Assembly: GCA_963836235.1 (NCBI GenBank)
Contig: CAWIIP010000002.1
Span: 1,888,001 to 1,952,000 of the forward strand
Direction: 5' to 3'
Source: an uncultured Pseudomonadota bacterium
GTDB lineage: Bacteria; Oederibacteriota; Muellerivitia; Muellerivitales; Muellerivitaceae
Length of the DNA: 64,000 nt
This document shows, in pieces, positions 1 to 64,000 of the stretch (its first letter is position 1; every line of letters starts with the position of its first letter). Both the position numbers and the translations under genes were made by a program. The notes beneath the pieces were generated by a model that was not told where the DNA came from, did no database searches, and worked only from the letters and a program-made list of their open reading frames with translations.

Positions 1-301
1 CCCCGGACCAAAGTGGCGGGGCCGTCGTCTCCCATATACCAAACCATGCCCCAATCGCTGGGGGAGTCTGTTTCGGAAGGGGCCTTTAGGCGCAAAGAGG
101 GTGAAGCGACATTATCGAAGGAGAGGGAAAAGAAATTCGACATGCGGGATATTCTACTATTGAAACCCCATGAATGTATCTCCAAAATATGCCCTTCCAA
201 AAATCCGAAAGGTAAGGACAAGTCCACTCCGAAAAAATGATTCTTTAAGTCCGGGAGGGGCGTGACCGCCTTTTCCACCCCGGTTCGGAGCCAAAAAAAC
301 C

Positions 302-3300
302 ATGGCAACGCAAGTTTTCCTCGAACATACCACCCGCTACCGCTACGACCGCCCCGTGCGTCTGGGGCCCCACAGCATCCGCCTGAAACCCGCCGCCCAT
401 TGCCGCACCCCCATCTTGTCCTACTCGCTCACCATCATTCCGAAAAAACATTTCCTCAATTGGCAGCAGGACCCCTTCGGCAATTACGTGGCCCGGGTGG
501 TGCTGCCCGAATCCTGCACCGAGTTCGAGGTGACGGTAACCCTTCGGGCCCAGATGGACCCCATCAACCCCTTCGATTTTTTCATCGAAGACGAATATCT
601 CCACTATCCCTTCAAGTACGAAAAAAAACTCGCCCAGGACCTGCGCCCCTACCTGGCGGTGGAGGAAAAGGGGCCGCTCCTGAAAAAATTCGCCAAGAGC
701 TTCGGGCGTAAAAAGCGGCATATGGTGGAAATACTTTCCGAGGTGAACCAGAAGATCAACAAGCAGAGCCGCTACCTGGTGCGGCTGGAACCGGGCGTGC
801 AGACGTCCGAGGAAACGCTCTCCCTGAAAAGCGGTTCCTGCCGGGATATGGCCTGGCTGGCCTGCCAAGCCTTCCGGCATTTGGGTATCGCCTCCCGTTT
901 CGCCTCCGGCTACCTCATTCAACTGGTGGCCGACGAGGAGCCAGTCACCGGCCCCAAGGGCCCGGAAAAAGATTTCACGGATCTGCACGCCTGGGTGGAA
1001 GTCTACCTGCCCGGCGCGGGCTGGGTGGGCCTGGACCCGACCTCGGGCCTTTTCGCCAGCGAGGGCCACATCCCCCTCAGCTGCACGCCGCACCCGACCA
1101 GCGCCGCCCCCATCAGCGGAAGCCTGGAGGATTGCGAAACGGCCATGGAACACAAGATGACCCTGCAACGGGTTCTGGACACGCCCCGCGCCACACTTCC
1201 CTTAAGCGACGGCCAATGGGAATCCATCGACCGGCTGGGAGAGGCGGTGGACGACCGGCTGAACCAATTGGGCGTGGGCCTCACCATGGGCGGGGAACCG
1301 ACCTTCGTGTCGGTGGGCAACCGCGACGATGTCCAATGGCAGACCGGGGCCCTGGGGGCCGAAAAATTGAGGAAGGGATGGGAACTGCTCTCTCGGCTTC
1401 GCCAGCGTTTCTCCCCCGGCTCCCTCGCCCAGGCGGGCCAAGGCAAATGGTACGGCGGCGAACCCCTTCCCCGTTGGTCCCTCAACAGCTTTTGGCGTCC
1501 CGATGGCGAGCCGGTCTGGATGAACGAATCTCTTTTGGCGGACCCCTCGGTTTCCGGCAAGACGCCTCCCAACGCCGCCCGGGCCCTCTTGACCAAGCTG
1601 GCACAGGACCTGGGTGTTTCCCCCTCCCGCATCCAACCCGCTTATGAAGACAACGAGGAAGTCCCTCAGGCGCCCCCCGCCCCCTTGCCCCTGTCCCCCC
1701 AACTTACGGAAGTCACCAAGGCCGCAGGGCCCGATCGAAAAAGGCCCTCGAAAAAAAACAAGGAAGTGTCTTCCCAGCCCGTGGGTTACGTCCTGCCGCT
1801 CAACTGGAGCCTGGCCCAGGCGGGCTGGGCCACCGAGTTGTGGCGTTTCGAGAAGGGCCGCCTGACACTGATCGAGGGGGACTCCCCCCTGGGTTACCGC
1901 CTGTCCCTCAACGACATCCTCAAGGACAAGCCCCTGGAGCCGGTGCCTTTCGCCCGGGATCCCTTTGAGAATCCGGAGCCTCTGCCTCCCTATAAGAAAT
2001 TCGCGGCCGTTCCGCCGAACGAGAATCCAGAGGCCCGGGGCGCGGTTCGCACCGCCCTTTGTGTCCAGGTGCGAGAGGGAAAGCTCCACGTGTTCCTGCC
2101 GCCCCTTTACCAATTGGAGCATTTCCTGGAACTGGTGGCCAAGGTCGAAGCGGCGGCGGCGGCGCTCCACCTCACCGTGGTCCTGGAAGGTTACGAACCT
2201 CCGGCGGACAGCCGCCTCATGTCCTTTCGCATCACGCCGGACCCCGGCGTATTGGAAGTCAATATCCACCCTGCCGCCAGTTGGCCCGCTTTGAGGGATA
2301 ACACCGAAATCATCTATGAGGAAGCCCGACAGATTGGCCTGACCGCCGTGAAGTTCACCGTCAACGGAAGGACCGTGGGAACCGGCGGCGGTAGCCACCT
2401 GGTTCTGGGGGCCGTCCGTCCCGAACTGAGCCCTTTCTTCCGCCAGCCCCGGCTTTTGCCGGCCATGATCGCCTATTGGCAGAGGCACCCCAGCTTGTCC
2501 TATTTCTTCACGACGCTTTTCGTCGGCCCCACCAGCCAGGCGCCGAGGCCCGATGAGGCCCGGCACGATTCACTCTATGAATTGGAAAACGCCATGCGCC
2601 GCATCCCCAAGGAAGGGGACCTGCCCTTTTGGCGGCTCGACCGGCTTTTCCGCCACCTGCTGGTGGACGTCTCCGGCAACACCCACCGCACCGAATTCTG
2701 CATCGACAAGCTTTACGATCCCGGCTCGGGCCGGGGCCGCCAAGGATTGCTGGAATTGCGCGCTTTTGAAATGGCCCCCAATCCCCACATGGCCCTGTTG
2801 CAGCAGCTTCTCGTTCGGGCCCTGGTGGCGCATCTTTACAAAGCGCCGCTCCAATCCAGCCTGGTGCGCTGGGGTACCCGGCTTCACGACCAATTTCTTT
2901 TGCCCTGGTATATGTGGGAGGACCTGTCGCACGTTTTAAACGACTTGCGCCAGGACGGTTTTCCCTTCGACTTGGAATGGTTTCGAGCGCACTATAATTT
3001 CCGCTTTCCCTCCTGCGGGAAAGTCGTGATCGAGGGAGCCGAGCTGGAAATTCGCCCCGCACTGGAGCCCTGGCCGGTGTTGGGCGAAGAAACAGTCGGC
3101 TCCACGGTCAGCCGCGCCATCGACTCTTCCACCGATAGGGTGCAGGTGACCTTGAAAGACGCCCGGCCCGGGCTGGTGCTGGCCTGCAATGGCCGAAGAG
3201 TGCCCCTAATGGCCACCACCACGCCGGGGCTGCAAGTGGCGGGTATCCGCTATAAGGCCTGGGACCAACCCATGTCCCTCTATGGTGACATGCCCGCCGA

Positions 3301-3550
3301 GCCTTATTTGGAATTGGACCTGATCGACCCGGTGAAGGGGATTTCATTGGGGGGCTGCGCCCTTCACAGCGCCCATCCGGGCGGACGCAGTTTCGACCTG
3401 ATGCCGGTCAATGTCGAGGAAGCCGAATCCCGTTGGAAGGCGCGCTTCGAGCCGCACGGCCGCGCCAGCGGCCGAATGGGCCCCCCGCCGGAAGAGCCGA
3501 ATCATGATTTTCCCCACACGCTGGACTTGAGAAGGCCAAGAGTCGTTTAG
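302..3550 (+). CDS. Transglutaminase-family protein (Bact_transglu_N + Transglut_core + DUF2126 amidoligase-like domain)
   Basis: 1082-aa ORF; N-terminal HTTRYRYDRPVRLGPHSIRLKPA; core motifs GSCRD and DLHAWVEVYLPGAGWVGLDPT; DUF2126-type LTMGGEPTFVS, TPDPGVLEVN and GNTHRTEFCIDKLY. Confidence 0.9.
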   Translation: MATQVFLEHTTRYRYDRPVRLGPHSIRLKPAAHCRTPILSYSLTIIPKKHFLNWQQDPFGNYVARVVLPESCTEFEVTVTLRAQMDPINPFDFFIEDEYLHYPFKYEKKLAQDLRPYLAVEEKGPLLKKFAKSFGRKKRHMVEILSEVNQKINKQSRYLVRLEPGVQTSEETLSLKSGSCRDMAWLACQAFRHLGIASRFASGYLIQLVADEEPVTGPKGPEKDFTDLHAWVEVYLPGAGWVGLDPTSGLFASEGHIPLSCTPHPTSAAPISGSLEDCETAMEHKMTLQRVLDTPRATLPLSDGQWESIDRLGEAVDDRLNQLGVGLTMGGEPTFVSVGNRDDVQWQTGALGAEKLRKGWELLSRLRQRFSPGSLAQAGQGKWYGGEPLPRWSLNSFWRPDGEPVWMNESLLADPSVSGKTPPNAARALLTKLAQDLGVSPSRIQPAYEDNEEVPQAPPAPLPLSPQLTEVTKAAGPDRKRPSKKNKEVSSQPVGYVLPLNWSLAQAGWATELWRFEKGRLTLIEGDSPLGYRLSLNDILKDKPLEPVPFARDPFENPEPLPPYKKFAAVPPNENPEARGAVRTALCVQVREGKLHVFLPPLYQLEHFLELVAKVEAAAAALHLTVVLEGYEPPADSRLMSFRITPDPGVLEVNIHPAASWPALRDNTEIIYEEARQIGLTAVKFTVNGRTVGTGGGSHLVLGAVRPELSPFFRQPRLLPAMIAYWQRHPSLSYFFTTLFVGPTSQAPRPDEARHDSLYELENAMRRIPKEGDLPFWRLDRLFRHLLVDVSGNTHRTEFCIDKLYDPGSGRGRQGLLELRAFEMAPNPHMALLQQLLVRALVAHLYKAPLQSSLVRWGTRLHDQFLLPWYMWEDLSHVLNDLRQDGFPFDLEWFRAHYNFRFPSCGKVVIEGAELEIRPALEPWPVLGEETVGSTVSRAIDSSTDRVQVTLKDARPGLVLACNGRRVPLMATTTPGLQVAGIRYKAWDQPMSLYGDMPAEPYLELDLIDPVKGISLGGCALHSAHPGGRSFDLMPVNVEEAESRWKARFEPHGRASGRMGPPPEEPNHDFPHTLDLRRPRVV

Positions 3551-3584
3551 GCCCTTGGTGGTGAAAAGCTATTGCTGGAATTCG

Positions 3585-3779
3585 TTAATTCGCCTGGAAA
3601 CGGCTGATGACGGCTATAAACTCCAGGCTCGCGGGCGTGTAACGGCACAGGGATTCTTCCGGGTTAATTCCGTTGGCGACTTTTTCCAGCCAGCCCTTTT
3701 TAATGAAAGCCTCGACGGCGGACTTGTCGTCGAAAAGGACGGCGGTTTGGGGTTCGTTAATTTCTATTGTTGGATTCAT
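3585..3779 (-). CDS. Small hypothetical protein (64 aa)
   Basis: ATG preceded by GAAGGTG SD-like sequence; no recognisable motif. Confidence 0.4.
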   Translation of the reverse strand: MNPTIEINEPQTAVLFDDKSAVEAFIKKGWLEKVANGINPEESLCRYTPASLEFIAVISRFQAN

Positions 3780-3843
3780 GGTTCACCTTCTTCATAGCGA
3801 TGCTTCAGGGCCAATGTAAGGAGAGAGGTGATGGTCTTCAAGG

Positions 3844-3872
3844 TGTCAGGGCATTTCAAGCAGGCCCTGACA
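3844..3872. terminator. Hairpin downstream of the large surface-protein gene
   Basis: TGTCAGGGC...GCCCTGACA 9-bp inverted repeat. Confidence 0.4.
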
Positions 3873-3884
3873 TAGGGATTTTTT

Positions 3885-6800
3885 CTATCGGATCACATCT
3901 ATTTTTAGGATCTGACGATTAACCACGCCACCCTTGACCGGATCAATAGATTCCACCACCGCCAGGTAGACGCCGCTGGCCACATGGGAAGCGTCCCAGG
4001 AAACAAGGCCGGTTCCGGCGTCGCCGCTACTCACTTGGACCAATTCCCCCGCAAGCGTGTAAATGGACACCTGTAAGGTCAGGCTCAAGGACGAGTTAGT
4101 GTGGAAGGTCGTCGTCATTGATCCCTTGGAAGCGTTCAACACATTGGGCCAAGCCGTCACCACGCCCATCCCGCTGGCCGTATTGCGGTCTTCCACCGAA
4201 ACTTCCTTAATCACTGTGGTTTCCCCGCCGCTCCCGTCCACCGTATGCACCTCCACCAGGTACTGCCCGCTCTGCACGTAGGAGCCGTTGTCGCTGGTCC
4301 CGTTCCATACCATCGTCGTTCCGTTGCTCAGCGTGATCGTCAACTGACTGGGCGCGCCGGGGCTGGGCGCCAGTCCAGGTTCGATGACGGTGGAAGACAG
4401 GTTCACCGAGGCTACCCCCACCTGGCCGGGATCGTCAGTATAGGCATAAAGGTGCTTCACCACTTCCCCCGCCTCGTTATAAATGAGGATGGTCGAGGTA
4501 TAGAGCGTCCGGTTGACCATCACCTCCTGGGTCGTGCTCACCTCGGACCCCAAACTACTGAGGCTGTCCACCTTCACGTAATAGGCCCCATTGGCCGCCA
4601 GGGTTCCACTGGAAGTCGTCCCGTTCCAACTGCCCAGGGGCATACCGTCGTAATAAATCGTCACGGCGTTATTGGGCCCGTTCAGGCTGGTGATGGCGTT
4701 GCTGGACGCAAGCGTGATGTTCTCGACCGGTTGGGATAGTTGTTCCGTCAGGATCGTATCCACCAACTCACCCGCTTCGTTGTAAACCCCGATTTTGACC
4801 GAGTATTGGCCCGTCACCAGCACGCTCACGCTGGCCGTGACGGGAGCCCCTTCCGCATAGATCAATAGGGCGTTATTGGTGATGGTACTTCCGGAGGTCA
4901 GAAGGTTATTCAATTGTGCCTGGTAGACCAGCTGGTAATTCCCAGTCGCAAGGGGCGAGGGTAAAGTCCAAGTCAATAAGCTCCCAGCTGAGCTGGTGGC
5001 GGTTCCAGGCGGGCTGGAGACGAAATCAACAAAGGTTTCACTGGCAGGCAAAGGGTCGTTTACTACTAAGTTCTGGGCGCTGTTGCCCGTAACCACCAAG
5101 TTAAGGGTATAAGTCAAGGTGTTGCCCGATTGGGCCGAGGTGGCGGTAACCTGCTTGTTCATCGAAACCGAAGTCGGGGGTGTGGGAGTGGCGGTGTAAG
5201 TAGGGGTCAATGTCGGGGTAGTGGTTGAAGTGTTGGTCGGGGTCAATGTCGCGGTCCTGGTCGAAGTGTTGGTGGCGCTATTGGTCGCGGTAAAGGTCGC
5301 GGTCGCGGTGCGGCTATTGGTAGGCGAACTGGTGGGAGTGGCGGTAGCCGTGTTGGTGGTCGTGGAAGTGGGGGTATAGGTGGGAGTATCCGTGGCGGTG
5401 TTCGCCAAAGTGTTCGTGGCTGTGGCGGTGGGCGTATTGGTCAAGGAGTTCGTCGGAGTGTTCGTAGCGGTATCCGTGGCGGTATTGGCCAAAGTGTTCG
5501 TCGCCGTGGCGGTGGCCGTATTAGTCGGGGTGCCTGTCGCTGTGTTCGTTGGAGTGTTCGTGGCGCTATTCGCCAGGGTTTCCGTAGGGGTGAAAGTAGC
5601 CGTATTGCTGGGCGTGGCGGTCGAGGTATTAGTCGGGGTATTGGTGGCGGTGTTCGCCAAAGTGTTCGTTGGCGTGTTAGTGGCGGTGGAAGTTGGAGTG
5701 CGGGTGAAGGTATAGGTCGCCGTGTTCGTGAGCGTGCTGGTGGATGTGAAGGTGGGCGTGTTGGTGGGGGTACTGGTCGCTGTGGGCGTAATGACATTGG
5801 TATTGGTCGGGGTCATCGTAATCGTGGCTGTGGCGGTGTTCGTGGGGGTATTGGTAGGTGAAGCGGTTGGGGTTTTCGTCATGGTATTGGTGAGCGTGTT
5901 GGTTTGTGTCGAAGTGGCGGTATTAGTCGGGGTGTTCGTCGCCGTGGGCGTATTGACGAAAGTATTGGTGGGCGTCGTGGTGGGAGTGTTGGTGGCCGTG
6001 GAGGTCGGCGTTTTAGTGGGGGTGATGGTGGCGGTATTGGTGGCCGTATTCGTGAGGGTGTTGGTAATTGTAGGTGTGGGGGTTTTAGTGGGTGTGCTTG
6101 TGGCTGTTGGCGTAATGACGTTGGTGTTCGTCGGCGTCATGGTAATGGTATTGGTAGCCGTGTTCGTGGCCGTGTTCGTGGGAGTTGGGCTTGGCGTACG
6201 GGTCGGGGTGTTGGTGAGCGTGTTGGTGGCCGTAGCGGTATCAGTGTTAGTGGGGGTATTGGTCACCGTATTCGTGGGAGTATTCGTGCGCGTGGGAGTG
6301 GGCGTATTGGTAAGTGTCGGGGTGGCGGTATTGGTCGGAGTATTCGTTACCGTATTGGTAGGGGTATTCGTGCGGGTGGCAGTGGGCGTATTCGTAGCGG
6401 TATTCGTAAGCGTGTTCGCTATTGTGTTGGTAGGTGTAGGGGTCAAAGTATTGGTGGGAGTATTAGTGCGCGTGGGAGTGGGCGTATTCGTAGGGGTATT
6501 CGTGAGAGTGTTGGTGGGCGTGTTTGTATGGGTATAGGTCGGACTAGCGGTGTCCGTGTTGGTGGGGGTGGGGCTGAGGGTATTCGTTGGTGTATTAGTA
6601 GGCGTGTTCGTATGGGTATTGGTCGGCGTGGAAGTGTCCGTATTGGTTACCGTATTAGTGGCCGTGTTCGTGCGAGTGAAGGTGAGGGTTGGGGTGGTTG
6701 AGTTTGTCGGGCTGGGGGTGGGTGTGAGAGTCGGAGTGTTGGTGTTCGTCGGGGTGGGTGTCCGGGTGGGTGTGAAAGTCGGAGTGCGCGTAATGGTATG

Positions 6801-7646
6801 GGTCGGCGTGTTGGTGAAGGTGGGAGTGCCGTTTGGAGTGTTAGTGGGAACCAGGGTTCCTTCCGGCGTCACCGTTGGAGCCGGCGTGACGCAACCGGTA
6901 CAACCATTGGTGCCGATATTAAAGTGGTCCCGGTAGATGTATCCATCCCCCGGAGCCGTGGTGGTGTTAAAACCGTTCGCTCCCCAGGTCCAGGGGACAT
7001 AGTTACCGGGCGAGGACGGATCCGGAAGGGCCCACCAGTCATAACCAAAACCGCTGGTAACGGCGCTGGAATAGGGTGCCGCCCATCCGGAATCGTTATA
7101 ACCCGGGGTCGTCCATCCGGCGTAAACACCCTGCCCGCCCCCTTGCAGGGTAGTGGGCAAGTTGTAGGAACTGCCGTTCGTGTCGTTGAAAACATATTGC
7201 GAAAAGACGCAGGAAGTTCCAGATTCCACGTATTGGGTGCCCAGGGTGCATCCGGCTCCGCCCAAATTCAGGGTCAAGAGCCACATGGAGCCATTCCAGC
7301 CCGTGTCCGAAGCCCAACCGTACACGGTCAGCACGTTATCACAGCCGCTGTTGAAGTAGCTCGAGCAGTTCCCATTGCAAATCGTAAGGGGGGTGGCCTG
7401 ACCCGTTGCGCTATTTCCCGCATCGGCCCCCTCCCAACAGCCAATCCAGTAACAACTCACGGGGGATTGGCCGTTCACGAAAATATAACCCTCGTCATCC
7501 GTCGCCCATTGAAGGGTGGCGCTGATCACGGTGCAGGAGCCGGACTGGGACCAGGCGTGGGAAGGGAAAAGGCAGAGGAAGGCGCCGAGGATCAGGGGGT
7601 AAAAAAACGATTTTCCTTTTACTGCAATTCCGCCGAAAAGATTCAT
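3885..7646 (-). CDS. Large secreted/surface protein: Cys/Trp-rich N-terminal domain, long Thr/Pro/Asn low-complexity stalk, DUF11-like domain, FlgD-Ig-like repeats and a C-terminal sorting-type domain
   Basis: Signal peptide ending SHAWSQS; (TNTPT)n repeats; [20 protein letters not shown]...VVNDPLP (DUF11-like); YNEAGE..V..WNGT...G.Y twice; C-terminal [15 protein letters not shown]. Start placed at ATG 7646 (uncertain). Confidence 0.8.
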
Positions 7647-7886
7647 GAAGGCCTTCGTCCTAATTTTTGGAAATGATGGAAAGGAAAAAGGTAGGGAAAG
7701 AGGATTTTTCGAAAAGGATTTTTGAACGGATTCCCATAACAGCGCCACCTGAAAGCGGTTTCTTTGATGGGATAAAGTTACACCTTTAGGAGGATGTGGT
7801 ATTTCACTATTGAATCATCTGGATGGTATTTTTGACGCATAACTTAAAGACTTAAACACTCCTGAAACAGTCCAAGGATGGTACCG

Positions 7887-9698
7887 TCAGGCGCCAGAGG
7901 CGTTGCGGAACTGCTGGGGAGTCCCGCGGTTTTTCTTTTTGAAGGCCCGGATGAAATAACCGCTGGAGGAAAATCCGCATTCCTGGGCGATTCGCGCGAC
8001 GCTGAGCCGGCTGGCCCGAAGCAGGCTTTTGGCTTCCGCGAGCCTTACCTGCTGGACGTACTCGTTGAATCCCATTCCCATCCATTTCCGGGCGTAACGG
8101 TGAAGGGAGGCGCGGGAAAACCCCATTTGGCGGGCCGCCTGGCCAGCCGTCAGGGGCGACCGGAAATGCCCCGCCACGTAGGCCTTCAAATCCTTCACGG
8201 TGGCGGCCATTTCGGCGGTGGAAGGCTTCAGCGCGAATTTAAGGAATACCCCGAGAGCATCCTTGAAGGCGGCGATCAGGTCGTGGGTCGCGCGCGATTT
8301 TTCCAAACGGGAAATCCAATCGCCCAACAGCCCGGAAAGCCTGCCGGAGGGCAGCAGTAATTTCCTTTCCAATTGGGCGCCGTAGAGGGAAAGGGTGCAG
8401 ATCAGGTGTACCCGCGCCAGGTCCGCCCGCCCGGCGCTGTGGTGGATGACGTCGTGGATATATTGGTCCAGGGCGGCGGCTTTTTCCGCCTTCGAATCCT
8501 TGAGGAACGCCTCGGTCAAACCCTGGGCATCGGGCCAGGGCGTCCCCTGCGAGGGTGGATGGCTTTCCGAAGCGGCGATCTCATCGTAGGAAAACTGTTT
8601 TTTATTTTGATGAATGGCCCACTGCAGGGCCAGCAGGGCCTCCTGGCGGGAAGCGTTCAGCCCATCCCCCTCGAACCGGACGGATCCGATGCCGATGAGG
8701 GCCTGGGTGTGAAAGATTCTTCCCATCTTTTCGGAGAGGGAGCGGGCTTTTTCCATTAATTGCAATTTGGCTTGGGTTGGGTTGGCGCCCGGCCGGGGCG
8801 AGGTGAGAAAGACCAAGCCTTCGTCCCCCAAGGGAAAGGCGACGGTCTCACCCAGGCGTTGGGCCAGGAAAAAGCCCTCCCGCTCCAGGTGCTTTTGGCG
8901 GATCATACTGTCCACATCGTCCAGGCCGCGGCCCCGCTCATCCACCAGCAGGAGGGCCATGGCCACCGTCGGCATCCGCCTCATTTTGGTGACGGTGATG
9001 TCGTTCTGGCCGAAACGCTTGTCCGGCCAGGGTTGGTCCGATCCCTGGATATCCAATCCCAGCGCCTTGCGGGGCCATTCCACGTTCAGTTTCCATTTCG
9101 TGAAGACCTTGTGGTTGAGTTCGGTCGCCCGCGAGATGATTTCCTCCGGATTCCCCTCGCCCGATATCAGGGAAGCTACCATCCCGAGCAGTTCCAGGTG
9201 CGCCCGGGCTTGGGGTCCGTCCAAAAGCGGCATGTTCACAGCGTTGAAGACGAAACCCTTGAAGTCCGGGTCTTCGGGGGGAGGAAATTTGCCGGTCCAT
9301 GATTTCCATTGCTGTTCCAACTGCCTTCGTTTGGGAATGTCTTTCAGGGAAAATCCAGACGTGATAAAAGCCACACACTTTCCCCCGCTTAAAACCGGGA
9401 CGAAATAATTGTAAAAGCCCGAAAAGCGGGTACAGACCGGGCGTTTGTCCGCTATCAAACGCCTGAAATTAATCTGGTTGTAATGGTCGTGGTCCTGCCC
9501 GAACCGGTTCTCATAGTTCACGATTCCAAAATTCTTGGGGGGAGGCTGAAGGCAAAGCCATTGGTTCGGTTTGTCCTTCGTCACCAAAAAACAGGACATT
9601 TCGGTGTAGTAGCGGAAGTTATTGAATATGGCCTCAAAAGCCCGGAAAGTTTGGACCGTGGGCGAGGCAAAATCCCCAAAAGAATGGCCTTGGCTCAT
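7887..9698 (-). CDS. AraC-family transcriptional regulator with N-terminal PocR-like sensor domain
   Basis: C-terminal AraC double HTH (GFNEYVQQVRLAEAKSLL...IAQECGFSSSGYFIRAFKK...TPQQFR); N-terminal C..F.G.YNYFVPV...G resembles PocR. Confidence 0.85.
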   Translation of the reverse strand: MSQGHSFGDFASPTVQTFRAFEAIFNNFRYYTEMSCFLVTKDKPNQWLCLQPPPKNFGIVNYENRFGQDHDHYNQINFRRLIADKRPVCTRFSGFYNYFVPVLSGGKCVAFITSGFSLKDIPKRRQLEQQWKSWTGKFPPPEDPDFKGFVFNAVNMPLLDGPQARAHLELLGMVASLISGEGNPEEIISRATELNHKVFTKWKLNVEWPRKALGLDIQGSDQPWPDKRFGQNDITVTKMRRMPTVAMALLLVDERGRGLDDVDSMIRQKHLEREGFFLAQRLGETVAFPLGDEGLVFLTSPRPGANPTQAKLQLMEKARSLSEKMGRIFHTQALIGIGSVRFEGDGLNASRQEALLALQWAIHQNKKQFSYDEIAASESHPPSQGTPWPDAQGLTEAFLKDSKAEKAAALDQYIHDVIHHSAGRADLARVHLICTLSLYGAQLERKLLLPSGRLSGLLGDWISRLEKSRATHDLIAAFKDALGVFLKFALKPSTAEMAATVKDLKAYVAGHFRSPLTAGQAARQMGFSRASLHRYARKWMGMGFNEYVQQVRLAEAKSLLRASRLSVARIAQECGFSSSGYFIRAFKKKNRGTPQQFRNASGA

Positions 9699-9764
9699 TC
9701 TTTTATTATGTGATGAATCGCGGGCAGGGGCAATGTGGTTGCCCGGTAAAAGGGAGGAGCCCTT

Positions 9765-10808
9765 CTATTTCAACGAGGCGATGTCGATCACGAAGCGGTA
9801 TTTCACGTCCCCCTTGAGCATGCGCTCGTAGGCCTCGTTGATCTTCTGCATGGGAATCACTTCCACGTCGGAGGTGATACCTTTCTCGCCGCAGAAATCC
9901 AGCATCTCCTGGGTTTCCTTGATGCCCCCGATGAGCGACCCGGCCAGGCTCTTGCGGCCCATCAAAAGGGGGAAGATCCCCAGGGGCACTGGCTCCGGCG
10001 GGGCCCCGACCTGCACCATGGCCCCGTCTTTTTGAAGCAGCGTCAGGAAAGCCGTCACGTCGAATTTGGCCGAGACCGTTCCCAGGATGAACTTGAACTT
10101 CCCGGCGTTCTGCGTGAAGGTTTCGGGTGACTTGCTGTTGAGGAAATGTTTCGCGCCCAACTTCAGGGCATCGTCTTTCTTGTTGTCCGAGGTGGAGATC
10201 ACCGTTACGTCCGCGCCCATGGCCGCGGCAAGTTTCACCCCCATATGGCCCAAGCCCCCCAGCCCCACCACCGCCACCGCGTCCCCCGCCTTCACCTTCC
10301 AATGCTTCAGGGGCGAATAGGTGGTGATACCGGCGCAAAGAAGCGGCGCGGCCTTGTCCAAGGGAAGGTTCTTCGGGATATGCAAAACGAACTTCTCGTC
10401 CACCACCACGCGGGTGGAATAGCCCCCGTAGGTCGGGGTCTTGCCGTCGGCTTCCATGCCGTTGTAGGTAAAATTTCCTTTGGCGCAATACTGCTCTTCC
10501 CCGTCACGGCAGGTTTGGCATTCGCCGCAGGATCCCACCAAACAGCCCACCCCTACCGGGTCCCCGGCCTTGAAGCCCTTCACCGAGGCCCCCACTTGCA
10601 GTACCTTGCCCACGATCTCGTGGCCCGGCACCACCGGGAACATGGTGAAACCCCATTCGTTGCGGGCGAAATGGATGTCGGTGTGGCAGACCCCACAGTA
10701 GAGGATGTCGATCACCACATCCTTGGGCCCCGGCTCCCGGCGCTGGATATCCCAGGGTGCGAGCGGGCTGGCGGAATTTTGGGCGGCAAAGGCTTTGATG
10801 GTTGTCAT
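9765..10808 (-). CDS. Zn-dependent NAD(P)H alcohol dehydrogenase (cinnamyl-ADH/YahK type)
   Basis: CGVCHTD, PGHEIVG, four-Cys structural Zn motif, APLLCAGITTYSPL, GLGGLGHMG, YRFVIDI. Confidence 0.95.
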   Translation of the reverse strand: MTTIKAFAAQNSASPLAPWDIQRREPGPKDVVIDILYCGVCHTDIHFARNEWGFTMFPVVPGHEIVGKVLQVGASVKGFKAGDPVGVGCLVGSCGECQTCRDGEEQYCAKGNFTYNGMEADGKTPTYGGYSTRVVVDEKFVLHIPKNLPLDKAAPLLCAGITTYSPLKHWKVKAGDAVAVVGLGGLGHMGVKLAAAMGADVTVISTSDNKKDDALKLGAKHFLNSKSPETFTQNAGKFKFILGTVSAKFDVTAFLTLLQKDGAMVQVGAPPEPVPLGIFPLLMGRKSLAGSLIGGIKETQEMLDFCGEKGITSDVEVIPMQKINEAYERMLKGDVKYRFVIDIASLK

Positions 10809-10987
10809 AAGAATCCTCCTGGGGTTTGGTTCAACCGCCTGAAACTACTCCAGAGCCGGGGAAAATAGCAATGGACTTACCAGGAAGTAACAAGAGGGCC
10901 CCTGTGCTGAGCCCCACAAGGCGAGGCACAAGCCTTGGGTGTGCCAGGTCCATAGTTATTATAAGGACCTGGTAGCGGCATGAGCTT

Positions 10988-11371
10988 TTAGGCTTTTCGC
11001 GGAAAAGCCTTATTCGAGAAATAGTACGAAGCCGACATGAGGATCAAAACGGTGAAGGGAATCGGGGCATGGGCGTAGTCCCCGGCGAGTAAATGGGACG
11101 CGGTCGCGCCCAGAAACATGAAGGTATAACCGGCGTAGGCCCACTCTTTCATCAGCGGAATCCGGCCCGTTAAGATCGCCAAAGCTCCCAGGATTTTCGA
11201 GGCCCCCAAAATTTTCATCAGATAAAGAGGATATCCCAATAGCTTAAAAGTTTGGATCACGGCCTCCGGGCCAGTCGAGAAAAGCTCAAAAACTCCCGAA
11301 CCCGCCGTGGGCAAAAGAAACAAAATCGTAAAAATCCAGAATAGGGTTTTATTCATCTTATTGGTTGACAC
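10988..11371 (-). CDS. DoxX-family membrane protein
   Basis: LGYPLYLMKILGASKILG and KEWAYAGYTF...ASHL motifs of DoxX_2; about 4 TM helices. Confidence 0.85.
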   Translation of the reverse strand: MSTNKMNKTLFWIFTILFLLPTAGSGVFELFSTGPEAVIQTFKLLGYPLYLMKILGASKILGALAILTGRIPLMKEWAYAGYTFMFLGATASHLLAGDYAHAPIPFTVLILMSASYYFSNKAFPRKA

Positions 11372-11508
11372 GTCGTCCTCTGGTTTAAATTTTTTGATTC
11401 TTCGCCCTGATTTTTTTGTTCGAATTTAAAGTGAAGGGTATGGGTTTGCCTTTTTGTTATTTTGCTGAAATTAAAACATAAGATATTTAAAAGGCGTTAA
11501 ATATAAAA

Positions 11509-12560
11509 GCTGAATTCAACCAGTAAGTGCAACACCTAGACGAAAGACCTGCTCCGGCGTTTTGAAGCGAAGGCACTTGCGTGGACGGCTGTTGAGAGCC
11601 CGCTCCACACGTCGCACGTTCGCTGGAGTTATGGTAGCAAAATCGGTTTTCTTTGGATAGAAGCGCCGCACCAAACCATTAGTGTTTTCGACGGTTCCCT
11701 TTTCCCAACTGTGGAAAGGAAGACAGAAAAAGGAACGGGTTCCTAAGAGATTGTTAACTTGAAGATGCTCGATGTTTTCAGAGCCGTTGTCGTAAGTAAT
11801 GGTCCGGCGTAACCCCTTCGGAAAGAGGGTGAGCCGTCGATTGATAGCTGCTCGTGTTTTCGAAGCGGACTTTTGAGGCAACCAGGCGAGTTTCACGAGG
11901 CGGCTTTTTCGTTCGACCATCACCAAAAGGGAGGCTTTACTTTTTCTGGAGATGATGGTGTCCGCTTCCCAGTGACCAAATTGACGCCGCGTCTGCACGA
12001 TGGCGGGTCGTTGAGTGATCGGAGTTCGTTCTGGAATATGGCTTTTTCGATGTTTGTGCGAATGCCATCGGCGAAGCCGCTTTCGATGGGAACGAGCCAA
12101 GAGAGGGATGAGGTTTCGGGCTTCGGAATAAATGAACTGGTAGACGGCCTCGTGGGAAATGAATAGTTTGGAGTTCTCAAGGCGAAGCTGACCAGCAATT
12201 TGTTCGGGAGAAAACCCCTGATGAAGCTTACGCAAAACATGTTGTCGGATCCCTGGTTTTTTGAGACGCAGATGGGTCCGAGAGAGTTGGTTACGCTGGG
12301 TAGATCGCAGGTGAGCCCGAGCTGGTAGATAACGGCCAGGACGTAAAGGTGGTGCGTTACGCTTCAACTCTCGGGAAACACTGGACACATCACGTTCGAG
12401 GCGTCGGGCGATTTCTCGTATGGAGAGGCCTTCTGCCTTCCAAACTGCGATTTCTTCACGTTCGGCCAACGACAGGTGCTTGTAGGATTGTTTCATAAAA
12501 CTTAGGATAACCCCCGGATTCTGCCGGGGCTAAGTGTTGCACTTCGCTATTGAACTGGGG
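11509..12560 (-). mobile_element. IS30-family element, type A, copy 1 (1052 bp)
   Basis: Near-identical to 48052-49103; imperfect terminal IRs GCTGAATTCAACCAGTAAGTGCAACAC / GTGTTGCACTTCGCTATTGAACTGGGG; flanks AAA vs ACT, so no target duplication. Confidence 0.93.
11516..12496 (-). CDS. IS30-family DDE transposase
   Basis: YKHLS.AEREEI HTH; GHWEADT, TYDNGSE, SWEKGTVENTNGLVR, LNSRPRKCL. Confidence 0.95.
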   Translation of the reverse strand: MKQSYKHLSLAEREEIAVWKAEGLSIREIARRLERDVSSVSRELKRNAPPLRPGRYLPARAHLRSTQRNQLSRTHLRLKKPGIRQHVLRKLHQGFSPEQIAGQLRLENSKLFISHEAVYQFIYSEARNLIPLLARSHRKRLRRWHSHKHRKSHIPERTPITQRPAIVQTRRQFGHWEADTIISRKSKASLLVMVERKSRLVKLAWLPQKSASKTRAAINRRLTLFPKGLRRTITYDNGSENIEHLQVNNLLGTRSFFCLPFHSWEKGTVENTNGLVRRFYPKKTDFATITPANVRRVERALNSRPRKCLRFKTPEQVFRLGVALTG

Positions 12561-13136
12561 ACTGCCCCAATTGTGATAAGCCCAAGAGAGCTGATCATCT
12601 AATTTGTTCTTTTCTGCGAACTCTATAATTTTGCGATGATAACTCTCGATATCGGGACTTTCTAATCGAATTAACATCGAACCTTTTGCGGTCATTGAAT
12701 GAAAAATAAGATTCGTATCTTTTAAACTTTTGGCTGACTCCAACGCTTTTTCTGACTCATACAAAGCGAGGGTATACTCTTGGTTCTTTTCATAAACGGA
12801 ATACATAAGTTGATGGAAAAGTATCTTGTCTTCCAAATTCAAAGCATCCAATTTTACTTCTCTTAAAAGTTGTAAGTGATTTTCATCCGCTTTAAAGGAA
12901 TGGACATAAAGGGACGCGGCAATTTGTTCGAGATTCTCTTTCGAGATTAATCGATTTTCAGGAAAACATTTTTCAAATGATTTCAAATCGGGAGGGTTGA
13001 GAAATGCTTTTTTAATATTTACCGAAATATCATGTTTTAATTTTCTTATCGCTTCAGAATCTTGCTGAGTAACATCGGGCGAATTTATGTTTTCTGTTTT
13101 GCCTTGATCTTGATCCATTTCAATGACCTTCCCCAA
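12561..13136 (-). pseudogene. AT-rich TPR-like helical protein truncated by IS30
   Basis: ORF 12456-13136 reads into the IS end after ...SWAYHNWGS; TPR-like ALYESEKALESAKSL; no in-frame continuation beyond the other IS end. Confidence 0.65.
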
Positions 13137-13230
13137 AAGTTCGATCTAATTATCAGTTAAACATGCCCAACTTTCAGCCATTTCATTCATCGGTTTTTAA
13201 AGGGTTTAGGTCAAATACTAGGGATGGAAG

Positions 13231-13316
13231 TATCTTTTGGTCTACACGCAAAAAAACGAAAAGAGCTTGCGGGGGCGATGGAAGATGCTTCTTTAAGGCC
13301 TTCAATTTAAAATCAT
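13231..13316 (-). repeat. Degenerate copy C of the methyltransferase (23177-23794) 3' end
   Basis: TATCTTTTGGTCTACACGCAAAAAAACGAAAAGAGCTTGCGGGGGCGATGGAAG...AAAATCAT aligns to 23178-23265 with two 1-nt deletions. Confidence 0.85.
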
Positions 13317-13534
13317 GACCAATCTTCAAGGGGAATACCGCTTCCCTCGATAATGCTTTTGAGGGTGCCAAGGGGAAGGTCTCTTCCCTTATGAAATGGA
13401 ACAATAACCTGCTTATCCGTTTGCGGATTGCGCCATTTCTGATGGCTTCCCTTGCTTCCGACAAGCATAAAACCACCTTGTCGGAGAACACGAATAATTT
13501 CGGTTGGCTTGAGACGTGGATATTTGGAACTCAA
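13313..13534 (-). CDS. hicA: HicA-family mRNA interferase toxin
   Basis: 73 aa; VLRQGGF..VGSKGSHQKW...VIVPFH...LPLGTLKSII. Confidence 0.9.
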   Translation of the reverse strand: MSSKYPRLKPTEIIRVLRQGGFMLVGSKGSHQKWRNPQTDKQVIVPFHKGRDLPLGTLKSIIEGSGIPLEDWS

Positions 13535-13536
13535 TG

Positions 13537-13740
13537 TTAAAAGGCGAGCGCTTTGACTTTTGCGTTCTTGGGGAAGTGAATTTTCGGGGAAGGTTCGAGG
13601 TAAAGTTCAATCGCTTCATGAATGTTTTTCATAGCTTCTTTTTCCGTATCCCCGGAACTTGTACAACCGGGAAGCTCGGGACAATAGGCGGCGTAAGATT
13701 TGACTTGCTTGTCATATTCCAAAACAACCCTGATTTTCAT
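13537..13740 (-). CDS. hicB: HicB-family antitoxin (short form, no DNA-binding domain)
   Basis: YAAYCPELPGCTSSGDTEKEAMKNIHEAIELYLE. Confidence 0.9.
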   Translation of the reverse strand: MKIRVVLEYDKQVKSYAAYCPELPGCTSSGDTEKEAMKNIHEAIELYLEPSPKIHFPKNAKVKALAF

Positions 13741-13804
13741 GCGTTCCTCCTCTGACTTCAAAACAAATATAACAAAAGTTCAGTTCGATTCCCAGCGGAT
13801 CGGC

Positions 13805-13915
13805 CTATCTTTTGGTTAACACGCAAAAGAACCAAAAGGGCTGGCGGGGGCCGTGGAAGACGCCTTCTTTGAGGTCTTACAATTCAAAATCCTCTCCGAA
13901 AACCTTCTGAACTTT
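13805..13915 (-). repeat. Copy B of the methyltransferase 3' end (111 bp, about 90% identical, internal stop)
   Basis: Ungapped alignment to 23177-23287; translates as ...DFEL*DLKEGVFHGPRQPFWFFCVLTKR*. Confidence 0.95.
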
Positions 13916-14312
13916 ACGGCAAGGAATGAAATCCCTGTTCCTGGAAATGCTTGTCGAAGGTATGGACATTTTTGACGCCCTTTCGCCGCATCACTTCGAA
14001 ACTGACACAATCCACCAGGCTTAGATTCCTTCGCTTGGCCGTCAACACGGCGGCGAGGCCAGCCTCGTGGGAATTCTCATCCACCCACTCCACCGAGAGA
14101 AGCGGCACCACATCCCGATGGAATTCGGCCACGGCCTCCAAGCCCAAGCGGTTTTGAATCAGGGAGAAGGTCTCCAAGAGCGTGTAATTACTGCAAAGCA
14201 GGGACGCGTCCGATTCGAGCAGGGATTTCCATGCCTCATCCGCCTTGACGTGGAACCGGTCTTCCTTCGTTAAAAGAGCGATAAAGAAGGAGGTGTCAAT
14301 GAAGGTGGTCAC
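13914..14312 (-). CDS. vapC: VapC-type PIN-domain toxin
   Basis: FIDTSFFIAL, E in LLETFS, SLVDCVSF, TFDKHF PIN motifs. Confidence 0.92.
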   Translation of the reverse strand: MTTFIDTSFFIALLTKEDRFHVKADEAWKSLLESDASLLCSNYTLLETFSLIQNRLGLEAVAEFHRDVVPLLSVEWVDENSHEAGLAAVLTAKRRNLSLVDCVSFEVMRRKGVKNVHTFDKHFQEQGFHSLP

Positions 14313-14554
14313 TTGGCGTAATCTTCAGCCAGGTACTTGTCGTGGTTGACGGAAAGATCGGAGTGCTTGGAATGGAATTTCCCCGAAATAGCGATGGCGC
14401 GTTTGCGCCGCTCTTCCGGGCTGATGCTCCCGTTTTTCAGGAACAAATCGATGCCTTGACGGATGGCCTCGGCCATGGAAATGTGGCGTTCCCCGGCGAT
14501 TTTTTTCAGGGAAACGGTTTGCTTCTTGGTCAATTGAATTTGGGTGCGGATCAT
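14309..14554 (-). CDS. vapB: CopG/RHH-type antitoxin (VapB)
   Basis: MIRTQIQLT...ISMAEAIRQGID...DLSVNHDKYL; GTGA overlap with the PIN gene. Confidence 0.85.
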   Translation of the reverse strand: MIRTQIQLTKKQTVSLKKIAGERHISMAEAIRQGIDLFLKNGSISPEERRKRAIAISGKFHSKHSDLSVNHDKYLAEDYAK

Positions 14555-14566
14555 GGCCACTCTCCT

Positions 14567-14600
14567 TAGTGATAACACTTACGTTATTATGATAACACTA
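14567..14600. promoter_or_regulatory. Probable autoregulatory operator of vapBC
   Basis: TGATAACACT twice, directly upstream of the antitoxin RBS. Confidence 0.45.
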
Positions 14601-14683
14601 GAGAAAGTGGGGTCAATAGTTGCGAGGGCCTGAGGTTTTAAATCAAGGATTCGCCGGATGGAAGACCCATTCTTTGATGTCTT

Positions 14684-16423
14684 TCAATCGTTTTCTTGTT
14701 TTTCCATCGCGATTTTTTGATAGATGGGGTATTGGGGTTCCCAGAATTTCTGGAGAATCCGCTGTCTTATTTCATCTTCCTCCATCGCCGGGGCGACGCC
14801 TTCTTTTTGCGCCTGCTTGACCACGGCTAGAGCGATGCGGCGGATGATGTCCTGGATGCCTTCCAGGGGGGGAAGCAGGGAAGCCGAGGGGTCGTGCAGG
14901 GCGGGGGAATAGCCCCCCAGCGCGCGGGCGGCGGCCAGGAGCATACCGTCGGTGATCCTTCGGGCCTCACAGGCGGCCACCACCAGCCCCATGGCGGGGA
15001 AGATGAAAAAATTGTTGCATTGGCCGATATGGACGCGCTTTTCCCCAAGGGCTACCGGCGAGAAGGGGGCGCCGGTGGCGATAAGAGCCCGACCCCCAGT
15101 CCAGTCCATCAGGTGCGAAGGCGTGGCCTCGGCGTGGTCGGTGGGGTTGGAGAGGGGGAAGATGACCGGGCGGTCCACCTTAGCCGCCATCTCCCTCACC
15201 AGCGGTTCGGTGAAGAGCCCGGGCTGCATGGAAACGCCGATCAGGATGGTGGCTGGAATACTCTTTATCGTCTCAAAAAGCCCCACCCGGCCCCGGGAGT
15301 CCTTGGGCCAGCCGGCGATTTTTTCAGTGGGCTGGGCGAATTTCATCTGGATGGGGGACAAGTTTTTAATGTCCTGGTGCAAGAGGCCGTCCACATCCAC
15401 CAGGTAAAAGTGGCCGAGGGCTTCGGCCTCGCTGAGCCCTTCCGCAACCATGGCGGCCAGCAGGTATTCGGCGATGCCCGTGCCCGCACCGCCCGCCCCC
15501 GCCATAACCACCTGCTGGTCGGAAAAGTTTTGGCCGGTCACTTTCAGGGCCCCCAAGATCGCCCCCGTGGAGACCGCCGCCGTGCCCTGGATGTCGTCGT
15601 TGAAGGTGCAGAGGCTGTCCCGGTACTTGTCCAGGATGGGGCGGGCGTGGGGCCTGGCAAAATCCTCCCATTGCAGAAGCACGTGGGGAAGTTTTTTGCG
15701 GACGGCCTGGACGAATTGGTCGATGAAGTCCCAATAGTCCTGGCCGGTCACGCGCTCATGGCGCCAGCCGACGTAAGTGGGGTCGCGCAAGAGACGTTCG
15801 TTGTTGGTGCCCACATCCAGAAAGATGGGCAAGGTGCGGGAAGGCTCGATGCCGCCCAGGAGCGAATAGAGGGAAAGCTTGCCGATGGGGATGCCCATGC
15901 CGCCGGCCCCTTGGTCGCCGATGCCGAGGATTCTCTCGCCGTCGGTGGCCACGATGACATCGACAAAGCGGTAGGGGCGGTTTTCCAAGATTTCCTCCAG
16001 CCGATCCCTTAAGGGGTAAGCCAAAAAGAGGCCCCGGGGCTGGCGGTAGATTTTGGAAAAGTTCATGCAGCCCTGGGCTACCACCGGGTTGTAGATGACC
16101 GGCGTCATTTCGGTAAGGTTGCGGCTGAGCAGGGCGTAGAAGAGGGTCTCGTTGGTATCCTGCAGGGCCCGCAGGAAGGTGTGGCAGTCCAGGTCGGTGT
16201 CCTGGAGCGAATAGGCGTTATAGGCCCGGTCGCACTGCTGTTCAAGGGTTTCCACCACGGGGGGAAGGAGCCCGGAGAGTTTGAACTGCTCCCTTTGCTC
16301 AAGGGTGAAGGCGGTGCCGGCGTTTAGGATGGGGTTGGTAAGGATCTGCTGGCCGGTGAGATGGGTTTTGAAAAGCGTGGAGCCCGGGGGCAGGGGAGCG
16401 CTTGGAGATTCTGGGTCCGACAT
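14684..16423 (-). CDS. maeA: NAD-dependent malic enzyme
   Basis: NAGTAFT, LQDTNETLFY, TDGERILGIGDQG, QWEDF, FNDDIQGTA, GAGGAGTG, IFPLSNPT, GQCNNFFIFP. Confidence 0.93.
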   Translation of the reverse strand: MSDPESPSAPLPPGSTLFKTHLTGQQILTNPILNAGTAFTLEQREQFKLSGLLPPVVETLEQQCDRAYNAYSLQDTDLDCHTFLRALQDTNETLFYALLSRNLTEMTPVIYNPVVAQGCMNFSKIYRQPRGLFLAYPLRDRLEEILENRPYRFVDVIVATDGERILGIGDQGAGGMGIPIGKLSLYSLLGGIEPSRTLPIFLDVGTNNERLLRDPTYVGWRHERVTGQDYWDFIDQFVQAVRKKLPHVLLQWEDFARPHARPILDKYRDSLCTFNDDIQGTAAVSTGAILGALKVTGQNFSDQQVVMAGAGGAGTGIAEYLLAAMVAEGLSEAEALGHFYLVDVDGLLHQDIKNLSPIQMKFAQPTEKIAGWPKDSRGRVGLFETIKSIPATILIGVSMQPGLFTEPLVREMAAKVDRPVIFPLSNPTDHAEATPSHLMDWTGGRALIATGAPFSPVALGEKRVHIGQCNNFFIFPAMGLVVAACEARRITDGMLLAAARALGGYSPALHDPSASLLPPLEGIQDIIRRIALAVVKQAQKEGVAPAMEEDEIRQRILQKFWEPQYPIYQKIAMEKQEND

Positions 16424-16552
16424 AGGGACTCTTTCGCCGATCAAGGGGGAAAATTCACCGATGGTTTATCTTATATCCACGGGCCATCGAAAAATAAAGG
16501 GTTGGGGCACATATTCTACTTTAGCCCATGGCCCCCAATATCTTCGAAGAAG

Positions 16553-16620
16553 CTGTCTTTTGGTCAACAGGCAAAAAAACGAAAAAGGCTGGCGGGGGCC
16601 GTGGAAGGCCCCCTTTTTTC
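16553..16620 (-). repeat. Copy A of the methyltransferase 3' end (about 68 bp)
   Basis: CTTTTGGTCAACAGGCAAAAAAACGAAAAAGGCTGGCGGGGGCCGTGGAAG aligns to 23181-23231. Confidence 0.9.
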
Positions 16621-16653
16621 AATTCTTCTTGGAAATACCTTCAAGGGTTTCCT

Positions 16654-16929
16654 TTATTTCTTTTCAACCAGATCCATTCCGCACTTGGGGCATTTGCCAT
16701 CAGCCGTCCTGGGGCCGCTATAGTCGCCCATGGGACAAACCCAAGTTGCCTGAACCGCCTTCGCGGCAACCGGCTTCTTCTTGGCCTTTTTGACCTTATG
16801 TTTCACCGCCGGCGTTGAAGCGGCTACCGGCGTGGAGAGGCCATCCGCTTTGCCCGCGTCATCCGCCCAAACCGACTGAACCACGACCAACAAAGCCGCA
16901 ACCATCAACAAATCCAAATATTTTTTCAT
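16654..16929 (-). CDS. Small secreted heavy-metal-binding-domain protein
   Basis: Signal peptide; C-terminal WVCPM...GKCPKCGMDLV. Confidence 0.8.
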   Translation of the reverse strand: MKKYLDLLMVAALLVVVQSVWADDAGKADGLSTPVAASTPAVKHKVKKAKKKPVAAKAVQATWVCPMGDYSGPRTADGKCPKCGMDLVEKK

Positions 16930-16992
16930 CACCTTGCTCCTTTTGTTTTTTGCCCAGATTTCCATTTTGGAAAGCAGGGAACAGCTCGTTCT

Positions 16993-19900
16993 TTAACCCA
17001 CCCTTTTAACGACTTTCCAAAACCATCCCCAAAAGCCGGTAAGTTCCTTTTTTACCACTTGGGGCCTGACTTCGGTGTGCCATTTCCAAATGACGAATAG
17101 GACGGGATAGACCAAAAGCTCCAAAAGGAAGGAGGTGAAAATCCCGCCCACCATGGGGGCGGCGATACGCTTCATGACGTCGCTTCCCACGCCGTTGGAA
17201 AAGAGGATGGGAACCAAGCCCATCCAGGCCGCCCCGACCGTCATCAGCTTGGGGCGGACACGATGGACGGCTCCCTCCAAAGCCGCTTCCTTTAAATCCA
17301 GGAGGCTCTTGAGCTTTCCCCGCTCCCGGTATTCCCGGTAGGCGATATTTAAATAAAGCAGCATGACGACCCCGGTTTCGGCGTCCAAGCCCGCCAGGGC
17401 GATCATCCCCACGGCTACCGCCACCGAGAGGTTATACCCCAGCATCCAAAGAAGCCAAAAGGCCCCCACCAGGGAGAAGGGAACGGCCAGGAGCACCATG
17501 GCCGTTTCGGTGAAGGACTTGGTGTTGAAATAAATGAGCAGGAAGACCAGCAGAAGGGTCAGGGGGATCATGATCCTGAGCCTCTTGGCCGCCTGTACCA
17601 TATATTCGTATTGGCCGCTCCATTCCAGGCTCACCCCCGGCGGAAGATTTACTTTTTGTTCCAAAACCCTTTTGGCCTCGGCCACCCAAGTACCGGGGTC
17701 ACGGTTCGCCAAGTCAACGTAGACGTAACCCGCCAGCAAGCCGTTCTCATCGCGGATCATGCCCGGCCCCGTGCTCAAGGAGACGTCGGCCACCTGCCCC
17801 AATTGAATATGCTGGCCCGAGGGGGTCACCATGGGAACACGCCTCATCTTATCCGGCGTGTCGCGGAAATCCCGGCTCAAGCGGACCGTGATGGGAAACC
17901 GGGCCCGTCCCTCGACCGCTTCCGTGACCATGTCCCCCCCGACCGCCGATTGGATGAAGTCGTTCAGGTCGCCCACGCTCATGCCGTAACGGGCCAGCTG
18001 GTCCCGCTTGGCCTGGATATCCACGAAATAGCCGCCGGTCACCCTTTCGGCGAAGGCGCTGCGGGTGCCGGGGATATCGTGGACGGCCTTTTCAATGTCC
18101 TCGCTGGCCTTTTCGATGGCCTCGAAGTTATCCCCCAATACCTTGATGCCGATGGGAGTGCGGATACCGGTGGAGAGCATGTCGATGCGGTTCTTGATGG
18201 GCCCGATCCAGTCGTTGGTAAAGCCCGGCACTTGCAGGGCCTGGTTCATCTGCTGGATGAGCTTTTCATGGGTCATGCCCGCGGGCCACTGGCTTTCGGG
18301 CTTGAAAACGATGGTGGTTTCCACCATCGACAGGGGGGCGGGGTCCAGGGAGGTTTCCGCCCTTCCCGCCTTGCCGAACACGCTCTGAACTTCCGGGAAT
18401 GACTTGAGGACCCGGTCCTGCATCTGAAGAATCCGCCCGGCCTCGGCGATGGAAATGCCCGGCAAGGTGATCGGCATATATAGAAGAGTCTCCTCCCACA
18501 GGGGCGGCATGAACTCCGTGCCCAACCGCGCCATGGGCAGGAAAGTCAAAACCATGACGCCCAAAGCCGAGCCGATCACGGTCAGGCGGTGGTCCAGCAC
18601 CCACCGCGCCATCGGCGCGTAGAGGCCCTGGAGAATCCGGTTCACCGGGTTTTCCTTTTCCGGCCGGATGGTTCCCCGGAGCAAAAGGGTCATCAACATG
18701 GGGGTGAGGGTGACCGCCAGGAAGGCGGAGAAAAACATGGCGAAGGTTTTGGTGAAAGCCAGGGGCTTGAACAAGCGGCCCTCCTGGCCCTGCAGGGCGA
18801 AGACCGGCAGGAAACCCGCCGTGATGACCAGCAAGGTCATGAAGAGGGAAGGCCCCACCTCCGTGCAGGCGCGAAGAATGACGCTAGTGCGGTCTTCCTT
18901 CTTTTTACCTTTTTCCCATTCCTCCAGACGCTTGCAGGCGTTTTCCACCATGATGATGGAAGCGTCCACCATGGCCCCGATGGCGATGGCGATCCCGCCC
19001 AAACTCATGATGTTGGAAGTGACGCCGATATAGCGCATGCAAATGAACGAAATGAGGATGGAAACGGGCAGGGTGACCAGGATGACGAAGGCCGAGGGCA
19101 AGTGCCAAAGGAAGATCAGGCACACGATACTCACCGCGATGGCCAGTTTCGCCAATTCCTCCATGAGGGTGTTCACCGAATCCTGGATTAGTTCGGACCG
19201 GTCGTAGACCGGCACGATTTCCACGCCCGGGGGGAGGGAGGGTTTCAGTTCCTCCAGCTTTTGCTTCACGGTCGCGATGACATTCATCGCGTTTTCGCCG
19301 TAGCGCATGGTCACGGTGCCGCCCACGACCTCGCCTTGGCCGTTCAAATCGGTGACGTTACGCCGCAAGGCGGGCCCCAAGCGGGCCTGGCCCACGTCCT
19401 TGACCAAAACGGGAATGCCCTGCTTGTCGCGCCCCACCACGATACCCTGGAGGTCCTGGAGACGGTGGACATAGCCCAAACCCCGCACCATGTATTCGGT
19501 GCCGTTCAGTTCCAACAGTCTTCCACCCACTTCCTGGTTGGATTCCCGCACCGCCTTGACCACATCCGAAAAGGGTATGTCATAGGCCGCCAGGGCCGCG
19601 GGGTTCACTTCCACCTGATACTCTTTCGTCTCACCGCCGACGGTCGAGACCTCGGCCACGCCGGGAAGGCTTTGGAGGACAAATTTCAGGTTCCAATCCT
19701 GGTAGGCCTTGAGTTGTTCCAGGCTGTTCTGGCCGGTCTTATCGACCAAGGCGTATTGGTAAACCCAGCCCACCCCGGTGGCGTCCGGCCCGATTTCCAC
19801 TTTCGCGCCCTCGGGAAGGCTGCCCTGTATCTTCGAGAGATATTCCAATACCCGGCTTCTCGCCCAATAAACATCCGTGCCCTCGTCAAAAATGACATAG

Positions 19901-20175
19901 ATATACGAAAACCCAAAGTCCGATTGGGCCCGGATGGATTTAACATGCGGGGCCCCCAACAAGGCCCGGGTGATGGGGTAAGCCACCTGATCTTCCAGGA
20001 TGTCGGGACTGCGGTCCCACTGGGCGAAGACCACCACTTGGGTATCCGATAAATCCGGGATAGCGTCCAGGGGGACAGTTTTAACCGCCCAAATTCCCCA
20101 GCCGACGACCAACAACAGCCCCAGGCCGACTACAAACCTGTTTCTTCCGCAAAACCCGATGACTTTAGCAATCAT
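16993..20175 (-). CDS. cusA: CusA/CzcA-family RND heavy-metal efflux permease
   Basis: PLDAIPDLSDTQV, GPDATGVGWVYQYAL, NIMSLGGIAIAIGAMVDA, KNRIDMLSTGIRTP, MKRIAAPMVGG. Confidence 0.95.
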   Translation of the reverse strand: MIAKVIGFCGRNRFVVGLGLLLVVGWGIWAVKTVPLDAIPDLSDTQVVVFAQWDRSPDILEDQVAYPITRALLGAPHVKSIRAQSDFGFSYIYVIFDEGTDVYWARSRVLEYLSKIQGSLPEGAKVEIGPDATGVGWVYQYALVDKTGQNSLEQLKAYQDWNLKFVLQSLPGVAEVSTVGGETKEYQVEVNPAALAAYDIPFSDVVKAVRESNQEVGGRLLELNGTEYMVRGLGYVHRLQDLQGIVVGRDKQGIPVLVKDVGQARLGPALRRNVTDLNGQGEVVGGTVTMRYGENAMNVIATVKQKLEELKPSLPPGVEIVPVYDRSELIQDSVNTLMEELAKLAIAVSIVCLIFLWHLPSAFVILVTLPVSILISFICMRYIGVTSNIMSLGGIAIAIGAMVDASIIMVENACKRLEEWEKGKKKEDRTSVILRACTEVGPSLFMTLLVITAGFLPVFALQGQEGRLFKPLAFTKTFAMFFSAFLAVTLTPMLMTLLLRGTIRPEKENPVNRILQGLYAPMARWVLDHRLTVIGSALGVMVLTFLPMARLGTEFMPPLWEETLLYMPITLPGISIAEAGRILQMQDRVLKSFPEVQSVFGKAGRAETSLDPAPLSMVETTIVFKPESQWPAGMTHEKLIQQMNQALQVPGFTNDWIGPIKNRIDMLSTGIRTPIGIKVLGDNFEAIEKASEDIEKAVHDIPGTRSAFAERVTGGYFVDIQAKRDQLARYGMSVGDLNDFIQSAVGGDMVTEAVEGRARFPITVRLSRDFRDTPDKMRRVPMVTPSGQHIQLGQVADVSLSTGPGMIRDENGLLAGYVYVDLANRDPGTWVAEAKRVLEQKVNLPPGVSLEWSGQYEYMVQAAKRLRIMIPLTLLLVFLLIYFNTKSFTETAMVLLAVPFSLVGAFWLLWMLGYNLSVAVAVGMIALAGLDAETGVVMLLYLNIAYREYRERGKLKSLLDLKEAALEGAVHRVRPKLMTVGAAWMGLVPILFSNGVGSDVMKRIAAPMVGGIFTSFLLELLVYPVLFVIWKWHTEVRPQVVKKELTGFWGWFWKVVKRVG

Positions 20176-20198
20176 TTAAAACCTCCAAAGACTCTCTT

Positions 20199-20310
20199 AA
20201 CCACCAAGGCACCAAGGGCACCAAGAACGACGAAAGGCAAGAAGCTTTAAAACGGCCAAAATTAAATCTTTTGGTTTTTCCTTCTTGGTGCCCTTAGTGT
20301 CTTGGTGGTT
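20199..20310. repeat. Long inverted-repeat element (MITE/REP-like) between cusB and cusA
   Basis: Left arm AACCACCAAGGCACCAAGGGCACCAAGAA vs reverse complement of right arm AACCACCAAGACACTAAGGGCACCAAGAA (27/29). Confidence 0.85.
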
Positions 20311-20316
20311 CAAATT

Positions 20317-21264
20317 TTATTTTCCGCTTTGCGATTCCATGGCGGCAAAATTGGCCGCCAGCTTGGAATCGGCGTCCACCATGAAATTCGCCCCCGACAC
20401 CACCCTGTCACCGGCTTGAAGGCCGGACAAAATTTGGCAACGGTCGTCGCCCTCGAATCCCACCGTGATTTCCCGGGGCGTGAAAATTTCCGGCGGCTGT
20501 TTCAGGAAAACATAACGGTGGAGCCCCGTGGCCATCACGGCATCGGTAGGCACCGACAGGAGGGGTTGGGAAGCCGCCTCTATTTCCACGTTGGCATAAA
20601 GTTCGGAGGAAGGGGCGTTGGAAAGGCTGATTTGGACCTTGCGTTCCCGGGATTGGGTTCCGTCATAAGGATAAATTCGCGACACCCTTCCTTCCACCCG
20701 GGGCCCGGACCCGCTGAAGGCGGACACCCAGGCGGTTTGTCCCACCCTGACATAGGGGATATCGAGGGCGTAAACGTCAGCCACCAGATACCGGCTTCTC
20801 TCGGACGCCACCTTTCTCCCCGCCGCGAAATCACCCACGGCGGCGGAAAAGTCATCGGACCCGCCTCCAAAGCGCCCCACGGTTTGGATGACCCTGACGA
20901 CGGGTTTCTGTTCCACTAGGGCAGTTCGCAGCCCTATGAGTTGCTGCTTAAAGGGGGATAGATCAACGGCGGCTAACCCATTAAGTGCTGCGGGCTGTCC
21001 CGTCTGCCCGGCTGAAAGGGAGGCGCTTTCCTTTTCACCCCCGGCCGTGCCATCCCTTTTAATGAGGGTCATGCCGCAAATGGCGCAATTTCCCGGATGA
21101 TCCTGGTGGAACCAGGGATGCATGGCGCAATAGTAATCATCCGACTTCTTGTCGGCGGCCTTCGTTTCCACCCCCTTCGGTTTGCCTTCAAGACACCAAC
21201 GGGCGGTCCCCATGGCGGCCAATAAGGCCAACAGAATTAAGAAAATTACTTTTCGAGTTTTCAT
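20317..21264 (-). CDS. cusB: CusB-type membrane fusion protein with heavy-metal-binding domain
   Basis: YYCAMHPW...PGNCAICGMTL; GLQAGDRVVSGANFMVDADSKL; start uncertain (21264 or 21279). Confidence 0.85.
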   Translation of the reverse strand: MKTRKVIFLILLALLAAMGTARWCLEGKPKGVETKAADKKSDDYYCAMHPWFHQDHPGNCAICGMTLIKRDGTAGGEKESASLSAGQTGQPAALNGLAAVDLSPFKQQLIGLRTALVEQKPVVRVIQTVGRFGGGSDDFSAAVGDFAAGRKVASERSRYLVADVYALDIPYVRVGQTAWVSAFSGSGPRVEGRVSRIYPYDGTQSRERKVQISLSNAPSSELYANVEIEAASQPLLSVPTDAVMATGLHRYVFLKQPPEIFTPREITVGFEGDDRCQILSGLQAGDRVVSGANFMVDADSKLAANFAAMESQSGK

Positions 21265-21283
21265 GATGAATCGGTACATGCCG

Positions 21284-22576
21284 TTACTCCTTTTCGTTTG
21301 CGGAACCCGGGAGGGTCCCCATCCGGTAATCAAGGTCCGCTAGGGCTTTGCCATAGTCGGACTGTGCCTTGTAGTAAGACTTCAACGTGTCGATGTACAT
21401 GTTGTAGTTGTCCACGAAGTCCGGAAGTTGTATTTCTTCGTTTCGGTAGGCCGCCTGTGTGGCTTTCCATGCCTTTTGCGTTTGTCCCAATAACCCGCCC
21501 TCCTCATACAATTTCCAAAGCCGCCAGGCCGATTGGGCGCTCACGAAGGCTTCCTCGACCATGTGGGTGGCCTCGTCCTTGGCCCCCGTCAATTCGTACC
21601 GGGAGGCTTCCACCTGGTCATTGGCCTGGTCGGTGGCCTGGGTTTGCTTGAGGGGAAAGAAAAGCGGGACGCTCACGTCCACCCTGAACCCCCAATAGGA
21701 AAAACCGGTGTCTTCGGGATTCCGGGTGCCGGAAAGGGCCACCGTGAAATCCGGCAAGTGGCTTAACACCGCCACATGCGCCTCGGCCCCGGCTTTATCC
21801 AGGTCCCTTTCGGCCTCTGCCACCATGGGATTATGATCCATGGCGGTTTGAACCAGGTCTTGAACCGTCCCGGCCAGGGGAGGCAAGGCGGGTATTTCCT
21901 TCAGGGTGTAAGCCGTCCCATGAGGCAGGCTGAAGAGGTGGTTGAAGTTGGCCCTTGAGACTTCCAAATCCTGGCTGACGGTGAAAAGATCGTTGGTGGT
22001 GTTCGCCATTTCCATCTGCGCCCGGACGGTCTTCATGGAAAGCCATTGGCCCGTCAGTTCACGGGACTTCAATGCCTGGCTTAAGGATTCCCATTGGCTT
22101 TGGGACCCGGCCAGAACCTCGTAAACCTTTTGCCGGTAGTAAAAATCCCAAAAGGCTTGCCGGGTCTGGAGCAGGATCGTCCGGCGCGTATCTTGGGCCA
22201 GCGCCTGTTTTTTTCCGGTTTCGGCCTTGTCCACATCCAGCTGGGCAAGGCTTTTTCCCGGAAAGCCGAGGTTTTCCTCCACCTGCCACATACTCATATC
22301 GGGGAAAGTATCGTCGACCATGAAGGTGGGATCGGCGGGGGCCAGGGTTTGAAGATTTTGTTTTCCCGCCGCCTCCACCCGTTTGTCCGCCGCGCGGATA
22401 TGGGGGTTTCCTTCCAGGGCCATTTCTTCCGCTTTGGGAAGGGTGATTTCAATGGTGGCGGGGGCGGTTGAACCGATCTCCATACCGGCCATATCGGCGG
22501 CCCCTAAGGGTTCCGAAAGCCCAAGGGCGGCTAAGAAGAGGGTTGGGTAAATCAAATTTGAATTTTTCACGGGCAT
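21284..22576 (-). CDS. TolC/CusC-family outer-membrane efflux protein
   Basis: Signal peptide, helical OEP repeats, VSVPLFF; first gene of the tripartite efflux set. Confidence 0.85.
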   Translation of the reverse strand: MPVKNSNLIYPTLFLAALGLSEPLGAADMAGMEIGSTAPATIEITLPKAEEMALEGNPHIRAADKRVEAAGKQNLQTLAPADPTFMVDDTFPDMSMWQVEENLGFPGKSLAQLDVDKAETGKKQALAQDTRRTILLQTRQAFWDFYYRQKVYEVLAGSQSQWESLSQALKSRELTGQWLSMKTVRAQMEMANTTNDLFTVSQDLEVSRANFNHLFSLPHGTAYTLKEIPALPPLAGTVQDLVQTAMDHNPMVAEAERDLDKAGAEAHVAVLSHLPDFTVALSGTRNPEDTGFSYWGFRVDVSVPLFFPLKQTQATDQANDQVEASRYELTGAKDEATHMVEEAFVSAQSAWRLWKLYEEGGLLGQTQKAWKATQAAYRNEEIQLPDFVDNYNMYIDTLKSYYKAQSDYGKALADLDYRMGTLPGSANEKE

Positions 22577-22655
22577 CACTCCTTTTGTTTGCGGACGCAA
22601 ATAAGCCACGGATGGATTCTTTTGAACCCATCGACGCAACATCAAAAGGAATGAA

Positions 22656-23006
22656 TCAGATTCTTAGGACGGCAGAACTTCGGGGAGGAGACTCCACAAC
22701 GGCGGGAACCACACTAAAGCGAACCGCAAATAAAAATCGCGGTTGAAAAACTTTGGTCGTGACCATTGAGGAGGCCACCACTGGAAGATGAACCACGGAC
22801 GGCGTGACCGTCGACTGGTTCATGACCTTGCACATCGGATTCATGGGTTTGGAGGAATGGCAGCAATTCATCGGAGTGGTCATGTGCCGCATGGAGCAAA
22901 CCGTCACGGAAGGGGACAGTTGCTGGCAAGCGTCGCAGGGGGACAAGACTAACAGGACCCCCAAGACCAAAAGGCTTCGACGAATGATCGAGAAGAACTT
23001 TTCCAT
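22656..23006 (-). CDS. Small Cys/Met/His-rich protein leading the cus operon
   Basis: N-terminal TM/signal; CSMRHM..MNCCH...C; C-terminal SPP...VLRI typical of metal-efflux leader proteins. Confidence 0.65.
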   Translation of the reverse strand: MEKFFSIIRRSLLVLGVLLVLSPCDACQQLSPSVTVCSMRHMTTPMNCCHSSKPMNPMCKVMNQSTVTPSVVHLPVVASSMVTTKVFQPRFLFAVRFSVVPAVVESPPRSSAVLRI

Positions 23007-23176
23007 GAATGAATCCTACGCCTTTTACCCCGAAATGGCAAATCGGCTTCTTATTTACCGCCCTCAGCCTAAGGGAAAGGTTGGAAGGCCAATATGATCT
23101 ATATCAAGTTGGGACGGGAGCCCGGCTTCGGATGGTTATTTAACTGCCAGCAGGCCTTTGGAATTCCTAGAAAGAC

Positions 23177-23794
23177 CTACCTTTTGGTTAACACGCAAAA
23201 GAACGAAAAGGGCTGGCGGGGGCCGTGGAAGACACCTTCTTTGAGGTCTTCCAATTCAAAATCATTTTCGAAAAGCTCCTGAATTTCCTCGGGCGTAAAA
23301 CGGTAGGGCCCGAAGCCCGCGGGCATCTTGAAGCTGAAGACCTTCAAGGTCAGCACGCCGCCTTTTATTAAAAGCCCAGCCACCGTCCGGCGGTAATCGT
23401 CCCAATCCTTGGAAGGCAGGGTGTGGAAGCAACCGCGGTCATGGACCAAAAGGGCGTCGCCCGTTTTGGGAAGGGTTAGAACGTCGGTAGTGAGGAACTT
23501 GATCTTGCCTTCGACCCCCGCTTTCCGGGCGGTTTTGTGGGCCAGGGCGATCGCCGATTCGGCGATATCCACGGCGGTGACCTTCCAACCTTGTTGAGTG
23601 AGGTAAGCGGCGTCGTTGCCGGGCCCGCAGCCCAGGTCGTAGGCGATGCCGGGGGGAACGGAAACCGTTTCAAGCAGGTCCCGAAGGTCGCTATCCACGC
23701 TCTCCGCGTTCCAGGGCAATTCGGAAGGCGGGGTCTTTTGGTAAGTGGCTTCCCAGGACTCGTGCGGCCCAGTGGTGCCATGGTATTCGGTCAT
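23177..23794 (-). CDS. Class I SAM-dependent methyltransferase (TPMT/TehB-like)
   Basis: LPW, DLGCGPGNDA, VTAVDIAESAI, DRGCFH, GPYRFT. Confidence 0.9.
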   Translation of the reverse strand: MTEYHGTTGPHESWEATYQKTPPSELPWNAESVDSDLRDLLETVSVPPGIAYDLGCGPGNDAAYLTQQGWKVTAVDIAESAIALAHKTARKAGVEGKIKFLTTDVLTLPKTGDALLVHDRGCFHTLPSKDWDDYRRTVAGLLIKGGVLTLKVFSFKMPAGFGPYRFTPEEIQELFENDFELEDLKEGVFHGPRQPFSFFCVLTKR

Positions 23795-23919
23795 AAGTGG
23801 CTCCTCGTGTTGGAAAAGTTTACCGCTTTTTTTTTCGGAATATAAAAAAATATTTACTGCCTTGAGATTGGGCTGACTCCATCCTTAAAATCCTTCGAAG
23901 AAGAGCTAAGGGGGGCGTA

Positions 23920-24870
23920 ATGAAAATGCGTGAACTGGGGAAATCCGGCATCGAAGTGGCGCCTTGGGCTCTGGGGGGCAACGTCTTCGGTTGGACGGCG
24001 GACGAGGCGGCTTCTTTCGATATTTTGTACGCCTTCGTGGATGCGGGGTTCAACCTGATCGACACGGCGGACACCTATTCGCGCTGGATTCCGGGCCACG
24101 TGGGAGGCGAATCGGAAAGCGTCATCGGCAAATGGTTCAAGCAAAGCGGGATGCGGAACAAAGTGGTCATCGCCACCAAGGTTGGCATGGACATGGGGGA
24201 CGGGAAAAAGGGCCTAGCCAAACGCTACATCCTGAAAGAAGTGGAAGATTCCCTAAAGCGCTTGCAGACCGACCATATCGACCTCTACCAGTCCCACCAG
24301 GACGATCCGGAAGTTCCCCTGGAAGAAACCCTGGACGCCTACGCACAGCTGGTGAAGCAGGGAAAGGTGCGGGCCATCGGCGCCTCCAACTATAAGGCCG
24401 GGCGGCTGTACCAAGCCTTGACCGTCAGCAAGAAGTTGGAGATTCCCCGTTACGAATGCCTTCAGCCCCACTACAACCTTTACGAGCGGGAAGACTACGA
24501 GACCCTTTTGGAGCCCTTGATTCGGGACAAGAACATCGGAGTGATTCCTTATTTTTCTTTGGCGGCGGGGTTCCTGACCGGCAAGTACCGCTCGGAAGCG
24601 GACTTAACCAAGAGCCCCCGGGGCGGGGGAATGAAAAAATATATGAACGACCGGGGGTTCCGCATCCTGGCGGCCCTGGACGAGGTGGCGAAGAACCTTA
24701 GTTCCACCCCCGCGCGGGTTGCCCTGGCTTGGCTGATCGCCCGGCCCGGTATTACCGCCCCCATCGCCAGCGCCACCAACCTGGAACAATTCAAGGACCT
24801 GCTGGAGGGGACGAAGCTGGAGATGGACCCCGCCATGATCGAGAAACTCAACCAGGCCAGCGGTTATTAA
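23920..24870 (+). CDS. Aldo/keto reductase
   Basis: LGGNVFGW, IDTADTYS, VIATKVG, SLKRLQTDHIDLYQSH, GKVRAIGASN, LAAGFLTGKY. Confidence 0.95.
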   Translation: MKMRELGKSGIEVAPWALGGNVFGWTADEAASFDILYAFVDAGFNLIDTADTYSRWIPGHVGGESESVIGKWFKQSGMRNKVVIATKVGMDMGDGKKGLAKRYILKEVEDSLKRLQTDHIDLYQSHQDDPEVPLEETLDAYAQLVKQGKVRAIGASNYKAGRLYQALTVSKKLEIPRYECLQPHYNLYEREDYETLLEPLIRDKNIGVIPYFSLAAGFLTGKYRSEADLTKSPRGGGMKKYMNDRGFRILAALDEVAKNLSSTPARVALAWLIARPGITAPIASATNLEQFKDLLEGTKLEMDPAMIEKLNQASGY

Positions 24871-24890
24871 GTTCACTTGTTTAAAGCGAT

Positions 24891-25313
24891 TCAAAAAGAA
24901 ACGTTGCCCGAGTTTCTCACTTTCATGACCGATTCCTGGTCGAATTTTTTTTTATAAGCGTCGATGATTTCCTGGATGGCTTGGTCGGCTTGAGAGCTGT
25001 CCGGGTGGATCAAAAGCAGAACCTTGGTTTTTTCCTTTCCCACCCGCCCGTTCTTGCTACGCCATTGGCCCTTGGCGTCCCAAACCGTGAGCCCCTCGGG
25101 AAAGCGGGGCGTGACGACCGAGTTTAAAAAGGAATTCCATTCGGGGTCGGTCACCGGCCCCTTGTCGGTGCTGGTCCCAAAATAAAGGGTGTCGGAAACC
25201 ATGGGCGAAGCGGAGGAAATACTGTCGGCTTTTAGGGAAGCTTTTGTGGGGGCGCAGGCGGGGAGGAGAAGGCCGCCGAGGAGAAGAAAAAGGAGGAAGA
25301 ATTTGGGGCTCAT
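24891..25313 (-). CDS. DUF3574-like lipoprotein
   Basis: Lipobox LLPAC; TLYFG, VTPRFPEGLTVWDAKGQW, YKKKFDQESV. Confidence 0.8.
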   Translation of the reverse strand: MSPKFFLLFLLLGGLLLPACAPTKASLKADSISSASPMVSDTLYFGTSTDKGPVTDPEWNSFLNSVVTPRFPEGLTVWDAKGQWRSKNGRVGKEKTKVLLLIHPDSSQADQAIQEIIDAYKKKFDQESVMKVRNSGNVSF

Positions 25314-25625
25314 GGAATGATTCCTGACTTTAGAAGTTTCGAATTTTGAATCTTTTTTTGAAAGATCTTTAAGAAGTTTAAAATTTCCATTGGCGAGGGC
25401 TATTTTCTTTGCGTGAGACCATTTCTTGATTTGACATTCTCTTTTATGGGCGCTGGTTCGGTCCGGATGCGATTCAGAATAAATCAATTCGCCCGCGCCG
25501 AAAATGTAAGTGGTTCGAGTGCTTGATTTTAGACCGTGCTCAGCTTCGCGACGGTCCAGGTGATCGGTGATCCCGGTGTAAAGCCTGCCATCCAACATTT
25601 TTAGAATGTAAAGGTAGTAATTCAT
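25314..25625 (-). CDS. GIY-YIG nuclease (UPF0213/YhbQ-like), in frame with the DUF3574 gene and lacking its own stop
   Basis: YLYILKMLDGRLYTGIT..LDRR...H, RECQIKKWSHAKK. Confidence 0.8.
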
Positions 25626-25670
25626 CGTTTCAAATAAAAAAGAGTTCCTTTCGGAACTCTTGGTGGTAGC

Positions 25671-25703
25671 AGCCCCTCGACAAGCTCGGGGCATTCGATG
25701 CCC
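25671..25703. repeat. REP-like palindromic unit
   Basis: AGCCCCTCGACAAGCTCGGGGCA; related copy (19/23) on the opposite strand at 55080-55102. Confidence 0.55.
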
Positions 25704-25772
25704 CGTGATGGCCTGCCATGAGTAAGCCCAGCCCCACTTTATTTTTTAGATAAAGAGGGCGGGCGCATCGAA

Positions 25773-25847
25773 TGGCTCCCCGGGTTGGACTCGAACCAAC
25801 AACCCTGCGATTAACAGTCGCATGCTCCACCATTGAGCTACCGGGGA
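25773..25847 (-). tRNA. tRNA-Asn(GTT)
   Basis: Cloverleaf TCCCCGG...CTGTTAA...GTTCGAGT...CCGGGGAGCCA, 75 nt. Confidence 0.96.
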
Positions 25848-26026
25848 ATTTTCCCGAAAACACGGGAGGTTTAAATTGTGAAATGATAATAAAAACCCCC
25901 AAAAACCAAGGGCTTTCGGGGGAACGATAGTCTAAACCACTCCTAATAAATGTCAAGATTTGGAAACCCGGAAAGGCCGTCAAAAGCTGACTTATTCGGC
26001 GGTTCTGTTGTTGAAATGAAATACCG

Positions 26027-27061
26027 CTAGCCGGTTGTGCCATTGCCCCAAGGGTTGAAGTCCATTCCTTCTGTTAGCTCGGGGTTCTTGCCGGACCGGA
26101 AAGCCTCAATCATTAAGTCCTCGTAGCGCTCGTCTTCAACCTTCTTCGTCTTGCCTGTTTGCTCCATCCAGGCGAATTGGCGCTTCCAGGTTTCCACGAG
26201 AGGAACGGTGGTCTTGAAGTCGAGGTCCCGCTTGGCTTTGGAGTTGTCGAAGATGGAAGGATATTGGTAGATGTATTTAATTCCCATGGCCCGGCGCGGG
26301 GTCTGGGCGTAAAGCCAGTCGGTGGGGATATGGACGGGGTTGAACTTGCCGCCGACGGCTTTGGCCATTTCGGCGTAAACGCCGTCCCAGGTGGTGTGCT
26401 CGTCGCTGGTGACGTGATAGGCCTGGCCATAGGCCTTGGGGTTCAAAAGGGAATTTACGAAGGCCCGGCCCACGTCGGACACATGGGCCACGGCCCAGGC
26501 GGCCTTGCCCTCATCCATGACGATCACCGGCAAGCCTTGTTTCAGGCGGTTCGGAAGGCTGTTGTCGAAAAGCAGGCCCGGATATTCGGCGCCTTCGCCT
26601 GTGGTATAAGAAGGACGGATAATCGTGGTGTAAAGACCGTCTTTTCCGTTGGCCTGGAGTAAGGTGGATTCGATCTTGGACTTATTCTTTCCATATTCTC
26701 CCACGGGCCGGTGGGGCTCGTCGTCGGTGGCGGGAAGCTTGGTCATGGGGCCGCCATAGACGCAAACGGTGGAACAAACCACCAGGTGCTTGGCCCGGCC
26801 CGTAAAGGCCCTCAAGAGGGAGTCGGCGTTCTCGGGGGCGAAGGCCACCATGTCGATGACCGCGTCCATTTTCACTTCTTTCATCTGGTTCTCGAAGGCG
26901 GGATAGTCCCAGCGGTTGCCCTTGATTTCCTTGACGGTTTTAGGAATGCGCCAGGGGGTCACCCCCCGGTTATAGACCGTCACCTCGTCGCCCCGCTCCA
27001 CCAATTGGTTGACAATGGCCGTGGAAATGAGGCCTGTGCCGCCGATTAAAAGTATTTTCAT
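26027..27061 (-). CDS. NAD-dependent epimerase/dehydratase family protein
   Basis: GGTGLIS, STVCVYG, YGKNK, IIRPS. Confidence 0.9.
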   Translation of the reverse strand: MKILLIGGTGLISTAIVNQLVERGDEVTVYNRGVTPWRIPKTVKEIKGNRWDYPAFENQMKEVKMDAVIDMVAFAPENADSLLRAFTGRAKHLVVCSTVCVYGGPMTKLPATDDEPHRPVGEYGKNKSKIESTLLQANGKDGLYTTIIRPSYTTGEGAEYPGLLFDNSLPNRLKQGLPVIVMDEGKAAWAVAHVSDVGRAFVNSLLNPKAYGQAYHVTSDEHTTWDGVYAEMAKAVGGKFNPVHIPTDWLYAQTPRRAMGIKYIYQYPSIFDNSKAKRDLDFKTTVPLVETWKRQFAWMEQTGKTKKVEDERYEDLMIEAFRSGKNPELTEGMDFNPWGNGTTG

Positions 27062-27324
27062 GAATTTCCTCCGGCGGCCATTTTAAACCGGCCCGGGGTT
27101 TCTGGGCGAGAAACATTGTCCAGGACGGAGTGTGGATTCGGCAAAAATGTTCGCCGCCGAACAGGGCCCACCGAAAATCACGGAAATTTTAAATTTTTTT
27201 GGGCGGAGTTGAGTCGACTTATGAAATTCCAAGTAAAATCCCTTTTTTAAGAGGGAGTGGACTTGAAAGGCAAGTGAAGGCCCGTCCATAATACCGGCAG
27301 ATTCGGCTAGCTTTGAGGAAAACC

Positions 27325-27858
27325 ATGCAGCATATCTCCGTAACCACTTCGGCCCATCCGCAACACAAAGACATTACCCTGCTCGCGGTCAAAGGCTTCC
27401 TCGACACCAATACCGCGCCGGAATTTGAGAAGGCCTTCCAATCGGTTTTAGCTGAAAAAAAGTTCAACCTCATCATCGACCTGAGGGAAACCAGCTACAT
27501 CAGCAGCGCGGGCTGGGGCATTTTCGTCGGAGAGATCAAAAGGATCCGGACCCAAAAGGGGGACCTCTTCCTTGTTTCCATGAGCCCGGAAGTAACGGAC
27601 GCCTACGAACTGCTGCAGTTCAACACCATTTTGAAATCCTTCCCGAACGTGGAACAGGCGATGGAAAAAGGATTTAAAAGATCCCGGGGAAAAAAGAGCG
27701 TCGAGAAACCGGTGGAAGCGGCTCCTGAAAATACCCCGGAGGAAAATAGCTACAAGAAAAACAGGATCGAAATGGACTTTGACGAACCCCTGGTGGAAAA
27801 GGGCCCGCAGAAGTCCCATTGGTTTTTGAGAATTCTCAAACCCTGGACCTGGTTTTAA
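27325..27858 (+). CDS. STAS-domain anti-sigma-factor antagonist with C-terminal extension
   Basis: VKGFLDTNTAPEF, IDL..TSYISSAGWG. Confidence 0.85.
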   Translation: MQHISVTTSAHPQHKDITLLAVKGFLDTNTAPEFEKAFQSVLAEKKFNLIIDLRETSYISSAGWGIFVGEIKRIRTQKGDLFLVSMSPEVTDAYELLQFNTILKSFPNVEQAMEKGFKRSRGKKSVEKPVEAAPENTPEENSYKKNRIEMDFDEPLVEKGPQKSHWFLRILKPWTWF

Positions 27859-27918
27859 TCCATCGGATCCGGTAAAAGTTCCTCATCCTATCAATGATTG
27901 ATTTAAAAGAAGGACCGC

Positions 27919-28905
27919 ATGGCTTTGTTTAACCCCCTCTCATCCTTGTTCCGAAAAGACTCGAATTATTTGGCCGAATATAAGCGGTTTGAAAAGGCCA
28001 TCGAGCACAATCCCGGCGACGCGGGGCTCAAAACCCAATTCATCAAATTCTGCCTGCTGAACCGTTTTACGAAACGGGAAGTCATGGAAGAGCATATCGC
28101 CGAAGCCTTAGGGCTGTTTGAAACCATCGAAAACGCCGAGGCCTTCGACCTAGAATGCCATTACCTGGTCGGAAAGTATTACCAGGAAAACAAGGATTTC
28201 CGTAAGGCCTACCTGACTTACCTCAATGCCATCAAGCGTTTTAATACCCAGGTCGGAAAAAATCCCGACCTGAAAGGCGACAACGTGGAATTGGCCTATT
28301 CCATCGCCTTGAACCTTTTGACCCTTCAGGCCAATCCTATTGATCCGGAAGTGGAAAAGTGTTTTAAGAATATCCGCAAATCCTATCCCCTTCACGTCAA
28401 GCGCATTGAATTGGAAAATGAAATGGCGAAGCCGGCGCCTGACCGGGTACGCCTCCACCAATTGACCGAGGAAGTCCGAAAGCTGCGGGCGGAGGAGGAG
28501 AAGGAAAATTTGGCCATCGTGGTCAGCCAGGAAGCCGATTCTGTGGAGACGGAACCCATGGCCCAAAGCCCCGCCCCCAAACCGGCTGAAAAAGAGGATA
28601 TTTTGACCAAGCTATTCAGGGTTCCTTCCCCCTTTTCCAAGGAATGGGTTAACCAGCCCCCCAAAATTAAGGTTATCCAGGAGGAAAAAGATGATTTCTT
28701 TAAAATGTCCCCGCTGCCCGAATTGTCCGACTCGGTTTCCTCTTTCATGGTTTTTCGGAACAATGATTGGGAAGGCCCCTACAACCTTTCGCAACTGCGC
28801 TCCATGGGACCCTTGGATCCGACGACCTGGGTTTGCCGGGTAGGAAGCCAGCTGGTGACCCAGGCTTACGAGACGTCCGATCTTCATCCGCTGATTCTTC
28901 TGTAA
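27919..28905 (+). CDS. TPR-like protein with C-terminal GYF_2/DUF4339-like domain
   Basis: Helical repeats (CHYLVGKYY...KAY..YLNAI); C-terminal WEGPYNLSQL...LDPTTWVCR. Confidence 0.6.
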   Translation: MALFNPLSSLFRKDSNYLAEYKRFEKAIEHNPGDAGLKTQFIKFCLLNRFTKREVMEEHIAEALGLFETIENAEAFDLECHYLVGKYYQENKDFRKAYLTYLNAIKRFNTQVGKNPDLKGDNVELAYSIALNLLTLQANPIDPEVEKCFKNIRKSYPLHVKRIELENEMAKPAPDRVRLHQLTEEVRKLRAEEEKENLAIVVSQEADSVETEPMAQSPAPKPAEKEDILTKLFRVPSPFSKEWVNQPPKIKVIQEEKDDFFKMSPLPELSDSVSSFMVFRNNDWEGPYNLSQLRSMGPLDPTTWVCRVGSQLVTQAYETSDLHPLILL

Positions 28906-28969
28906 GGAACCCCCCGTGCGGGAGATTAGGCGATGAAATTAATGGTTCTCTTGTCATCTTGGAGAATAT

Positions 28970-31159
28970 CTAAGTAGAACCCAGCCACTGCTTCCATGCC
29001 CGCAAAAGATAATACTCGTTATAAGGCAGGTCATTCGTGATCTCGATGGATTGGTCGGGGTTCAAAAGGGTTGAAAAATCCAACTCCCGTGAAAGCAGGG
29101 CTTGGACCACCTCATGGGGTTTATAGCTGGAGAACCATTCCATCAAATCGCGTTCAGCCGCCGGCGGCATTTTGTCCAGCAGTTGATCCGCCGATAGGCT
29201 TGGAAGGGGGGAAGAGGATGCCAGCAAGTGATAACCCAATCCGTCCGGAGAGTAGAAGGCCCTGACATAAGGAAAAACCCGGGAAATGGATCGGGCCGCC
29301 GCTTGAATGGTTTGAGCTTCCCCGGTTAGCACCCATTGTTGAAGGATACCTCCGGGATTCAAACGAGATTTCGCCGACTCATAAAATTCGGTCGAGTAAA
29401 GGAGACTCGATCCCGCGGCTTCCAGAGGGGGAGGCGGGTCGATGGTAATCACGTCGAAGGATTCGGTACTCCGGTGGAGAAAGCGGGTTCCATCGTCCAC
29501 CACCAGGCTCGCGTGAGGGGAAGAAGCCACTTTTTCCGCGTCCTCGAAGTAAAAACCGAAGGATTTTAAAACACTGGGCACCAGTTCAACCGCCGTGACC
29601 CGGATGCCCCAACTGGAGAGGGAACGGAAGGTGGTTCCCATTCCAAAACAAATGTCCAGGGCGGACCGGGGAGGGACGGCAAGAAAAGCCATCGGAAGAT
29701 GGGCCATCATTTTGGTTTCCTGGGTCAAAACCGTGAGGCCGATGCCATTGACGAACAGCTGTTTTCCCATCCCTTGGCCGAAACAAACCACTGTCGCGGC
29801 GTAATCCCTGCGAAGAACCCGGCGGGAATCACCGGAGTCCAATCCTTCCTCATATCCCACGGTCCAAAAAAGGGTAAGGGTTGCGAGGGAAAGGCCCAAC
29901 CCGGCGGAAACGAGGGTTGAAGGTCTCCGAGAATCCCCGCGAAAAAAATCCCTCAAGAAAAAGAAGCCAAAGGGCAGGGCTAGAAGCAGCATGGAATTCT
30001 TGGCGCCAAGCCAGGGTAACAGCAGGTAGGAAGCCGCCAGAGGACCCAGGATGCAGCCCAAAACATTTATCGCGTAAGCCCGGCCAGCTTCTCGGGGGCG
30101 GCCCAGCGAAAAACGGTCGATAAGCCGGGGCGTAAGGTATCCCAAAGAGGCGCAGAGGGGAGCGATACTCCCCAGGACACCCGCGACGGAAACATGGATC
30201 CGGGGATCGTTGACGGCGGCGGTCAAGCAGGCAGAGGCGAAAGCCAGGCCTAAAAGAGTGTGGCTGGAGCCCAGAGACCCTTTTCGCAAATGCCGTCGGT
30301 AAAGAATCGAGCCCAAATAAGTGGAAAGCAGGTAGGTTCCCAAGAGAGCGGAGAAGGAATAAACCTGGGTTCGGAGGATGATCGTAAAGGCTCGTGTCCA
30401 AACCACTTCCAAGGCCATGGAGCAAAAACCGGTCAGGAAAAGCAAGGGCAATATCGGCGCGGAAATTTCTCCGGCCAGACTTTCACGGATATCGAGAAAG
30501 GGGGGATTGGGTAGGCTGAGAGCTCTGTCGCGGCCCGACAGGACCCAGCTTCCCAGGGTGAGGGCGAAATTCAACAGGGCCGCCGAAACCAGCGTGGCCC
30601 GGAACCCTAAAACTTCAATGAGAACCATGGCTGTCACAACCGTTCCCGCCAAGGCTCCCAGTACATTGGCGGTGTAAAGAAAGCTGAAGCTATATTGAGG
30701 GTTTTTTTGCCCCCGGGAAAGATAGGCCATCATGAGGGGGAAGGTCGCCCCCATGCAAAAACACCAGGGTAGGAGGGATATCAGGATGACCAGCGCCGAT
30801 ACAAGGAGATAGCCCGTCGAATCCATAGCCCCCAGGGGAAGAAGAAACCTTTCTCCTGCCGAGAAAAGGACAGGCACCAGGAAAGCCCCTAGACCGATAA
30901 AAAACTCCGCCAGTCCGTAAAGGCGCAGGAAAAGAGCCGGTCGAAAAAGATCTCCCCGGCCTGAGACCCAGCTCCCTCCGCACCAAGAGCCCAATGCCAG
31001 TCCGGCCATGAATACGGAAATCACGACCGATAGGACGGGAGTGTTGATACCGAAAGAGGCGTAAGCCAGCCGGGTCCAGACCACTTGATAAAGAAGGCTG
31101 CAAAAACCGGAAATGAAAAAGAAGATGAAAAGCGGTTTTGAAATGGAAGAAGATTTCAA
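28970..31159 (-). CDS. Fused MFS-like membrane / spermidine-synthase-like protein
   Basis: SGFCSLLYQVVWTR twice, LYTANVLGALAG, ICFGMGTT, VELVP, DDG..FL, DVITIDPPPP. Confidence 0.88.
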   Translation of the reverse strand: MKSSSISKPLFIFFFISGFCSLLYQVVWTRLAYASFGINTPVLSVVISVFMAGLALGSWCGGSWVSGRGDLFRPALFLRLYGLAEFFIGLGAFLVPVLFSAGERFLLPLGAMDSTGYLLVSALVILISLLPWCFCMGATFPLMMAYLSRGQKNPQYSFSFLYTANVLGALAGTVVTAMVLIEVLGFRATLVSAALLNFALTLGSWVLSGRDRALSLPNPPFLDIRESLAGEISAPILPLLFLTGFCSMALEVVWTRAFTIILRTQVYSFSALLGTYLLSTYLGSILYRRHLRKGSLGSSHTLLGLAFASACLTAAVNDPRIHVSVAGVLGSIAPLCASLGYLTPRLIDRFSLGRPREAGRAYAINVLGCILGPLAASYLLLPWLGAKNSMLLLALPFGFFFLRDFFRGDSRRPSTLVSAGLGLSLATLTLFWTVGYEEGLDSGDSRRVLRRDYAATVVCFGQGMGKQLFVNGIGLTVLTQETKMMAHLPMAFLAVPPRSALDICFGMGTTFRSLSSWGIRVTAVELVPSVLKSFGFYFEDAEKVASSPHASLVVDDGTRFLHRSTESFDVITIDPPPPLEAAGSSLLYSTEFYESAKSRLNPGGILQQWVLTGEAQTIQAAARSISRVFPYVRAFYSPDGLGYHLLASSSPLPSLSADQLLDKMPPAAERDLMEWFSSYKPHEVVQALLSRELDFSTLLNPDQSIEITNDLPYNEYYLLRAWKQWLGST

Positions 31160-31305
31160 GAATAGCCTTTAGGATCAATTTTCAGTATTGGCTTGGACAT
31201 TCAAGATATAAGCTTGAAGTTTGTTGGACGAGAATTTCTGAATTTTATCAGTAATGAGAGCGAGGAAACAGAGCCTTTTCATTACCGTTTGGATAGAATG
31301 CCGCC

Positions 31306-32235
31306 ATGGATGATTTAACCCACGCCTTGGCGGGCACCCTCATGGCCCGAACCCATCCCTCGAAAAAAAGGGGATTGGTTTTGGCCTGCGTTTTCGGAAG
31401 CCTGATTCCCGATATCGACATTGTCCTGACCTTTTGGGGAAAGAATTTTTTCATCACCGAACACCGGGGCTTCACCCACTCCCTCTGGGGGCTTTTGCCC
31501 ATGTCTTTCTTGGCGGCGGGGGCGGCCTGGCTTTGGGCACGGAAAAAAGAGGACGGCGCTTCCTTCCGACTTCTCTGGGCCATGGCTCTGCTGGGGGTTC
31601 TTTCCCACATCCTGTTGGACTGGTGCACTTCGTGGGGCACGATGATTTTCTGGCCCGACCGCGCCCGTTTTTCCCTGGACCATCTTTTCATTATCGACCT
31701 TTGGTACATGGGCGTCTTGGCCCTGCCGATCGCTTGTAGCTTTTACTGGAAGGAATACCGGAGCCGGATTTGCGCCGCCGGGATCGCATTGACGCTCGCT
31801 TATCACGCCCTGGTGGCCTTCAACCATTCGAAGGCCCTGGCGATCGCGGGGGACGGCCATCCGGGAGCCTGGACTGCCGCTTTTCCCCAGCCCTTTTCGC
31901 CTTTCCGCTGGTCGGCCTATAACCGGGATAACGGATTTTTAAGAAACGCCCGGATCGATTTCCTCCAAAACGCCCAACCCCTGGAATGGAGCCAGTGGCC
32001 GGAGCCCTCGAAGACCGCCGCCGTCCAGGCCGTCCTGGATTCGCCCCGGGGAAAACAATTTATGTGGTTCGCCCGGGTGCCGATGTGGCGGGAAGAGCTG
32101 CAAGCGGATGGAAGCACAGCGGTTTATTTTTGGGATTTGCGGTTCAACGCTTTTGGACGCTCGGGGCAGGAATCCAGGCGGTTCGGCGAGCGGTTCATCG
32201 TTAAGGATGGACGGGTGACGGAAGGCGGCTTTTGA
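31306..32235 (+). CDS. Membrane-bound metal-dependent hydrolase (YdjM/DUF457-like)
   Basis: MDDLTHAL, PDID, HRGFTHSL, SHILLDWCTSWG. Confidence 0.88.
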   Translation: MDDLTHALAGTLMARTHPSKKRGLVLACVFGSLIPDIDIVLTFWGKNFFITEHRGFTHSLWGLLPMSFLAAGAAWLWARKKEDGASFRLLWAMALLGVLSHILLDWCTSWGTMIFWPDRARFSLDHLFIIDLWYMGVLALPIACSFYWKEYRSRICAAGIALTLAYHALVAFNHSKALAIAGDGHPGAWTAAFPQPFSPFRWSAYNRDNGFLRNARIDFLQNAQPLEWSQWPEPSKTAAVQAVLDSPRGKQFMWFARVPMWREELQADGSTAVYFWDLRFNAFGRSGQESRRFGERFIVKDGRVTEGGF

Positions 32236-32247
32236 GCAAGCCGGTTT

Positions 32248-32628
32248 TTATTTTTTCTGCGTGATTCCTAAGACTCCCAGGGTGGCGATGATGGCGCAAA
32301 TCTTTCCTCCAATGTCCGCGGCGGCTACGCTGATTTTTTCCTCCTCGGTGGGCTTTTCCCCTTTGGTTCCATACTCGGCGGCAAAAAATTCATTGAGTTC
32401 GTAACGGTCGGTCCAATCGGTGATGGGTTGCTGATGGGTTTCCAAGGTCAAGTCGCCCGATCCAAAGACGAGGCCCTTAGGAGATTTAGGTTTTTTCCGA
32501 AAGAGGGAGAGCGCTGGATAGGTTTTCTTTTTTTTCTGGTGAACCGGTTGTGGCGAGGTCTGGGCGGCGAGAGGTTGGAAAAGAAGCGCCCCGATTAAAA
32601 GGGAATAAAGGCTCCAGAATTTTCGCAT
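32248..32628 (-). CDS. Hypothetical secreted/membrane protein
   Basis: Signal peptide and C-terminal hydrophobic helix. Confidence 0.55.
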   Translation of the reverse strand: MRKFWSLYSLLIGALLFQPLAAQTSPQPVHQKKKKTYPALSLFRKKPKSPKGLVFGSGDLTLETHQQPITDWTDRYELNEFFAAEYGTKGEKPTEEEKISVAAADIGGKICAIIATLGVLGITQKK

Positions 32629-32706
32629 AACGCCTTCAAAAGTAAGGAGGGCTCCATGGTCGATCAAGCGGGGAAAAGGCCGGGATTTTGACTCAATAAA
32701 GAGTTT

Positions 32707-32751
32707 TTAAATTTTCCCGCGCCCTTCGAGAGCTTTAAGAAGAGTCGTTTC
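32707..32751 (-). repeat. Diverged copy of the recR 3' end (45 bp)
   Basis: Encodes ETTLLKALEGRGKI* vs RecR ETTLLKALEGRREI*; most nucleotide differences synonymous. Confidence 0.85.
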
Positions 32752-32798
32752 ATGGCGCAGTTACATAGACCTATTGGGAGTGCGGCACAGAAAGACGA

Positions 32799-33401
32799 TT
32801 ATATTTCTCGGCGTCCCTCTAAAGCTTTGAGGAGTGTCGTTTCGTCTGCGTATTCCACATCGCCGCCGGAGGGCATGCCCCGCGCCAGGCGGGTCACCTT
32901 GATAGGCACGTCTTTTAACAACTGCTGGATATAGAGGGCGGTGGAGTCACCTTCGACCGTGGGATCGGTAGCCACAATCACCTCTTTAAATGTTCCCCCT
33001 TTTTTAATTCGCTCCACCAGGGAGTCCAGGGTCAAATCCTGGGGGCCTCGGCCTTCCAGGGGTGACAAGGTTCCGCCCAAAACATGATAAAGGCCGTGAT
33101 ATTCATGAGTGCGCTCGAAGGCCACTAAGTCGCTGGGATCTTCCACCACTAACAGCGAAGTTCTATCCCGGGTCGACATTCGGCAAATGTGACAAAGGAT
33201 TTCTTCCGTCAGGTTAAAACAATCTTTACAAGGGTGGAGCTTGGTGCGGGCGTCGACCAGAGCGGTCGAAAGGGCTTTGGACGTATCGAGGGGCTGCTTC
33301 AAAAGATGAAAGGCCAAACGTTGGGCCGTGCGAGGCCCGATTCCGGGAAGTTTCGCCAACTCGTGTAACAAATGTTCAAGGGATGGAGGGTACTCGGCCA
33401 T
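32799..33401 (-). CDS. recR: Recombination mediator RecR
   Basis: KLPGIGPRTAQRLAFHLL, C4 zinc finger, YHVLGG, TVEGDSTA, VTRLARG. Confidence 0.97.
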   Translation of the reverse strand: MAEYPPSLEHLLHELAKLPGIGPRTAQRLAFHLLKQPLDTSKALSTALVDARTKLHPCKDCFNLTEEILCHICRMSTRDRTSLLVVEDPSDLVAFERTHEYHGLYHVLGGTLSPLEGRGPQDLTLDSLVERIKKGGTFKEVIVATDPTVEGDSTALYIQQLLKDVPIKVTRLARGMPSGGDVEYADETTLLKALEGRREI

Positions 33402-33404
33402 TCG

Positions 33405-33719
33405 TTAAAACATTCCAGGCAAGCCCAACCCACCGGTCATCTTGGATATTTCTTCCTTCAACCGGGCATTCACCTGTTGGCCCGCCTCATTGGTGGCGGT
33501 TTGGACGAGGTTCTGGAGCATTTCCACGTCGCCGGAAGCCGCTACCTTGGGATCAATGACCACTTTTTGGACCTGATGCTTACCGTTCATCGTCACCGAA
33601 ACCGCGCCTCCACCCGCCGTGCCGATAAAGGATTGGCTTTCCAACTCCTTTTGGAACTGGCTCATTTTTTCCTTCAGGCCCTGTGCCTGGCGGAGCATGT
33701 CGAACATGTTGGGCATCAA
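33405..33719 (-). CDS. ybaB: YbaB/EbfC nucleoid-associated protein
   Basis: GTAGGGAVSVTMNG, DVEMLQNLV..A.N; directly upstream of recR. Confidence 0.95.
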   Translation of the reverse strand: MMPNMFDMLRQAQGLKEKMSQFQKELESQSFIGTAGGGAVSVTMNGKHQVQKVVIDPKVAASGDVEMLQNLVQTATNEAGQQVNARLKEEISKMTGGLGLPGMF

Positions 33720-33800
33720 TTACTCCGAGAAGATTTAATTATCATCCGTTAAAAAATCTATAAATTGTTACCAGGGACCTATTTTGCTAACATTTTACCC

Positions 33801-35522
33801 ATGAAGCGAGCCTTTAATGATTCCGCCCAAAGTCTTGATTTAAAGCGGATCGAATCTTTCTCACTTCAATTTCCCATCCTCGTTTCATTCTCGATCACTT
33901 TCATTTTACTATGCCTCCAATTGTATTTCATTAAACCTTATTTTTTGGTGAATGACGATATTTACAAGCTTTTGTTAGTCAAGGGAATCGGAATTACTTC
34001 CGCGCCGACACCCTTTTTTATCCTCTCCAATATTCTGCTGGGGCTGTTTTTCATGAAGTGGTACGCCTGGTTCCCGTCCGTTCCTTTATATAGTTGTTTA
34101 TTATGCGCCGTCCAATTTTTATCACTATGGGCTTTTCTTTGGATTTTATGTTTGAGATCCACCTGGTGGTTTCATTTACTTTTATTCGTCGTTTCCTGTG
34201 CGGGCGTTCACTTTATTTTTTTCACGTACCTCCAATTCACGGAAGCGGCTTCAACGGCGGCGGCGGCGGGAATATTGCTTTTCGTTTTCTCGATGAAACC
34301 TGACCCTGGTCACCGGACCCACGCCAGGATTTTTTCGGGAATTCTATTGATGTCGTCCTGGCTTATCCGGCCCGATTCTTTCCTGATCGTCCTATTGGCC
34401 TCGGCACCCCTGGTTTTATTTGAATTAAGGAAGGTGGACCCGGAGGCGATTCTCAAAGAACAGTGGAAATTTTTTTCCGCGATCATCTTGCTGATTTTTC
34501 TTTCCGCCGGGTTCAATTTTGCATGGTTTCAGAAGCATCAAGATTGGAAAGATTTTCAGAGCTTTGCCGTAGAACTCCAAAAGACCCTTGAATTCCAATC
34601 CTCCGATTATTCTCCGAAGACAAAGCCTGTTTTTGATTCGGTTGGCTGGTCCGAAAACGATTATTGGCTTTTTAGGGATTGGTATTTCATGGACCAGCAA
34701 AAATTTAGTATTTCGAACTTCCGAAAATTCCGGGCCCAATTTCCCCGAATGGGTACCGAAGGGAAAAGAGGATCTTTCAGCTCGCCCATGGAATTGTTCG
34801 CTTCCTCTTGGGACAAGAGAATCTTTCTTTATTTTTGTGTGTTTTGGGTCTTTTGCAGGGGTAGCGTTTTTCGTTTCCTTTTTGTCCAATTCTTATGGAT
34901 AGGCCTGATTTTTTTATTTTTGATTTATTTCATGAAGGCAACCGACCGAGTGACACTTCCCCTCCTGGCCTATTTGATGAACCTGGCAATTTATTACGCC
35001 GAACGTCCCTCAACAGGAGACCTTGGAGGGGGTTCGATTTTGGAGCGATTTCTTCCCTGGTCTAAGATCATTCTGTTGTGCGTGGCTTTTGCCGCGGCCT
35101 TTCCCGAGGTGAAAGATTATTACCTTCAAAACCTACAAAATCAAAAGACGGAAAACCAGGTCAAGGTTTGTTTAAAACAGCTTCATCCATCGGAAAAACA
35201 GCTTTATATCATGCTACAATTTCCATTTGAGATTTTTAATGCTTTTGATGACCTTGAATGTTTGCGGCCTTTTCGAATCTTCTTTGCCTCGGTAAATGAA
35301 AGAAGCCCCACTTCAATTAAAGTCCTGGATGAATTCAAGATTAAGGATGTTTTTAGGGACGCGGTCGACAATCCCAATATCTTTATGATTTGTAATAGAG
35401 AGGAAGGCCTTCATTACTACGCTTACTTAAAAGAAAATTACCATATTAATATCTATGCCCAGAAGATTTACGATTGTGGCTATTTTAAAGTGTTTTCCAT
35501 ACATTCCCGGAAAGAGTCTTAA
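33801..35522 (+). CDS. AT-rich polytopic membrane protein (possible GT-C-like surface-modification enzyme)
   Basis: Many TM segments; N-terminal NDD acidic motif after the first TM; W..IRPDS; antisense between dnaX and ybaB. Confidence 0.6.
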   Translation: MKRAFNDSAQSLDLKRIESFSLQFPILVSFSITFILLCLQLYFIKPYFLVNDDIYKLLLVKGIGITSAPTPFFILSNILLGLFFMKWYAWFPSVPLYSCLLCAVQFLSLWAFLWILCLRSTWWFHLLLFVVSCAGVHFIFFTYLQFTEAASTAAAAGILLFVFSMKPDPGHRTHARIFSGILLMSSWLIRPDSFLIVLLASAPLVLFELRKVDPEAILKEQWKFFSAIILLIFLSAGFNFAWFQKHQDWKDFQSFAVELQKTLEFQSSDYSPKTKPVFDSVGWSENDYWLFRDWYFMDQQKFSISNFRKFRAQFPRMGTEGKRGSFSSPMELFASSWDKRIFLYFCVFWVFCRGSVFRFLFVQFLWIGLIFLFLIYFMKATDRVTLPLLAYLMNLAIYYAERPSTGDLGGGSILERFLPWSKIILLCVAFAAAFPEVKDYYLQNLQNQKTENQVKVCLKQLHPSEKQLYIMLQFPFEIFNAFDDLECLRPFRIFFASVNERSPTSIKVLDEFKIKDVFRDAVDNPNIFMICNREEGLHYYAYLKENYHINIYAQKIYDCGYFKVFSIHSRKES

Positions 35523-35555
35523 ACAGATCATTGGATGAATTGAAAATCGATAAAA

Positions 35556-37328
35556 TCATTTTTGAGAGCTGTTTCGTTTCACTTCCACGATCTTACCCCC
35601 GAACATCTTGAGGGCGGCGGCGACAATCGGTTCTTCCTTTTCCAATTTCTCGATATCGATTTTGGGCGCGGAAAGGGGTTTGGGAGCGCGTAAAGCCGGG
35701 GATTTGTCGGGAGCCGAGGCGGTACCCTCCGGCAATACCGGCACCAAGCTGATTTTGCGACCGAGCATTTCCTCCAAAAGTTTTTCCACCAACATTTTGT
35801 TCTCCGGCTTGGACAATTGTTCGTGATGGAAAGGCCCTTTGCAGACCAGGATCAAGGCTCCTTCATCGATGTGCTTGGGCCGGGTATCCCGCAAAACCCC
35901 TTCCAGCATTTTCTTTTGGGTGGCGACCTTCTCGAGGAATTCGGTCCATTGGGATTTAAGCTTAGCCATTTCGGGATTTTTCTCGGCTTCCACCGGGTCC
36001 TCAATTTCATCCACCGCCAGGACCGGTTCACCGACCGAAGGGGAAGATGGGTTAGACGCATAAGAGGATGGAATTTCAGAAACCGACACTTTAGAGGGGA
36101 CCGGGGCTGTTTTAGCGGGCGCCGAAGGACCGCTGTTGGGGCCAAGGTTCCCCACTTCCTTGAAACGGCCGGGGGCGGGCTGGACGGCAGGAGAACCGCT
36201 TTCCATCTGCTTGAGCAAATCTCCGACGGAAGTCAGCTGTTTTAACCGGCAAAGTTCTAGCACCAGGGTTTCCAGGATGATCTGCGGATTGGCGGAGTGG
36301 CGCACCGCCCATTCCTGCTCAATGAGCAGTCGTAAAGAGGAGAGGATTTGGGCTTCCTCCATTTGGGAGGAATAGTGGACTAGTTTTTGGGCTTCGTCCG
36401 CGGCCAAGGGAATCAGTGAAGGGGCGGAGGAAGGATAGGCCTTGGCCACGGCTAGGTGCCGGAAGGTCTCCAAGAGGCCCGCGTAGAAATGCTCCAAGTC
36501 CTTGCCGCCGTCGATCACGCTTTTAATGATGGTCAGGGTCGAAGGGGCGTCTTGGTTGATGGCGGCTTCCACCAGTTTCAAATAAACTTCACCTTCGATG
36601 GTGCCCAACACTATACGGATATCTTCGATGGTGATTTTCTTGCCGGAGAAGGCCACCAATTGATCCAGGTTCCTTTGGGCATCCCGCATGGAACCTTTTC
36701 CCGACCGGGCGATTTGATAGAGGGCCTTATCGTCGATTTCAATTTGTTCCGCGTCGGCGATGCGGCGCAATTGCTTCAACAAGGTTTCAAGGCTCATGGA
36801 CCTGAATTCGAACCTTTGGCACCGGGATTGGACCGTCGCGGGAAAGGCGTGAATTTCAGTGGAGGCCAGGATGAAGATGACGTGATCGGGGGGTTCTTCC
36901 AGGGTTTTGAGGAAAGCGTCAAAAGCGGGTTTGGAAATACGGTGCGCTTCGTCAAAAATATACACCTTATATTTAGCCTTGGCGGGGGCGTTTCCCACCC
37001 TTTGTTGCAGCTCGCGAATATCATCGATCCCGTTAACCGCCGCCGCGTCGATCTCGACGATATCGAAAGAAGTCCCGTTATTCACCTCCTCACAAATATC
37101 GCAGGTGTTGCAGGGCTCGGCGTCCTTGAGGTTGCGGCAGTTGAGGGCCTTGGCGAAGATACGGGCGGTAGTGGTTTTGCCGACCCCCCGGGGCCCGGCG
37201 AAGATATAGGCATGGGCCACCCGGTCGGCCTTGATGGCGTTTTGCAGGGTGCGGGTGATATGTTCCTGGCCCACCATGTCGGCGAAAACCTGTGGTCGCC
37301 ATTTGAGAGCCATGACTTGGGGGGACAT
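35556..37328 (-). CDS. dnaX: DNA polymerase III subunit gamma/tau
   Basis: KWRPQ, GPRGVGKTT, PCNTCDIC, DEAH, LKTLEEPP, SRCQ, GSMRDA. Confidence 0.97.
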   Translation of the reverse strand: MSPQVMALKWRPQVFADMVGQEHITRTLQNAIKADRVAHAYIFAGPRGVGKTTTARIFAKALNCRNLKDAEPCNTCDICEEVNNGTSFDIVEIDAAAVNGIDDIRELQQRVGNAPAKAKYKVYIFDEAHRISKPAFDAFLKTLEEPPDHVIFILASTEIHAFPATVQSRCQRFEFRSMSLETLLKQLRRIADAEQIEIDDKALYQIARSGKGSMRDAQRNLDQLVAFSGKKITIEDIRIVLGTIEGEVYLKLVEAAINQDAPSTLTIIKSVIDGGKDLEHFYAGLLETFRHLAVAKAYPSSAPSLIPLAADEAQKLVHYSSQMEEAQILSSLRLLIEQEWAVRHSANPQIILETLVLELCRLKQLTSVGDLLKQMESGSPAVQPAPGRFKEVGNLGPNSGPSAPAKTAPVPSKVSVSEIPSSYASNPSSPSVGEPVLAVDEIEDPVEAEKNPEMAKLKSQWTEFLEKVATQKKMLEGVLRDTRPKHIDEGALILVCKGPFHHEQLSKPENKMLVEKLLEEMLGRKISLVPVLPEGTASAPDKSPALRAPKPLSAPKIDIEKLEKEEPIVAAALKMFGGKIVEVKRNSSQK

Positions 37329-37390
37329 AAATATCCTTAAAACTCATTACTTAACACTCGCCGCCCAAAGGGCGGCGCTTCACCACGCCG

Positions 37391-37493
37391 TGGGAGCCAG
37401 GTTGCCTACAACACCCGAACATCGACCTGACCGTTGCTTCCTTCCGGACCTAGCGGAGTTGGGGCCGCATCGCCGTATAGGACCCGACTCCCA
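37391..37493 (-). ncRNA. ffs: Signal recognition particle RNA (4.5S)
   Basis: Minus strand contains AGGTCCGGAAGGAAGCAACG (domain IV); terminal stem TGGGAG/CTCCCA; canonical position upstream of dnaX. Confidence 0.92.
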
Positions 37494-37580
37494 CGCCGGG
37501 GTGAGTGGACCATCTTAATCGAAAAAGCGCGGATTTTTCCATGTCCGTTGGTTATGAGGGAAGAATGAGTCTTAAAAACA

Positions 37581-37671
37581 TGGCGGAGAGAAAGGGATTC
37601 GAACCCTTGAGACCCTTTTGGAGCCTACACGCTTTCCAGGCGTGCGCCTTCGACCGCTCGGCCATCTCTCC
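37581..37671 (-). tRNA. tRNA-Ser(GGA)
   Basis: GGAGAGA acceptor, loop CTGGAAA, long variable arm, CCA end. Confidence 0.95.
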
Positions 37672-37722
37672 ACGTCAAAAAAACAAAGGCGAGGCAAGCC
37701 TCGCCTGTAAAAGTGAAAAAAT

Positions 37723-37798
37723 TGGTGGAGATGAGCGGGATCGAACCGCTGACCTTCTCGTTGCGAACGAGACGCTCTCCCAACTGAGCTACATCCCC
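37723..37798 (-). tRNA. tRNA-Ala(CGC)
   Basis: GGGGATG acceptor with G3:U70, loop TTCGCAA, CCA end. Confidence 0.93.
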
Positions 37799-37804
37799 AC
37801 TTAA

Positions 37805-38239
37805 CTAGACCCTACGGATTTCCTTGAAAAATTCACTCAAAATCCGCGAGCATTCTTCCTTTAATATACCGCCGGTTATTTTGACCCGGTGGTTCAATTT
37901 CGGGTTATCCAGCACCCGGGCCGTGCTTTCCACCGCTCCCGCCTTGGGATCGACGGTTCCATAAAAGAGGTTCCGGATTCTCGATAACACGATGGCCCCG
38001 CCGCACATGGTGCAGGGTTCCAGGGTTACATACAAATCACAATCGGTTAAGCGCCAGCTCTTAAGCTTCTTCGAGGCCTTATTCAAGGCCATCATTTCGG
38101 CATGGGTCAAGGCGCTCTGTTTTGATTCGGTCAGGTTGTGTCCCCGCCCAATCACTTTGCCGTCTTTCACAACAACCGCTCCTACGGGAACTTCGCCTTT
38201 TCGGGCGGCCTTACGGGCTTCCTTCAATGCCAATCGCAT
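37805..38239 (-). CDS. tadA: tRNA adenosine(34) deaminase
   Basis: GEVPVGAV, HAE, YVTLEPCTMC, DPKAGA, LNH; the true start may be a few codons upstream (CTG 38263). Confidence 0.95.
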   Translation of the reverse strand: MRLALKEARKAARKGEVPVGAVVVKDGKVIGRGHNLTESKQSALTHAEMMALNKASKKLKSWRLTDCDLYVTLEPCTMCGGAIVLSRIRNLFYGTVDPKAGAVESTARVLDNPKLNHRVKITGGILKEECSRILSEFFKEIRRV

Positions 38240-38281
38240 GAAGTGTTCGTGAGAATAATTCAGGGTCTGCCTCAGTAAAGA

Positions 38282-38358
38282 TGGTGCGCCTGGAGGGATT
38301 TGAACCCCCAACCCTCTGATCCGTAGTCAGATACTCTATCCAGTTGAGCTACAGGCGC
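38282..38358 (-). tRNA. tRNA-Arg(ACG)
   Basis: GCGCCTG acceptor, loop CTACGGA, CCA end. Confidence 0.95.
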
Positions 38359-38450
38359 ATCCGGTTCTTCCCCAAAACTCCGGGAAAGGACGAGTATATT
38401 ACCCAAAACCGTATTTTTATCGCAAGTATAAAGGGCTTTTTCCCGAAGGC

Positions 38451-39056
38451 CTATTTATCCCAAAAACCCGACAAAAGAAGGATTCCGACGATCCCAAACG
38501 CGAGGGCGGCGATCTTCTGGAGAAGCGGGGGACTAAGCGACTTTTTGGCGTGATGGCCGATCCAAACCCCCAAAGCGGTGGTGGTCCAAAGGGCCAAGGT
38601 GGCCGAAATAAAAATGGTCAAGAGTTTGTGGGTTTTAGCCACCAGGGTGGCGGTGGCCAATTGGGTCAGGTCGCCCCACTCGGCGATGAAAATGACCACA
38701 AAAGAAGTCCAGACGATTTTCCAAAAATCCCCTTGGGCTTGTAGGCGGGTTTTTCCTTCCTTTTCCTCACGCTTGAACCACATCAGTAACGCGAAAACTA
38801 AAAAGAGAATCCCCGATCCCATATGGACGATATGGGCCGGTAACAGGCTGAAGACGCTTCCAAAAAGGACGGCAACGATGTTCTGGACAACGAAAGCCAG
38901 GGCGACACCGGTAAATACGGCGTAGGGATGATGTCGGCTGGCGAGAATCACGATGGCCACGGCGGTCTTGTCCGGCAATTCGGCCAGGAAGATCAAGGCG
39001 AAGGTAGAAAAGAAAAGAGCCCGGTCCAAGTTCAGTTGAAAAAAATTATTTTCCAT
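38451..39056 (-). CDS. TMEM165/GDT1 (UPF0016) Ca2+/Mn2+ transporter
   Basis: Two repeats: FLAELPDKT and FIAEWGDLTQ. Confidence 0.92.
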   Translation of the reverse strand: MENNFFQLNLDRALFFSTFALIFLAELPDKTAVAIVILASRHHPYAVFTGVALAFVVQNIVAVLFGSVFSLLPAHIVHMGSGILFLVFALLMWFKREEKEGKTRLQAQGDFWKIVWTSFVVIFIAEWGDLTQLATATLVAKTHKLLTIFISATLALWTTTALGVWIGHHAKKSLSPPLLQKIAALAFGIVGILLLSGFWDK

Positions 39057-39215
39057 ACTACGCCTATGATAACCAGTCGAATAAAGGGATTCACTCGTTT
39101 TCCAGAGGGATAAGAAAATGCGAGGGCCGGGTAGGTTGAAACTTTTCAGGGATGCGCTCCGTCCTAATTGCGGCAGCGAGAGACTGCCGGCGGACAACTT
39201 TAGGAGGAAAATGCC

Positions 39216-39788
39216 ATGAAAGGTCTACTTATCGTTTTGACGGGTCTGTTGTTTTTGGGGAGCGTTACCTTGGTATTAGCCACTACCGAAGCGAAACTTC
39301 ACAAGGTGAAGCACCATTTGAAGAAGGATATTCATAAGGATAAAAAGGATATCTCGAAAGATAAAGAAAAGGAAAAAGCCGACCAAGCGGAGGCCAAGAA
39401 CGCCCTGGACAAAGGCAACGACAAGGCCGCCATCAAGGGCGAGAAAGCCGCCATGGCGGAGAAAAAGGACGTCCAGGCCGACCGCAAGGACATCCACCAG
39501 GATAAAAAGAAGCTGAAGAAAGTGAACAAGGCCATCAAGTCGGACAAAAACGGAACGACCACCGGTAAAACCGCCGGGGATGACTGGCAAAACACCTCGG
39601 GAACAGCGCCCGGTACCAGTTCAGCCCTGAGTAGCCAGACCGGTAACATGCAAACCAAGCCAGGTAATCCGGTTGCGGCTAATCCCGGTACCCAACCCGG
39701 TGGTGCGCCATCCAACCCTGGCGCCAATTCCTCCATGGGCAATCAAGGTGCTCAACAAGGAGTCTTGCAACCCAAGACTGCCAACTAA
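39216..39788 (+). CDS. Secreted Lys/Asp-rich coiled-coil protein with low-complexity tail
   Basis: AGGAGG RBS, signal peptide, KDIHKDKK/KDIHQDKK repeats, terminator downstream. Confidence 0.75.
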   Translation: MKGLLIVLTGLLFLGSVTLVLATTEAKLHKVKHHLKKDIHKDKKDISKDKEKEKADQAEAKNALDKGNDKAAIKGEKAAMAEKKDVQADRKDIHQDKKKLKKVNKAIKSDKNGTTTGKTAGDDWQNTSGTAPGTSSALSSQTGNMQTKPGNPVAANPGTQPGGAPSNPGANSSMGNQGAQQGVLQPKTAN

Positions 39789-39812
39789 GTTTTCGTTTTT
39801 TAGTTTGTTTTT

Positions 39813-39845
39813 AAAGGGCGAGCTGAAAAGCACTCGCCCTTTTTT
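39813..39845 (+). terminator. Rho-independent terminator
   Basis: AAAGGGCGAG...CTCGCCCTTTTTT. Confidence 0.8.
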
Positions 39846-39991
39846 GTTTTGGGGAAAAGGGAAACCTAATGGAAAAACACAACGAACCGTCTTTGTTTAA
39901 CGAAAAAGATTGCGCCTTAAGCGGAAATATTACATGCTGTTCTTCAACGGGTAGGTGGACCGTGGAGCTTAATTTTTTCCAGGGAGGAAGC

Positions 39992-40204
39992 ATGAAGTAT
40001 TTGTCCAAGATATTCGCGCGTTTGATGCTTTGCTTTTTGTTTATGGCCGGAGTTGGAGTCGTGCTGGCGGATGACCACCCGATGGATCATCCGGACCATC
40101 CGGTTGTCCACCATCACAAGAAAAAGAAACGTCATCACAAACCCCCTCACGATGAACATTCAAAGGATGAACATCCGATGGATCATCCAGACGACCATCA
40201 TTGA
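39992..40204 (+). CDS. Small secreted His-rich protein (70 aa)
   Basis: GGAGG RBS, signal peptide ending VLA, HPMDHPD twice. Confidence 0.75.
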   Translation: MKYLSKIFARLMLCFLFMAGVGVVLADDHPMDHPDHPVVHHHKKKKRHHKPPHDEHSKDEHPMDHPDDHH

Positions 40205-40252
40205 TTCAAGGGGTCCGGCTTTTAGGCCGGGCTCAACAGGGTAGTAAAAAAG

Positions 40253-40287
40253 AAAGGGCGGGGCCGAAAGGTTCCCGCTCTTTTTTT
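40253..40287 (+). terminator. Rho-independent terminator
   Basis: AAAGGGCGGGGCCGAAAGGTTCCCGCTCTTTTTTT. Confidence 0.75.
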
Positions 40288-40464
40288 ATGCCCACTTTTT
40301 GAAAACGAAAAAGACCGCGCCCAGCATCGGGGAACCCCATCAATCCGAGCCTTCGGTCAAAACCATAGGGTTCCGGCCTTGGCTAAAAGGCAATAACGCC
40401 TTGAAGCCACTTTGGAAAGGACCTAAACTGTCGCTCCATTCATCCCGGAAAGAAAGGTTTTAAC

Positions 40465-43400
40465 GTGGCCCGACCGCTTTTTTTAGACGCCCTCAAGAAA
40501 AAAGTCCTCATCTTCGACGGGGCCATGGGTACCAACCTCCAAACCTACAACCTGACCAAAGAGGATTTCGGCGGCAAGGAAGGGCTCAACGACTACCTGG
40601 TCATCACCAAGCCCCAGGTGGTGCGGGAAATTCATGAGGGTTTCTTGAAGGTGGGCGTGGACTGCCTGGAAACCAATACCTTCGGGTCCAACCGCCTGAA
40701 ACTGGAAGAATACGGCATCGGCGACCAGATCGTGCAGGTGAACACCGCCGCCGTCAAGCTGGCCCGCGAACTGGCGGACAAGTATTCCACCCCCGAACAG
40801 CCCCGCTTCGTCGTCGGCTCCATGGGCCCCACGGGCATGCTGCCCGCTTCGGAAGACCCGGACCTGGGCAAGATTACCGTGGACCAGTTGGAAGCCATCT
40901 ATTACGAACAGGCCTGCATCATGATCGACGCGGGCGTGGACGCGCTTCTTGTCGAGACCAGCCAGGATATTTTGGAAATGCGCGCGGCGGTCTTCGGCTG
41001 CCACCGGGCCCGCACGGAGAAAAATTCTCCGGTCGGCCTCATGGCCCAAACCACGTTGGATACCACAGGCCGCATGCTCCTGGGCACCGATATCGGCTCG
41101 GTGCTTTCCACCTTCTCACGCCTGCCCATCGACGTCATCGGCATGAACTGCTCCACGGGTCCGAAAGAAATGAAAGACCCGGTGCGGTACCTGTCCCAGT
41201 ATTCGGAAATTCCCATCTCCACCATCCCCAACGCGGGGCTCCCGGAAAACCGGGGCGGACAGGCGGTTTATCCCTTAAAGCCTGAGGCGCTGGCGGCGGC
41301 GCTGAAAGAATTCGTCGAGGAGTTCGGCGTCAACGTGATCGGCGGCTGTTGCGGCACCACCCACGAGCATTTGCGCCAGGTGGTGGAAGCCATCGGCCAC
41401 CGGGCGCCCAAGAAGCGCGACGTGACCCATCTTTGCAATGTCTCCTCCATGATCAAGTCGGTGGCGATGGACCAGGAACCCAAACCCCTCATCGTGGGCG
41501 AGCGGGTGAATTCACAAGGGTCGAGGAAGATCAAACAGATGCTTTTGGCCGACGATTACGAGGGCATGGTGGCGGTGGGTCGGGGCCAAGCCGAGGGCGG
41601 GGCCCATGTGCTGGATGTTTGCGTGGCCTTGACGGAGCGGGCGGACGAAAAGGACCAGATGAAAGCGGTCGTTAAGAAGCTGGCGCTGGGAGTGGACACG
41701 CCGGTCATGATCGACTCGACCGAGGCGGATGTCATTGAGGCGGCGCTGAAAATCTATCCGGGCCGGGCGATGGTCAATTCCATCAACCTGGAAGGGGACG
41801 GTTCCCGGGTGAAGCGGGTCTGTCCCTTGATTAAGAAATACGGCGCCTCGGTCGTGGCCATGACCATCGACGACCTTTATTACGATAAGTCCAAGCCCGT
41901 TGAGAAGGGCATGGCGAAAACCGCCGCCCGCAAGTTGGAAGTGGCCAAGAAAATCACCGATATCTGCGTGAACGAATATGGCATTCCCGCTGAAGACATT
42001 GTTTTTGACGCGCTCACCTTTACCCTGGCCACGGGCGAGGAAGAATTCAGGAATTCCGCGGTCGAGACGATGGAAGGCATCAAGGCCATTAAGAAGGAAA
42101 TCCCCGGCGTGCGAACCGTTTTGGGACTGTCGAACGTTTCTTTCGGCCTCTCCAAGCCGGCTCGCGAAGTCCTCAACTCGGTCTTCCTCTACCATTGCGT
42201 CAAGGCGGGGTTGGATATGGCTATCCTGAACCCGGCGGACATAAAGCCCTATTCCGCCATCGCGGAAGACGAGCGCAAACTAGCGGACGACCTGGTTTTC
42301 AACCGGGAAACCCAGGCCCTGGCCAGCTTCATCCAGCATTTCGAGGGCAAGGGCCCGGTGGAACAGCAAACCAAGGCCGATCCCACCGAGGGCATGACCC
42401 AGGCCCAAAAGGTCCACTGGAAAATCGTCAACCGTAAGCCCGACAAGATCGAGGAAAATATCGCGGAAGTGCTGAAGGAAAAAACGGCGGTCCAAACCCT
42501 GAATACCGTCCTTCTTCCCGCCATGAAGGAAGTAGGGGACAAGTTCGGCTCGGGAGAATTGATCCTACCCTTCGTGCTCCAGTCCGCCGAGGTTATGAAG
42601 CGTGCTGTGGCTTACGTGGAGCAGTTTTTGGACAAGAACACCGCCACTACCAAGGGCACGGTCGTTCTCGCCACGGTTTACGGCGACGTGCACGACATCG
42701 GCAAAAACCTGGTGCGCACCATCCTTTCCAACAACGGCTACACCGTGCATGACCTGGGCAAGCAGGTGCCCATTTCCACCATTATCGCCAAGGCGCAGGA
42801 AGTGAAGGCCGACGCCATAGGGCTTTCAGCCCTTTTGGTCGTCACTTCCAAGCAAATGCCCATCTGCGTGCAGGAACTAGAAAAGCTGGGGCTCAACTAT
42901 CCCGTGGTCGTGGGCGGGGCCGCCATCAACCGCCGCTATGGCTACCGCATCAGCTTCGTGGACGAGAAGCTTTACGAGCCGGGCGTCTATTACGCCAAGG
43001 ACGCCTTCGAGGGGTTGGACATCTTGAACGCCCTGTCGGATTTGGGCTCGAGGGAAACTTTCCGCAACCGGGTGAAGGAAGAGGCGTTGAATTCCAAGGC
43101 CGCCGGGTTCGCCGACGCGAAAGTGGAAGAGGGCGAAGCCACGCCGGACAAGTATCCGCCCACGGTGAAACCGGCGATGTCGATTCCGAAGAGCCCTTTC
43201 GCTGGGACTTCCATTATTAAGAAGGTTCCCTTGAGGGAAATCTGGCCTTTCTTGGACCTGACCCAGCTTTACAAACTCAATTGGGGCGTGAAGGGCAAGG
43301 ACGGGGATGAGTATAAGTACCTGATTCAGACACAATTCGAGCCCATGCGTCTCAAGATGCAGGATGAGATTTTGGCCAAGAACTGGTTCGAGCCCAAGCT

Positions 43401-43938
43401 GGTGTACGGTTTCTGGTTGGCCAACTCGGATGGCAACGACCTGATGATTTACGACGGCAACGATCCCAAGAAAGAACTGGAACGCTTCAAGTTTCCCCGC
43501 CAAAGGGTGGGGCGGCACCTGTGCCTTTCCGATTACTTCAAGCCGGTGTCCTCGGGCGAGAAGGATGTGGTGGCTTTCCAGGTCGTTACGATTGGCGACA
43601 AGGCCACGGAAATCATTGAGCAGTTGAACAAGGACGGGAAATACAGCGATTCCTACTATTTACATGGGCTGGCGGTGCAGACCGCCGAGGCTATGGCGGA
43701 ATGGATTCACCGACGAATCCGCAAGGAATGGGACCTGCCTATCGGGCAAGGGAAGCGTTATTCGCCCGGCTATCCCGCCTGCCCCGAGCAATCGGACCAG
43801 GAAAAGTATTTCCGGCTCCTCGACGCCACGAAGGCTATCGGCATCACCCTTACCGAAGCCCACATGATGGTGCCGGAACAATCGACCTCCGCCATCGTCA
43901 TCCACCACCCCGAATGCGAGTATTTCGCGGTGAGGTGA
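40465..43938 (+). CDS. metH: B12-dependent methionine synthase
   Basis: DGAMGT, GMNC, GGCCGT, VGER.N, DVHDIGKNLV cobalamin motif, RYSPGYPACP, PEQST. Confidence 0.97.
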   Translation: MARPLFLDALKKKVLIFDGAMGTNLQTYNLTKEDFGGKEGLNDYLVITKPQVVREIHEGFLKVGVDCLETNTFGSNRLKLEEYGIGDQIVQVNTAAVKLARELADKYSTPEQPRFVVGSMGPTGMLPASEDPDLGKITVDQLEAIYYEQACIMIDAGVDALLVETSQDILEMRAAVFGCHRARTEKNSPVGLMAQTTLDTTGRMLLGTDIGSVLSTFSRLPIDVIGMNCSTGPKEMKDPVRYLSQYSEIPISTIPNAGLPENRGGQAVYPLKPEALAAALKEFVEEFGVNVIGGCCGTTHEHLRQVVEAIGHRAPKKRDVTHLCNVSSMIKSVAMDQEPKPLIVGERVNSQGSRKIKQMLLADDYEGMVAVGRGQAEGGAHVLDVCVALTERADEKDQMKAVVKKLALGVDTPVMIDSTEADVIEAALKIYPGRAMVNSINLEGDGSRVKRVCPLIKKYGASVVAMTIDDLYYDKSKPVEKGMAKTAARKLEVAKKITDICVNEYGIPAEDIVFDALTFTLATGEEEFRNSAVETMEGIKAIKKEIPGVRTVLGLSNVSFGLSKPAREVLNSVFLYHCVKAGLDMAILNPADIKPYSAIAEDERKLADDLVFNRETQALASFIQHFEGKGPVEQQTKADPTEGMTQAQKVHWKIVNRKPDKIEENIAEVLKEKTAVQTLNTVLLPAMKEVGDKFGSGELILPFVLQSAEVMKRAVAYVEQFLDKNTATTKGTVVLATVYGDVHDIGKNLVRTILSNNGYTVHDLGKQVPISTIIAKAQEVKADAIGLSALLVVTSKQMPICVQELEKLGLNYPVVVGGAAINRRYGYRISFVDEKLYEPGVYYAKDAFEGLDILNALSDLGSRETFRNRVKEEALNSKAAGFADAKVEEGEATPDKYPPTVKPAMSIPKSPFAGTSIIKKVPLREIWPFLDLTQLYKLNWGVKGKDGDEYKYLIQTQFEPMRLKMQDEILAKNWFEPKLVYGFWLANSDGNDLMIYDGNDPKKELERFKFPRQRVGRHLCLSDYFKPVSSGEKDVVAFQVVTIGDKATEIIEQLNKDGKYSDSYYLHGLAVQTAEAMAEWIHRRIRKEWDLPIGQGKRYSPGYPACPEQSDQEKYFRLLDATKAIGITLTEAHMMVPEQSTSAIVIHHPECEYFAVR

Positions 43939-44151
43939 TTTGAAGCGGGCGGTCATTTTTTTGTCGATGTTTTCCTATCTCAGTGAACCTTCACCCGGAA
44001 AGCCTGGATCATGTTCAGTTAAACGAGCATTTATATTTTTTCCGTTAATTGAAAAAGTTCGGGGCTGAAAGTATTTTATTCCCCGCCTCCGGCTTCCGGG
44101 TTGGGCCGGGCTTCGGGGGAGAGAGATGGAATATCCACAAAGGAAAATGAA

Positions 44152-44739
44152 ATGAAAAAAATATTGTTCGGATGCGGAGTTCTGGCCTTGGCGCTTTTAG
44201 CGGTCGATACGGTTTTCGTGGGCTGCGGCAGCAATTCCACTTCGGGGCCCGTCACGGTAACCCAGGCGGCTTCCACCTGCACCGGAACTTATGGCTTCGC
44301 CTATTCGGGTCCTTCCAATTCCGCGAATTTAAATAAAATCCTCTCCGGCGGCGTCAGCATCAACTCCTCCGGGCCCGTAACCGCCTTCAACATGGGCCTT
44401 TATGTCCTCGACACCAGCACGCAAGGCCCCATCCGGGGTGCCATCTACGCCGGTACCAATGCCGGACCCACCACCCTCATCGCCCAGTCCGCCCCGCAAA
44501 CCGACGTGATCGGGGCCTGGAATGAAATTGCCCTTCCCACCGCGGTTTTAAGCCCGGGCTACTATTGGCTTGCCATCATGGCTCAAAATACCTCCTACGT
44601 CGGGGCGGACATTAGTAATACGAGCGGTTATATCTTCGTAACCAATTCCACCGTGGCTTTTGGATCTTTTCCGTCCACCATGCCCGCGGGTACAACGAGT
44701 AATTTCACCAATTGTTTCTACGTCAATACCTGTCCTTGA
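44152..44739 (+). CDS. Hypothetical beta-rich lipoprotein
   Basis: Lipobox FVGC; W.EI.L....L.PG.YWLA; lies between metH and its duplicated 3' end. Confidence 0.7.
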   Translation: MKKILFGCGVLALALLAVDTVFVGCGSNSTSGPVTVTQAASTCTGTYGFAYSGPSNSANLNKILSGGVSINSSGPVTAFNMGLYVLDTSTQGPIRGAIYAGTNAGPTTLIAQSAPQTDVIGAWNEIALPTAVLSPGYYWLAIMAQNTSYVGADISNTSGYIFVTNSTVAFGSFPSTMPAGTTSNFTNCFYVNTCP

Positions 44740-44782
44740 CGGGGTTCCCCATTCGTCACGGGTTTGTGGATAGGCTTTCGCG

Positions 44783-44866
44783 GAAGACCACATGATGGTG
44801 CCGGAACAGTCCACCGGCGCCATCGTCCTCCGCCACCCCGAACGCGGGTATTTCACGGTTCGATAG
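44783..44866 (+). repeat. Diverged copy of the metH 3' end (84 bp)
   Basis: Encodes EDHMMVPEQSTGAIVLRHPERGYFTVR* vs MetH EAHMMVPEQSTSAIVIHHPECEYFAVR* (43855-43938), ungapped. Confidence 0.93.
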
Positions 44867-44910
44867 GCCCTATTTGACAGTTATATCGTTAGTCGATATA
44901 ATTCCTCCTG

Positions 44911-45201
44911 ATGATTCATTCCATCGCGGATAAATTGACGCAGGATGTCTTTGATGGTGTGAACTCGAAGGCGGCCCGGCGTTTTCCCCCGGAACTACAC
45001 CGAAAGGCGAGGCATAAGCTGGATTTGCTGAACGCCGCGGGTAACTTGAACGATTTGCGGGTTCCGCCCGGAAACCAGTTGGAAGCATTGAAGGGCGATT
45101 TGAAGGGTTATTTCAGTATTCGAATCAATGATCAGTGGCGCGTTATTTTCAAGTGGATCGAAAACAATGCCGAAGAAGTGCGAATCGCAGATTATCACTG
45201 A
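44911..45201 (+). CDS. higB: HigB (RelE-superfamily) toxin
   Basis: DLRVPPGNQLEALKGD..GYFSIRINDQWRVIF...IADYH. Confidence 0.93.
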   Translation: MIHSIADKLTQDVFDGVNSKAARRFPPELHRKARHKLDLLNAAGNLNDLRVPPGNQLEALKGDLKGYFSIRINDQWRVIFKWIENNAEEVRIADYH

Positions 45202-45212
45202 GGAGGTGGGAA

Positions 45213-45506
45213 GTGTTACCTAAAAATAGGCCTGCGACACATCCAGGCGAAATCTTAAGCGAGGAATTTCTGGTTCCCATGGGTGTTTCCCAAAACGCCC
45301 TTGCCTCTCATTTGGGCTGGTCCCATGCCAAGGTGAACGAAATTATCCATGGCCGTCGTGGCATCACTCCCGAAGCCGCCTTGTCCTTAGCCGATGTATT
45401 GGGGACCACGCCGGACCTGTGGTTGAATATGCAACAGAATTTTGACCTTTGGAAAGCCCAGCGCATTCACCACAAGAAGAAACCTCTATTGGCGAAAGCA
45501 GGTTAA
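45213..45506 (+). CDS. higA: HigA antitoxin (XRE HTH)
   Basis: THPGEILSEEFL, VNEIIHGRRGITPE.AL.L, WLNMQ. Confidence 0.93.
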   Translation: MLPKNRPATHPGEILSEEFLVPMGVSQNALASHLGWSHAKVNEIIHGRRGITPEAALSLADVLGTTPDLWLNMQQNFDLWKAQRIHHKKKPLLAKAG

Positions 45507-45538
45507 AGAGTCATCGTCGGCAACTCTAAGGTATTCAC

Positions 45539-46351
45539 ATGAAGAAAATCATTTCTTGGGCGCTCTTCTTTTTATCAGGCTCCGCCGGGTTCGCCGCCAC
45601 CGACCAGGCGACGATTGATCTTTTAAACCAGCTCGACGGGCATTATTACTGTTTGACGCGCGAAGGGCTCGCTGATTTTCAATGTGAAGTGAAATGTTCC
45701 CTCCTCGATAAGTACAAAGTCGCCTGTTTGAAGAACTATTCCCCCGACGACAAGCGAACCCAAGCCATCGTTCGAGCGAAACTGATACTGACCTATTCCA
45801 CCGATGGAAAGCTGTCCTTGGACGTCTCCAATTTCGACCCCAACGGCGAGGGGGCTTTCGATGAAAACATCGATAAAATCATGGCCATCGCGAAGGATTC
45901 TTTTAACGAGAGTATTTACCCCTGGCGTTCCAGCGTTTTGGACCCGCCTTTCGGCGGGGACGATTTCGAGAAATTCGACCTGCAAGTGAAGAAAAATGAC
46001 GCGGGTTTTCAGGTCGTTTCCACGGGGGCCCAGCCGGTGACCGAGTATGTGGATAAACAATGGAGGATAACCGAGATTCAGGCGGGCAGTCTCACGGCCA
46101 TTCAGGATTGCAAGTTCCAATATGCCGATACTCCCCAGGGGATGATCTTATCCCAGGTCGATGCCCGCTTGCCCCAAAAGGCCAGCGAGGAAATTGTTCA
46201 GATGGAGTATCAAACGATGGACGGCCTCATGATGCCCACGAAAATGACGGTGCGGGTGGAGAGAACGGAAAAGGTGGACGATACTCCTTTTGAGGTGGTT
46301 TTTGAGTTTAGGAATTATCAAATTGATAAAAGCACGGAAGGAAAGAAGTAA
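45539..46351 (+). CDS. Hypothetical secreted protein
   Basis: Signal peptide; beta-strand-rich C-terminal half. Confidence 0.7.
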   Translation: MKKIISWALFFLSGSAGFAATDQATIDLLNQLDGHYYCLTREGLADFQCEVKCSLLDKYKVACLKNYSPDDKRTQAIVRAKLILTYSTDGKLSLDVSNFDPNGEGAFDENIDKIMAIAKDSFNESIYPWRSSVLDPPFGGDDFEKFDLQVKKNDAGFQVVSTGAQPVTEYVDKQWRITEIQAGSLTAIQDCKFQYADTPQGMILSQVDARLPQKASEEIVQMEYQTMDGLMMPTKMTVRVERTEKVDDTPFEVVFEFRNYQIDKSTEGKK

Positions 46352-46390
46352 TAAACTTTTAAAGATGGCATAGAATTACTTATCAATATT

Positions 46391-46708
46391 ATGATTCGAG
46401 GAGGTTTCACCTTGGCAGAATATGATTCTAAAATAATTCATAAATTTGCGGATAGGCTTTACAGTCAGGCTCAAACGGTCTTATTTACCTACCCACTAAT
46501 TGGTGGCTTATTAGTAGCAGGAATAATTTATGGTTTTGAACTTTACTCCCGCACAACAACCAATCATCACTTGTTTGGTTTTATAGTTGGGGCTCTCATT
46601 GGTTATTTGATTGCCACCGAGAAAGCATTTAAGCTCAAACTAGAAGCTCAAACCGCCTTGTGCCAGGCAAAAATCGAGGAAAATACGAGGAAGCAAGGAG
46701 GCATCTAA
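46391..46708 (+). CDS. Small two-TM membrane protein
   Basis: Two hydrophobic helices followed by KLEAQTALCQAKIEENT; TAATG overlap with the DUF262 gene; start may be TTG 46412. Confidence 0.7.
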   Translation: MIRGGFTLAEYDSKIIHKFADRLYSQAQTVLFTYPLIGGLLVAGIIYGFELYSRTTTNHHLFGFIVGALIGYLIATEKAFKLKLEAQTALCQAKIEENTRKQGGI

Positions 46709-47787
46709 TGAAAAATGATAAAGACGAGGATCTTATTGTTGATGAAGTCGCCGAGGAAACGGAAGCGCCCGTAGTCTATGACATTGCCACCTATCCTTCA
46801 GATTTAACTTTAAGTGTTCTTTATGAAATGTGGAAAAATGGTGATATAAAAATACCCGAATACCAAAGAAATTATGTTTGGAATATTAAACAAGCATCTT
46901 TGTTAATTGAGTCTTTTCTTTTAGGACTTCCAATCCCGCAAGTTTTTTTTCATGTCGATGAAAACAATAAAAATTTAGTAATAGATGGCCAACAAAGATT
47001 ACTAAGCATAATTTATTATTTTAATGGTTATTTTGGTGACGAAGATATTCGCGGTAAAAAACAAACATTTCGTCTTCAAGGGTTAGATGAAAAAAATCCT
47101 TTTTATAACAAAGGATATAACGATTTAGACGAAAGTTTAAAACGGCGATTCAAGAGCTGCATTCTAAGAGTTATAAATATCAGGCAACTACATCCAAAAG
47201 ACGAAAGTACTTCCGTCTATCATATTTTTGAACGACTTAATACTGGAGGCACGCCTCTAAAACCACAGGAAATTCGTAACTGCGTTTTTCTTGGAGGTTT
47301 AGTGAAAATTTTAGGAAGCTTAAATAAAGATCCTAATTGGCGAAAAATTCTAGGAAAGAAAAATTTAGATAAGCACCAGAAGGACGTTGAACTTGTTTTG
47401 AGAGTTTTTGCTCTTAGCGGAAATTGGGAAAAATATCAAAAGCCAATGAAGGAATACCTGAATAATGCGATGAGGAAAGAGCGCGGCGGTGATTCTCAAA
47501 GAGTTCAAAAATTCAAAAACAATTTCAAAAAAATCTCAAAATATATTTATCAGAATTTGGGCGAAAAACCATTTCGTATTCGTGGCCCACTAAATACGGC
47601 CATATTAGACTCGACGTTTTGTGTTCTCATGGAAAATAGTGAAAAATTGCCAAAAGATTTAGATAAAAGGTTTAAAAAACTGTTTAAAAACAAAGAATAT
47701 ATTGATTCCACTTTAAGCGCCACCACGGACGTCTTGGTTTTGAAAAAGAGATTCGAAAAGGCCAAAGAAATTTTAATTAGAAAATAG
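46708..47787 (+). CDS. DUF262 (ParB/Srx-like NTPase, GmrS-like) protein
   Basis: PEYQRNYVW, LIES.LLGLPIP, VIDGQQRL, IFERLNTGG..L..QEIRN. Confidence 0.92.
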   Translation: MKNDKDEDLIVDEVAEETEAPVVYDIATYPSDLTLSVLYEMWKNGDIKIPEYQRNYVWNIKQASLLIESFLLGLPIPQVFFHVDENNKNLVIDGQQRLLSIIYYFNGYFGDEDIRGKKQTFRLQGLDEKNPFYNKGYNDLDESLKRRFKSCILRVINIRQLHPKDESTSVYHIFERLNTGGTPLKPQEIRNCVFLGGLVKILGSLNKDPNWRKILGKKNLDKHQKDVELVLRVFALSGNWEKYQKPMKEYLNNAMRKERGGDSQRVQKFKNNFKKISKYIYQNLGEKPFRIRGPLNTAILDSTFCVLMENSEKLPKDLDKRFKKLFKNKEYIDSTLSATTDVLVLKKRFEKAKEILIRK

Positions 47788-48051
47788 ATATGTATAAAAA
47801 AAACTTTAAAAATGCCGAAAATCTTTTTATCGAACTAGATAAAGTAGTTGCTCAAAATCAAAATCATTATTTCAAATCTAGATTAACAGGATTCATCGCT
47901 GTTAGTGCCGTAACAGTTTATGAATTGGCAATCAAAGAAATATTTATTAATTTTGCTACAAAAAAACACAAAATATTGGGAAATTTTACGAGTGAATTTT
48001 TTGAAAAAATAAATGGAAGAATTAAAAAGGACAATTTAAGAAAAGACTATA

Positions 48052-49103
48052 GCTGAATTCAACCAGTAAGTGCAACACCTAGACGAAAGACCTGCTCCGG
48101 CGTTTTGAAGCGAAGGCACTTGCGTGGACGGCTGTTGAGAGCCCGCTCCACACGTCGCACGTTCGCTGGAGTTATGGTAGCAAAATCGGTTTTCTTTGGA
48201 TAGAAGCGCCGCACCAAACCATTAGTGTTTTCGACGGTTCCCTTTTCCCAACTGTGGAAAGGAAGACAGAAAAAGGAACGGGTTCCTAAGAGATTGTTAA
48301 CTTGAAGATGCTCGATGTTTTCAGAGCCGTTGTCGTAAGTAATGGTCCGGTGTAACCCCTTCGGAAAGAGGGTGAGCCGTCGATTGATAGCTGCTCGTGT
48401 TTTCGAAGCGGACTTTTGAGGCAACCAGGCGAGTTTCACGAGGCGGCTTTTTCGTTCGACCATCACCAAAAGGGAGGCTTTACTTTTTCTGGAGATGATG
48501 GTGTCCGCTTCCCAGTGACCAAATTGACGCCGCGTCTGCACGATGGCGGGTCGTTGAGTGATCGGAGTTCGTTCTGGAATATGGCTTTTTCGATGTTTGT
48601 GCGAATGCCATCGGCGAAGCCGCTTTCGATGGGAACGAGCCAAGAGAGGGATGAGGTTTCGGGCTTCGGAATAAATGAACTGGTAGACGGCCTCGTGGGA
48701 AATGAATAGTTTGGAGTTCTCAAGGCGAAGCTGACCAGCAATTTGTTCGGGAGAAAACCCCTGATGAAGCTTACGCAAAACATGTTGTCGGATCCCTGGT
48801 TTTTTGAGACGCAGATGGGTCCGAGAGAGTTGGTTACGCTGGGTAGATCGCAGGTGAGCCCGAGCTGGTAGATAACGGCCAGGACGTAAAGGTGGTGCGT
48901 TACGCTTCAACTCTCGGGAAACACTGGACACATCACGTTCGAGGCGTCGGGCGATTTCTCGTATGGAGAGGCCTTCTGCCTTCCAAACTGCGATTTCTTC
49001 ACGTTCGGCAAACGACAGGTGCTTGTAGGATTGTTTCATAAAACTTAGGATAACCCCCGGATTCTGCCGGGGCTAAGTGTTGCACTTCGCTATTGAACTG
49101 GGG
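48052..49103 (-). mobile_element. IS30-family element, type A, copy 2 (1052 bp), ATA target duplication
   Basis: Same IRs as copy 1; ATA at 48049-48051 and 49104-49106. Confidence 0.95.
48059..49039 (-). CDS. IS30-family transposase
   Basis: Two residues differ from 11516-12496 (L>F and R>H). Confidence 0.95.
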   Translation of the reverse strand: MKQSYKHLSFAEREEIAVWKAEGLSIREIARRLERDVSSVSRELKRNAPPLRPGRYLPARAHLRSTQRNQLSRTHLRLKKPGIRQHVLRKLHQGFSPEQIAGQLRLENSKLFISHEAVYQFIYSEARNLIPLLARSHRKRLRRWHSHKHRKSHIPERTPITQRPAIVQTRRQFGHWEADTIISRKSKASLLVMVERKSRLVKLAWLPQKSASKTRAAINRRLTLFPKGLHRTITYDNGSENIEHLQVNNLLGTRSFFCLPFHSWEKGTVENTNGLVRRFYPKKTDFATITPANVRRVERALNSRPRKCLRFKTPEQVFRLGVALTG

Positions 49104-49436
49104 ATATAAAAAAATATGGAGAAAAATATTTAAGGAAATTCGATAAAGTTGTTAAAGAAAAAGGCGACAGAATATTTAAAAAACATCACGAAGACATTCT
49201 CAGCTGTTATGAAAATGTCATTACCTGGCGCCATGATTTTATTCACGAAGGTAAAACACCGACAACTGCTACTTATGAAGAGGTGAAAAAGTCTTATTTT
49301 TATGGAAAATTTGTAATTCATTCTTTGGCCAAAGCTATGAAGAAATAAATTAAAATTATTTAGCTAGTCATTAAATTTTCGATCGACATTTCATTTATCA
49401 AAGGCTTATTTCTTTCTTTTCTCCCGAATTAAACCC

Positions 49437-50491
49437 GCCGAATTCACGGAGTAAGTGCAACACTTCGCCGGAAGACTTCCGCCGGAGTTTGAAAGCCCAA
49501 ACATTTTTTGGGCCTGTTATTAAGCCATCTTTCAATGGCTTTGAGCTCTTTGAGAGACACTTTAGCAAGGTCGGTCTTTTTAGGCAAATGGCGGCGGACA
49601 AGACCGATAGTATTTTCCACTGTGCCTTTTTCCCAACTGTGGAAAGGAACGCAGAAAAAGGATTTTGTACCAAGCACATGGTTGGTTTCCAGGTGGTTGG
49701 TGTTTTCGGTTCCGTTGTCGTAGGTCAGGCTCAAACGAGCCTCTTGAGGAAAGCGGCATAAAGAGCGGTTGAGGCTGTGACTCATGTGGGAAGCGGTTTT
49801 TCGTTTCAGCTTTCCCAATTTGGAAAAACGGCTTTGACGCTCGACAAGTGCCCGGAGAGCAACTTTACTTTGACGAGAAACCATCGTGTCCGTTTCCCAG
49901 TGGCCGAACTGCTTGCGTTGGTTGACGACCTTGGGCCTTTTGTCGATGGAAACTCGGCCTGGGATATGGTTTTTGGCGTGCCTGTGGCTGTGACCGAAGG
50001 TGAGCCGCCGCCGGTGGTGACGGACGAGGCAAGGAATCAGATCAGTGGCCTCAGCGTAAATCCACTGGTAGATGGCTTCGGGGCCAATGGTTTGCTTAGG
50101 CCGCAGGTGGCCTAAACGGCCTGAAATGAGTTCGGGAGACCAGCCTCGTTTCAATTGGCGACGGACGTAGGCACGAATTCGTTTTGTTTTCAGGCGTAAA
50201 CGACAAGCCCGTTGTTGGTTGCGGGTCACATACCGTTGATGGGCCCGATGGGACAGATAGTAACCCGAACGGATGGGGGGAGCGTTGCGCTTGAGTTCCC
50301 TGGAGAGGGTGGAAGGAGACCTCTTCAAGGCACGGGAAATGGCCCGAAGGCTGAGGCCCTTTCCCTTCAAGACGGATAAATGATCTCTTTCCTCAACACT
50401 TAAATGCTTGTAGTTCTTTTTCATGGCCGCATATCCTATTGATGCGGCCTTCTTCAGGCACTAAGTGTTGCACTTACTTATGGAACTCGGG
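49437..50491 (-). mobile_element. IS30-family element, type B (1055 bp), CCC target duplication
   Basis: IRs GCCGAATTCACGGAGTAAGTGCAACAC / GTGTTGCACTTACTTATGGAACTCGGG; CCC at 49434-49436 and 50492-50494. Confidence 0.93.
49444..50424 (-). CDS. IS30-family transposase (distinct from type A)
   Basis: GHWETDT, TYDNGTE, SWEKGTVENTIGLVR, LNNRPKKCL. Confidence 0.95.
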   Translation of the reverse strand: MKKNYKHLSVEERDHLSVLKGKGLSLRAISRALKRSPSTLSRELKRNAPPIRSGYYLSHRAHQRYVTRNQQRACRLRLKTKRIRAYVRRQLKRGWSPELISGRLGHLRPKQTIGPEAIYQWIYAEATDLIPCLVRHHRRRLTFGHSHRHAKNHIPGRVSIDKRPKVVNQRKQFGHWETDTMVSRQSKVALRALVERQSRFSKLGKLKRKTASHMSHSLNRSLCRFPQEARLSLTYDNGTENTNHLETNHVLGTKSFFCVPFHSWEKGTVENTIGLVRRHLPKKTDLAKVSLKELKAIERWLNNRPKKCLGFQTPAEVFRRSVALTP

Positions 50492-50494
50492 CCC

Positions 50495-50657
50495 TCTTTT
50501 GCTCCCGCATCCAAACAATTTGCCCCGTGTGGTGGCGGACATGCCAAGCATAGGTACCCAAGGCGCTTGAAAGCTTTGTGGCCTGGTTGTTCCGGGGGTT
50601 GATGTAGGCCCGGGCAAACTCTTCCTCGGTCATGGTCCGCATCAACCGCACCCACTG
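50495..50657 (-). repeat. Diverged copy of the yfiT/DinB gene 3' end (continues at 49429-49436 across the IS)
   Basis: 171 bp, ungapped vs 51738-51908 once the IS is removed; 19 differences by my count, 17 of them synonymous. Confidence 0.95.
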
Positions 50658-50730
50658 CCGACGCGGGTCCTTCAGTGGCTGGGTTGACCAATAACTTGAC
50701 TTATACTTGACTCATAATTAGACTGCTTTT

Positions 50731-51741
50731 ATGGCCTATGAACCGCGTTTTACCATAACTCCCCACCTCCTAAAAACCCTGGAAGATATCGCCGCGTTGC
50801 GGGAGAAAATCCAGGCGGCCACCCTGCAAGTTTCCTGGATTCCGGCCCTTCAAAAGGACACCCGGGCCCGGAATAGCCATAGTTCGACCGCCATCGAGGG
50901 CAACCCCCTCACTCTCGAAGAGGTTCGTCTTTTGGAATCCGGCAAGGAGCTTCCGGCCACGGCCGAACGGTCGAAAAGGGAAATCCTCAATTATTTCGCC
51001 GGGCTGAGGCATATCGAGAAGAACGCGAAGAAAAAAACCATCAGTCACGAAGATTTGTTCACGCTTCACAAGCTTTTGGCCTCCCAAGTGATGGATCAAG
51101 GCGAAGCCGGAAAGTACAGGTCCATTCAGGTGCGGGTGGGGAACCACGTTCCACCTCCCCCCGCGCAGGTGAGCGGGCTCATGAGGGAATTATTGGAGTG
51201 GTGGAACAAGCACTCAAAATCCTGGCCACCGGTTATGACATCGGGGATCATCCATTACCGTTTTGAGGCTATCCATCCCTTCGCGGACGGCAACGGACGC
51301 ATGGGAAGGATGCTGGCCCTTTGGGAACTTTTTCGCAGGGGGTTTGACACCCACCACATTTTCTCGGTGGATGAGGTCTTCTGGGAAAAGAGACCCCTCT
51401 ATTACAGGAACCTGGATTTAGTGCGGACCCAAGGCGAGGATTTGACCGGATGGCTGGAATATACCGCCGAGGCTGTTCAACTCACGCTCGAAAGGGCTTG
51501 GGACAGGGTTCAAGCGCTCAAAGGCATGAAGGGGACCGGCAAGGTAGTCCTTTTGCCCCGGCAAGAAAAGTTCCTTGCCCTTTTGCGGGACCGTGGAAGC
51601 ATGACACCCAGTGAAATATGGAAAGCTTTGGGTGTTTCCCGGCAAGGGGCCATGAATATCCTGAAGCCGCTGTTGGCGGCCGGTTTGATCGAGCGCATCG
51701 GAACCAAGAAGACCGGAAAGTATATTTTAAAAGAAAGCTAA
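50731..51741 (+). CDS. Fic-family protein with C-terminal HTH
   Basis: SSTAIEGN inhibitory motif, HPFADGNGRMGR catalytic motif, C-terminal winged HTH. Confidence 0.93.
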   Translation: MAYEPRFTITPHLLKTLEDIAALREKIQAATLQVSWIPALQKDTRARNSHSSTAIEGNPLTLEEVRLLESGKELPATAERSKREILNYFAGLRHIEKNAKKKTISHEDLFTLHKLLASQVMDQGEAGKYRSIQVRVGNHVPPPPAQVSGLMRELLEWWNKHSKSWPPVMTSGIIHYRFEAIHPFADGNGRMGRMLALWELFRRGFDTHHIFSVDEVFWEKRPLYYRNLDLVRTQGEDLTGWLEYTAEAVQLTLERAWDRVQALKGMKGTGKVVLLPRQEKFLALLRDRGSMTPSEIWKALGVSRQGAMNILKPLLAAGLIERIGTKKTGKYILKES

Positions 51742-52253
51742 ACCTTCTTTTGTTCCCTCATCCAAACAATCTGTCCCGTGTGATGCCGCACATGCCAGGC
51801 GTAGGTGCCTAAGGCGCTTGAAAGCTTTGTAGCCTGATTGTTCCGGGGGTTGATGTAGGCGCGGGCAAACTCTTCTTCCGTCATGGTCCGCATCAACTGC
51901 ACCCACTGCTTGTGAAGGCCCTCCAGTAAGGCCAATGGCCCCTCGATGGGGCCTGTTTTGGATTCCTTCAAATCCACCCATTTGTTCCGGTCATAGGCCT
52001 TGGTGATGGGCTGGTCTTCGGTTAAGGCCAGCTTGAAGTTGATATAGCCGTTCGTGTGGCTGTCCGCCAAGTGGTGGACGATCTGGCAGATGGTCCAATT
52101 CTTATACTTCGTGTCCAGCTGGGCGTCCGATAGGCCCGCCAGGGCATCCCGCAGGGTCTTGGGGGTTTTCTCGATGATGTCGATTAAGTCTTTGAGGGGA
52201 GGGTTTTCCTCTTCTTTAGGGTGAGGACCGACAGGGTAATCTGGGGCTTCCAT
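51738..52253 (-). CDS. YfiT/DinB-family putative metal-dependent hydrolase / thiol transferase
   Basis: DYPVG, WTICQIVHHLADSH, FKLALTED.P, YAWHVRHHTGQI. Confidence 0.9.
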   Translation of the reverse strand: MEAPDYPVGPHPKEEENPPLKDLIDIIEKTPKTLRDALAGLSDAQLDTKYKNWTICQIVHHLADSHTNGYINFKLALTEDQPITKAYDRNKWVDLKESKTGPIEGPLALLEGLHKQWVQLMRTMTEEEFARAYINPRNNQATKLSSALGTYAWHVRHHTGQIVWMREQKKV

Positions 52254-52518
52254 GGCTTCTCCTTATTTCTGAGTTGATGGTGAAACTTTATACGGGTTTG
52301 AGCCAAAAATCATCTGTCGGACTTAACACATTTAAATACTGTCCGCCTAGTATTTCGGCAAAAAGAAAAAAGGGCGGGCCGTTCTTACGCGTAAAGAAGG
52401 TTTATCCTTCCTTTTCGCCTAAATAAGACTTATTGTTGAGTCAGACCTATTCGATACGAGCTTCCTCGATTTTCACGAGTTTTCTCGCCCATCGGTAGTT
52501 CCCAAAGGAAGTTCCAAA

Positions 52519-52818
52519 ATGATAAGTTCCAAATTGGTTTGCCAAAGCTGTGCCGTACCGATCCGAAAGGATTCTGAAAAGGGAACCGAAAAAGCGGGCG
52601 GACATTCGGAGACCTATTGCCGTCGCTGTTACCAGTTGGGTTCCTTTACCGAGCCCAAAATGACCGCGGCTATCATGCGTGAGAAGGTGCTGGTGAAGAT
52701 GGTCGAAATGCACTTTCCCCGGTTCTTAGCCGTGCAGTTAGCGGACCATGTTTATACCCTTAAACGATGGGAAACCCCCAAGGTCACGGCACCATCCGAG
52801 GCTCAGCTGGCCCTCTAA
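52519..52818 (+). CDS. Zinc-ribbon domain protein
   Basis: CQSCAVP...GTE...S.TYCRRCY..GSFT.P...LKRW. Confidence 0.85.
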   Translation: MISSKLVCQSCAVPIRKDSEKGTEKAGGHSETYCRRCYQLGSFTEPKMTAAIMREKVLVKMVEMHFPRFLAVQLADHVYTLKRWETPKVTAPSEAQLAL

Positions 52819-52851
52819 GGGGCTACTGTCGGGCCCCCATTCGCCATAATC

Positions 52852-53006
52852 CCCGCTTACCGGACATTTCTCCGTCGGATACCGGACATTTGCCAGACAT
52901 AACTCCCACTTACCGGACATTTCCCCGCTGGATACAGGACATTTGCCGGATATCGCCCCCGCTTACCGGACATTTTCTCACCGGATACCAGACAATTGCC
53001 GGACAT
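52852..53006. repeat. Three tandem 53-bp units with CCGGACAT sub-repeats
   Basis: CTTACCGGACATTT at 52856, 52909 and 52962. Confidence 0.9.
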
Positions 53007-53249
53007 GGACACGAGGACAGTCTTATGGGAGAACCCTTAAATTCCCTTATTTTTCAGTGCCAGCGGCTGGCATCTCCACCCCCTAAATTTTTGGCCTAAA
53101 AATCTGGGTACTTCGCGATTCCCATTCTTTGGGTTCCTTGAGTATTTTGAGTGGGATAATGAAGGCCCGGGCAGGGCTCTATTGGCGCGATGGAGGGCGT
53201 TTGAATCAATTGATGGTCGAATATTAGACAAGATCAAAAGGGGCGAACC

Positions 53250-53873
53250 ATGACATTTCCCGTTTTTTTATTACCGAGAATCGCCGGTACATTTCTTTTG
53301 ACCTTGATGTTCTTGGGGATAGCCCTTGGGGGCCTGATCTCCCGAAAGCCCCTGGTCTTTTCCCAGAAACTCTATTTTTTCATTTTTGTTCCGATCCTGG
53401 GGGGGCCCTTACTTGCGGTGCTTTTTAATCCCCAAGCCATTTCAAGACTGGGCTCCCAGTTAGGGGTTTTGGGCCTCATATGGATTTTCTGTTTCGTGAT
53501 CCTGATGAAGGTGATGACCGGCTATTCCGTCATGGGAATCACTGAAGAGTCCTTTCGGGCGATCGTGACCGATTCCCTGAAAAAATTAGGCGAGGAGTTC
53601 ACGGAGGACATGAACGGCATCCGTTTAAAAAGAGGGGATGTGCCCCTGCGGACTAATTTTCAATTGGGGACCGGTTATGTCCGGCCCAAAAATAAGGAAG
53701 CGGGGTTGTTCATGAAAACCCTGGGCCCGGTCCTTCGGGAGGAATCGAAAAAAGACGGGGTGGAATATGATCCGAAGATTTTTTTGATGTTCCTGGGATT
53801 CGCCTTGATATTCATGCTCGTTACTTACACGGGGTGGGTGGCTGGTATGGCCGCCCATGTAATTCATCCGTGA
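53250..53873 (+). CDS. Hypothetical membrane protein
   Basis: About 4 TM helices. Confidence 0.7.
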   Translation: MTFPVFLLPRIAGTFLLTLMFLGIALGGLISRKPLVFSQKLYFFIFVPILGGPLLAVLFNPQAISRLGSQLGVLGLIWIFCFVILMKVMTGYSVMGITEESFRAIVTDSLKKLGEEFTEDMNGIRLKRGDVPLRTNFQLGTGYVRPKNKEAGLFMKTLGPVLREESKKDGVEYDPKIFLMFLGFALIFMLVTYTGWVAGMAAHVIHP

Positions 53874-55045
53874 CATCCTTCCGGGCCTATCCGGGTCGGG
53901 GTAAGTTGCTTACCCTTTTGCTTATGGGTTTATTTCTATTGCCCTTAGGAGCCAGCTCCTTTGGAGACGACGAAATTCCCCCTCCTCCGGCCGTGGCTCC
54001 GACCCCCTGGCCCACCTCTACACCAGCGCCCGAACCTTCGCCCACCCCGCCGTACCCTGGTATCGAAAGGGATGTTTTCTTCGTCAACCCCGATGCTGGC
54101 GTAACGCTGGCGGGCACACTGGTTTTGCCGGAAGGCAAAGGTCCCTTTCCCGCGGCTATTTATGCTTGCGGCGGAGGGCCGGGGGCCCGGGATCATTTTA
54201 TGTTTTTGTTCGCGGAAACCTTGGCCCGCAGGGGGATCGCCATCCTGATTTTTGACAAAAGGGGAGTGGGCAAATCCACAGGTGACTTTAATTCGTCCCA
54301 CACACCGGATTTCAAGCAGGACGCGATAGCGGGCTTTCGATTCCTCAAAAGTCAGCCGGAGATCAATCCCGACAAAGTGGGAATGATCGGGCACAGCGAG
54401 GGGGGGATGATCGCCGAAATGGGGGCCGCCGAGAACCCCGACATGGCCTTCATTGTCCTCATGGCGGCGCCAGGGGTAAGAGAAGACCAACGGCGGGCGC
54501 TTCAAGGGGTCCAGGAAAGTAAAGCCTATGTCGTGGACGCGAAGGTGCTCAAGGCTGTCCAGGAGATCCTGGGGGAGGGCCTTTCCAGGCTGGAAAGGGA
54601 ACAGGACCCGGAGTCCGCCCGAAAATTGATTCACGAAATACTGACCAAGGGTTACGCCGAGTTAAATGAAAAGGAAAAGGCTCAGTTGAGGGAGGTTTTG
54701 GAAGTGGATAACGCCACCATCGAGAACAAGGCCGCCTCCCCCTTGTTCCGAAAGTTCCTGCTTTGGGATCCCATCCCCTATCTGAAAAAGATCCGATGCC
54801 CGGTTTTGGCCCTGAACGGTGACAAGGATATCGCCGTGGTTTACCCACAGAACCTGAACGCCATCGGGGAAGCGTTGAAGGAAGCCGGAAACCGGGACTA
54901 TACCCTGAAGATGTTCCGGGGCATCAATCACATTTTCCTGCACTGCACCACGGGTACTCCGGACGAAAATTTGTTTTACCAACCATGCTTCGCCCCGGAG
55001 GTTTTACAGGCCATGGGCGATTGGCTGGTTAAGCATACGAAATGA
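53870..55045 (+). CDS. Secreted alpha/beta-fold hydrolase
   Basis: LAGTL.LP, DKRGVGKS.G, GHSEGG nucleophile elbow, LALNGDKD, NHIF; start uncertain. Confidence 0.9.
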   Translation: MTSFRAYPGRGKLLTLLLMGLFLLPLGASSFGDDEIPPPPAVAPTPWPTSTPAPEPSPTPPYPGIERDVFFVNPDAGVTLAGTLVLPEGKGPFPAAIYACGGGPGARDHFMFLFAETLARRGIAILIFDKRGVGKSTGDFNSSHTPDFKQDAIAGFRFLKSQPEINPDKVGMIGHSEGGMIAEMGAAENPDMAFIVLMAAPGVREDQRRALQGVQESKAYVVDAKVLKAVQEILGEGLSRLEREQDPESARKLIHEILTKGYAELNEKEKAQLREVLEVDNATIENKAASPLFRKFLLWDPIPYLKKIRCPVLALNGDKDIAVVYPQNLNAIGEALKEAGNRDYTLKMFRGINHIFLHCTTGTPDENLFYQPCFAPEVLQAMGDWLVKHTK

Positions 55046-55141
55046 GCTTGTTCACGGCGGGGACCCATTCGACAGGACCTGCCCTGAGTTTATCGAAGGG
55101 CTTATGACAGGCCGGATTGAACAGGAAAAAAAGGAATTTTC

Positions 55142-55567
55142 ATGAAACGTGATATGTCCAAGATCAAATCCATTTCCCGGAACCATAAAGAATTCAGGGA
55201 AAAACTGCTCCATAAGATGTCGGCCTACAACAAAAGCAGGGTAGGCGATGTGGGTTGGAAGACCCTGAACCTGGAAATGGTCGATCAGAACGGGAAATTC
55301 ATGGGTGGCCTGACCGGATCCAGTTATTTGGGATGGTTTTATGTGGACCTTCTCTTCGTGGACGAGAAATTCCGGGGACGGGGCATCGGAAAAAGACTCC
55401 TCCAAGAGGCCGAAGCCTGGGCGAAGAAAAAGGGCTGTCGAAACATCAATTTGAACACCATCACCTTCCAAGCGCCGGGGTTTTACCGGAAGATGGGCTA
55501 CCGGGTTTTTGGCAAACTGTCCTATCCCAAGGGGAATGTCCGGTTCTATTTTAAGAAAAAGCTTTAG
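55142..55567 (+). CDS. GNAT acetyltransferase
   Basis: LFVDEKFRGRGIGKRLL, TFQAPGFYRKMGY. Confidence 0.92.
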   Translation: MKRDMSKIKSISRNHKEFREKLLHKMSAYNKSRVGDVGWKTLNLEMVDQNGKFMGGLTGSSYLGWFYVDLLFVDEKFRGRGIGKRLLQEAEAWAKKKGCRNINLNTITFQAPGFYRKMGYRVFGKLSYPKGNVRFYFKKKL

Positions 55568-55641
55568 GGTATCCACGTCGTGGACCCGTCGTGGACAAGC
55601 TTTGGTACAATGATGCTTATTGATTGTCTTTGAGGCGTGTC

Positions 55642-57813
55642 ATGAAATTTTCGGTCATGGGTTTTATTTCGCTTTTTTTCTTCGCCTCGTTTTTAATCAT
55701 CGGCTGCCCGGGTAAAAATAGCCCCTCTTCGCCATCAACATCCAATAACGGAAACGGAGGGGGCGGTCAGGTTGGAACCCCGCCTTTGGGCGCGGCTTGT
55801 CCCTCCGGGCTTCCCGGCTACCTGGGCCCGATCGGTTTCAAGGCCGGGTCTCTCCCCGCTTATGGCGGCTTCGTGAACCTTATGGCCTATAACGCCATCG
55901 CCGTCGATTCGGTCAACGGGGTTGTTTATGTGGCCGATTATGGAAACCAAGGTGTTTCGGTCCTCGACCGGGTGCAAAAGTTTTCCCTGGCGGGGGTGGT
56001 GGCGCAGGAAATACACCCGGCGGGCGCGGGTACCACCCTGGCAAGCGGGATCTTCGCCTCCATGGCCGTGGACCACACCGGCAATTTGTATATCGCCTAT
56101 AACCCCACCGGCCCGCCGCCTTCCCTGATCCTGAAATACAATTCGGCGGGGAACTTCGTGTCTTCCTGGAACGGGAGTAATTCGGCGGAGGGAACCTTCG
56201 GAAGTCTTGGCGCTTTGGCCTGCGATTCCCAAAACAACCTTTACGTGAGTTCCAACAGTTGGACGATGAAATTTTCTTCCTCCGGGACCCCCCTGGCTTC
56301 CACCACGGCCCTGCCGGGGTTCAGCTCCATGGCGGTGGATTCGCATGATTATCTCTATGGGGCCAATACCCCTGGGGATCAAATTGTGAAATTCAACACC
56401 AGTTTGAGCCAGGTTTCCGCTTGGGGTTCCTATGGCGCGGGCCCTGGCCAGTTTGGCGCTCCCTGGGGCGTGGCCGTGGGCGGCGGGGATCTGGTTTACG
56501 TGGCCGACACCAATAACACCCGGTTCCAGATTTTCCGAAACGATGGAACCTATTGCAGTGAAATGGACGGCATCGATTCTTTCGGCATAGCCGCTGACAG
56601 CGCGAACAATTATTTTTACGACCAATTGGGCAGTGGGGACTATATCAAGTGGTTCGGCGTCACCCTGGCGGTGTCACCCACCCTGACACCCACCATCACT
56701 TTTACGGGAACCTCCACTTTTACAGGTACCCCGACTTGGACCCCGACGGTCACCGGTACCCCCACCTTTTCCGGCACCCCGACTTCGTCCCCGACCATCA
56801 CGAATACCTTCACCCCCACCTCGACTTCCACCATCACCAACACACCGACCAATTCACCAACCTCCACATCCACCTCCAGCCCCACCAATTCACCCACCAG
56901 CACACCCACTTCCACTCCCACGGTTACCTTCACTTCTACTTTCACGTCAACCCCCACTGTCAGTTACTTACGTCAATGGGGAAACCAGGGATCGGGCAAC
57001 AGCCAGTTTAATTTTCCCTCAGGCATAGCGCTGGATGGAGCGGGAAACCTGTATGTGGCGGATAATTTGAATAACCGGATTCAAAAATTCACGACGATTG
57101 GGGGGTACGTGACCCAATGGGGAAACAGCGCGCCGACTACCGGTGGAGGGAATGGACAATTTAATTCACCCTATGGTGTGGCGGTGGATTCTTTGGGCAA
57201 CGTGTACGTGGTGGACACAGGTAACAACCGCATCCAGTATTTTGACCCGAGTGGTAATTATCTTGGACAATGGGGAACCACCGGCAGCGGCCCAGGCCAG
57301 TTTAGTACGCCCTATGGCGTGGCAGTGAACTCCTCGGGGATTGTGTATGTGGGGGACAACAATGATCGTATCCAGGAATTTACTACCATTGGGGGGTACA
57401 TAACCCAATGGGGAACATACGGCAGCGGCACCAGCCAGTTTAATACCCCCGAGGGTTTGGCTTTGGATTCGTCCGGGAATGTTTATGTAGTGGATTATGG
57501 CAACGATCGAATCGAGAAGTTCACCAGTACCGGGGGATTCCTAACGACGTGGGGATCGCAAGGCGGCGGTTTAGGGCATTTCAATTCCCCCTACGGCATC
57601 GGGATAGATGCTTTGGGAACCGTGTATGTGGCGGACGGGAACAACGACTTCATCCAGATGTTTACGTCCAGTGGCTTATACCTCACTGAATGGGGCTATT
57701 ATGGAACCGGAAACGGGAATTTGAGTGTACCCTATGGAGTGGCCATTGATGCCTTGGGAAATATTTATGTTAGTGATTCCGGCAACAACCGTATTGAGGT
57801 TTTTTCACCCTGA
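55642..57813 (+). CDS. Lipoprotein with two NHL beta-propellers joined by a Thr/Pro stalk
   Basis: Lipobox IIGC; repeated F..P.GVAVDS.GNVYV.D..NNRIQ.F; TPT-rich linker. Confidence 0.88.
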   Translation: MKFSVMGFISLFFFASFLIIGCPGKNSPSSPSTSNNGNGGGGQVGTPPLGAACPSGLPGYLGPIGFKAGSLPAYGGFVNLMAYNAIAVDSVNGVVYVADYGNQGVSVLDRVQKFSLAGVVAQEIHPAGAGTTLASGIFASMAVDHTGNLYIAYNPTGPPPSLILKYNSAGNFVSSWNGSNSAEGTFGSLGALACDSQNNLYVSSNSWTMKFSSSGTPLASTTALPGFSSMAVDSHDYLYGANTPGDQIVKFNTSLSQVSAWGSYGAGPGQFGAPWGVAVGGGDLVYVADTNNTRFQIFRNDGTYCSEMDGIDSFGIAADSANNYFYDQLGSGDYIKWFGVTLAVSPTLTPTITFTGTSTFTGTPTWTPTVTGTPTFSGTPTSSPTITNTFTPTSTSTITNTPTNSPTSTSTSSPTNSPTSTPTSTPTVTFTSTFTSTPTVSYLRQWGNQGSGNSQFNFPSGIALDGAGNLYVADNLNNRIQKFTTIGGYVTQWGNSAPTTGGGNGQFNSPYGVAVDSLGNVYVVDTGNNRIQYFDPSGNYLGQWGTTGSGPGQFSTPYGVAVNSSGIVYVGDNNDRIQEFTTIGGYITQWGTYGSGTSQFNTPEGLALDSSGNVYVVDYGNDRIEKFTSTGGFLTTWGSQGGGLGHFNSPYGIGIDALGTVYVADGNNDFIQMFTSSGLYLTEWGYYGTGNGNLSVPYGVAIDALGNIYVSDSGNNRIEVFSP

Positions 57814-57945
57814 ACCGAAGCCCGTCAGCCTTGATTCAGCCTTAATCTTTAGGGATTCAAAAAAAATAAAGAAGTTGTCCACGACGGAACCCTTCGTGGA
57901 CAACTAAATCCAGAAAAAGTTAAAACTTTGAAAAGAAGCTAAACG

Positions 57946-58527
57946 ATGAAGAAAATTCTCACAAAAGACACGTGGAAGTTGATTTTGGCCCTCGGGTTTT
58001 TGCTTGGCCCCCGCTTTTTTCTCTTCGCCGAGGCCTCCCTAGTTTCAGAGGACCTGAAACTTGCCGATAAAGCCTTCCAGGCCAAGGATTACGCCTTGTG
58101 CATGAAATGGAATTTGAAGGCCGTCGCTGAAAACAATGCCGTGGCCCAAAGGCATGTCGGTTATTTATACGCCAATGGGCTGGGGGTCGAACAGGATTAC
58201 CTCGAAGCCCTGAAGTGGTATCAAATGGCCGCGGGCCAAGGGGACGCCAAAGCGGAATGCAACCTCGGCGCGATGTATGAACAAGGGAACGGCGTTACTA
58301 AAAATTACCATGAGGCCCTTATGTGGTACCAAAAATCCGCGTCTCAAGGGAATGATTTGGCCCAACTCGACCTCGGTTGTTTTTATGAGCACGGTTATGG
58401 AGTGGCGCGGGATGACGCGGAAGCCTTGAAGTGGTACGAAAAATCAGCTGGGCAAGGGAACGATCTGGCTAAAAAATTAACCGCCGAGCTCAAGGCGAAA
58501 ATGACGTATGAAAAAGGGAAGCCGTGA
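57946..58527 (+). CDS. Sel1-like repeat protein
   Basis: LG.MY..G.GV..DY.EA..WY..AA.QG three times. Confidence 0.9.
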   Translation: MKKILTKDTWKLILALGFLLGPRFFLFAEASLVSEDLKLADKAFQAKDYALCMKWNLKAVAENNAVAQRHVGYLYANGLGVEQDYLEALKWYQMAAGQGDAKAECNLGAMYEQGNGVTKNYHEALMWYQKSASQGNDLAQLDLGCFYEHGYGVARDDAEALKWYEKSAGQGNDLAKKLTAELKAKMTYEKGKP

Positions 58528-58584
58528 AAAGAATTCGCCGGCTTGTTGTATTTACCCAGACTTTTATTTTAGGGACACCTATTT

Positions 58585-59451
58585 TTGAATAAGGGATTGG
58601 AAATAAAAAAATTAATTTTGTTCTTGTCTTTGATGATCTATTCGCCTCTTTTCACTTTTGCCCAAGAGCCGATCAAAAACCCATTCATCGCGGTGTTCGT
58701 CGATGATGCCACCGAAAAGGAACTGGGGCCCTTTCCCTACGACCGGTCGAAATATGCCGAAGTTATTTCCATCCTGCGGGAGGCAAAGGCCAAGGCCGTG
58801 GTCTTAAAATATTTCCTGGATCGAGCAAAGCCGGGTGCCGGGGACGATGAACTTTCCGCGGAAATCAAAAAGATACCGGTTTTGTTACAAGCGCGATTGG
58901 ATCCGGGCGAACCACAGCCTCATCCATTGCCGGTACGCTTCGGATTGGGCTCACGAGTAAAAGGCGATACCCACGCGCTTCTTTACGCCAAAAGCGGTTG
59001 GATACCTTTGGAAAAATTCAGCCTAGGTTGCGCTGGTATTGGGTTTGTGGACATTGCTTCAAAGAATGATGTCCTCAATATTCCAATGGTCCTAAAATAC
59101 AAGGACACTTTAGTGCCCTCTTTGGAACTGGCCGCGCTGGAACTGGCTTTCGGCGAGCCCGCTCAAATCCTCCTGGGTGATAAAGTGATCATGGCGGGTC
59201 ACAGCCTGCCGGTCGATCCCTCGGGCCAGGTACGCGCGAAACTGCCGGCAAAAGACCAGATAGATTCCATTTCCTTTGTTGATGTTATCCAGGGGAACTT
59301 CGATAGAAAGCGGGTCGCGGGAAAGATTGTTATATTGGGTTTCGACGCCAAAGAAACCCCGGTGTTGGCCACGTCTTTGGGCCCCCTTCGCATCCATCGT
59401 CTTTTTTATTATTCACTAAAGAGCCTCAACGAACAATTTGAGGCGCATTGA
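58585..59451 (+). CDS. Stand-alone CHASE2-domain protein
   Basis: VFVDDAT..LGPFPYDR..YA.VI..L..A.AK; D.EL; GKIVILG; H near the C-terminus. Confidence 0.75.
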   Translation: MNKGLEIKKLILFLSLMIYSPLFTFAQEPIKNPFIAVFVDDATEKELGPFPYDRSKYAEVISILREAKAKAVVLKYFLDRAKPGAGDDELSAEIKKIPVLLQARLDPGEPQPHPLPVRFGLGSRVKGDTHALLYAKSGWIPLEKFSLGCAGIGFVDIASKNDVLNIPMVLKYKDTLVPSLELAALELAFGEPAQILLGDKVIMAGHSLPVDPSGQVRAKLPAKDQIDSISFVDVIQGNFDRKRVAGKIVILGFDAKETPVLATSLGPLRIHRLFYYSLKSLNEQFEAH

Positions 59452-59485
59452 GCCGGAACTTGTCTAGGACGAGGAGCTATTTACG

Positions 59486-59848
59486 ATGAAAACTTTCATG
59501 AAAATCTATTTCTGGCCTTATCTTTTCGTGAATTTGGTGGGGGCCTATATGTCCCTTGAAATCGGCTTCGCGGATTTGGAACTGGTTTGGTCCACCGTGA
59601 TCAACCTGTTTTCCCTCCTGGCCGTTTTCTTTTACGCTTTTGAAATCAAGCTATGGCCGCCGATCTTCTGGCAGGTTTGTTTCATCCTGTTCATCGCCGA
59701 TATGGTTTACAACCTCCTTTTCCCCAGCTCGGTTTTCGCCGTTACCTCGCCCCTGCTTTATACCCTTTGTTACCTATTCGGGATGGGCTTGGGGCTTCCG
59801 GCGATGATTTCAGTGTATCTTTACGCCTTTAAAAACCAATCCTCTTGA
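59486..59848 (+). CDS. Small 4-TM membrane protein
   Basis: GAGGAG RBS; hydrophobic throughout. Confidence 0.7.
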   Translation: MKTFMKIYFWPYLFVNLVGAYMSLEIGFADLELVWSTVINLFSLLAVFFYAFEIKLWPPIFWQVCFILFIADMVYNLLFPSSVFAVTSPLLYTLCYLFGMGLGLPAMISVYLYAFKNQSS

Positions 59849-59890
59849 AACCTTTTGGCCCCACTGGTCTTATACACCTCTGAGGTATAT

Positions 59891-60139
59891 ATGGCTTCCG
59901 ATGACCCCATTGAACCCATCCACGGCATTGAACCCATGCAAATGCGCCCCACCCAGGGTCTGCGAAATAGGGGTTATTATGTCTTCGCCCGATTCCTGGA
60001 AAACCTGGTGAAGTGGAAAAGGTTCGAGCTTTCCAATGACCGAAATAAGTCGAAACAAAGAAGAGCAAAACCCGAACCCGATACGGTGGAAGCTGCCGAT
60101 GAATCCGAAAAGACTTCGGAGTTCGACATCAAGGCTTGA
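59891..60139 (+). CDS. Hypothetical protein (82 aa)
   Basis: GAGGT RBS; ends EFDIKA. Confidence 0.55.
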   Translation: MASDDPIEPIHGIEPMQMRPTQGLRNRGYYVFARFLENLVKWKRFELSNDRNKSKQRRAKPEPDTVEAADESEKTSEFDIKA

Positions 60140-60287
60140 TTCGAAACTGGGGTTAGAAAAACCTTAGCGGAAATCAAAAGGGGATTGGGCCGAAACGTCG
60201 CGCCAAAGTCATTCGGCCTCTTGAGTTCGAGCTTTTTATTCTTCTTTTTGTTCCGCGGTTCCTTAACCCGAAAGTTATAATCCAAAA

Positions 60288-61409
60288 ATGAAAAAGTGGC
60301 AGATCATGGATCTTGTCCGAAGCTTCTCGATTTTGGCGGTTTTGGCCGTTCATTCGAGTTCGTTCTTGAAGCCCTCCGATCAACCCATTACCCAAGCGGC
60401 CTTCCACCTGTTCGAAAGAAATGGCGGTTACGGGGTTTTTATTTTCTTCGTTGTTTCGGGCTTTCTCATTTCGCATGTCATCGCGGATAGCCGCGGAAAT
60501 TTCTTCAACCCTAATTTCCGTCAGTTTTATTCCCGTCGGATTGGCCGGATCGTGCCTCTTTTGGTCCTGGTTATTTTAGCGGGGGTCTGCTTCGACTGTC
60601 TTTTGTCTCATGATTCTCTAAAGGTTCAAAAATGTTTCGGTTTGGAACAAACCGGCCCATGGTTTTGGCTGTCTATGGCCACTTTTACACTAAATTGGTG
60701 GGTTTTTTTCAAACCCGGGATGCTTCTGGGAAGCCTCTGGGGAGTGCTGTGGTCGCTCAGCATTGAGGAACAATATTATTTTATTTTCCCCATCGCCCTC
60801 AAAAAGCTCGGAAAGCCTAAAAATCTGGTTTTTTCCCTTCTCGCTTTCATCCTGGCGGGACTGGTTTGGAGGACTTGCGCTTATTTCTGTTTCACGACCT
60901 ATTGGTTCTACAAATTTTATTTTAACTCCCTGAGTTGTTTCGACCTGATCGCCTTTGGTATTTTGCTTTTCATCGTTTCAAGCCGTTTCGAAAAGTATTT
61001 CCAAAGGAACAAGGGACTAAGCCTCATCGTTTGCGGGACGGGTTTTTTATGGACGGCCCTCGTTTACGTCGGCACCTTTTACAGCGAAAAAATCGACCAA
61101 ATTTACGCTTCCACCGCCATGGGAGCCGGAGTATTCGCTTTCCTCTTGGGGGGCATGAACCTGGCTTTTTTCCAGTCGAAGTACTTGAAACTCCTCAGCC
61201 TTCCCGGAAAGTACTGTTATGGAATGTATCTGTTCCATTGGTTCGTTCTTTTCCTGATCGGCTCCAGCTTGCCGAAGATAAACTGTTTTTTGGGGTATTT
61301 TCTTTTTGTCGGCCTTACCACGGCCATCGCGGGATTTTCCTATCACGTCTTCGAAGCGCCGATGAATCTTTTTATTCGGAAATTATCGGAAAGTGGAGCC
61401 TCGAAATAA
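60288..61409 (+). CDS. Acyltransferase-3 (OafA/OatA-like) membrane O-acyltransferase
   Basis: D.VRSFSILAV..H, GVFIFFVVSGFLI, FYSRR..RI.P, WSLSIEEQYY, YGMYLFHW. Confidence 0.92.
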   Translation: MKKWQIMDLVRSFSILAVLAVHSSSFLKPSDQPITQAAFHLFERNGGYGVFIFFVVSGFLISHVIADSRGNFFNPNFRQFYSRRIGRIVPLLVLVILAGVCFDCLLSHDSLKVQKCFGLEQTGPWFWLSMATFTLNWWVFFKPGMLLGSLWGVLWSLSIEEQYYFIFPIALKKLGKPKNLVFSLLAFILAGLVWRTCAYFCFTTYWFYKFYFNSLSCFDLIAFGILLFIVSSRFEKYFQRNKGLSLIVCGTGFLWTALVYVGTFYSEKIDQIYASTAMGAGVFAFLLGGMNLAFFQSKYLKLLSLPGKYCYGMYLFHWFVLFLIGSSLPKINCFLGYFLFVGLTTAIAGFSYHVFEAPMNLFIRKLSESGASK

Positions 61410-61545
61410 CCTTCTTTAGTCTTCCTCAATCCATCGGGGCGAAAAAGAGGAAACTCTGAACCCGAAGGCGCGTTACCCTTCCTTTTGATTTCAAATGGTT
61501 TGCGGTAAAATGCCGCTCTGAATATTTTTTAATGGAGGCCGGAGT

Positions 61546-62103
61546 ATGAAGAGGAAATCCATCAACTTTTTTTATTTAGTCCTTTCAGTCTTTTTTTCAG
61601 CTAGTTCGATTTTAATGGCCCAGGAGGCCAAACCCACGCCGGCGGCCCGAAAACCCATCATCGTTCGATGGAACACGATGAAAGGCATGAATTACTACCT
61701 TTCCGGCGTCAAGGTCAATGACCATGCCAGCTTGGAAAAGATTATCCTTCCCTTGAATGATCCGGAAGCGACAAGGCTTTTAAAATTATCCGAAGATTCG
61801 AAGGACTCCGGAGTTTTTTTTCTAGTGGCCGGACTGCCCCTCACCCTGGGCGGGGGGATAGTGGAGGGGGTCGCTTATAACCACGGCATCAACAGCGATA
61901 CCGGCGCGGAAGTAGCCGGCGGGATTGGACTGATCGTTGGATTAGTCGGCGATTATGTCGGGCTTTTTAAGCTGGCGGAATCCCAAACCTCCCAATTCGC
62001 GGCCGTTCAGCGGTATAACCTGATCGTCACCGGGAATGGGGACCTTTCCTGGAACCAACCCAAGCCTTCCCTGAATCTGGCGTCGTTAACCATTCCTTTT
62101 TAA
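61546..62103 (+). CDS. Hypothetical secreted/membrane protein
   Basis: Signal peptide plus two Gly-rich hydrophobic segments. Confidence 0.65.
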   Translation: MKRKSINFFYLVLSVFFSASSILMAQEAKPTPAARKPIIVRWNTMKGMNYYLSGVKVNDHASLEKIILPLNDPEATRLLKLSEDSKDSGVFFLVAGLPLTLGGGIVEGVAYNHGINSDTGAEVAGGIGLIVGLVGDYVGLFKLAESQTSQFAAVQRYNLIVTGNGDLSWNQPKPSLNLASLTIPF

Positions 62104-62134
62104 TCACGGTGACTGAACCTTTGGACGGGCCCAA

Positions 62135-63037
62135 GTGATTTATTGCTACGGCGTCACCGCCATCAGCCGCATTTACCGCCTTCAATCGGATTTTCCCAAG
62201 GCCAACGGCTATGCCGAAGTGATCGCGGAAAAGGATAATATCGGCGGGGAAGCGGTAGGGACGGCCATGTGCCTAGCCCGGTTCGGGCACCAGGTTACGC
62301 TGGACGGCTTGAAAGTCACGACACGGGGGCAAGGCAGGGAAGTTTTCAAGAAGCTCGAGGGGCTCGGGATCGACGCTTCCCGAATCAAATCTTCCCGGTT
62401 GAAAGTGGGCGCGGTGGAAGCGGTTTATTCGGACAAGACCACCCGAAGCGTTTTCGCCAATTACGTCCAGACCTTCGCGGATAGTTCCAACCGCAACCCA
62501 CCTTCCGCCGCCCTGATTCGCGAAGCCGCCCATGTCATGATTGATCCCTTCCTGAAAGGGGACTCGGCCCTGGCCGCGCGATTGGCCCGGCGGCACCGAA
62601 TCCCTTACAGCCTCATGGATATTCACCATCACGACCCCGCTCTTTCCCCGGCCGCCTCCGTCATCTTGTCCGGGGATTTTACCGGCCAGTTTTATCGGGG
62701 CAAAAGCGTCCGGCAATTGTTTAAACTTTACCTATCGAGGATGTCGGGATTGTTGATCCTAACCCAGGGCTCCAAGGCGGTCTGGTATGGCCGCCGGGGC
62801 GGGCTGATCCGTATTGGGAAACCTTTTTCCGTGAAAGTGAAGGATACGACGGGAGCGGGGGATTCTTTCCGGGCGGGGGTGGTGCACGGTCTTTTAAGCG
62901 GCTGGCCCGATTCCAAGTCCATTACCTTCGCTTCGGCCCTGGCGGCCATGATCTGCCAGACTTTCCCGGGATGTATGGAAGGGCCTCGTCTTGAACAGGT
63001 GAAAAGTTTCATCAAGAGACGCTTTGGAAAATTTTAA
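62135..63037 (+). CDS. PfkB-family carbohydrate kinase
   Basis: GGEA..TA..LARFG; LTQGSK; DTTGAGDSFRAG. Confidence 0.9.
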   Translation: MIYCYGVTAISRIYRLQSDFPKANGYAEVIAEKDNIGGEAVGTAMCLARFGHQVTLDGLKVTTRGQGREVFKKLEGLGIDASRIKSSRLKVGAVEAVYSDKTTRSVFANYVQTFADSSNRNPPSAALIREAAHVMIDPFLKGDSALAARLARRHRIPYSLMDIHHHDPALSPAASVILSGDFTGQFYRGKSVRQLFKLYLSRMSGLLILTQGSKAVWYGRRGGLIRIGKPFSVKVKDTTGAGDSFRAGVVHGLLSGWPDSKSITFASALAAMICQTFPGCMEGPRLEQVKSFIKRRFGKF

Positions 63038-63049
63038 AGAGAGAAACTC

Positions 63050-63886
63050 ATGAATATCCCCTTCTTTCAAGTGGACGCTTTCGTGACGCGTGAACCTTTC
63101 TCGGGAAACCCGGCGGGGGTCTGTATTCTTCCGGGCCCCATGGATAGGCCTTGGATGCAGTCGCTGGCCATGGAAGTCAACCAGGAGGAAACGGCCTTTC
63201 TTTATCCCGAAAACGACGGCTTCCGCCTGAGGTGGTTCACGCCGAAGATCGAAGTGGCCCTTTGCGGTCACGCCACCTTGGCAAGCGCCCATGTGCTTTG
63301 GCATGAGGGAATCTTAAAAAAGGGTGAGGAAGCCCGTTTTTATACTCAGAGCGGGCTTTTGAAGGCCGGCCAAAAAGGGGATTTGATCGAATTGGATTTT
63401 CCGGCGAAGCCGACGGTTGTCTGTGAAAAACCCAAGGGACTGGAGAAAGCCTTGGGTACCTCGGTTCTCAGCTTGGGCCTTACCGGAACGGTTTATTTGG
63501 CGGAATTGTCCTCCGATCAGGCGGTAAGAAACCTCAAGCCCGATTTCAAAATGATGGAATCTTTCCTGAATCCCCAGTTGCACGGCGTCATCGTGACCGC
63601 CGCTTCGAAGGACCCAGCTTATGATTTCGTCTCCCGTTTTTTCGCTCCCTTGGCGGGAATTCCGGAAGATCCAGTGACCGGTTCGGCCCATTGCTGTCTT
63701 GGCCCTTTTTGGAAAGAACGGCTCCATAAAAATTCCTTTTCGGCCTATCAAGCCTCCTCCCGGGGCGGGGTTCTTCAAGTACGCTGTGAGGGCGACCGCG
63801 TCTTTCTGGGCGGGAAGGCTTTAACCGTTATTCAGGGTGAATTATCACAATTTAGCAAGGAGCGTCATGGCTCCAGGGGAGAATGA
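63050..63886 (+). CDS. PhzF-family isomerase
   Basis: QVDAF, GNPAGV, ETAF, LRWFTP..EV.LCGHATLA, EDPVTGSAHC. Confidence 0.93.
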   Translation: MNIPFFQVDAFVTREPFSGNPAGVCILPGPMDRPWMQSLAMEVNQEETAFLYPENDGFRLRWFTPKIEVALCGHATLASAHVLWHEGILKKGEEARFYTQSGLLKAGQKGDLIELDFPAKPTVVCEKPKGLEKALGTSVLSLGLTGTVYLAELSSDQAVRNLKPDFKMMESFLNPQLHGVIVTAASKDPAYDFVSRFFAPLAGIPEDPVTGSAHCCLGPFWKERLHKNSFSAYQASSRGGVLQVRCEGDRVFLGGKALTVIQGELSQFSKERHGSRGE

Positions 63887-64000
63887 AATGCCTGATTTTC
63901 AAACGATAGTCCAGGATAACCGCAAGGAACGGGAGAGACTTTCGGGCCTCGTGGCGGGCCTTCGGGAGGGGGATTTTCAGACCCGCCTGCCCAATGGTTG
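63867..64000 (+). CDS. 5' part of a possible DinB/MDMPI-like protein, cut by the window end
   Basis: AAGGAG RBS; ...ERERLSGLVAGL.E.DF..RLPNGW. Confidence 0.45.
   Translation, partial: MAPGENEMPDFQTIVQDNRKERERLSGLVAGLREGDFQTRLPNG

Follow-up and report, generated by a model that had tools for sequence, protein, structure and literature searches.

Accessory cassettes between intact conserved genes and leftover copies of their 3' ends in an uncultured soil bacterium and its relatives

INTRODUCTION

Integron cassette arrays bring together single-operon cassettes, rich in toxin-antitoxin modules, at a fixed chromosomal place, and the minimal mobile elements of Neisseria are exchanged by homologous recombination in the conserved genes that flank them. 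[quoted passage not shown] At rhs loci, a new 3' end arrives together with neighboring genes and takes the place of the old one, and old tips form an array behind the intact gene; the authors propose homologous recombination through circular intermediates, with no dedicated recombinase (Jackson et al. 2009, PMC2935791). The e14 prophage, which spans 15 kb, encodes an integrase, and is excised upon SOS induction, lies between icd and the C-terminal pseudogene icdC (PMC13626634). Furuta et al. described selfish, addictive modules bounded by near-identical direct repeats (44/46 and 47/47, for example), read as a duplicated target; their cases come mostly from species with natural competence, and they left the mechanism unexplained (PMC2853133). 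In E. coli conjugation experiments, when circles with a truncated lacZ end entered by a single crossover, 56 of 60 clones had duplications of 109 to 950 bp; homology-facilitated illegitimate recombination, for its part, usually yields a deletion of recipient DNA that roughly matches the insert in size (PMC3240628).

We describe here small accessory cassettes, often toxin-antitoxin pairs, that separate a conserved gene, itself intact, from a leftover copy of its 3' end (30 to 170 nt) in the genome of an uncultured soil bacterium, whose relatives carry similar cassettes and scars. Gene ends are displaced and old ends are arrayed behind the intact gene as at rhs loci (PMC2935791), but the rhs tip is a different toxin domain that diversifies one gene family, whereas the ends that arrive here are synonymous and leave the protein unchanged, about 19 ordinary genes are targeted, and it is the cassette behind the gene that forms the payload. 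As at icd, the intact gene runs into the insert, a C-terminal fragment lies at the far end, and the differences between copies are largely conservative or synonymous (PMC13626634); unlike e14, the cargo measures 0.05 to 6.5 kb, has no recombinase, and occupies many targets. Addictive modules, direct repeats of more than 30 bp, the lack of another mobile element, and a single-copy empty site are shared with the cases of Furuta et al. (PMC2853133), but the repeats found here are 66 to 93% identical, differ synonymously, and are bounded by stop or start codons. A duplicated gene end also flanks the insert in Campbell-type insertion-duplication, there a laboratory construct with identical homology (PMC3240628), whereas the homology of the natural units is short and 7 to 34% diverged. 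Single-operon, toxin-antitoxin-rich cassettes at a fixed place recall integron arrays and minimal mobile elements, but the 22 junctions showed neither an attC-like motif nor an integron integrase, and, in contrast to minimal mobile elements, both arms belong to the same gene and insertion leaves a duplication behind.

RESULTS

Methyltransferase locus. The window, by which we mean the whole 64,000-nt stretch of DNA analyzed, contains all six of the scars that the original prediction had listed. Every copy lies downstream of its gene in the same orientation and ends no more than about 7 nt from the stop codon. Three of the copies belong to one methyltransferase gene, whose last ~111 nt (23177-23286) served as the reference for all three.

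23177..23794, minus strand: intact TPMT-like methyltransferase gene (Pfam TPMT/Methyltransf_25)
16629..23176, minus strand: cargo 1, Cus-type RND efflux operon (Pfam)
22656-23006: 116-aa ORF of cargo 1 without an assigned family
21284-22645: outer-membrane factor of cargo 1
20317-21333: membrane-fusion protein of cargo 1 with HMBD
16993-20175: AcrB-family pump of cargo 1
16654-16965: HMBD protein of cargo 1
16553..16628, minus strand: 3'-end copy r1 (85% over 72 nt; pN/pS 0.27)
13915..16552, minus strand: cargo 2 (Pfam)
14684-16444: malic enzyme gene of cargo 2
14309-14578: VapB-like gene of cargo 2
13914-14312: PIN toxin gene of cargo 2
13804..13914, minus strand: 3'-end copy r2 (91% over 111 nt; pN/pS 0.97)
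13231..13316, minus strand: 3'-end copy r3 (83% over 88 nt), eroded, with two 1-nt deletions

Copy r1 has CAG at the stop position, and r2 keeps TAG there and has one in-frame stop. The copies begin at about -72, -111, and -86, and lengths differ for a single target, as had been proposed. In a congener (G001), orthologues of window positions 3782..1 stand directly behind the methyltransferase gene; cargo 1 is absent there, and the malic enzyme gene sits instead upstream of the AKR and methyltransferase genes. The same congener lacks the insert at the desaturase/rluD-like site, with convergent stops 47 nt apart rather than 6 kb as here. Next to the outer remnants, the intergenic sequence is native-like. 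Relative to this congener, which has empty sites, DNA has thus been inserted. The two rluD copies begin at -135 and -123.

The recR and guaA arrays. A smaller structure lies behind recR.

32799..33401, minus strand: intact recR (Pfam RecR domains)
32752..32798, minus strand: 47-nt spacer from the recR stop to the extra copy, with a weak hairpin
32707..32751, minus strand: extra copy of the last 45 nt of recR (35/45 nt), encoding ETTLLKALEGRGKI and then its own stop

The extra copy keeps 12 of 14 residues, with seven synonymous and two nonsynonymous codon differences, and across six genomes the extra copies differ from their own working end by 49 synonymous and 3 nonsynonymous codons. They resemble the working ends of other genera (41 to 43 of 45 nt) more than that of their own genome (30 to 37 of 45): G005_c2 matches G009_c1 and G009_c2 matches G032_c1 at 43/45, and G012_c2 matches G026_c1 at 41/45. 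The order of these arrays is permuted among genomes. The spacer occurs once in its own genome and is homologous to the spacers of five other family genomes, and the boundary is fixed at -45 in all 10 extra copies of seven genomes. The guaA gene has the same scar pattern, with a boundary at about -40 in four genera, and the spacers of both genes are conserved between genera. Conserved spacers and nearly unchanged protein in untranslated copies require either very recent or very frequent turnover, or some function, a demand that weighs against the reading favored below.

With G005 as the outgroup, recR sites 400 to 760 group this genome (G000) with its congener G001 at 61 positions and with G005 at 20, whereas sites 761 to 1002 give 22 and 27 (P = 0.0007, with the split point picked after inspection and seven outgroups tried). 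This hints at a foreign tract that extends beyond the duplicated 45 nt on their upstream side. Of the breakpoint between alleles that was predicted to lie within the intact gene, recR thus gives no more than a hint; with segments fixed in advance, no shift was seen at metH or the desaturase gene, and the shift at rluD was opposite.

The metH and yfiT hot spot. Two further genes with displaced ends enclose a run of accessory genes.

40465..43938, plus strand: intact metH (orthologues 80 to 86% identical in nucleotides across the family)
44101..44739, plus strand: cargo, 212-aa protein without a Pfam family
44783..44866, plus strand: metH 3'-end remnant (87% over 77 nt; pN/pS 1.07)
44911..47787, plus strand: accessory genes of the hot spot beyond the metH remnant
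44911-45201: HigB-like gene (Pfam)
45135-45506: HigA-like gene (Pfam)
45539-46351: 270-aa protein without an assigned family
46660-47787: GmrSD_N/NsnA-like defense candidate (Pfam; PADLOC NsnA, 2e-71)
48042-49103 and 11499-12560: further IS30-family copies
49427..50491, minus strand: IS30-family element within the yfiT remnant (transposase 49444-50424; Pfam HTH_38 and rve)
50492..50658, minus strand: main part of the yfiT 3'-end remnant (89% over 167 nt)
50731..51741, plus strand: cargo, Fic-domain protein with a C-terminal winged-helix domain (Pfam)
51738..52253, minus strand: intact DinB-family "yfiT" gene (Pfam DinB_2)

The metH end at 43855-43931 recurs at 44783-44859 and continues to a TAG at 44866. 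The 212-aa cargo protein appears lipoprotein-like, given its signal peptide and a cysteine after FVG in what we take to be a lipobox. The toxin-antitoxin pair had been called HicBA and placed between metH and its copy; it is HigB/HigA-like and lies beyond the remnant. Remnants of metH occur in 8 of 29 family genomes, all within about 6 kb of the gene; their boundaries range from -48 to -140, and six of them, with differing cargo, start within a 15-nt window. The recR, guaA, and yfiT scars likewise recur in the family, in keeping with the lineage-wide route originally suggested.

At yfiT, the fic and yfiT stops overlap by 4 nt, and G008 has the same fic gene with an adjoining yfiT end; in G001, a fic cassette adjoins an integrase homologue. 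The remnant is stop-free over 55 codons, and its differences from the gene number 16 synonymous and 2 nonsynonymous; the final 8 nt of the remnant, GGGTTTAA, are found at 49429-49436, beyond the IS30-family copy, whose insertion left a GGG target duplication.

Genome-wide frequency and divergence. Probes of 180 nt from 2,698 genes, crudely called as the greedy longest ORF, were compared with 6-kb flanks by Smith-Waterman alignment (score of at least 40), and matches within another same-strand gene were discarded. Probes from 3' ends gave 23 orphan matches downstream, 18 of them ending within 7 nt of the stop, against 5 upstream; 5'-end probes gave 14 in each direction, and mid-gene probes gave 5 and 4. 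The downstream excess of 3' ends over the control probes is not due to chance, and the check proposed at the outset, on 5'-end and internal fragments, came out in favor of 3' ends. The scan missed the methyltransferase copies, which lie beyond its flank limit, and recR, which falls below its threshold. Taken together, 22 remnants of 19 genes were recorded, from 17 scan events (one having been excluded), the three methyltransferase copies, the second rluD copy, and recR. Nor are 3' ends alone affected: there are four mirror-image 5'-end events, in which homology stops at the start codon. Homology ends at the stop codon in 21 of the 22 gene-remnant pairs, and such codon-bounded homology is expected if donor and recipient share coding sequence only. 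Depending on the pair, gene end and remnant are identical over stretches of at most 10 to 48 nt (no more than 28 nt in 11 of the 13 pairs), short for crossovers of the RecA type, which counts against the reading favored below.

The synonymous bias that had been claimed stood for yfiT and recR but not for methyltransferase copy r2 and metH, where pN/pS is about 1; pooled over the genome, pN/pS between gene and remnant is 0.21, with synonymous-to-nonsynonymous counts of 10:1 for the S9 peptidase gene, 13:2 for the desaturase gene, and 7:0 for C2:764867, and with pS of up to 0.5. Since the differences are mainly synonymous, each pair includes a functional allele of another lineage; the pooled ratio and the likeness of recR extra copies to the ends of other genera support the proposal that DNA came in from a relative.

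Cargo, recombinases, and junctions. Of 20 cargoes, 8 are toxin-antitoxin-like. The cassettes extend compactly from promoter to stop and include no residual element DNA. Neither the 33 cargo ORFs in this genome nor 10 in relatives included a tyrosine or serine recombinase; the window, described as free of integrases, indeed has none of these but does hold three IS30-family DDE transposase genes. The genome's eight tyrosine recombinases all lie away from the scars; six are paralogues, five of these with adjacent repeats of 44 to 70 bp that are 95 to 98% identical, and tRNA genes stand at four of these five and at the far repeat of a fifth. The 22 junctions have no motif in common, no k-mer being present in more than three. 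ComEC and DprA are encoded in the genome, as they are in 10/14 and 11/14 control genomes, and Ku is absent from it. No donor, circle, or polymorphic filled or empty site was observed.

DISCUSSION

The duplications, the insertions relative to the congener, the foreign origin of one copy, the lack of recombinases in the cargo and of a motif common to the junctions, and the recurrence in the family are established here; from them we infer a recombination route, a direction of transfer, and a role for selection. There is perhaps an even chance that these are cassettes with homology to one gene on both sides that spread by homologous recombination, with no dedicated recombinase. The unit would join an accessory cassette to the last 30 to 170 nt of a conserved gene and be sited inside that gene's own end, with the gene body as one arm and the short end copy as the other. 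Because it would bring the gene end along, the gene would stay intact, and its end would be present once more behind the cassette; because both arms are homologous to one gene, it could enter any relative with that gene by ordinary homologous recombination, independently of the sequence downstream. Entry might occur by looped-out insertion between the two arms or by a single crossover of a circle with one repeat. Each family of units would be founded by one rare illegitimate join that sets a boundary, inherited thereafter, and arrays would be built and permuted by repeated entries and unequal crossovers. Toxin-antitoxin and Fic cargo may be enriched because addictive cargo resists loss, and the short, diverged repeats may persist because the cassette is seldom recombined out through them.

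A possible but clearly less probable explanation is that the cassettes are integrative elements like e14 or phage 21: an att site would mimic the gene end, a tyrosine or serine recombinase would cross over site-specifically within the gene, and the recombinase gene would have been lost or the enzyme would act in trans, as on cis-mobilizable elements produced by accretion. The order of gene, cargo, and displaced end, with tandem arrays, is the classical signature, seen also in the icd and icdC flanks of e14 (PMC13626634); permuted recR arrays look like cassette shuffling, and the fic cassette of G001 stands beside an integrase homologue. The identical recR and guaA boundaries and the clustered metH remnants also fit a site-specific crossover, which counts against our preferred reading, and boundaries are not as free as originally supposed. 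However, none of the 33 cargo ORFs here and 10 in relatives is a recombinase, boundaries for one target differ at the methyltransferase, rluD, and metH genes, and the junctions have no common motif; some 19 target genes would need many specificities, while the six paralogous integrases lie elsewhere, five with repeats of their own. The compactness of the cassettes, and the 6-kb limit at metH, with no island-sized elements seen there in the eight genomes with remnants, argue in the same direction. The mechanism originally put forward, homology at one end and an illegitimate join inside the old gene, independently for each scar, strikes us as improbable. It would accommodate boundaries that vary between independent cargoes, the lack of a recombinase, and the hint of a foreign recR tract, but its usual product is a deletion, not a duplication (PMC3240628), the shared recR and guaA boundaries and spacers favor inheritance or spread of one structure, and the breakpoint results at metH, the desaturase gene, and rluD do not suit it. 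Rejoining inside the old gene explains the duplications less well than does insertion by a single crossover or the transfer of a structure already formed; the original interpretation is supported as to insertion, a foreign allele, and a lineage-wide route, but not as to the breakpoint and the rejoining.

We consider it very unlikely that cassette entry itself copied 30 to 170 nt of the target on the spot, the copies drifting thereafter. The loci do resemble those of Furuta et al. (less than 20 kb, direct repeats of more than 30 bp, no mobility genes, and a single-copy empty site; PMC2853133), and the cargo is addictive, as are restriction-modification genes, but copies that began identical would differ at all codon positions once one drifted free of selection, whereas the differences are mostly synonymous and the recR extra copies match working ends of other genera. 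Hardly credible at all is an artifact in which strain variants of one gene end were joined in tandem during assembly: this genome and most relatives look metagenome-assembled, and one relative is so labeled, but the architecture recurs in many independent assemblies of several genera, complete, functional operons separate the copies, one remnant contains an IS30 element together with its target duplication, and short-read contigs from two runs bridge the junction of fic and the yfiT end with a 100% match.

The structures are a variant of arrangements known already, namely rhs C-terminal displacement, e14/icd, and long target duplication. For this bacterium and its family, the scars point to homology-driven acquisition of genes without a nearby integrase.

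Gene-end copies in the window

The source genome (G000) comprises 3.97 Mb in five contigs (C1 to C5) with about 50% G+C; the window is C2:1888001-1952000. The original prediction held that four genes within the window are each followed by displaced copies of their own 3' ends. A direct-repeat search combined with self-BLAST of the window recovered every repeat on that list; each copy lies downstream of its gene, in the gene's orientation, and ends at or within about 7 nt of the stop codon. The genes, their copies (remnants) and the accessory genes, or cargo, lying between them are as follows.

23177-23794, minus strand: TPMT-like methyltransferase gene, with 3'-end copies at 16553-16628 (r1), 13804-13914 (r2) and 13231-13316 (r3)
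Between the methyltransferase gene and r1: Cus-type RND operon
Between r1 and r2: malic enzyme gene and VapB/PIN pair
32799-33401, minus strand: recR, with a 45-nt end copy at 32707-32751, 47 nt past the recR stop codon
40465-43938: metH, with one 3'-end copy at 44783-44866
Between metH and its remnant: 212-aa lipoprotein-like ORF
51738-52253, minus strand: DinB-family gene ("yfiT"), with one 3'-end copy at 50492-50658
Between yfiT and its remnant: Fic gene

Most of the predicted gene names hold; the pair designated hicBA resembles HigB/HigA instead and is located on the far side of the metH remnant, not before it. Directly past the malic enzyme stop codon, 30 nt at 14659-14688 resemble the methyltransferase end (87%; E = 9e-5 for a search space of window size) and may represent a fourth methyltransferase remnant, a very short one. 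The metH/yfiT hot spot also contains a GmrSD_N-domain protein (46660-47787) that matched the PADLOC defence candidates NsnA (2e-71) and PD-T4-2_A. Three tandem 53-nt units, 77 to 85% identical, occupy 52845-53003 upstream of an ORF at 53250-53873, and the known RNA families found in the window were limited to four tRNAs and the SRP RNA.

Three IS30-family transposase genes are present in the window (element copies at 11499-12560, 48042-49103 and 49427-50491; 326-aa transposase with HTH_38 and rve domains). Two of the copies are 99 to 100% identical, with at least 14 near-identical copies elsewhere in the genome, and the third, 64 to 79% identical, interrupts the yfiT remnant, whose terminal 8 nt were correctly placed by the prediction at 49429-49436; the element lies within the remnant and has duplicated a GGG target. 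IS30 was rejected as the cause of the scars, its copies being later insertions with 3-bp duplications. Short-read contigs from runs X1 and X2 agree with the window at 100% identity and span the junction between the fic end and the yfiT end, and that junction only; no contig from the read runs crosses the junction between the remnant and the fic promoter with at least 31 nt, and runs X3 and X5 yielded only short, unlike pieces.

Displaced ends across the genome

Genes in G000 were called crudely, as greedy longest ORFs, and 180-nt probes from 2698 genes were aligned to the 6-kb flank on either side with a score threshold of 40; hits within another same-strand gene, representing paralogues, were removed.

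Orphan hits by probe and flank

3'-end probe, downstream flank: 23
3'-end probe, upstream flank: 5
5'-end probe, upstream flank: 14
5'-end probe, downstream flank: 14
Mid-gene probe, downstream flank: 5
Mid-gene probe, upstream flank: 4

The excess of downstream over upstream hits for 3' ends (23 versus 5) has a probability of ~5e-4 (one-sided binomial, calculated by hand), and 18 of the 23 downstream hits end within 7 nt of the gene's stop codon. One of the 18, event C2:1205629, was not counted because homology continues for 37 of 40 nt beyond the stop codon and an IS66 transposase lies in the cargo. Addition of the methyltransferase copies, which fell outside the 6-kb limit, a second rluD copy and recR, which the scan missed at a score of 35, brings the total to 22 remnants at 19 genes; three events (C2:857640, C5:148128 and C2:1728492) are weak, since their scores of 43 to 51 are close to the level of the control-probe hits, and C1:261017 is doubtful (pN/pS 0.47, with indels).

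Four 5'-end hits mirror this arrangement, in that the copy begins at the start codon (-16 to 0) and cargo separates it from the gene; the first 88 to 200 nt are copied upstream in the following G000 events.

C2:1399764-1403887 (locus L001)
C2:1529558-1533727
C4:279733-282517
C4:819598-821700

Synonymous and nonsynonymous codon differences in the four are 18:7, 10:3, 2:3 and 21:4, and the cargo includes an AcrB-family pump in one event and a pair of 94- and 96-aa ORFs in another. Thus, 3' ends dominate the process without being exclusive to it. At a separate locus in the congener G001 (L065, contig C8, 5410-8125), a fic homologue lies between 263-nt direct repeats, 83% identical, that span the 5' end of the next gene, with an integrase homologue immediately adjacent; this may be a 5'-end displacement at an island edge. 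Short palindromes of 30 to 150 nt, REP-like, were seen in locus L002 (2112-2293, 7933-7987 and 10519-10676), and palindromes of this type recur on both strands of many contigs in several family genomes.

Empty sites in the congener and divergence between the copies

In G001, orthologues of window positions 3782 down to 1 begin less than 100 nt past the methyltransferase gene, so that window positions ~3800-23176 are extra in G000. The malic enzyme gene (window 14684-16444) lies downstream of the methyltransferase gene in G000, flanked by two remnants, and upstream of it in G001, between a 267-aa gene and an AKR gene (L025, 7014-8813); this difference in position means that a housekeeping-type gene has moved into the cassette array. 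The convergent desaturase and rluD-like genes have stop codons 47 nt apart in G001 and 6 kb apart in G000, where the interval contains, in order, a MazEF pair, a desaturase remnant, a 304-aa gene, a multi-copy insertion-sequence-like element, the second rluD remnant, a HicB-like gene, the first rluD remnant and a PIN pair. Next to the outer remnants, the sequence resembles the native intergenic hairpin of G001. The empty sites of the methyltransferase, desaturase and rluD-like genes in G001 hold a single repeat copy, and for this reason the remnants cannot be regarded as eroded full-length paralogues.

Copies are 66 to 93% identical, with a longest identical stretch of 10 to 48 nt and pS of up to 0.3 to 0.5. 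Codon-wise comparison of 13 gene-end/remnant pairs gave a pooled pN/pS of 0.21, with synonymous-to-nonsynonymous differences of 16:2 for yfiT, 10:1 for an S9 peptidase gene, 13:2 for the desaturase, 7:0 for C2:764867 and 5:1 for the second rluD remnant; the ratios for methyltransferase r2 and metH are near 1, and these copies are therefore considered to be older or in the course of erosion. Duplication on the spot would be followed by drift at all codon positions, so the synonymous bias implies that both copies evolved as working ends in separate lineages, and on the codon pattern one copy of each pair is evidently a foreign, functional allele.

Which copy is foreign was addressed by agreement with relatives, given here as intact to remnant: desaturase, 8:4; rluD, 7:1 and 4:1; metH, 6:3; methyltransferase r1, 6:1, r3, 8:4 and r2, 3:6; recR, 5:4; and yfiT, 8:9. 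These three-way comparisons did not show the remnant to be the native allele, the relatives siding more often with the intact copy, and a nearest-allele test of the metH remnants found no clear donor.

Recurrence within the family

metH is present in 29 of 31 Muellerivitaceae genomes, 8 of which (G000, G004, G005, G008, G021, G032, G034 and G037) have between one and three remnants of the metH end in the ~6 kb downstream of the gene. The associated cargo comprises VapBC-like pairs, PF00144-fold, FRG-domain and WG-repeat proteins, a HigA-like pair and unknowns; no recombinase was found among the 10 ORFs scanned in the relatives' metH cargo, and G034 has one DDE transposase beyond its last metH remnant. 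Six metH remnants with different cargo start at -91 to -76, three with the same VapBC-like cargo start at -105 to -110, and others start at about -140 and -48; by target, the boundary is fixed at recR (-45) and guaA (about -40) and variable at the methyltransferase, rluD and metH.

The convergent arrangement of metH and yfiT extends to other genera. In G008, yfiT is followed by new cargo, then by a yfiT fragment and fic, which indicates that fic and the adjoining yfiT end stay together and were themselves displaced later; G034 has yfiT fragments as well, and isolated pieces of the gene are present in G002, G038 and G023. Displaced tips form arrays at the methyltransferase (three), rluD (two), metH of G034 (three) and recR (up to three copies in total).

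Cargo and recombinases

Toxin-antitoxin-type genes occur in 8 of the 20 cargo-bearing events (MazEF twice, PIN or VapBC three times, a HicB-like gene, an AbiEii-like nucleotidyltransferase pair and Fic); other cargo includes the RND efflux operon, an acyltransferase, a radical-SAM protein, a 1120-aa cyclase-NTPase-TPR protein and unknown ORFs. Ten unexplained cargo proteins were compared with PADLOC, and eight had no match. The cassettes are compact: homology of the fic unit across five genomes is confined to the stretch from ~55 nt upstream of the start codon, at operator-like TTGAC repeats, to the stop codon, and its context differs in each of the five. The MazEF unit at the S9 peptidase gene has a 76% identical match in G005, in another context and without repeats.

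No tyrosine or serine recombinase was present among the 33 cargo ORFs scanned in G000, which came from cargoes other than the eight-ORF cargo of event C4:288229. The genome encodes eight tyrosine and two serine recombinases, every one outside the window, and six of the tyrosine integrases are paralogues, 57 to 70% identical.

C2:508543-509658, integrase paralogue
C5:272301-273410, integrase paralogue
C4:244739-245848, integrase paralogue
C2:1373842-1374942, integrase paralogue
C2:1185612-1186715, integrase paralogue
C4:195984-197144, integrase paralogue

An ORF of 84 to 91 aa precedes five of these genes, and five of the six are followed by 44- to 70-bp repeats with partners, 95 to 98% identical, 8.7 to 114 kb distant; tRNA genes were found at four of these five, and the remaining one has a tRNA gene at its distant repeat. 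By their layout, these loci look like ordinary tRNA-integrating islands of 9 to 114 kb. The 22 cargo junctions have no motif in common, any given 7- to 9-mer being present in three of them at most, and k-mer comparison of the same junctions revealed no attC-like sites at the cassette ends. Hairpins ahead of the remnants are to be expected in any case from the terminators of the cassettes.

Cargo-free units at recR and guaA

Extra copies (one or two) of the terminal 45 nt of recR were found in 7 of 12 genomes examined in detail (window 32707-32798 and loci L104, L105, L106, L111 and L113), each preceded by a hairpin-folding spacer of 45 to 50 nt that is homologous between genera, with a constant boundary. 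Spacer lengths are not multiples of three, no Rfam family matched the spacer, and a REP-like or other multi-copy element was rejected as its source, the spacer being unique in the genome. In six genomes, comparison of the extra copy with the genome's own working end gave 49 synonymous and 3 nonsynonymous codons. Copies within one genome match at 30 to 37 of 45 positions; matches between extra copies (c2) and working ends (c1) of different genera reach 43/45 (G005 c2 with G009 c1, and G009 c2 with G032 c1) and 41/45 (G032 c2 with G009 c1, and G012 c2 with G026 c1). The order of allele types varies from genome to genome.

Units at guaA in G000, G005, G009 and G028 (loci L005 and L115 to L117) have a conserved hairpin spacer of ~70 nt followed by a terminal copy of ~40 nt that keeps ITSKPPGTIEWE; as read off alignment A1, the copy has six synonymous changes in G009 and nine in G028, with no nonsynonymous change. 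In these seemingly untranslated copies at recR and guaA, almost all codons carry synonymous differences, and their near-perfect protein-level conservation is the least explained fact in the data set.

Origin of the scars

The repeat architecture that was predicted for four genes is confirmed and extends to the genome and the family; the interpretation offered for it, that DNA from a relative recombines into a conserved gene, brings a new 3' end with its downstream genes and rejoins within the old one, is supported in part. The breakpoint of a foreign tract that such an event should leave within the intact gene was not evident at metH and the desaturase, where no shift was found, or at rluD, where the shift was in the opposite direction, all three with segments set in advance, and recR provided only a hint: its site-pattern test gave p = 0.024 with the duplicated segment set in advance and p = 0.0007 with a split picked after inspection and seven outgroups tried.

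We suggest, with about as much confidence as doubt, that the scars are products of a homology-driven cycle. A rare illegitimate join would create a unit with its cargo set between two stretches homologous to one gene; such a unit would be able to enter any relative possessing that gene, and those with addictive cargo and with short, diverged repeats would survive. This cycle would account for boundaries that are inherited, for the arrays and their permuted orders, for divergence that is synonymous and for the lack of enzymes. It is favoured by the number of targets (~19), recombinase-free cargo, the lack of a shared junction motif, compact single-operon cargo, boundaries at the coding limits of both gene ends and alleles that circulate between genera, and the same features make it less likely that integrases, lost or hidden, are the general cause, at least for the cargo scanned. 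Boundaries that are fixed at recR and guaA and clustered at metH would also fit a site-specific, trans-acting recombinase, the main rival, which we regard as possible but distinctly less probable than the homology-driven cycle. It is improbable, though worth stating, that the gene-end copies are the attachment sites of an integron-like cassette system that uses housekeeping gene ends as recombination sites, served by an unrecognised trans-acting enzyme or a special form of homologous recombination, with the recR and guaA units, maintained in several genera and passed between them, as its minimal, cargo-free form. The presence of ComEC and DprA and the absence of Ku in G000 carry little weight either way. 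A diversity-generating retroelement, in which a template repeat would copy a gene end, was rejected on the basis of the housekeeping targets, the synonymous differences and the fact that no reverse transcriptase was seen in the cargo.

Several known systems share part of this architecture. The e14 element at icd/icdC, the textbook integrative element that restores its own target (as outlined in PMC13626634), has direct repeats of the gene end around the insert and an intact gene, as here, but its inserted DNA contains a recombinase gene, a feature not seen in the cargo ORFs scanned here. The insertions of restriction-modification genes outlined by the Kobayashi group (PMC2853133), with long, variable target duplications, no mobile element and a mechanism described there as unknown, resemble ours in cargo of <20 kb, repeats of >30 bp, the absence of a mobility gene and a single repeat copy at the empty site of a related genome (G001); near-identical target copies made at insertion, however, are at odds with our 66 to 93% identity, synonymous bias and cross-genus recR matches. 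Displacement of rhs-type C termini likewise leaves an array of 3' tips behind an intact gene, but those tips alter the C terminus (polymorphic toxin plus immunity), whereas the differences here are mostly synonymous. In classical homology-facilitated illegitimate recombination, recipient DNA is deleted at the joint, at least as that source presents it (PMC3240628), whereas it is duplicated here; the same account includes a circle with a gene-end fragment that yields a duplication by single crossover. Joints made by the illegitimate process are expected to show 3 to 10 bp of microhomology. Integron cassette arrays differ in having attC-like sites at cassette ends. The literature searched gave no account of toxin-antitoxin cassettes behind displaced, synonymously diverged gene ends; relative to the systems above, the scars extend gene-end displacement to ordinary genes, as a proposed route of cassette gain.

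Many gene-transfer hot spots lack an integrase, and the spread of toxin-antitoxin, defence and small accessory operons without mobile-element genes is an open question that these loci touch on directly, with about 20 examples of one common architecture in a single genome and many more in the family. Under the proposed homology-driven cycle, entry of a unit would be independent of the sequence downstream of the target gene. If this is true, selfish cassettes would have a general way of spreading without a recombinase, a displaced gene end with synonymous divergence would serve as a search signature, and the scars would form a natural record of DNA exchange between lineages; if a dedicated enzyme is responsible instead, the family would possess a new kind of cassette system.
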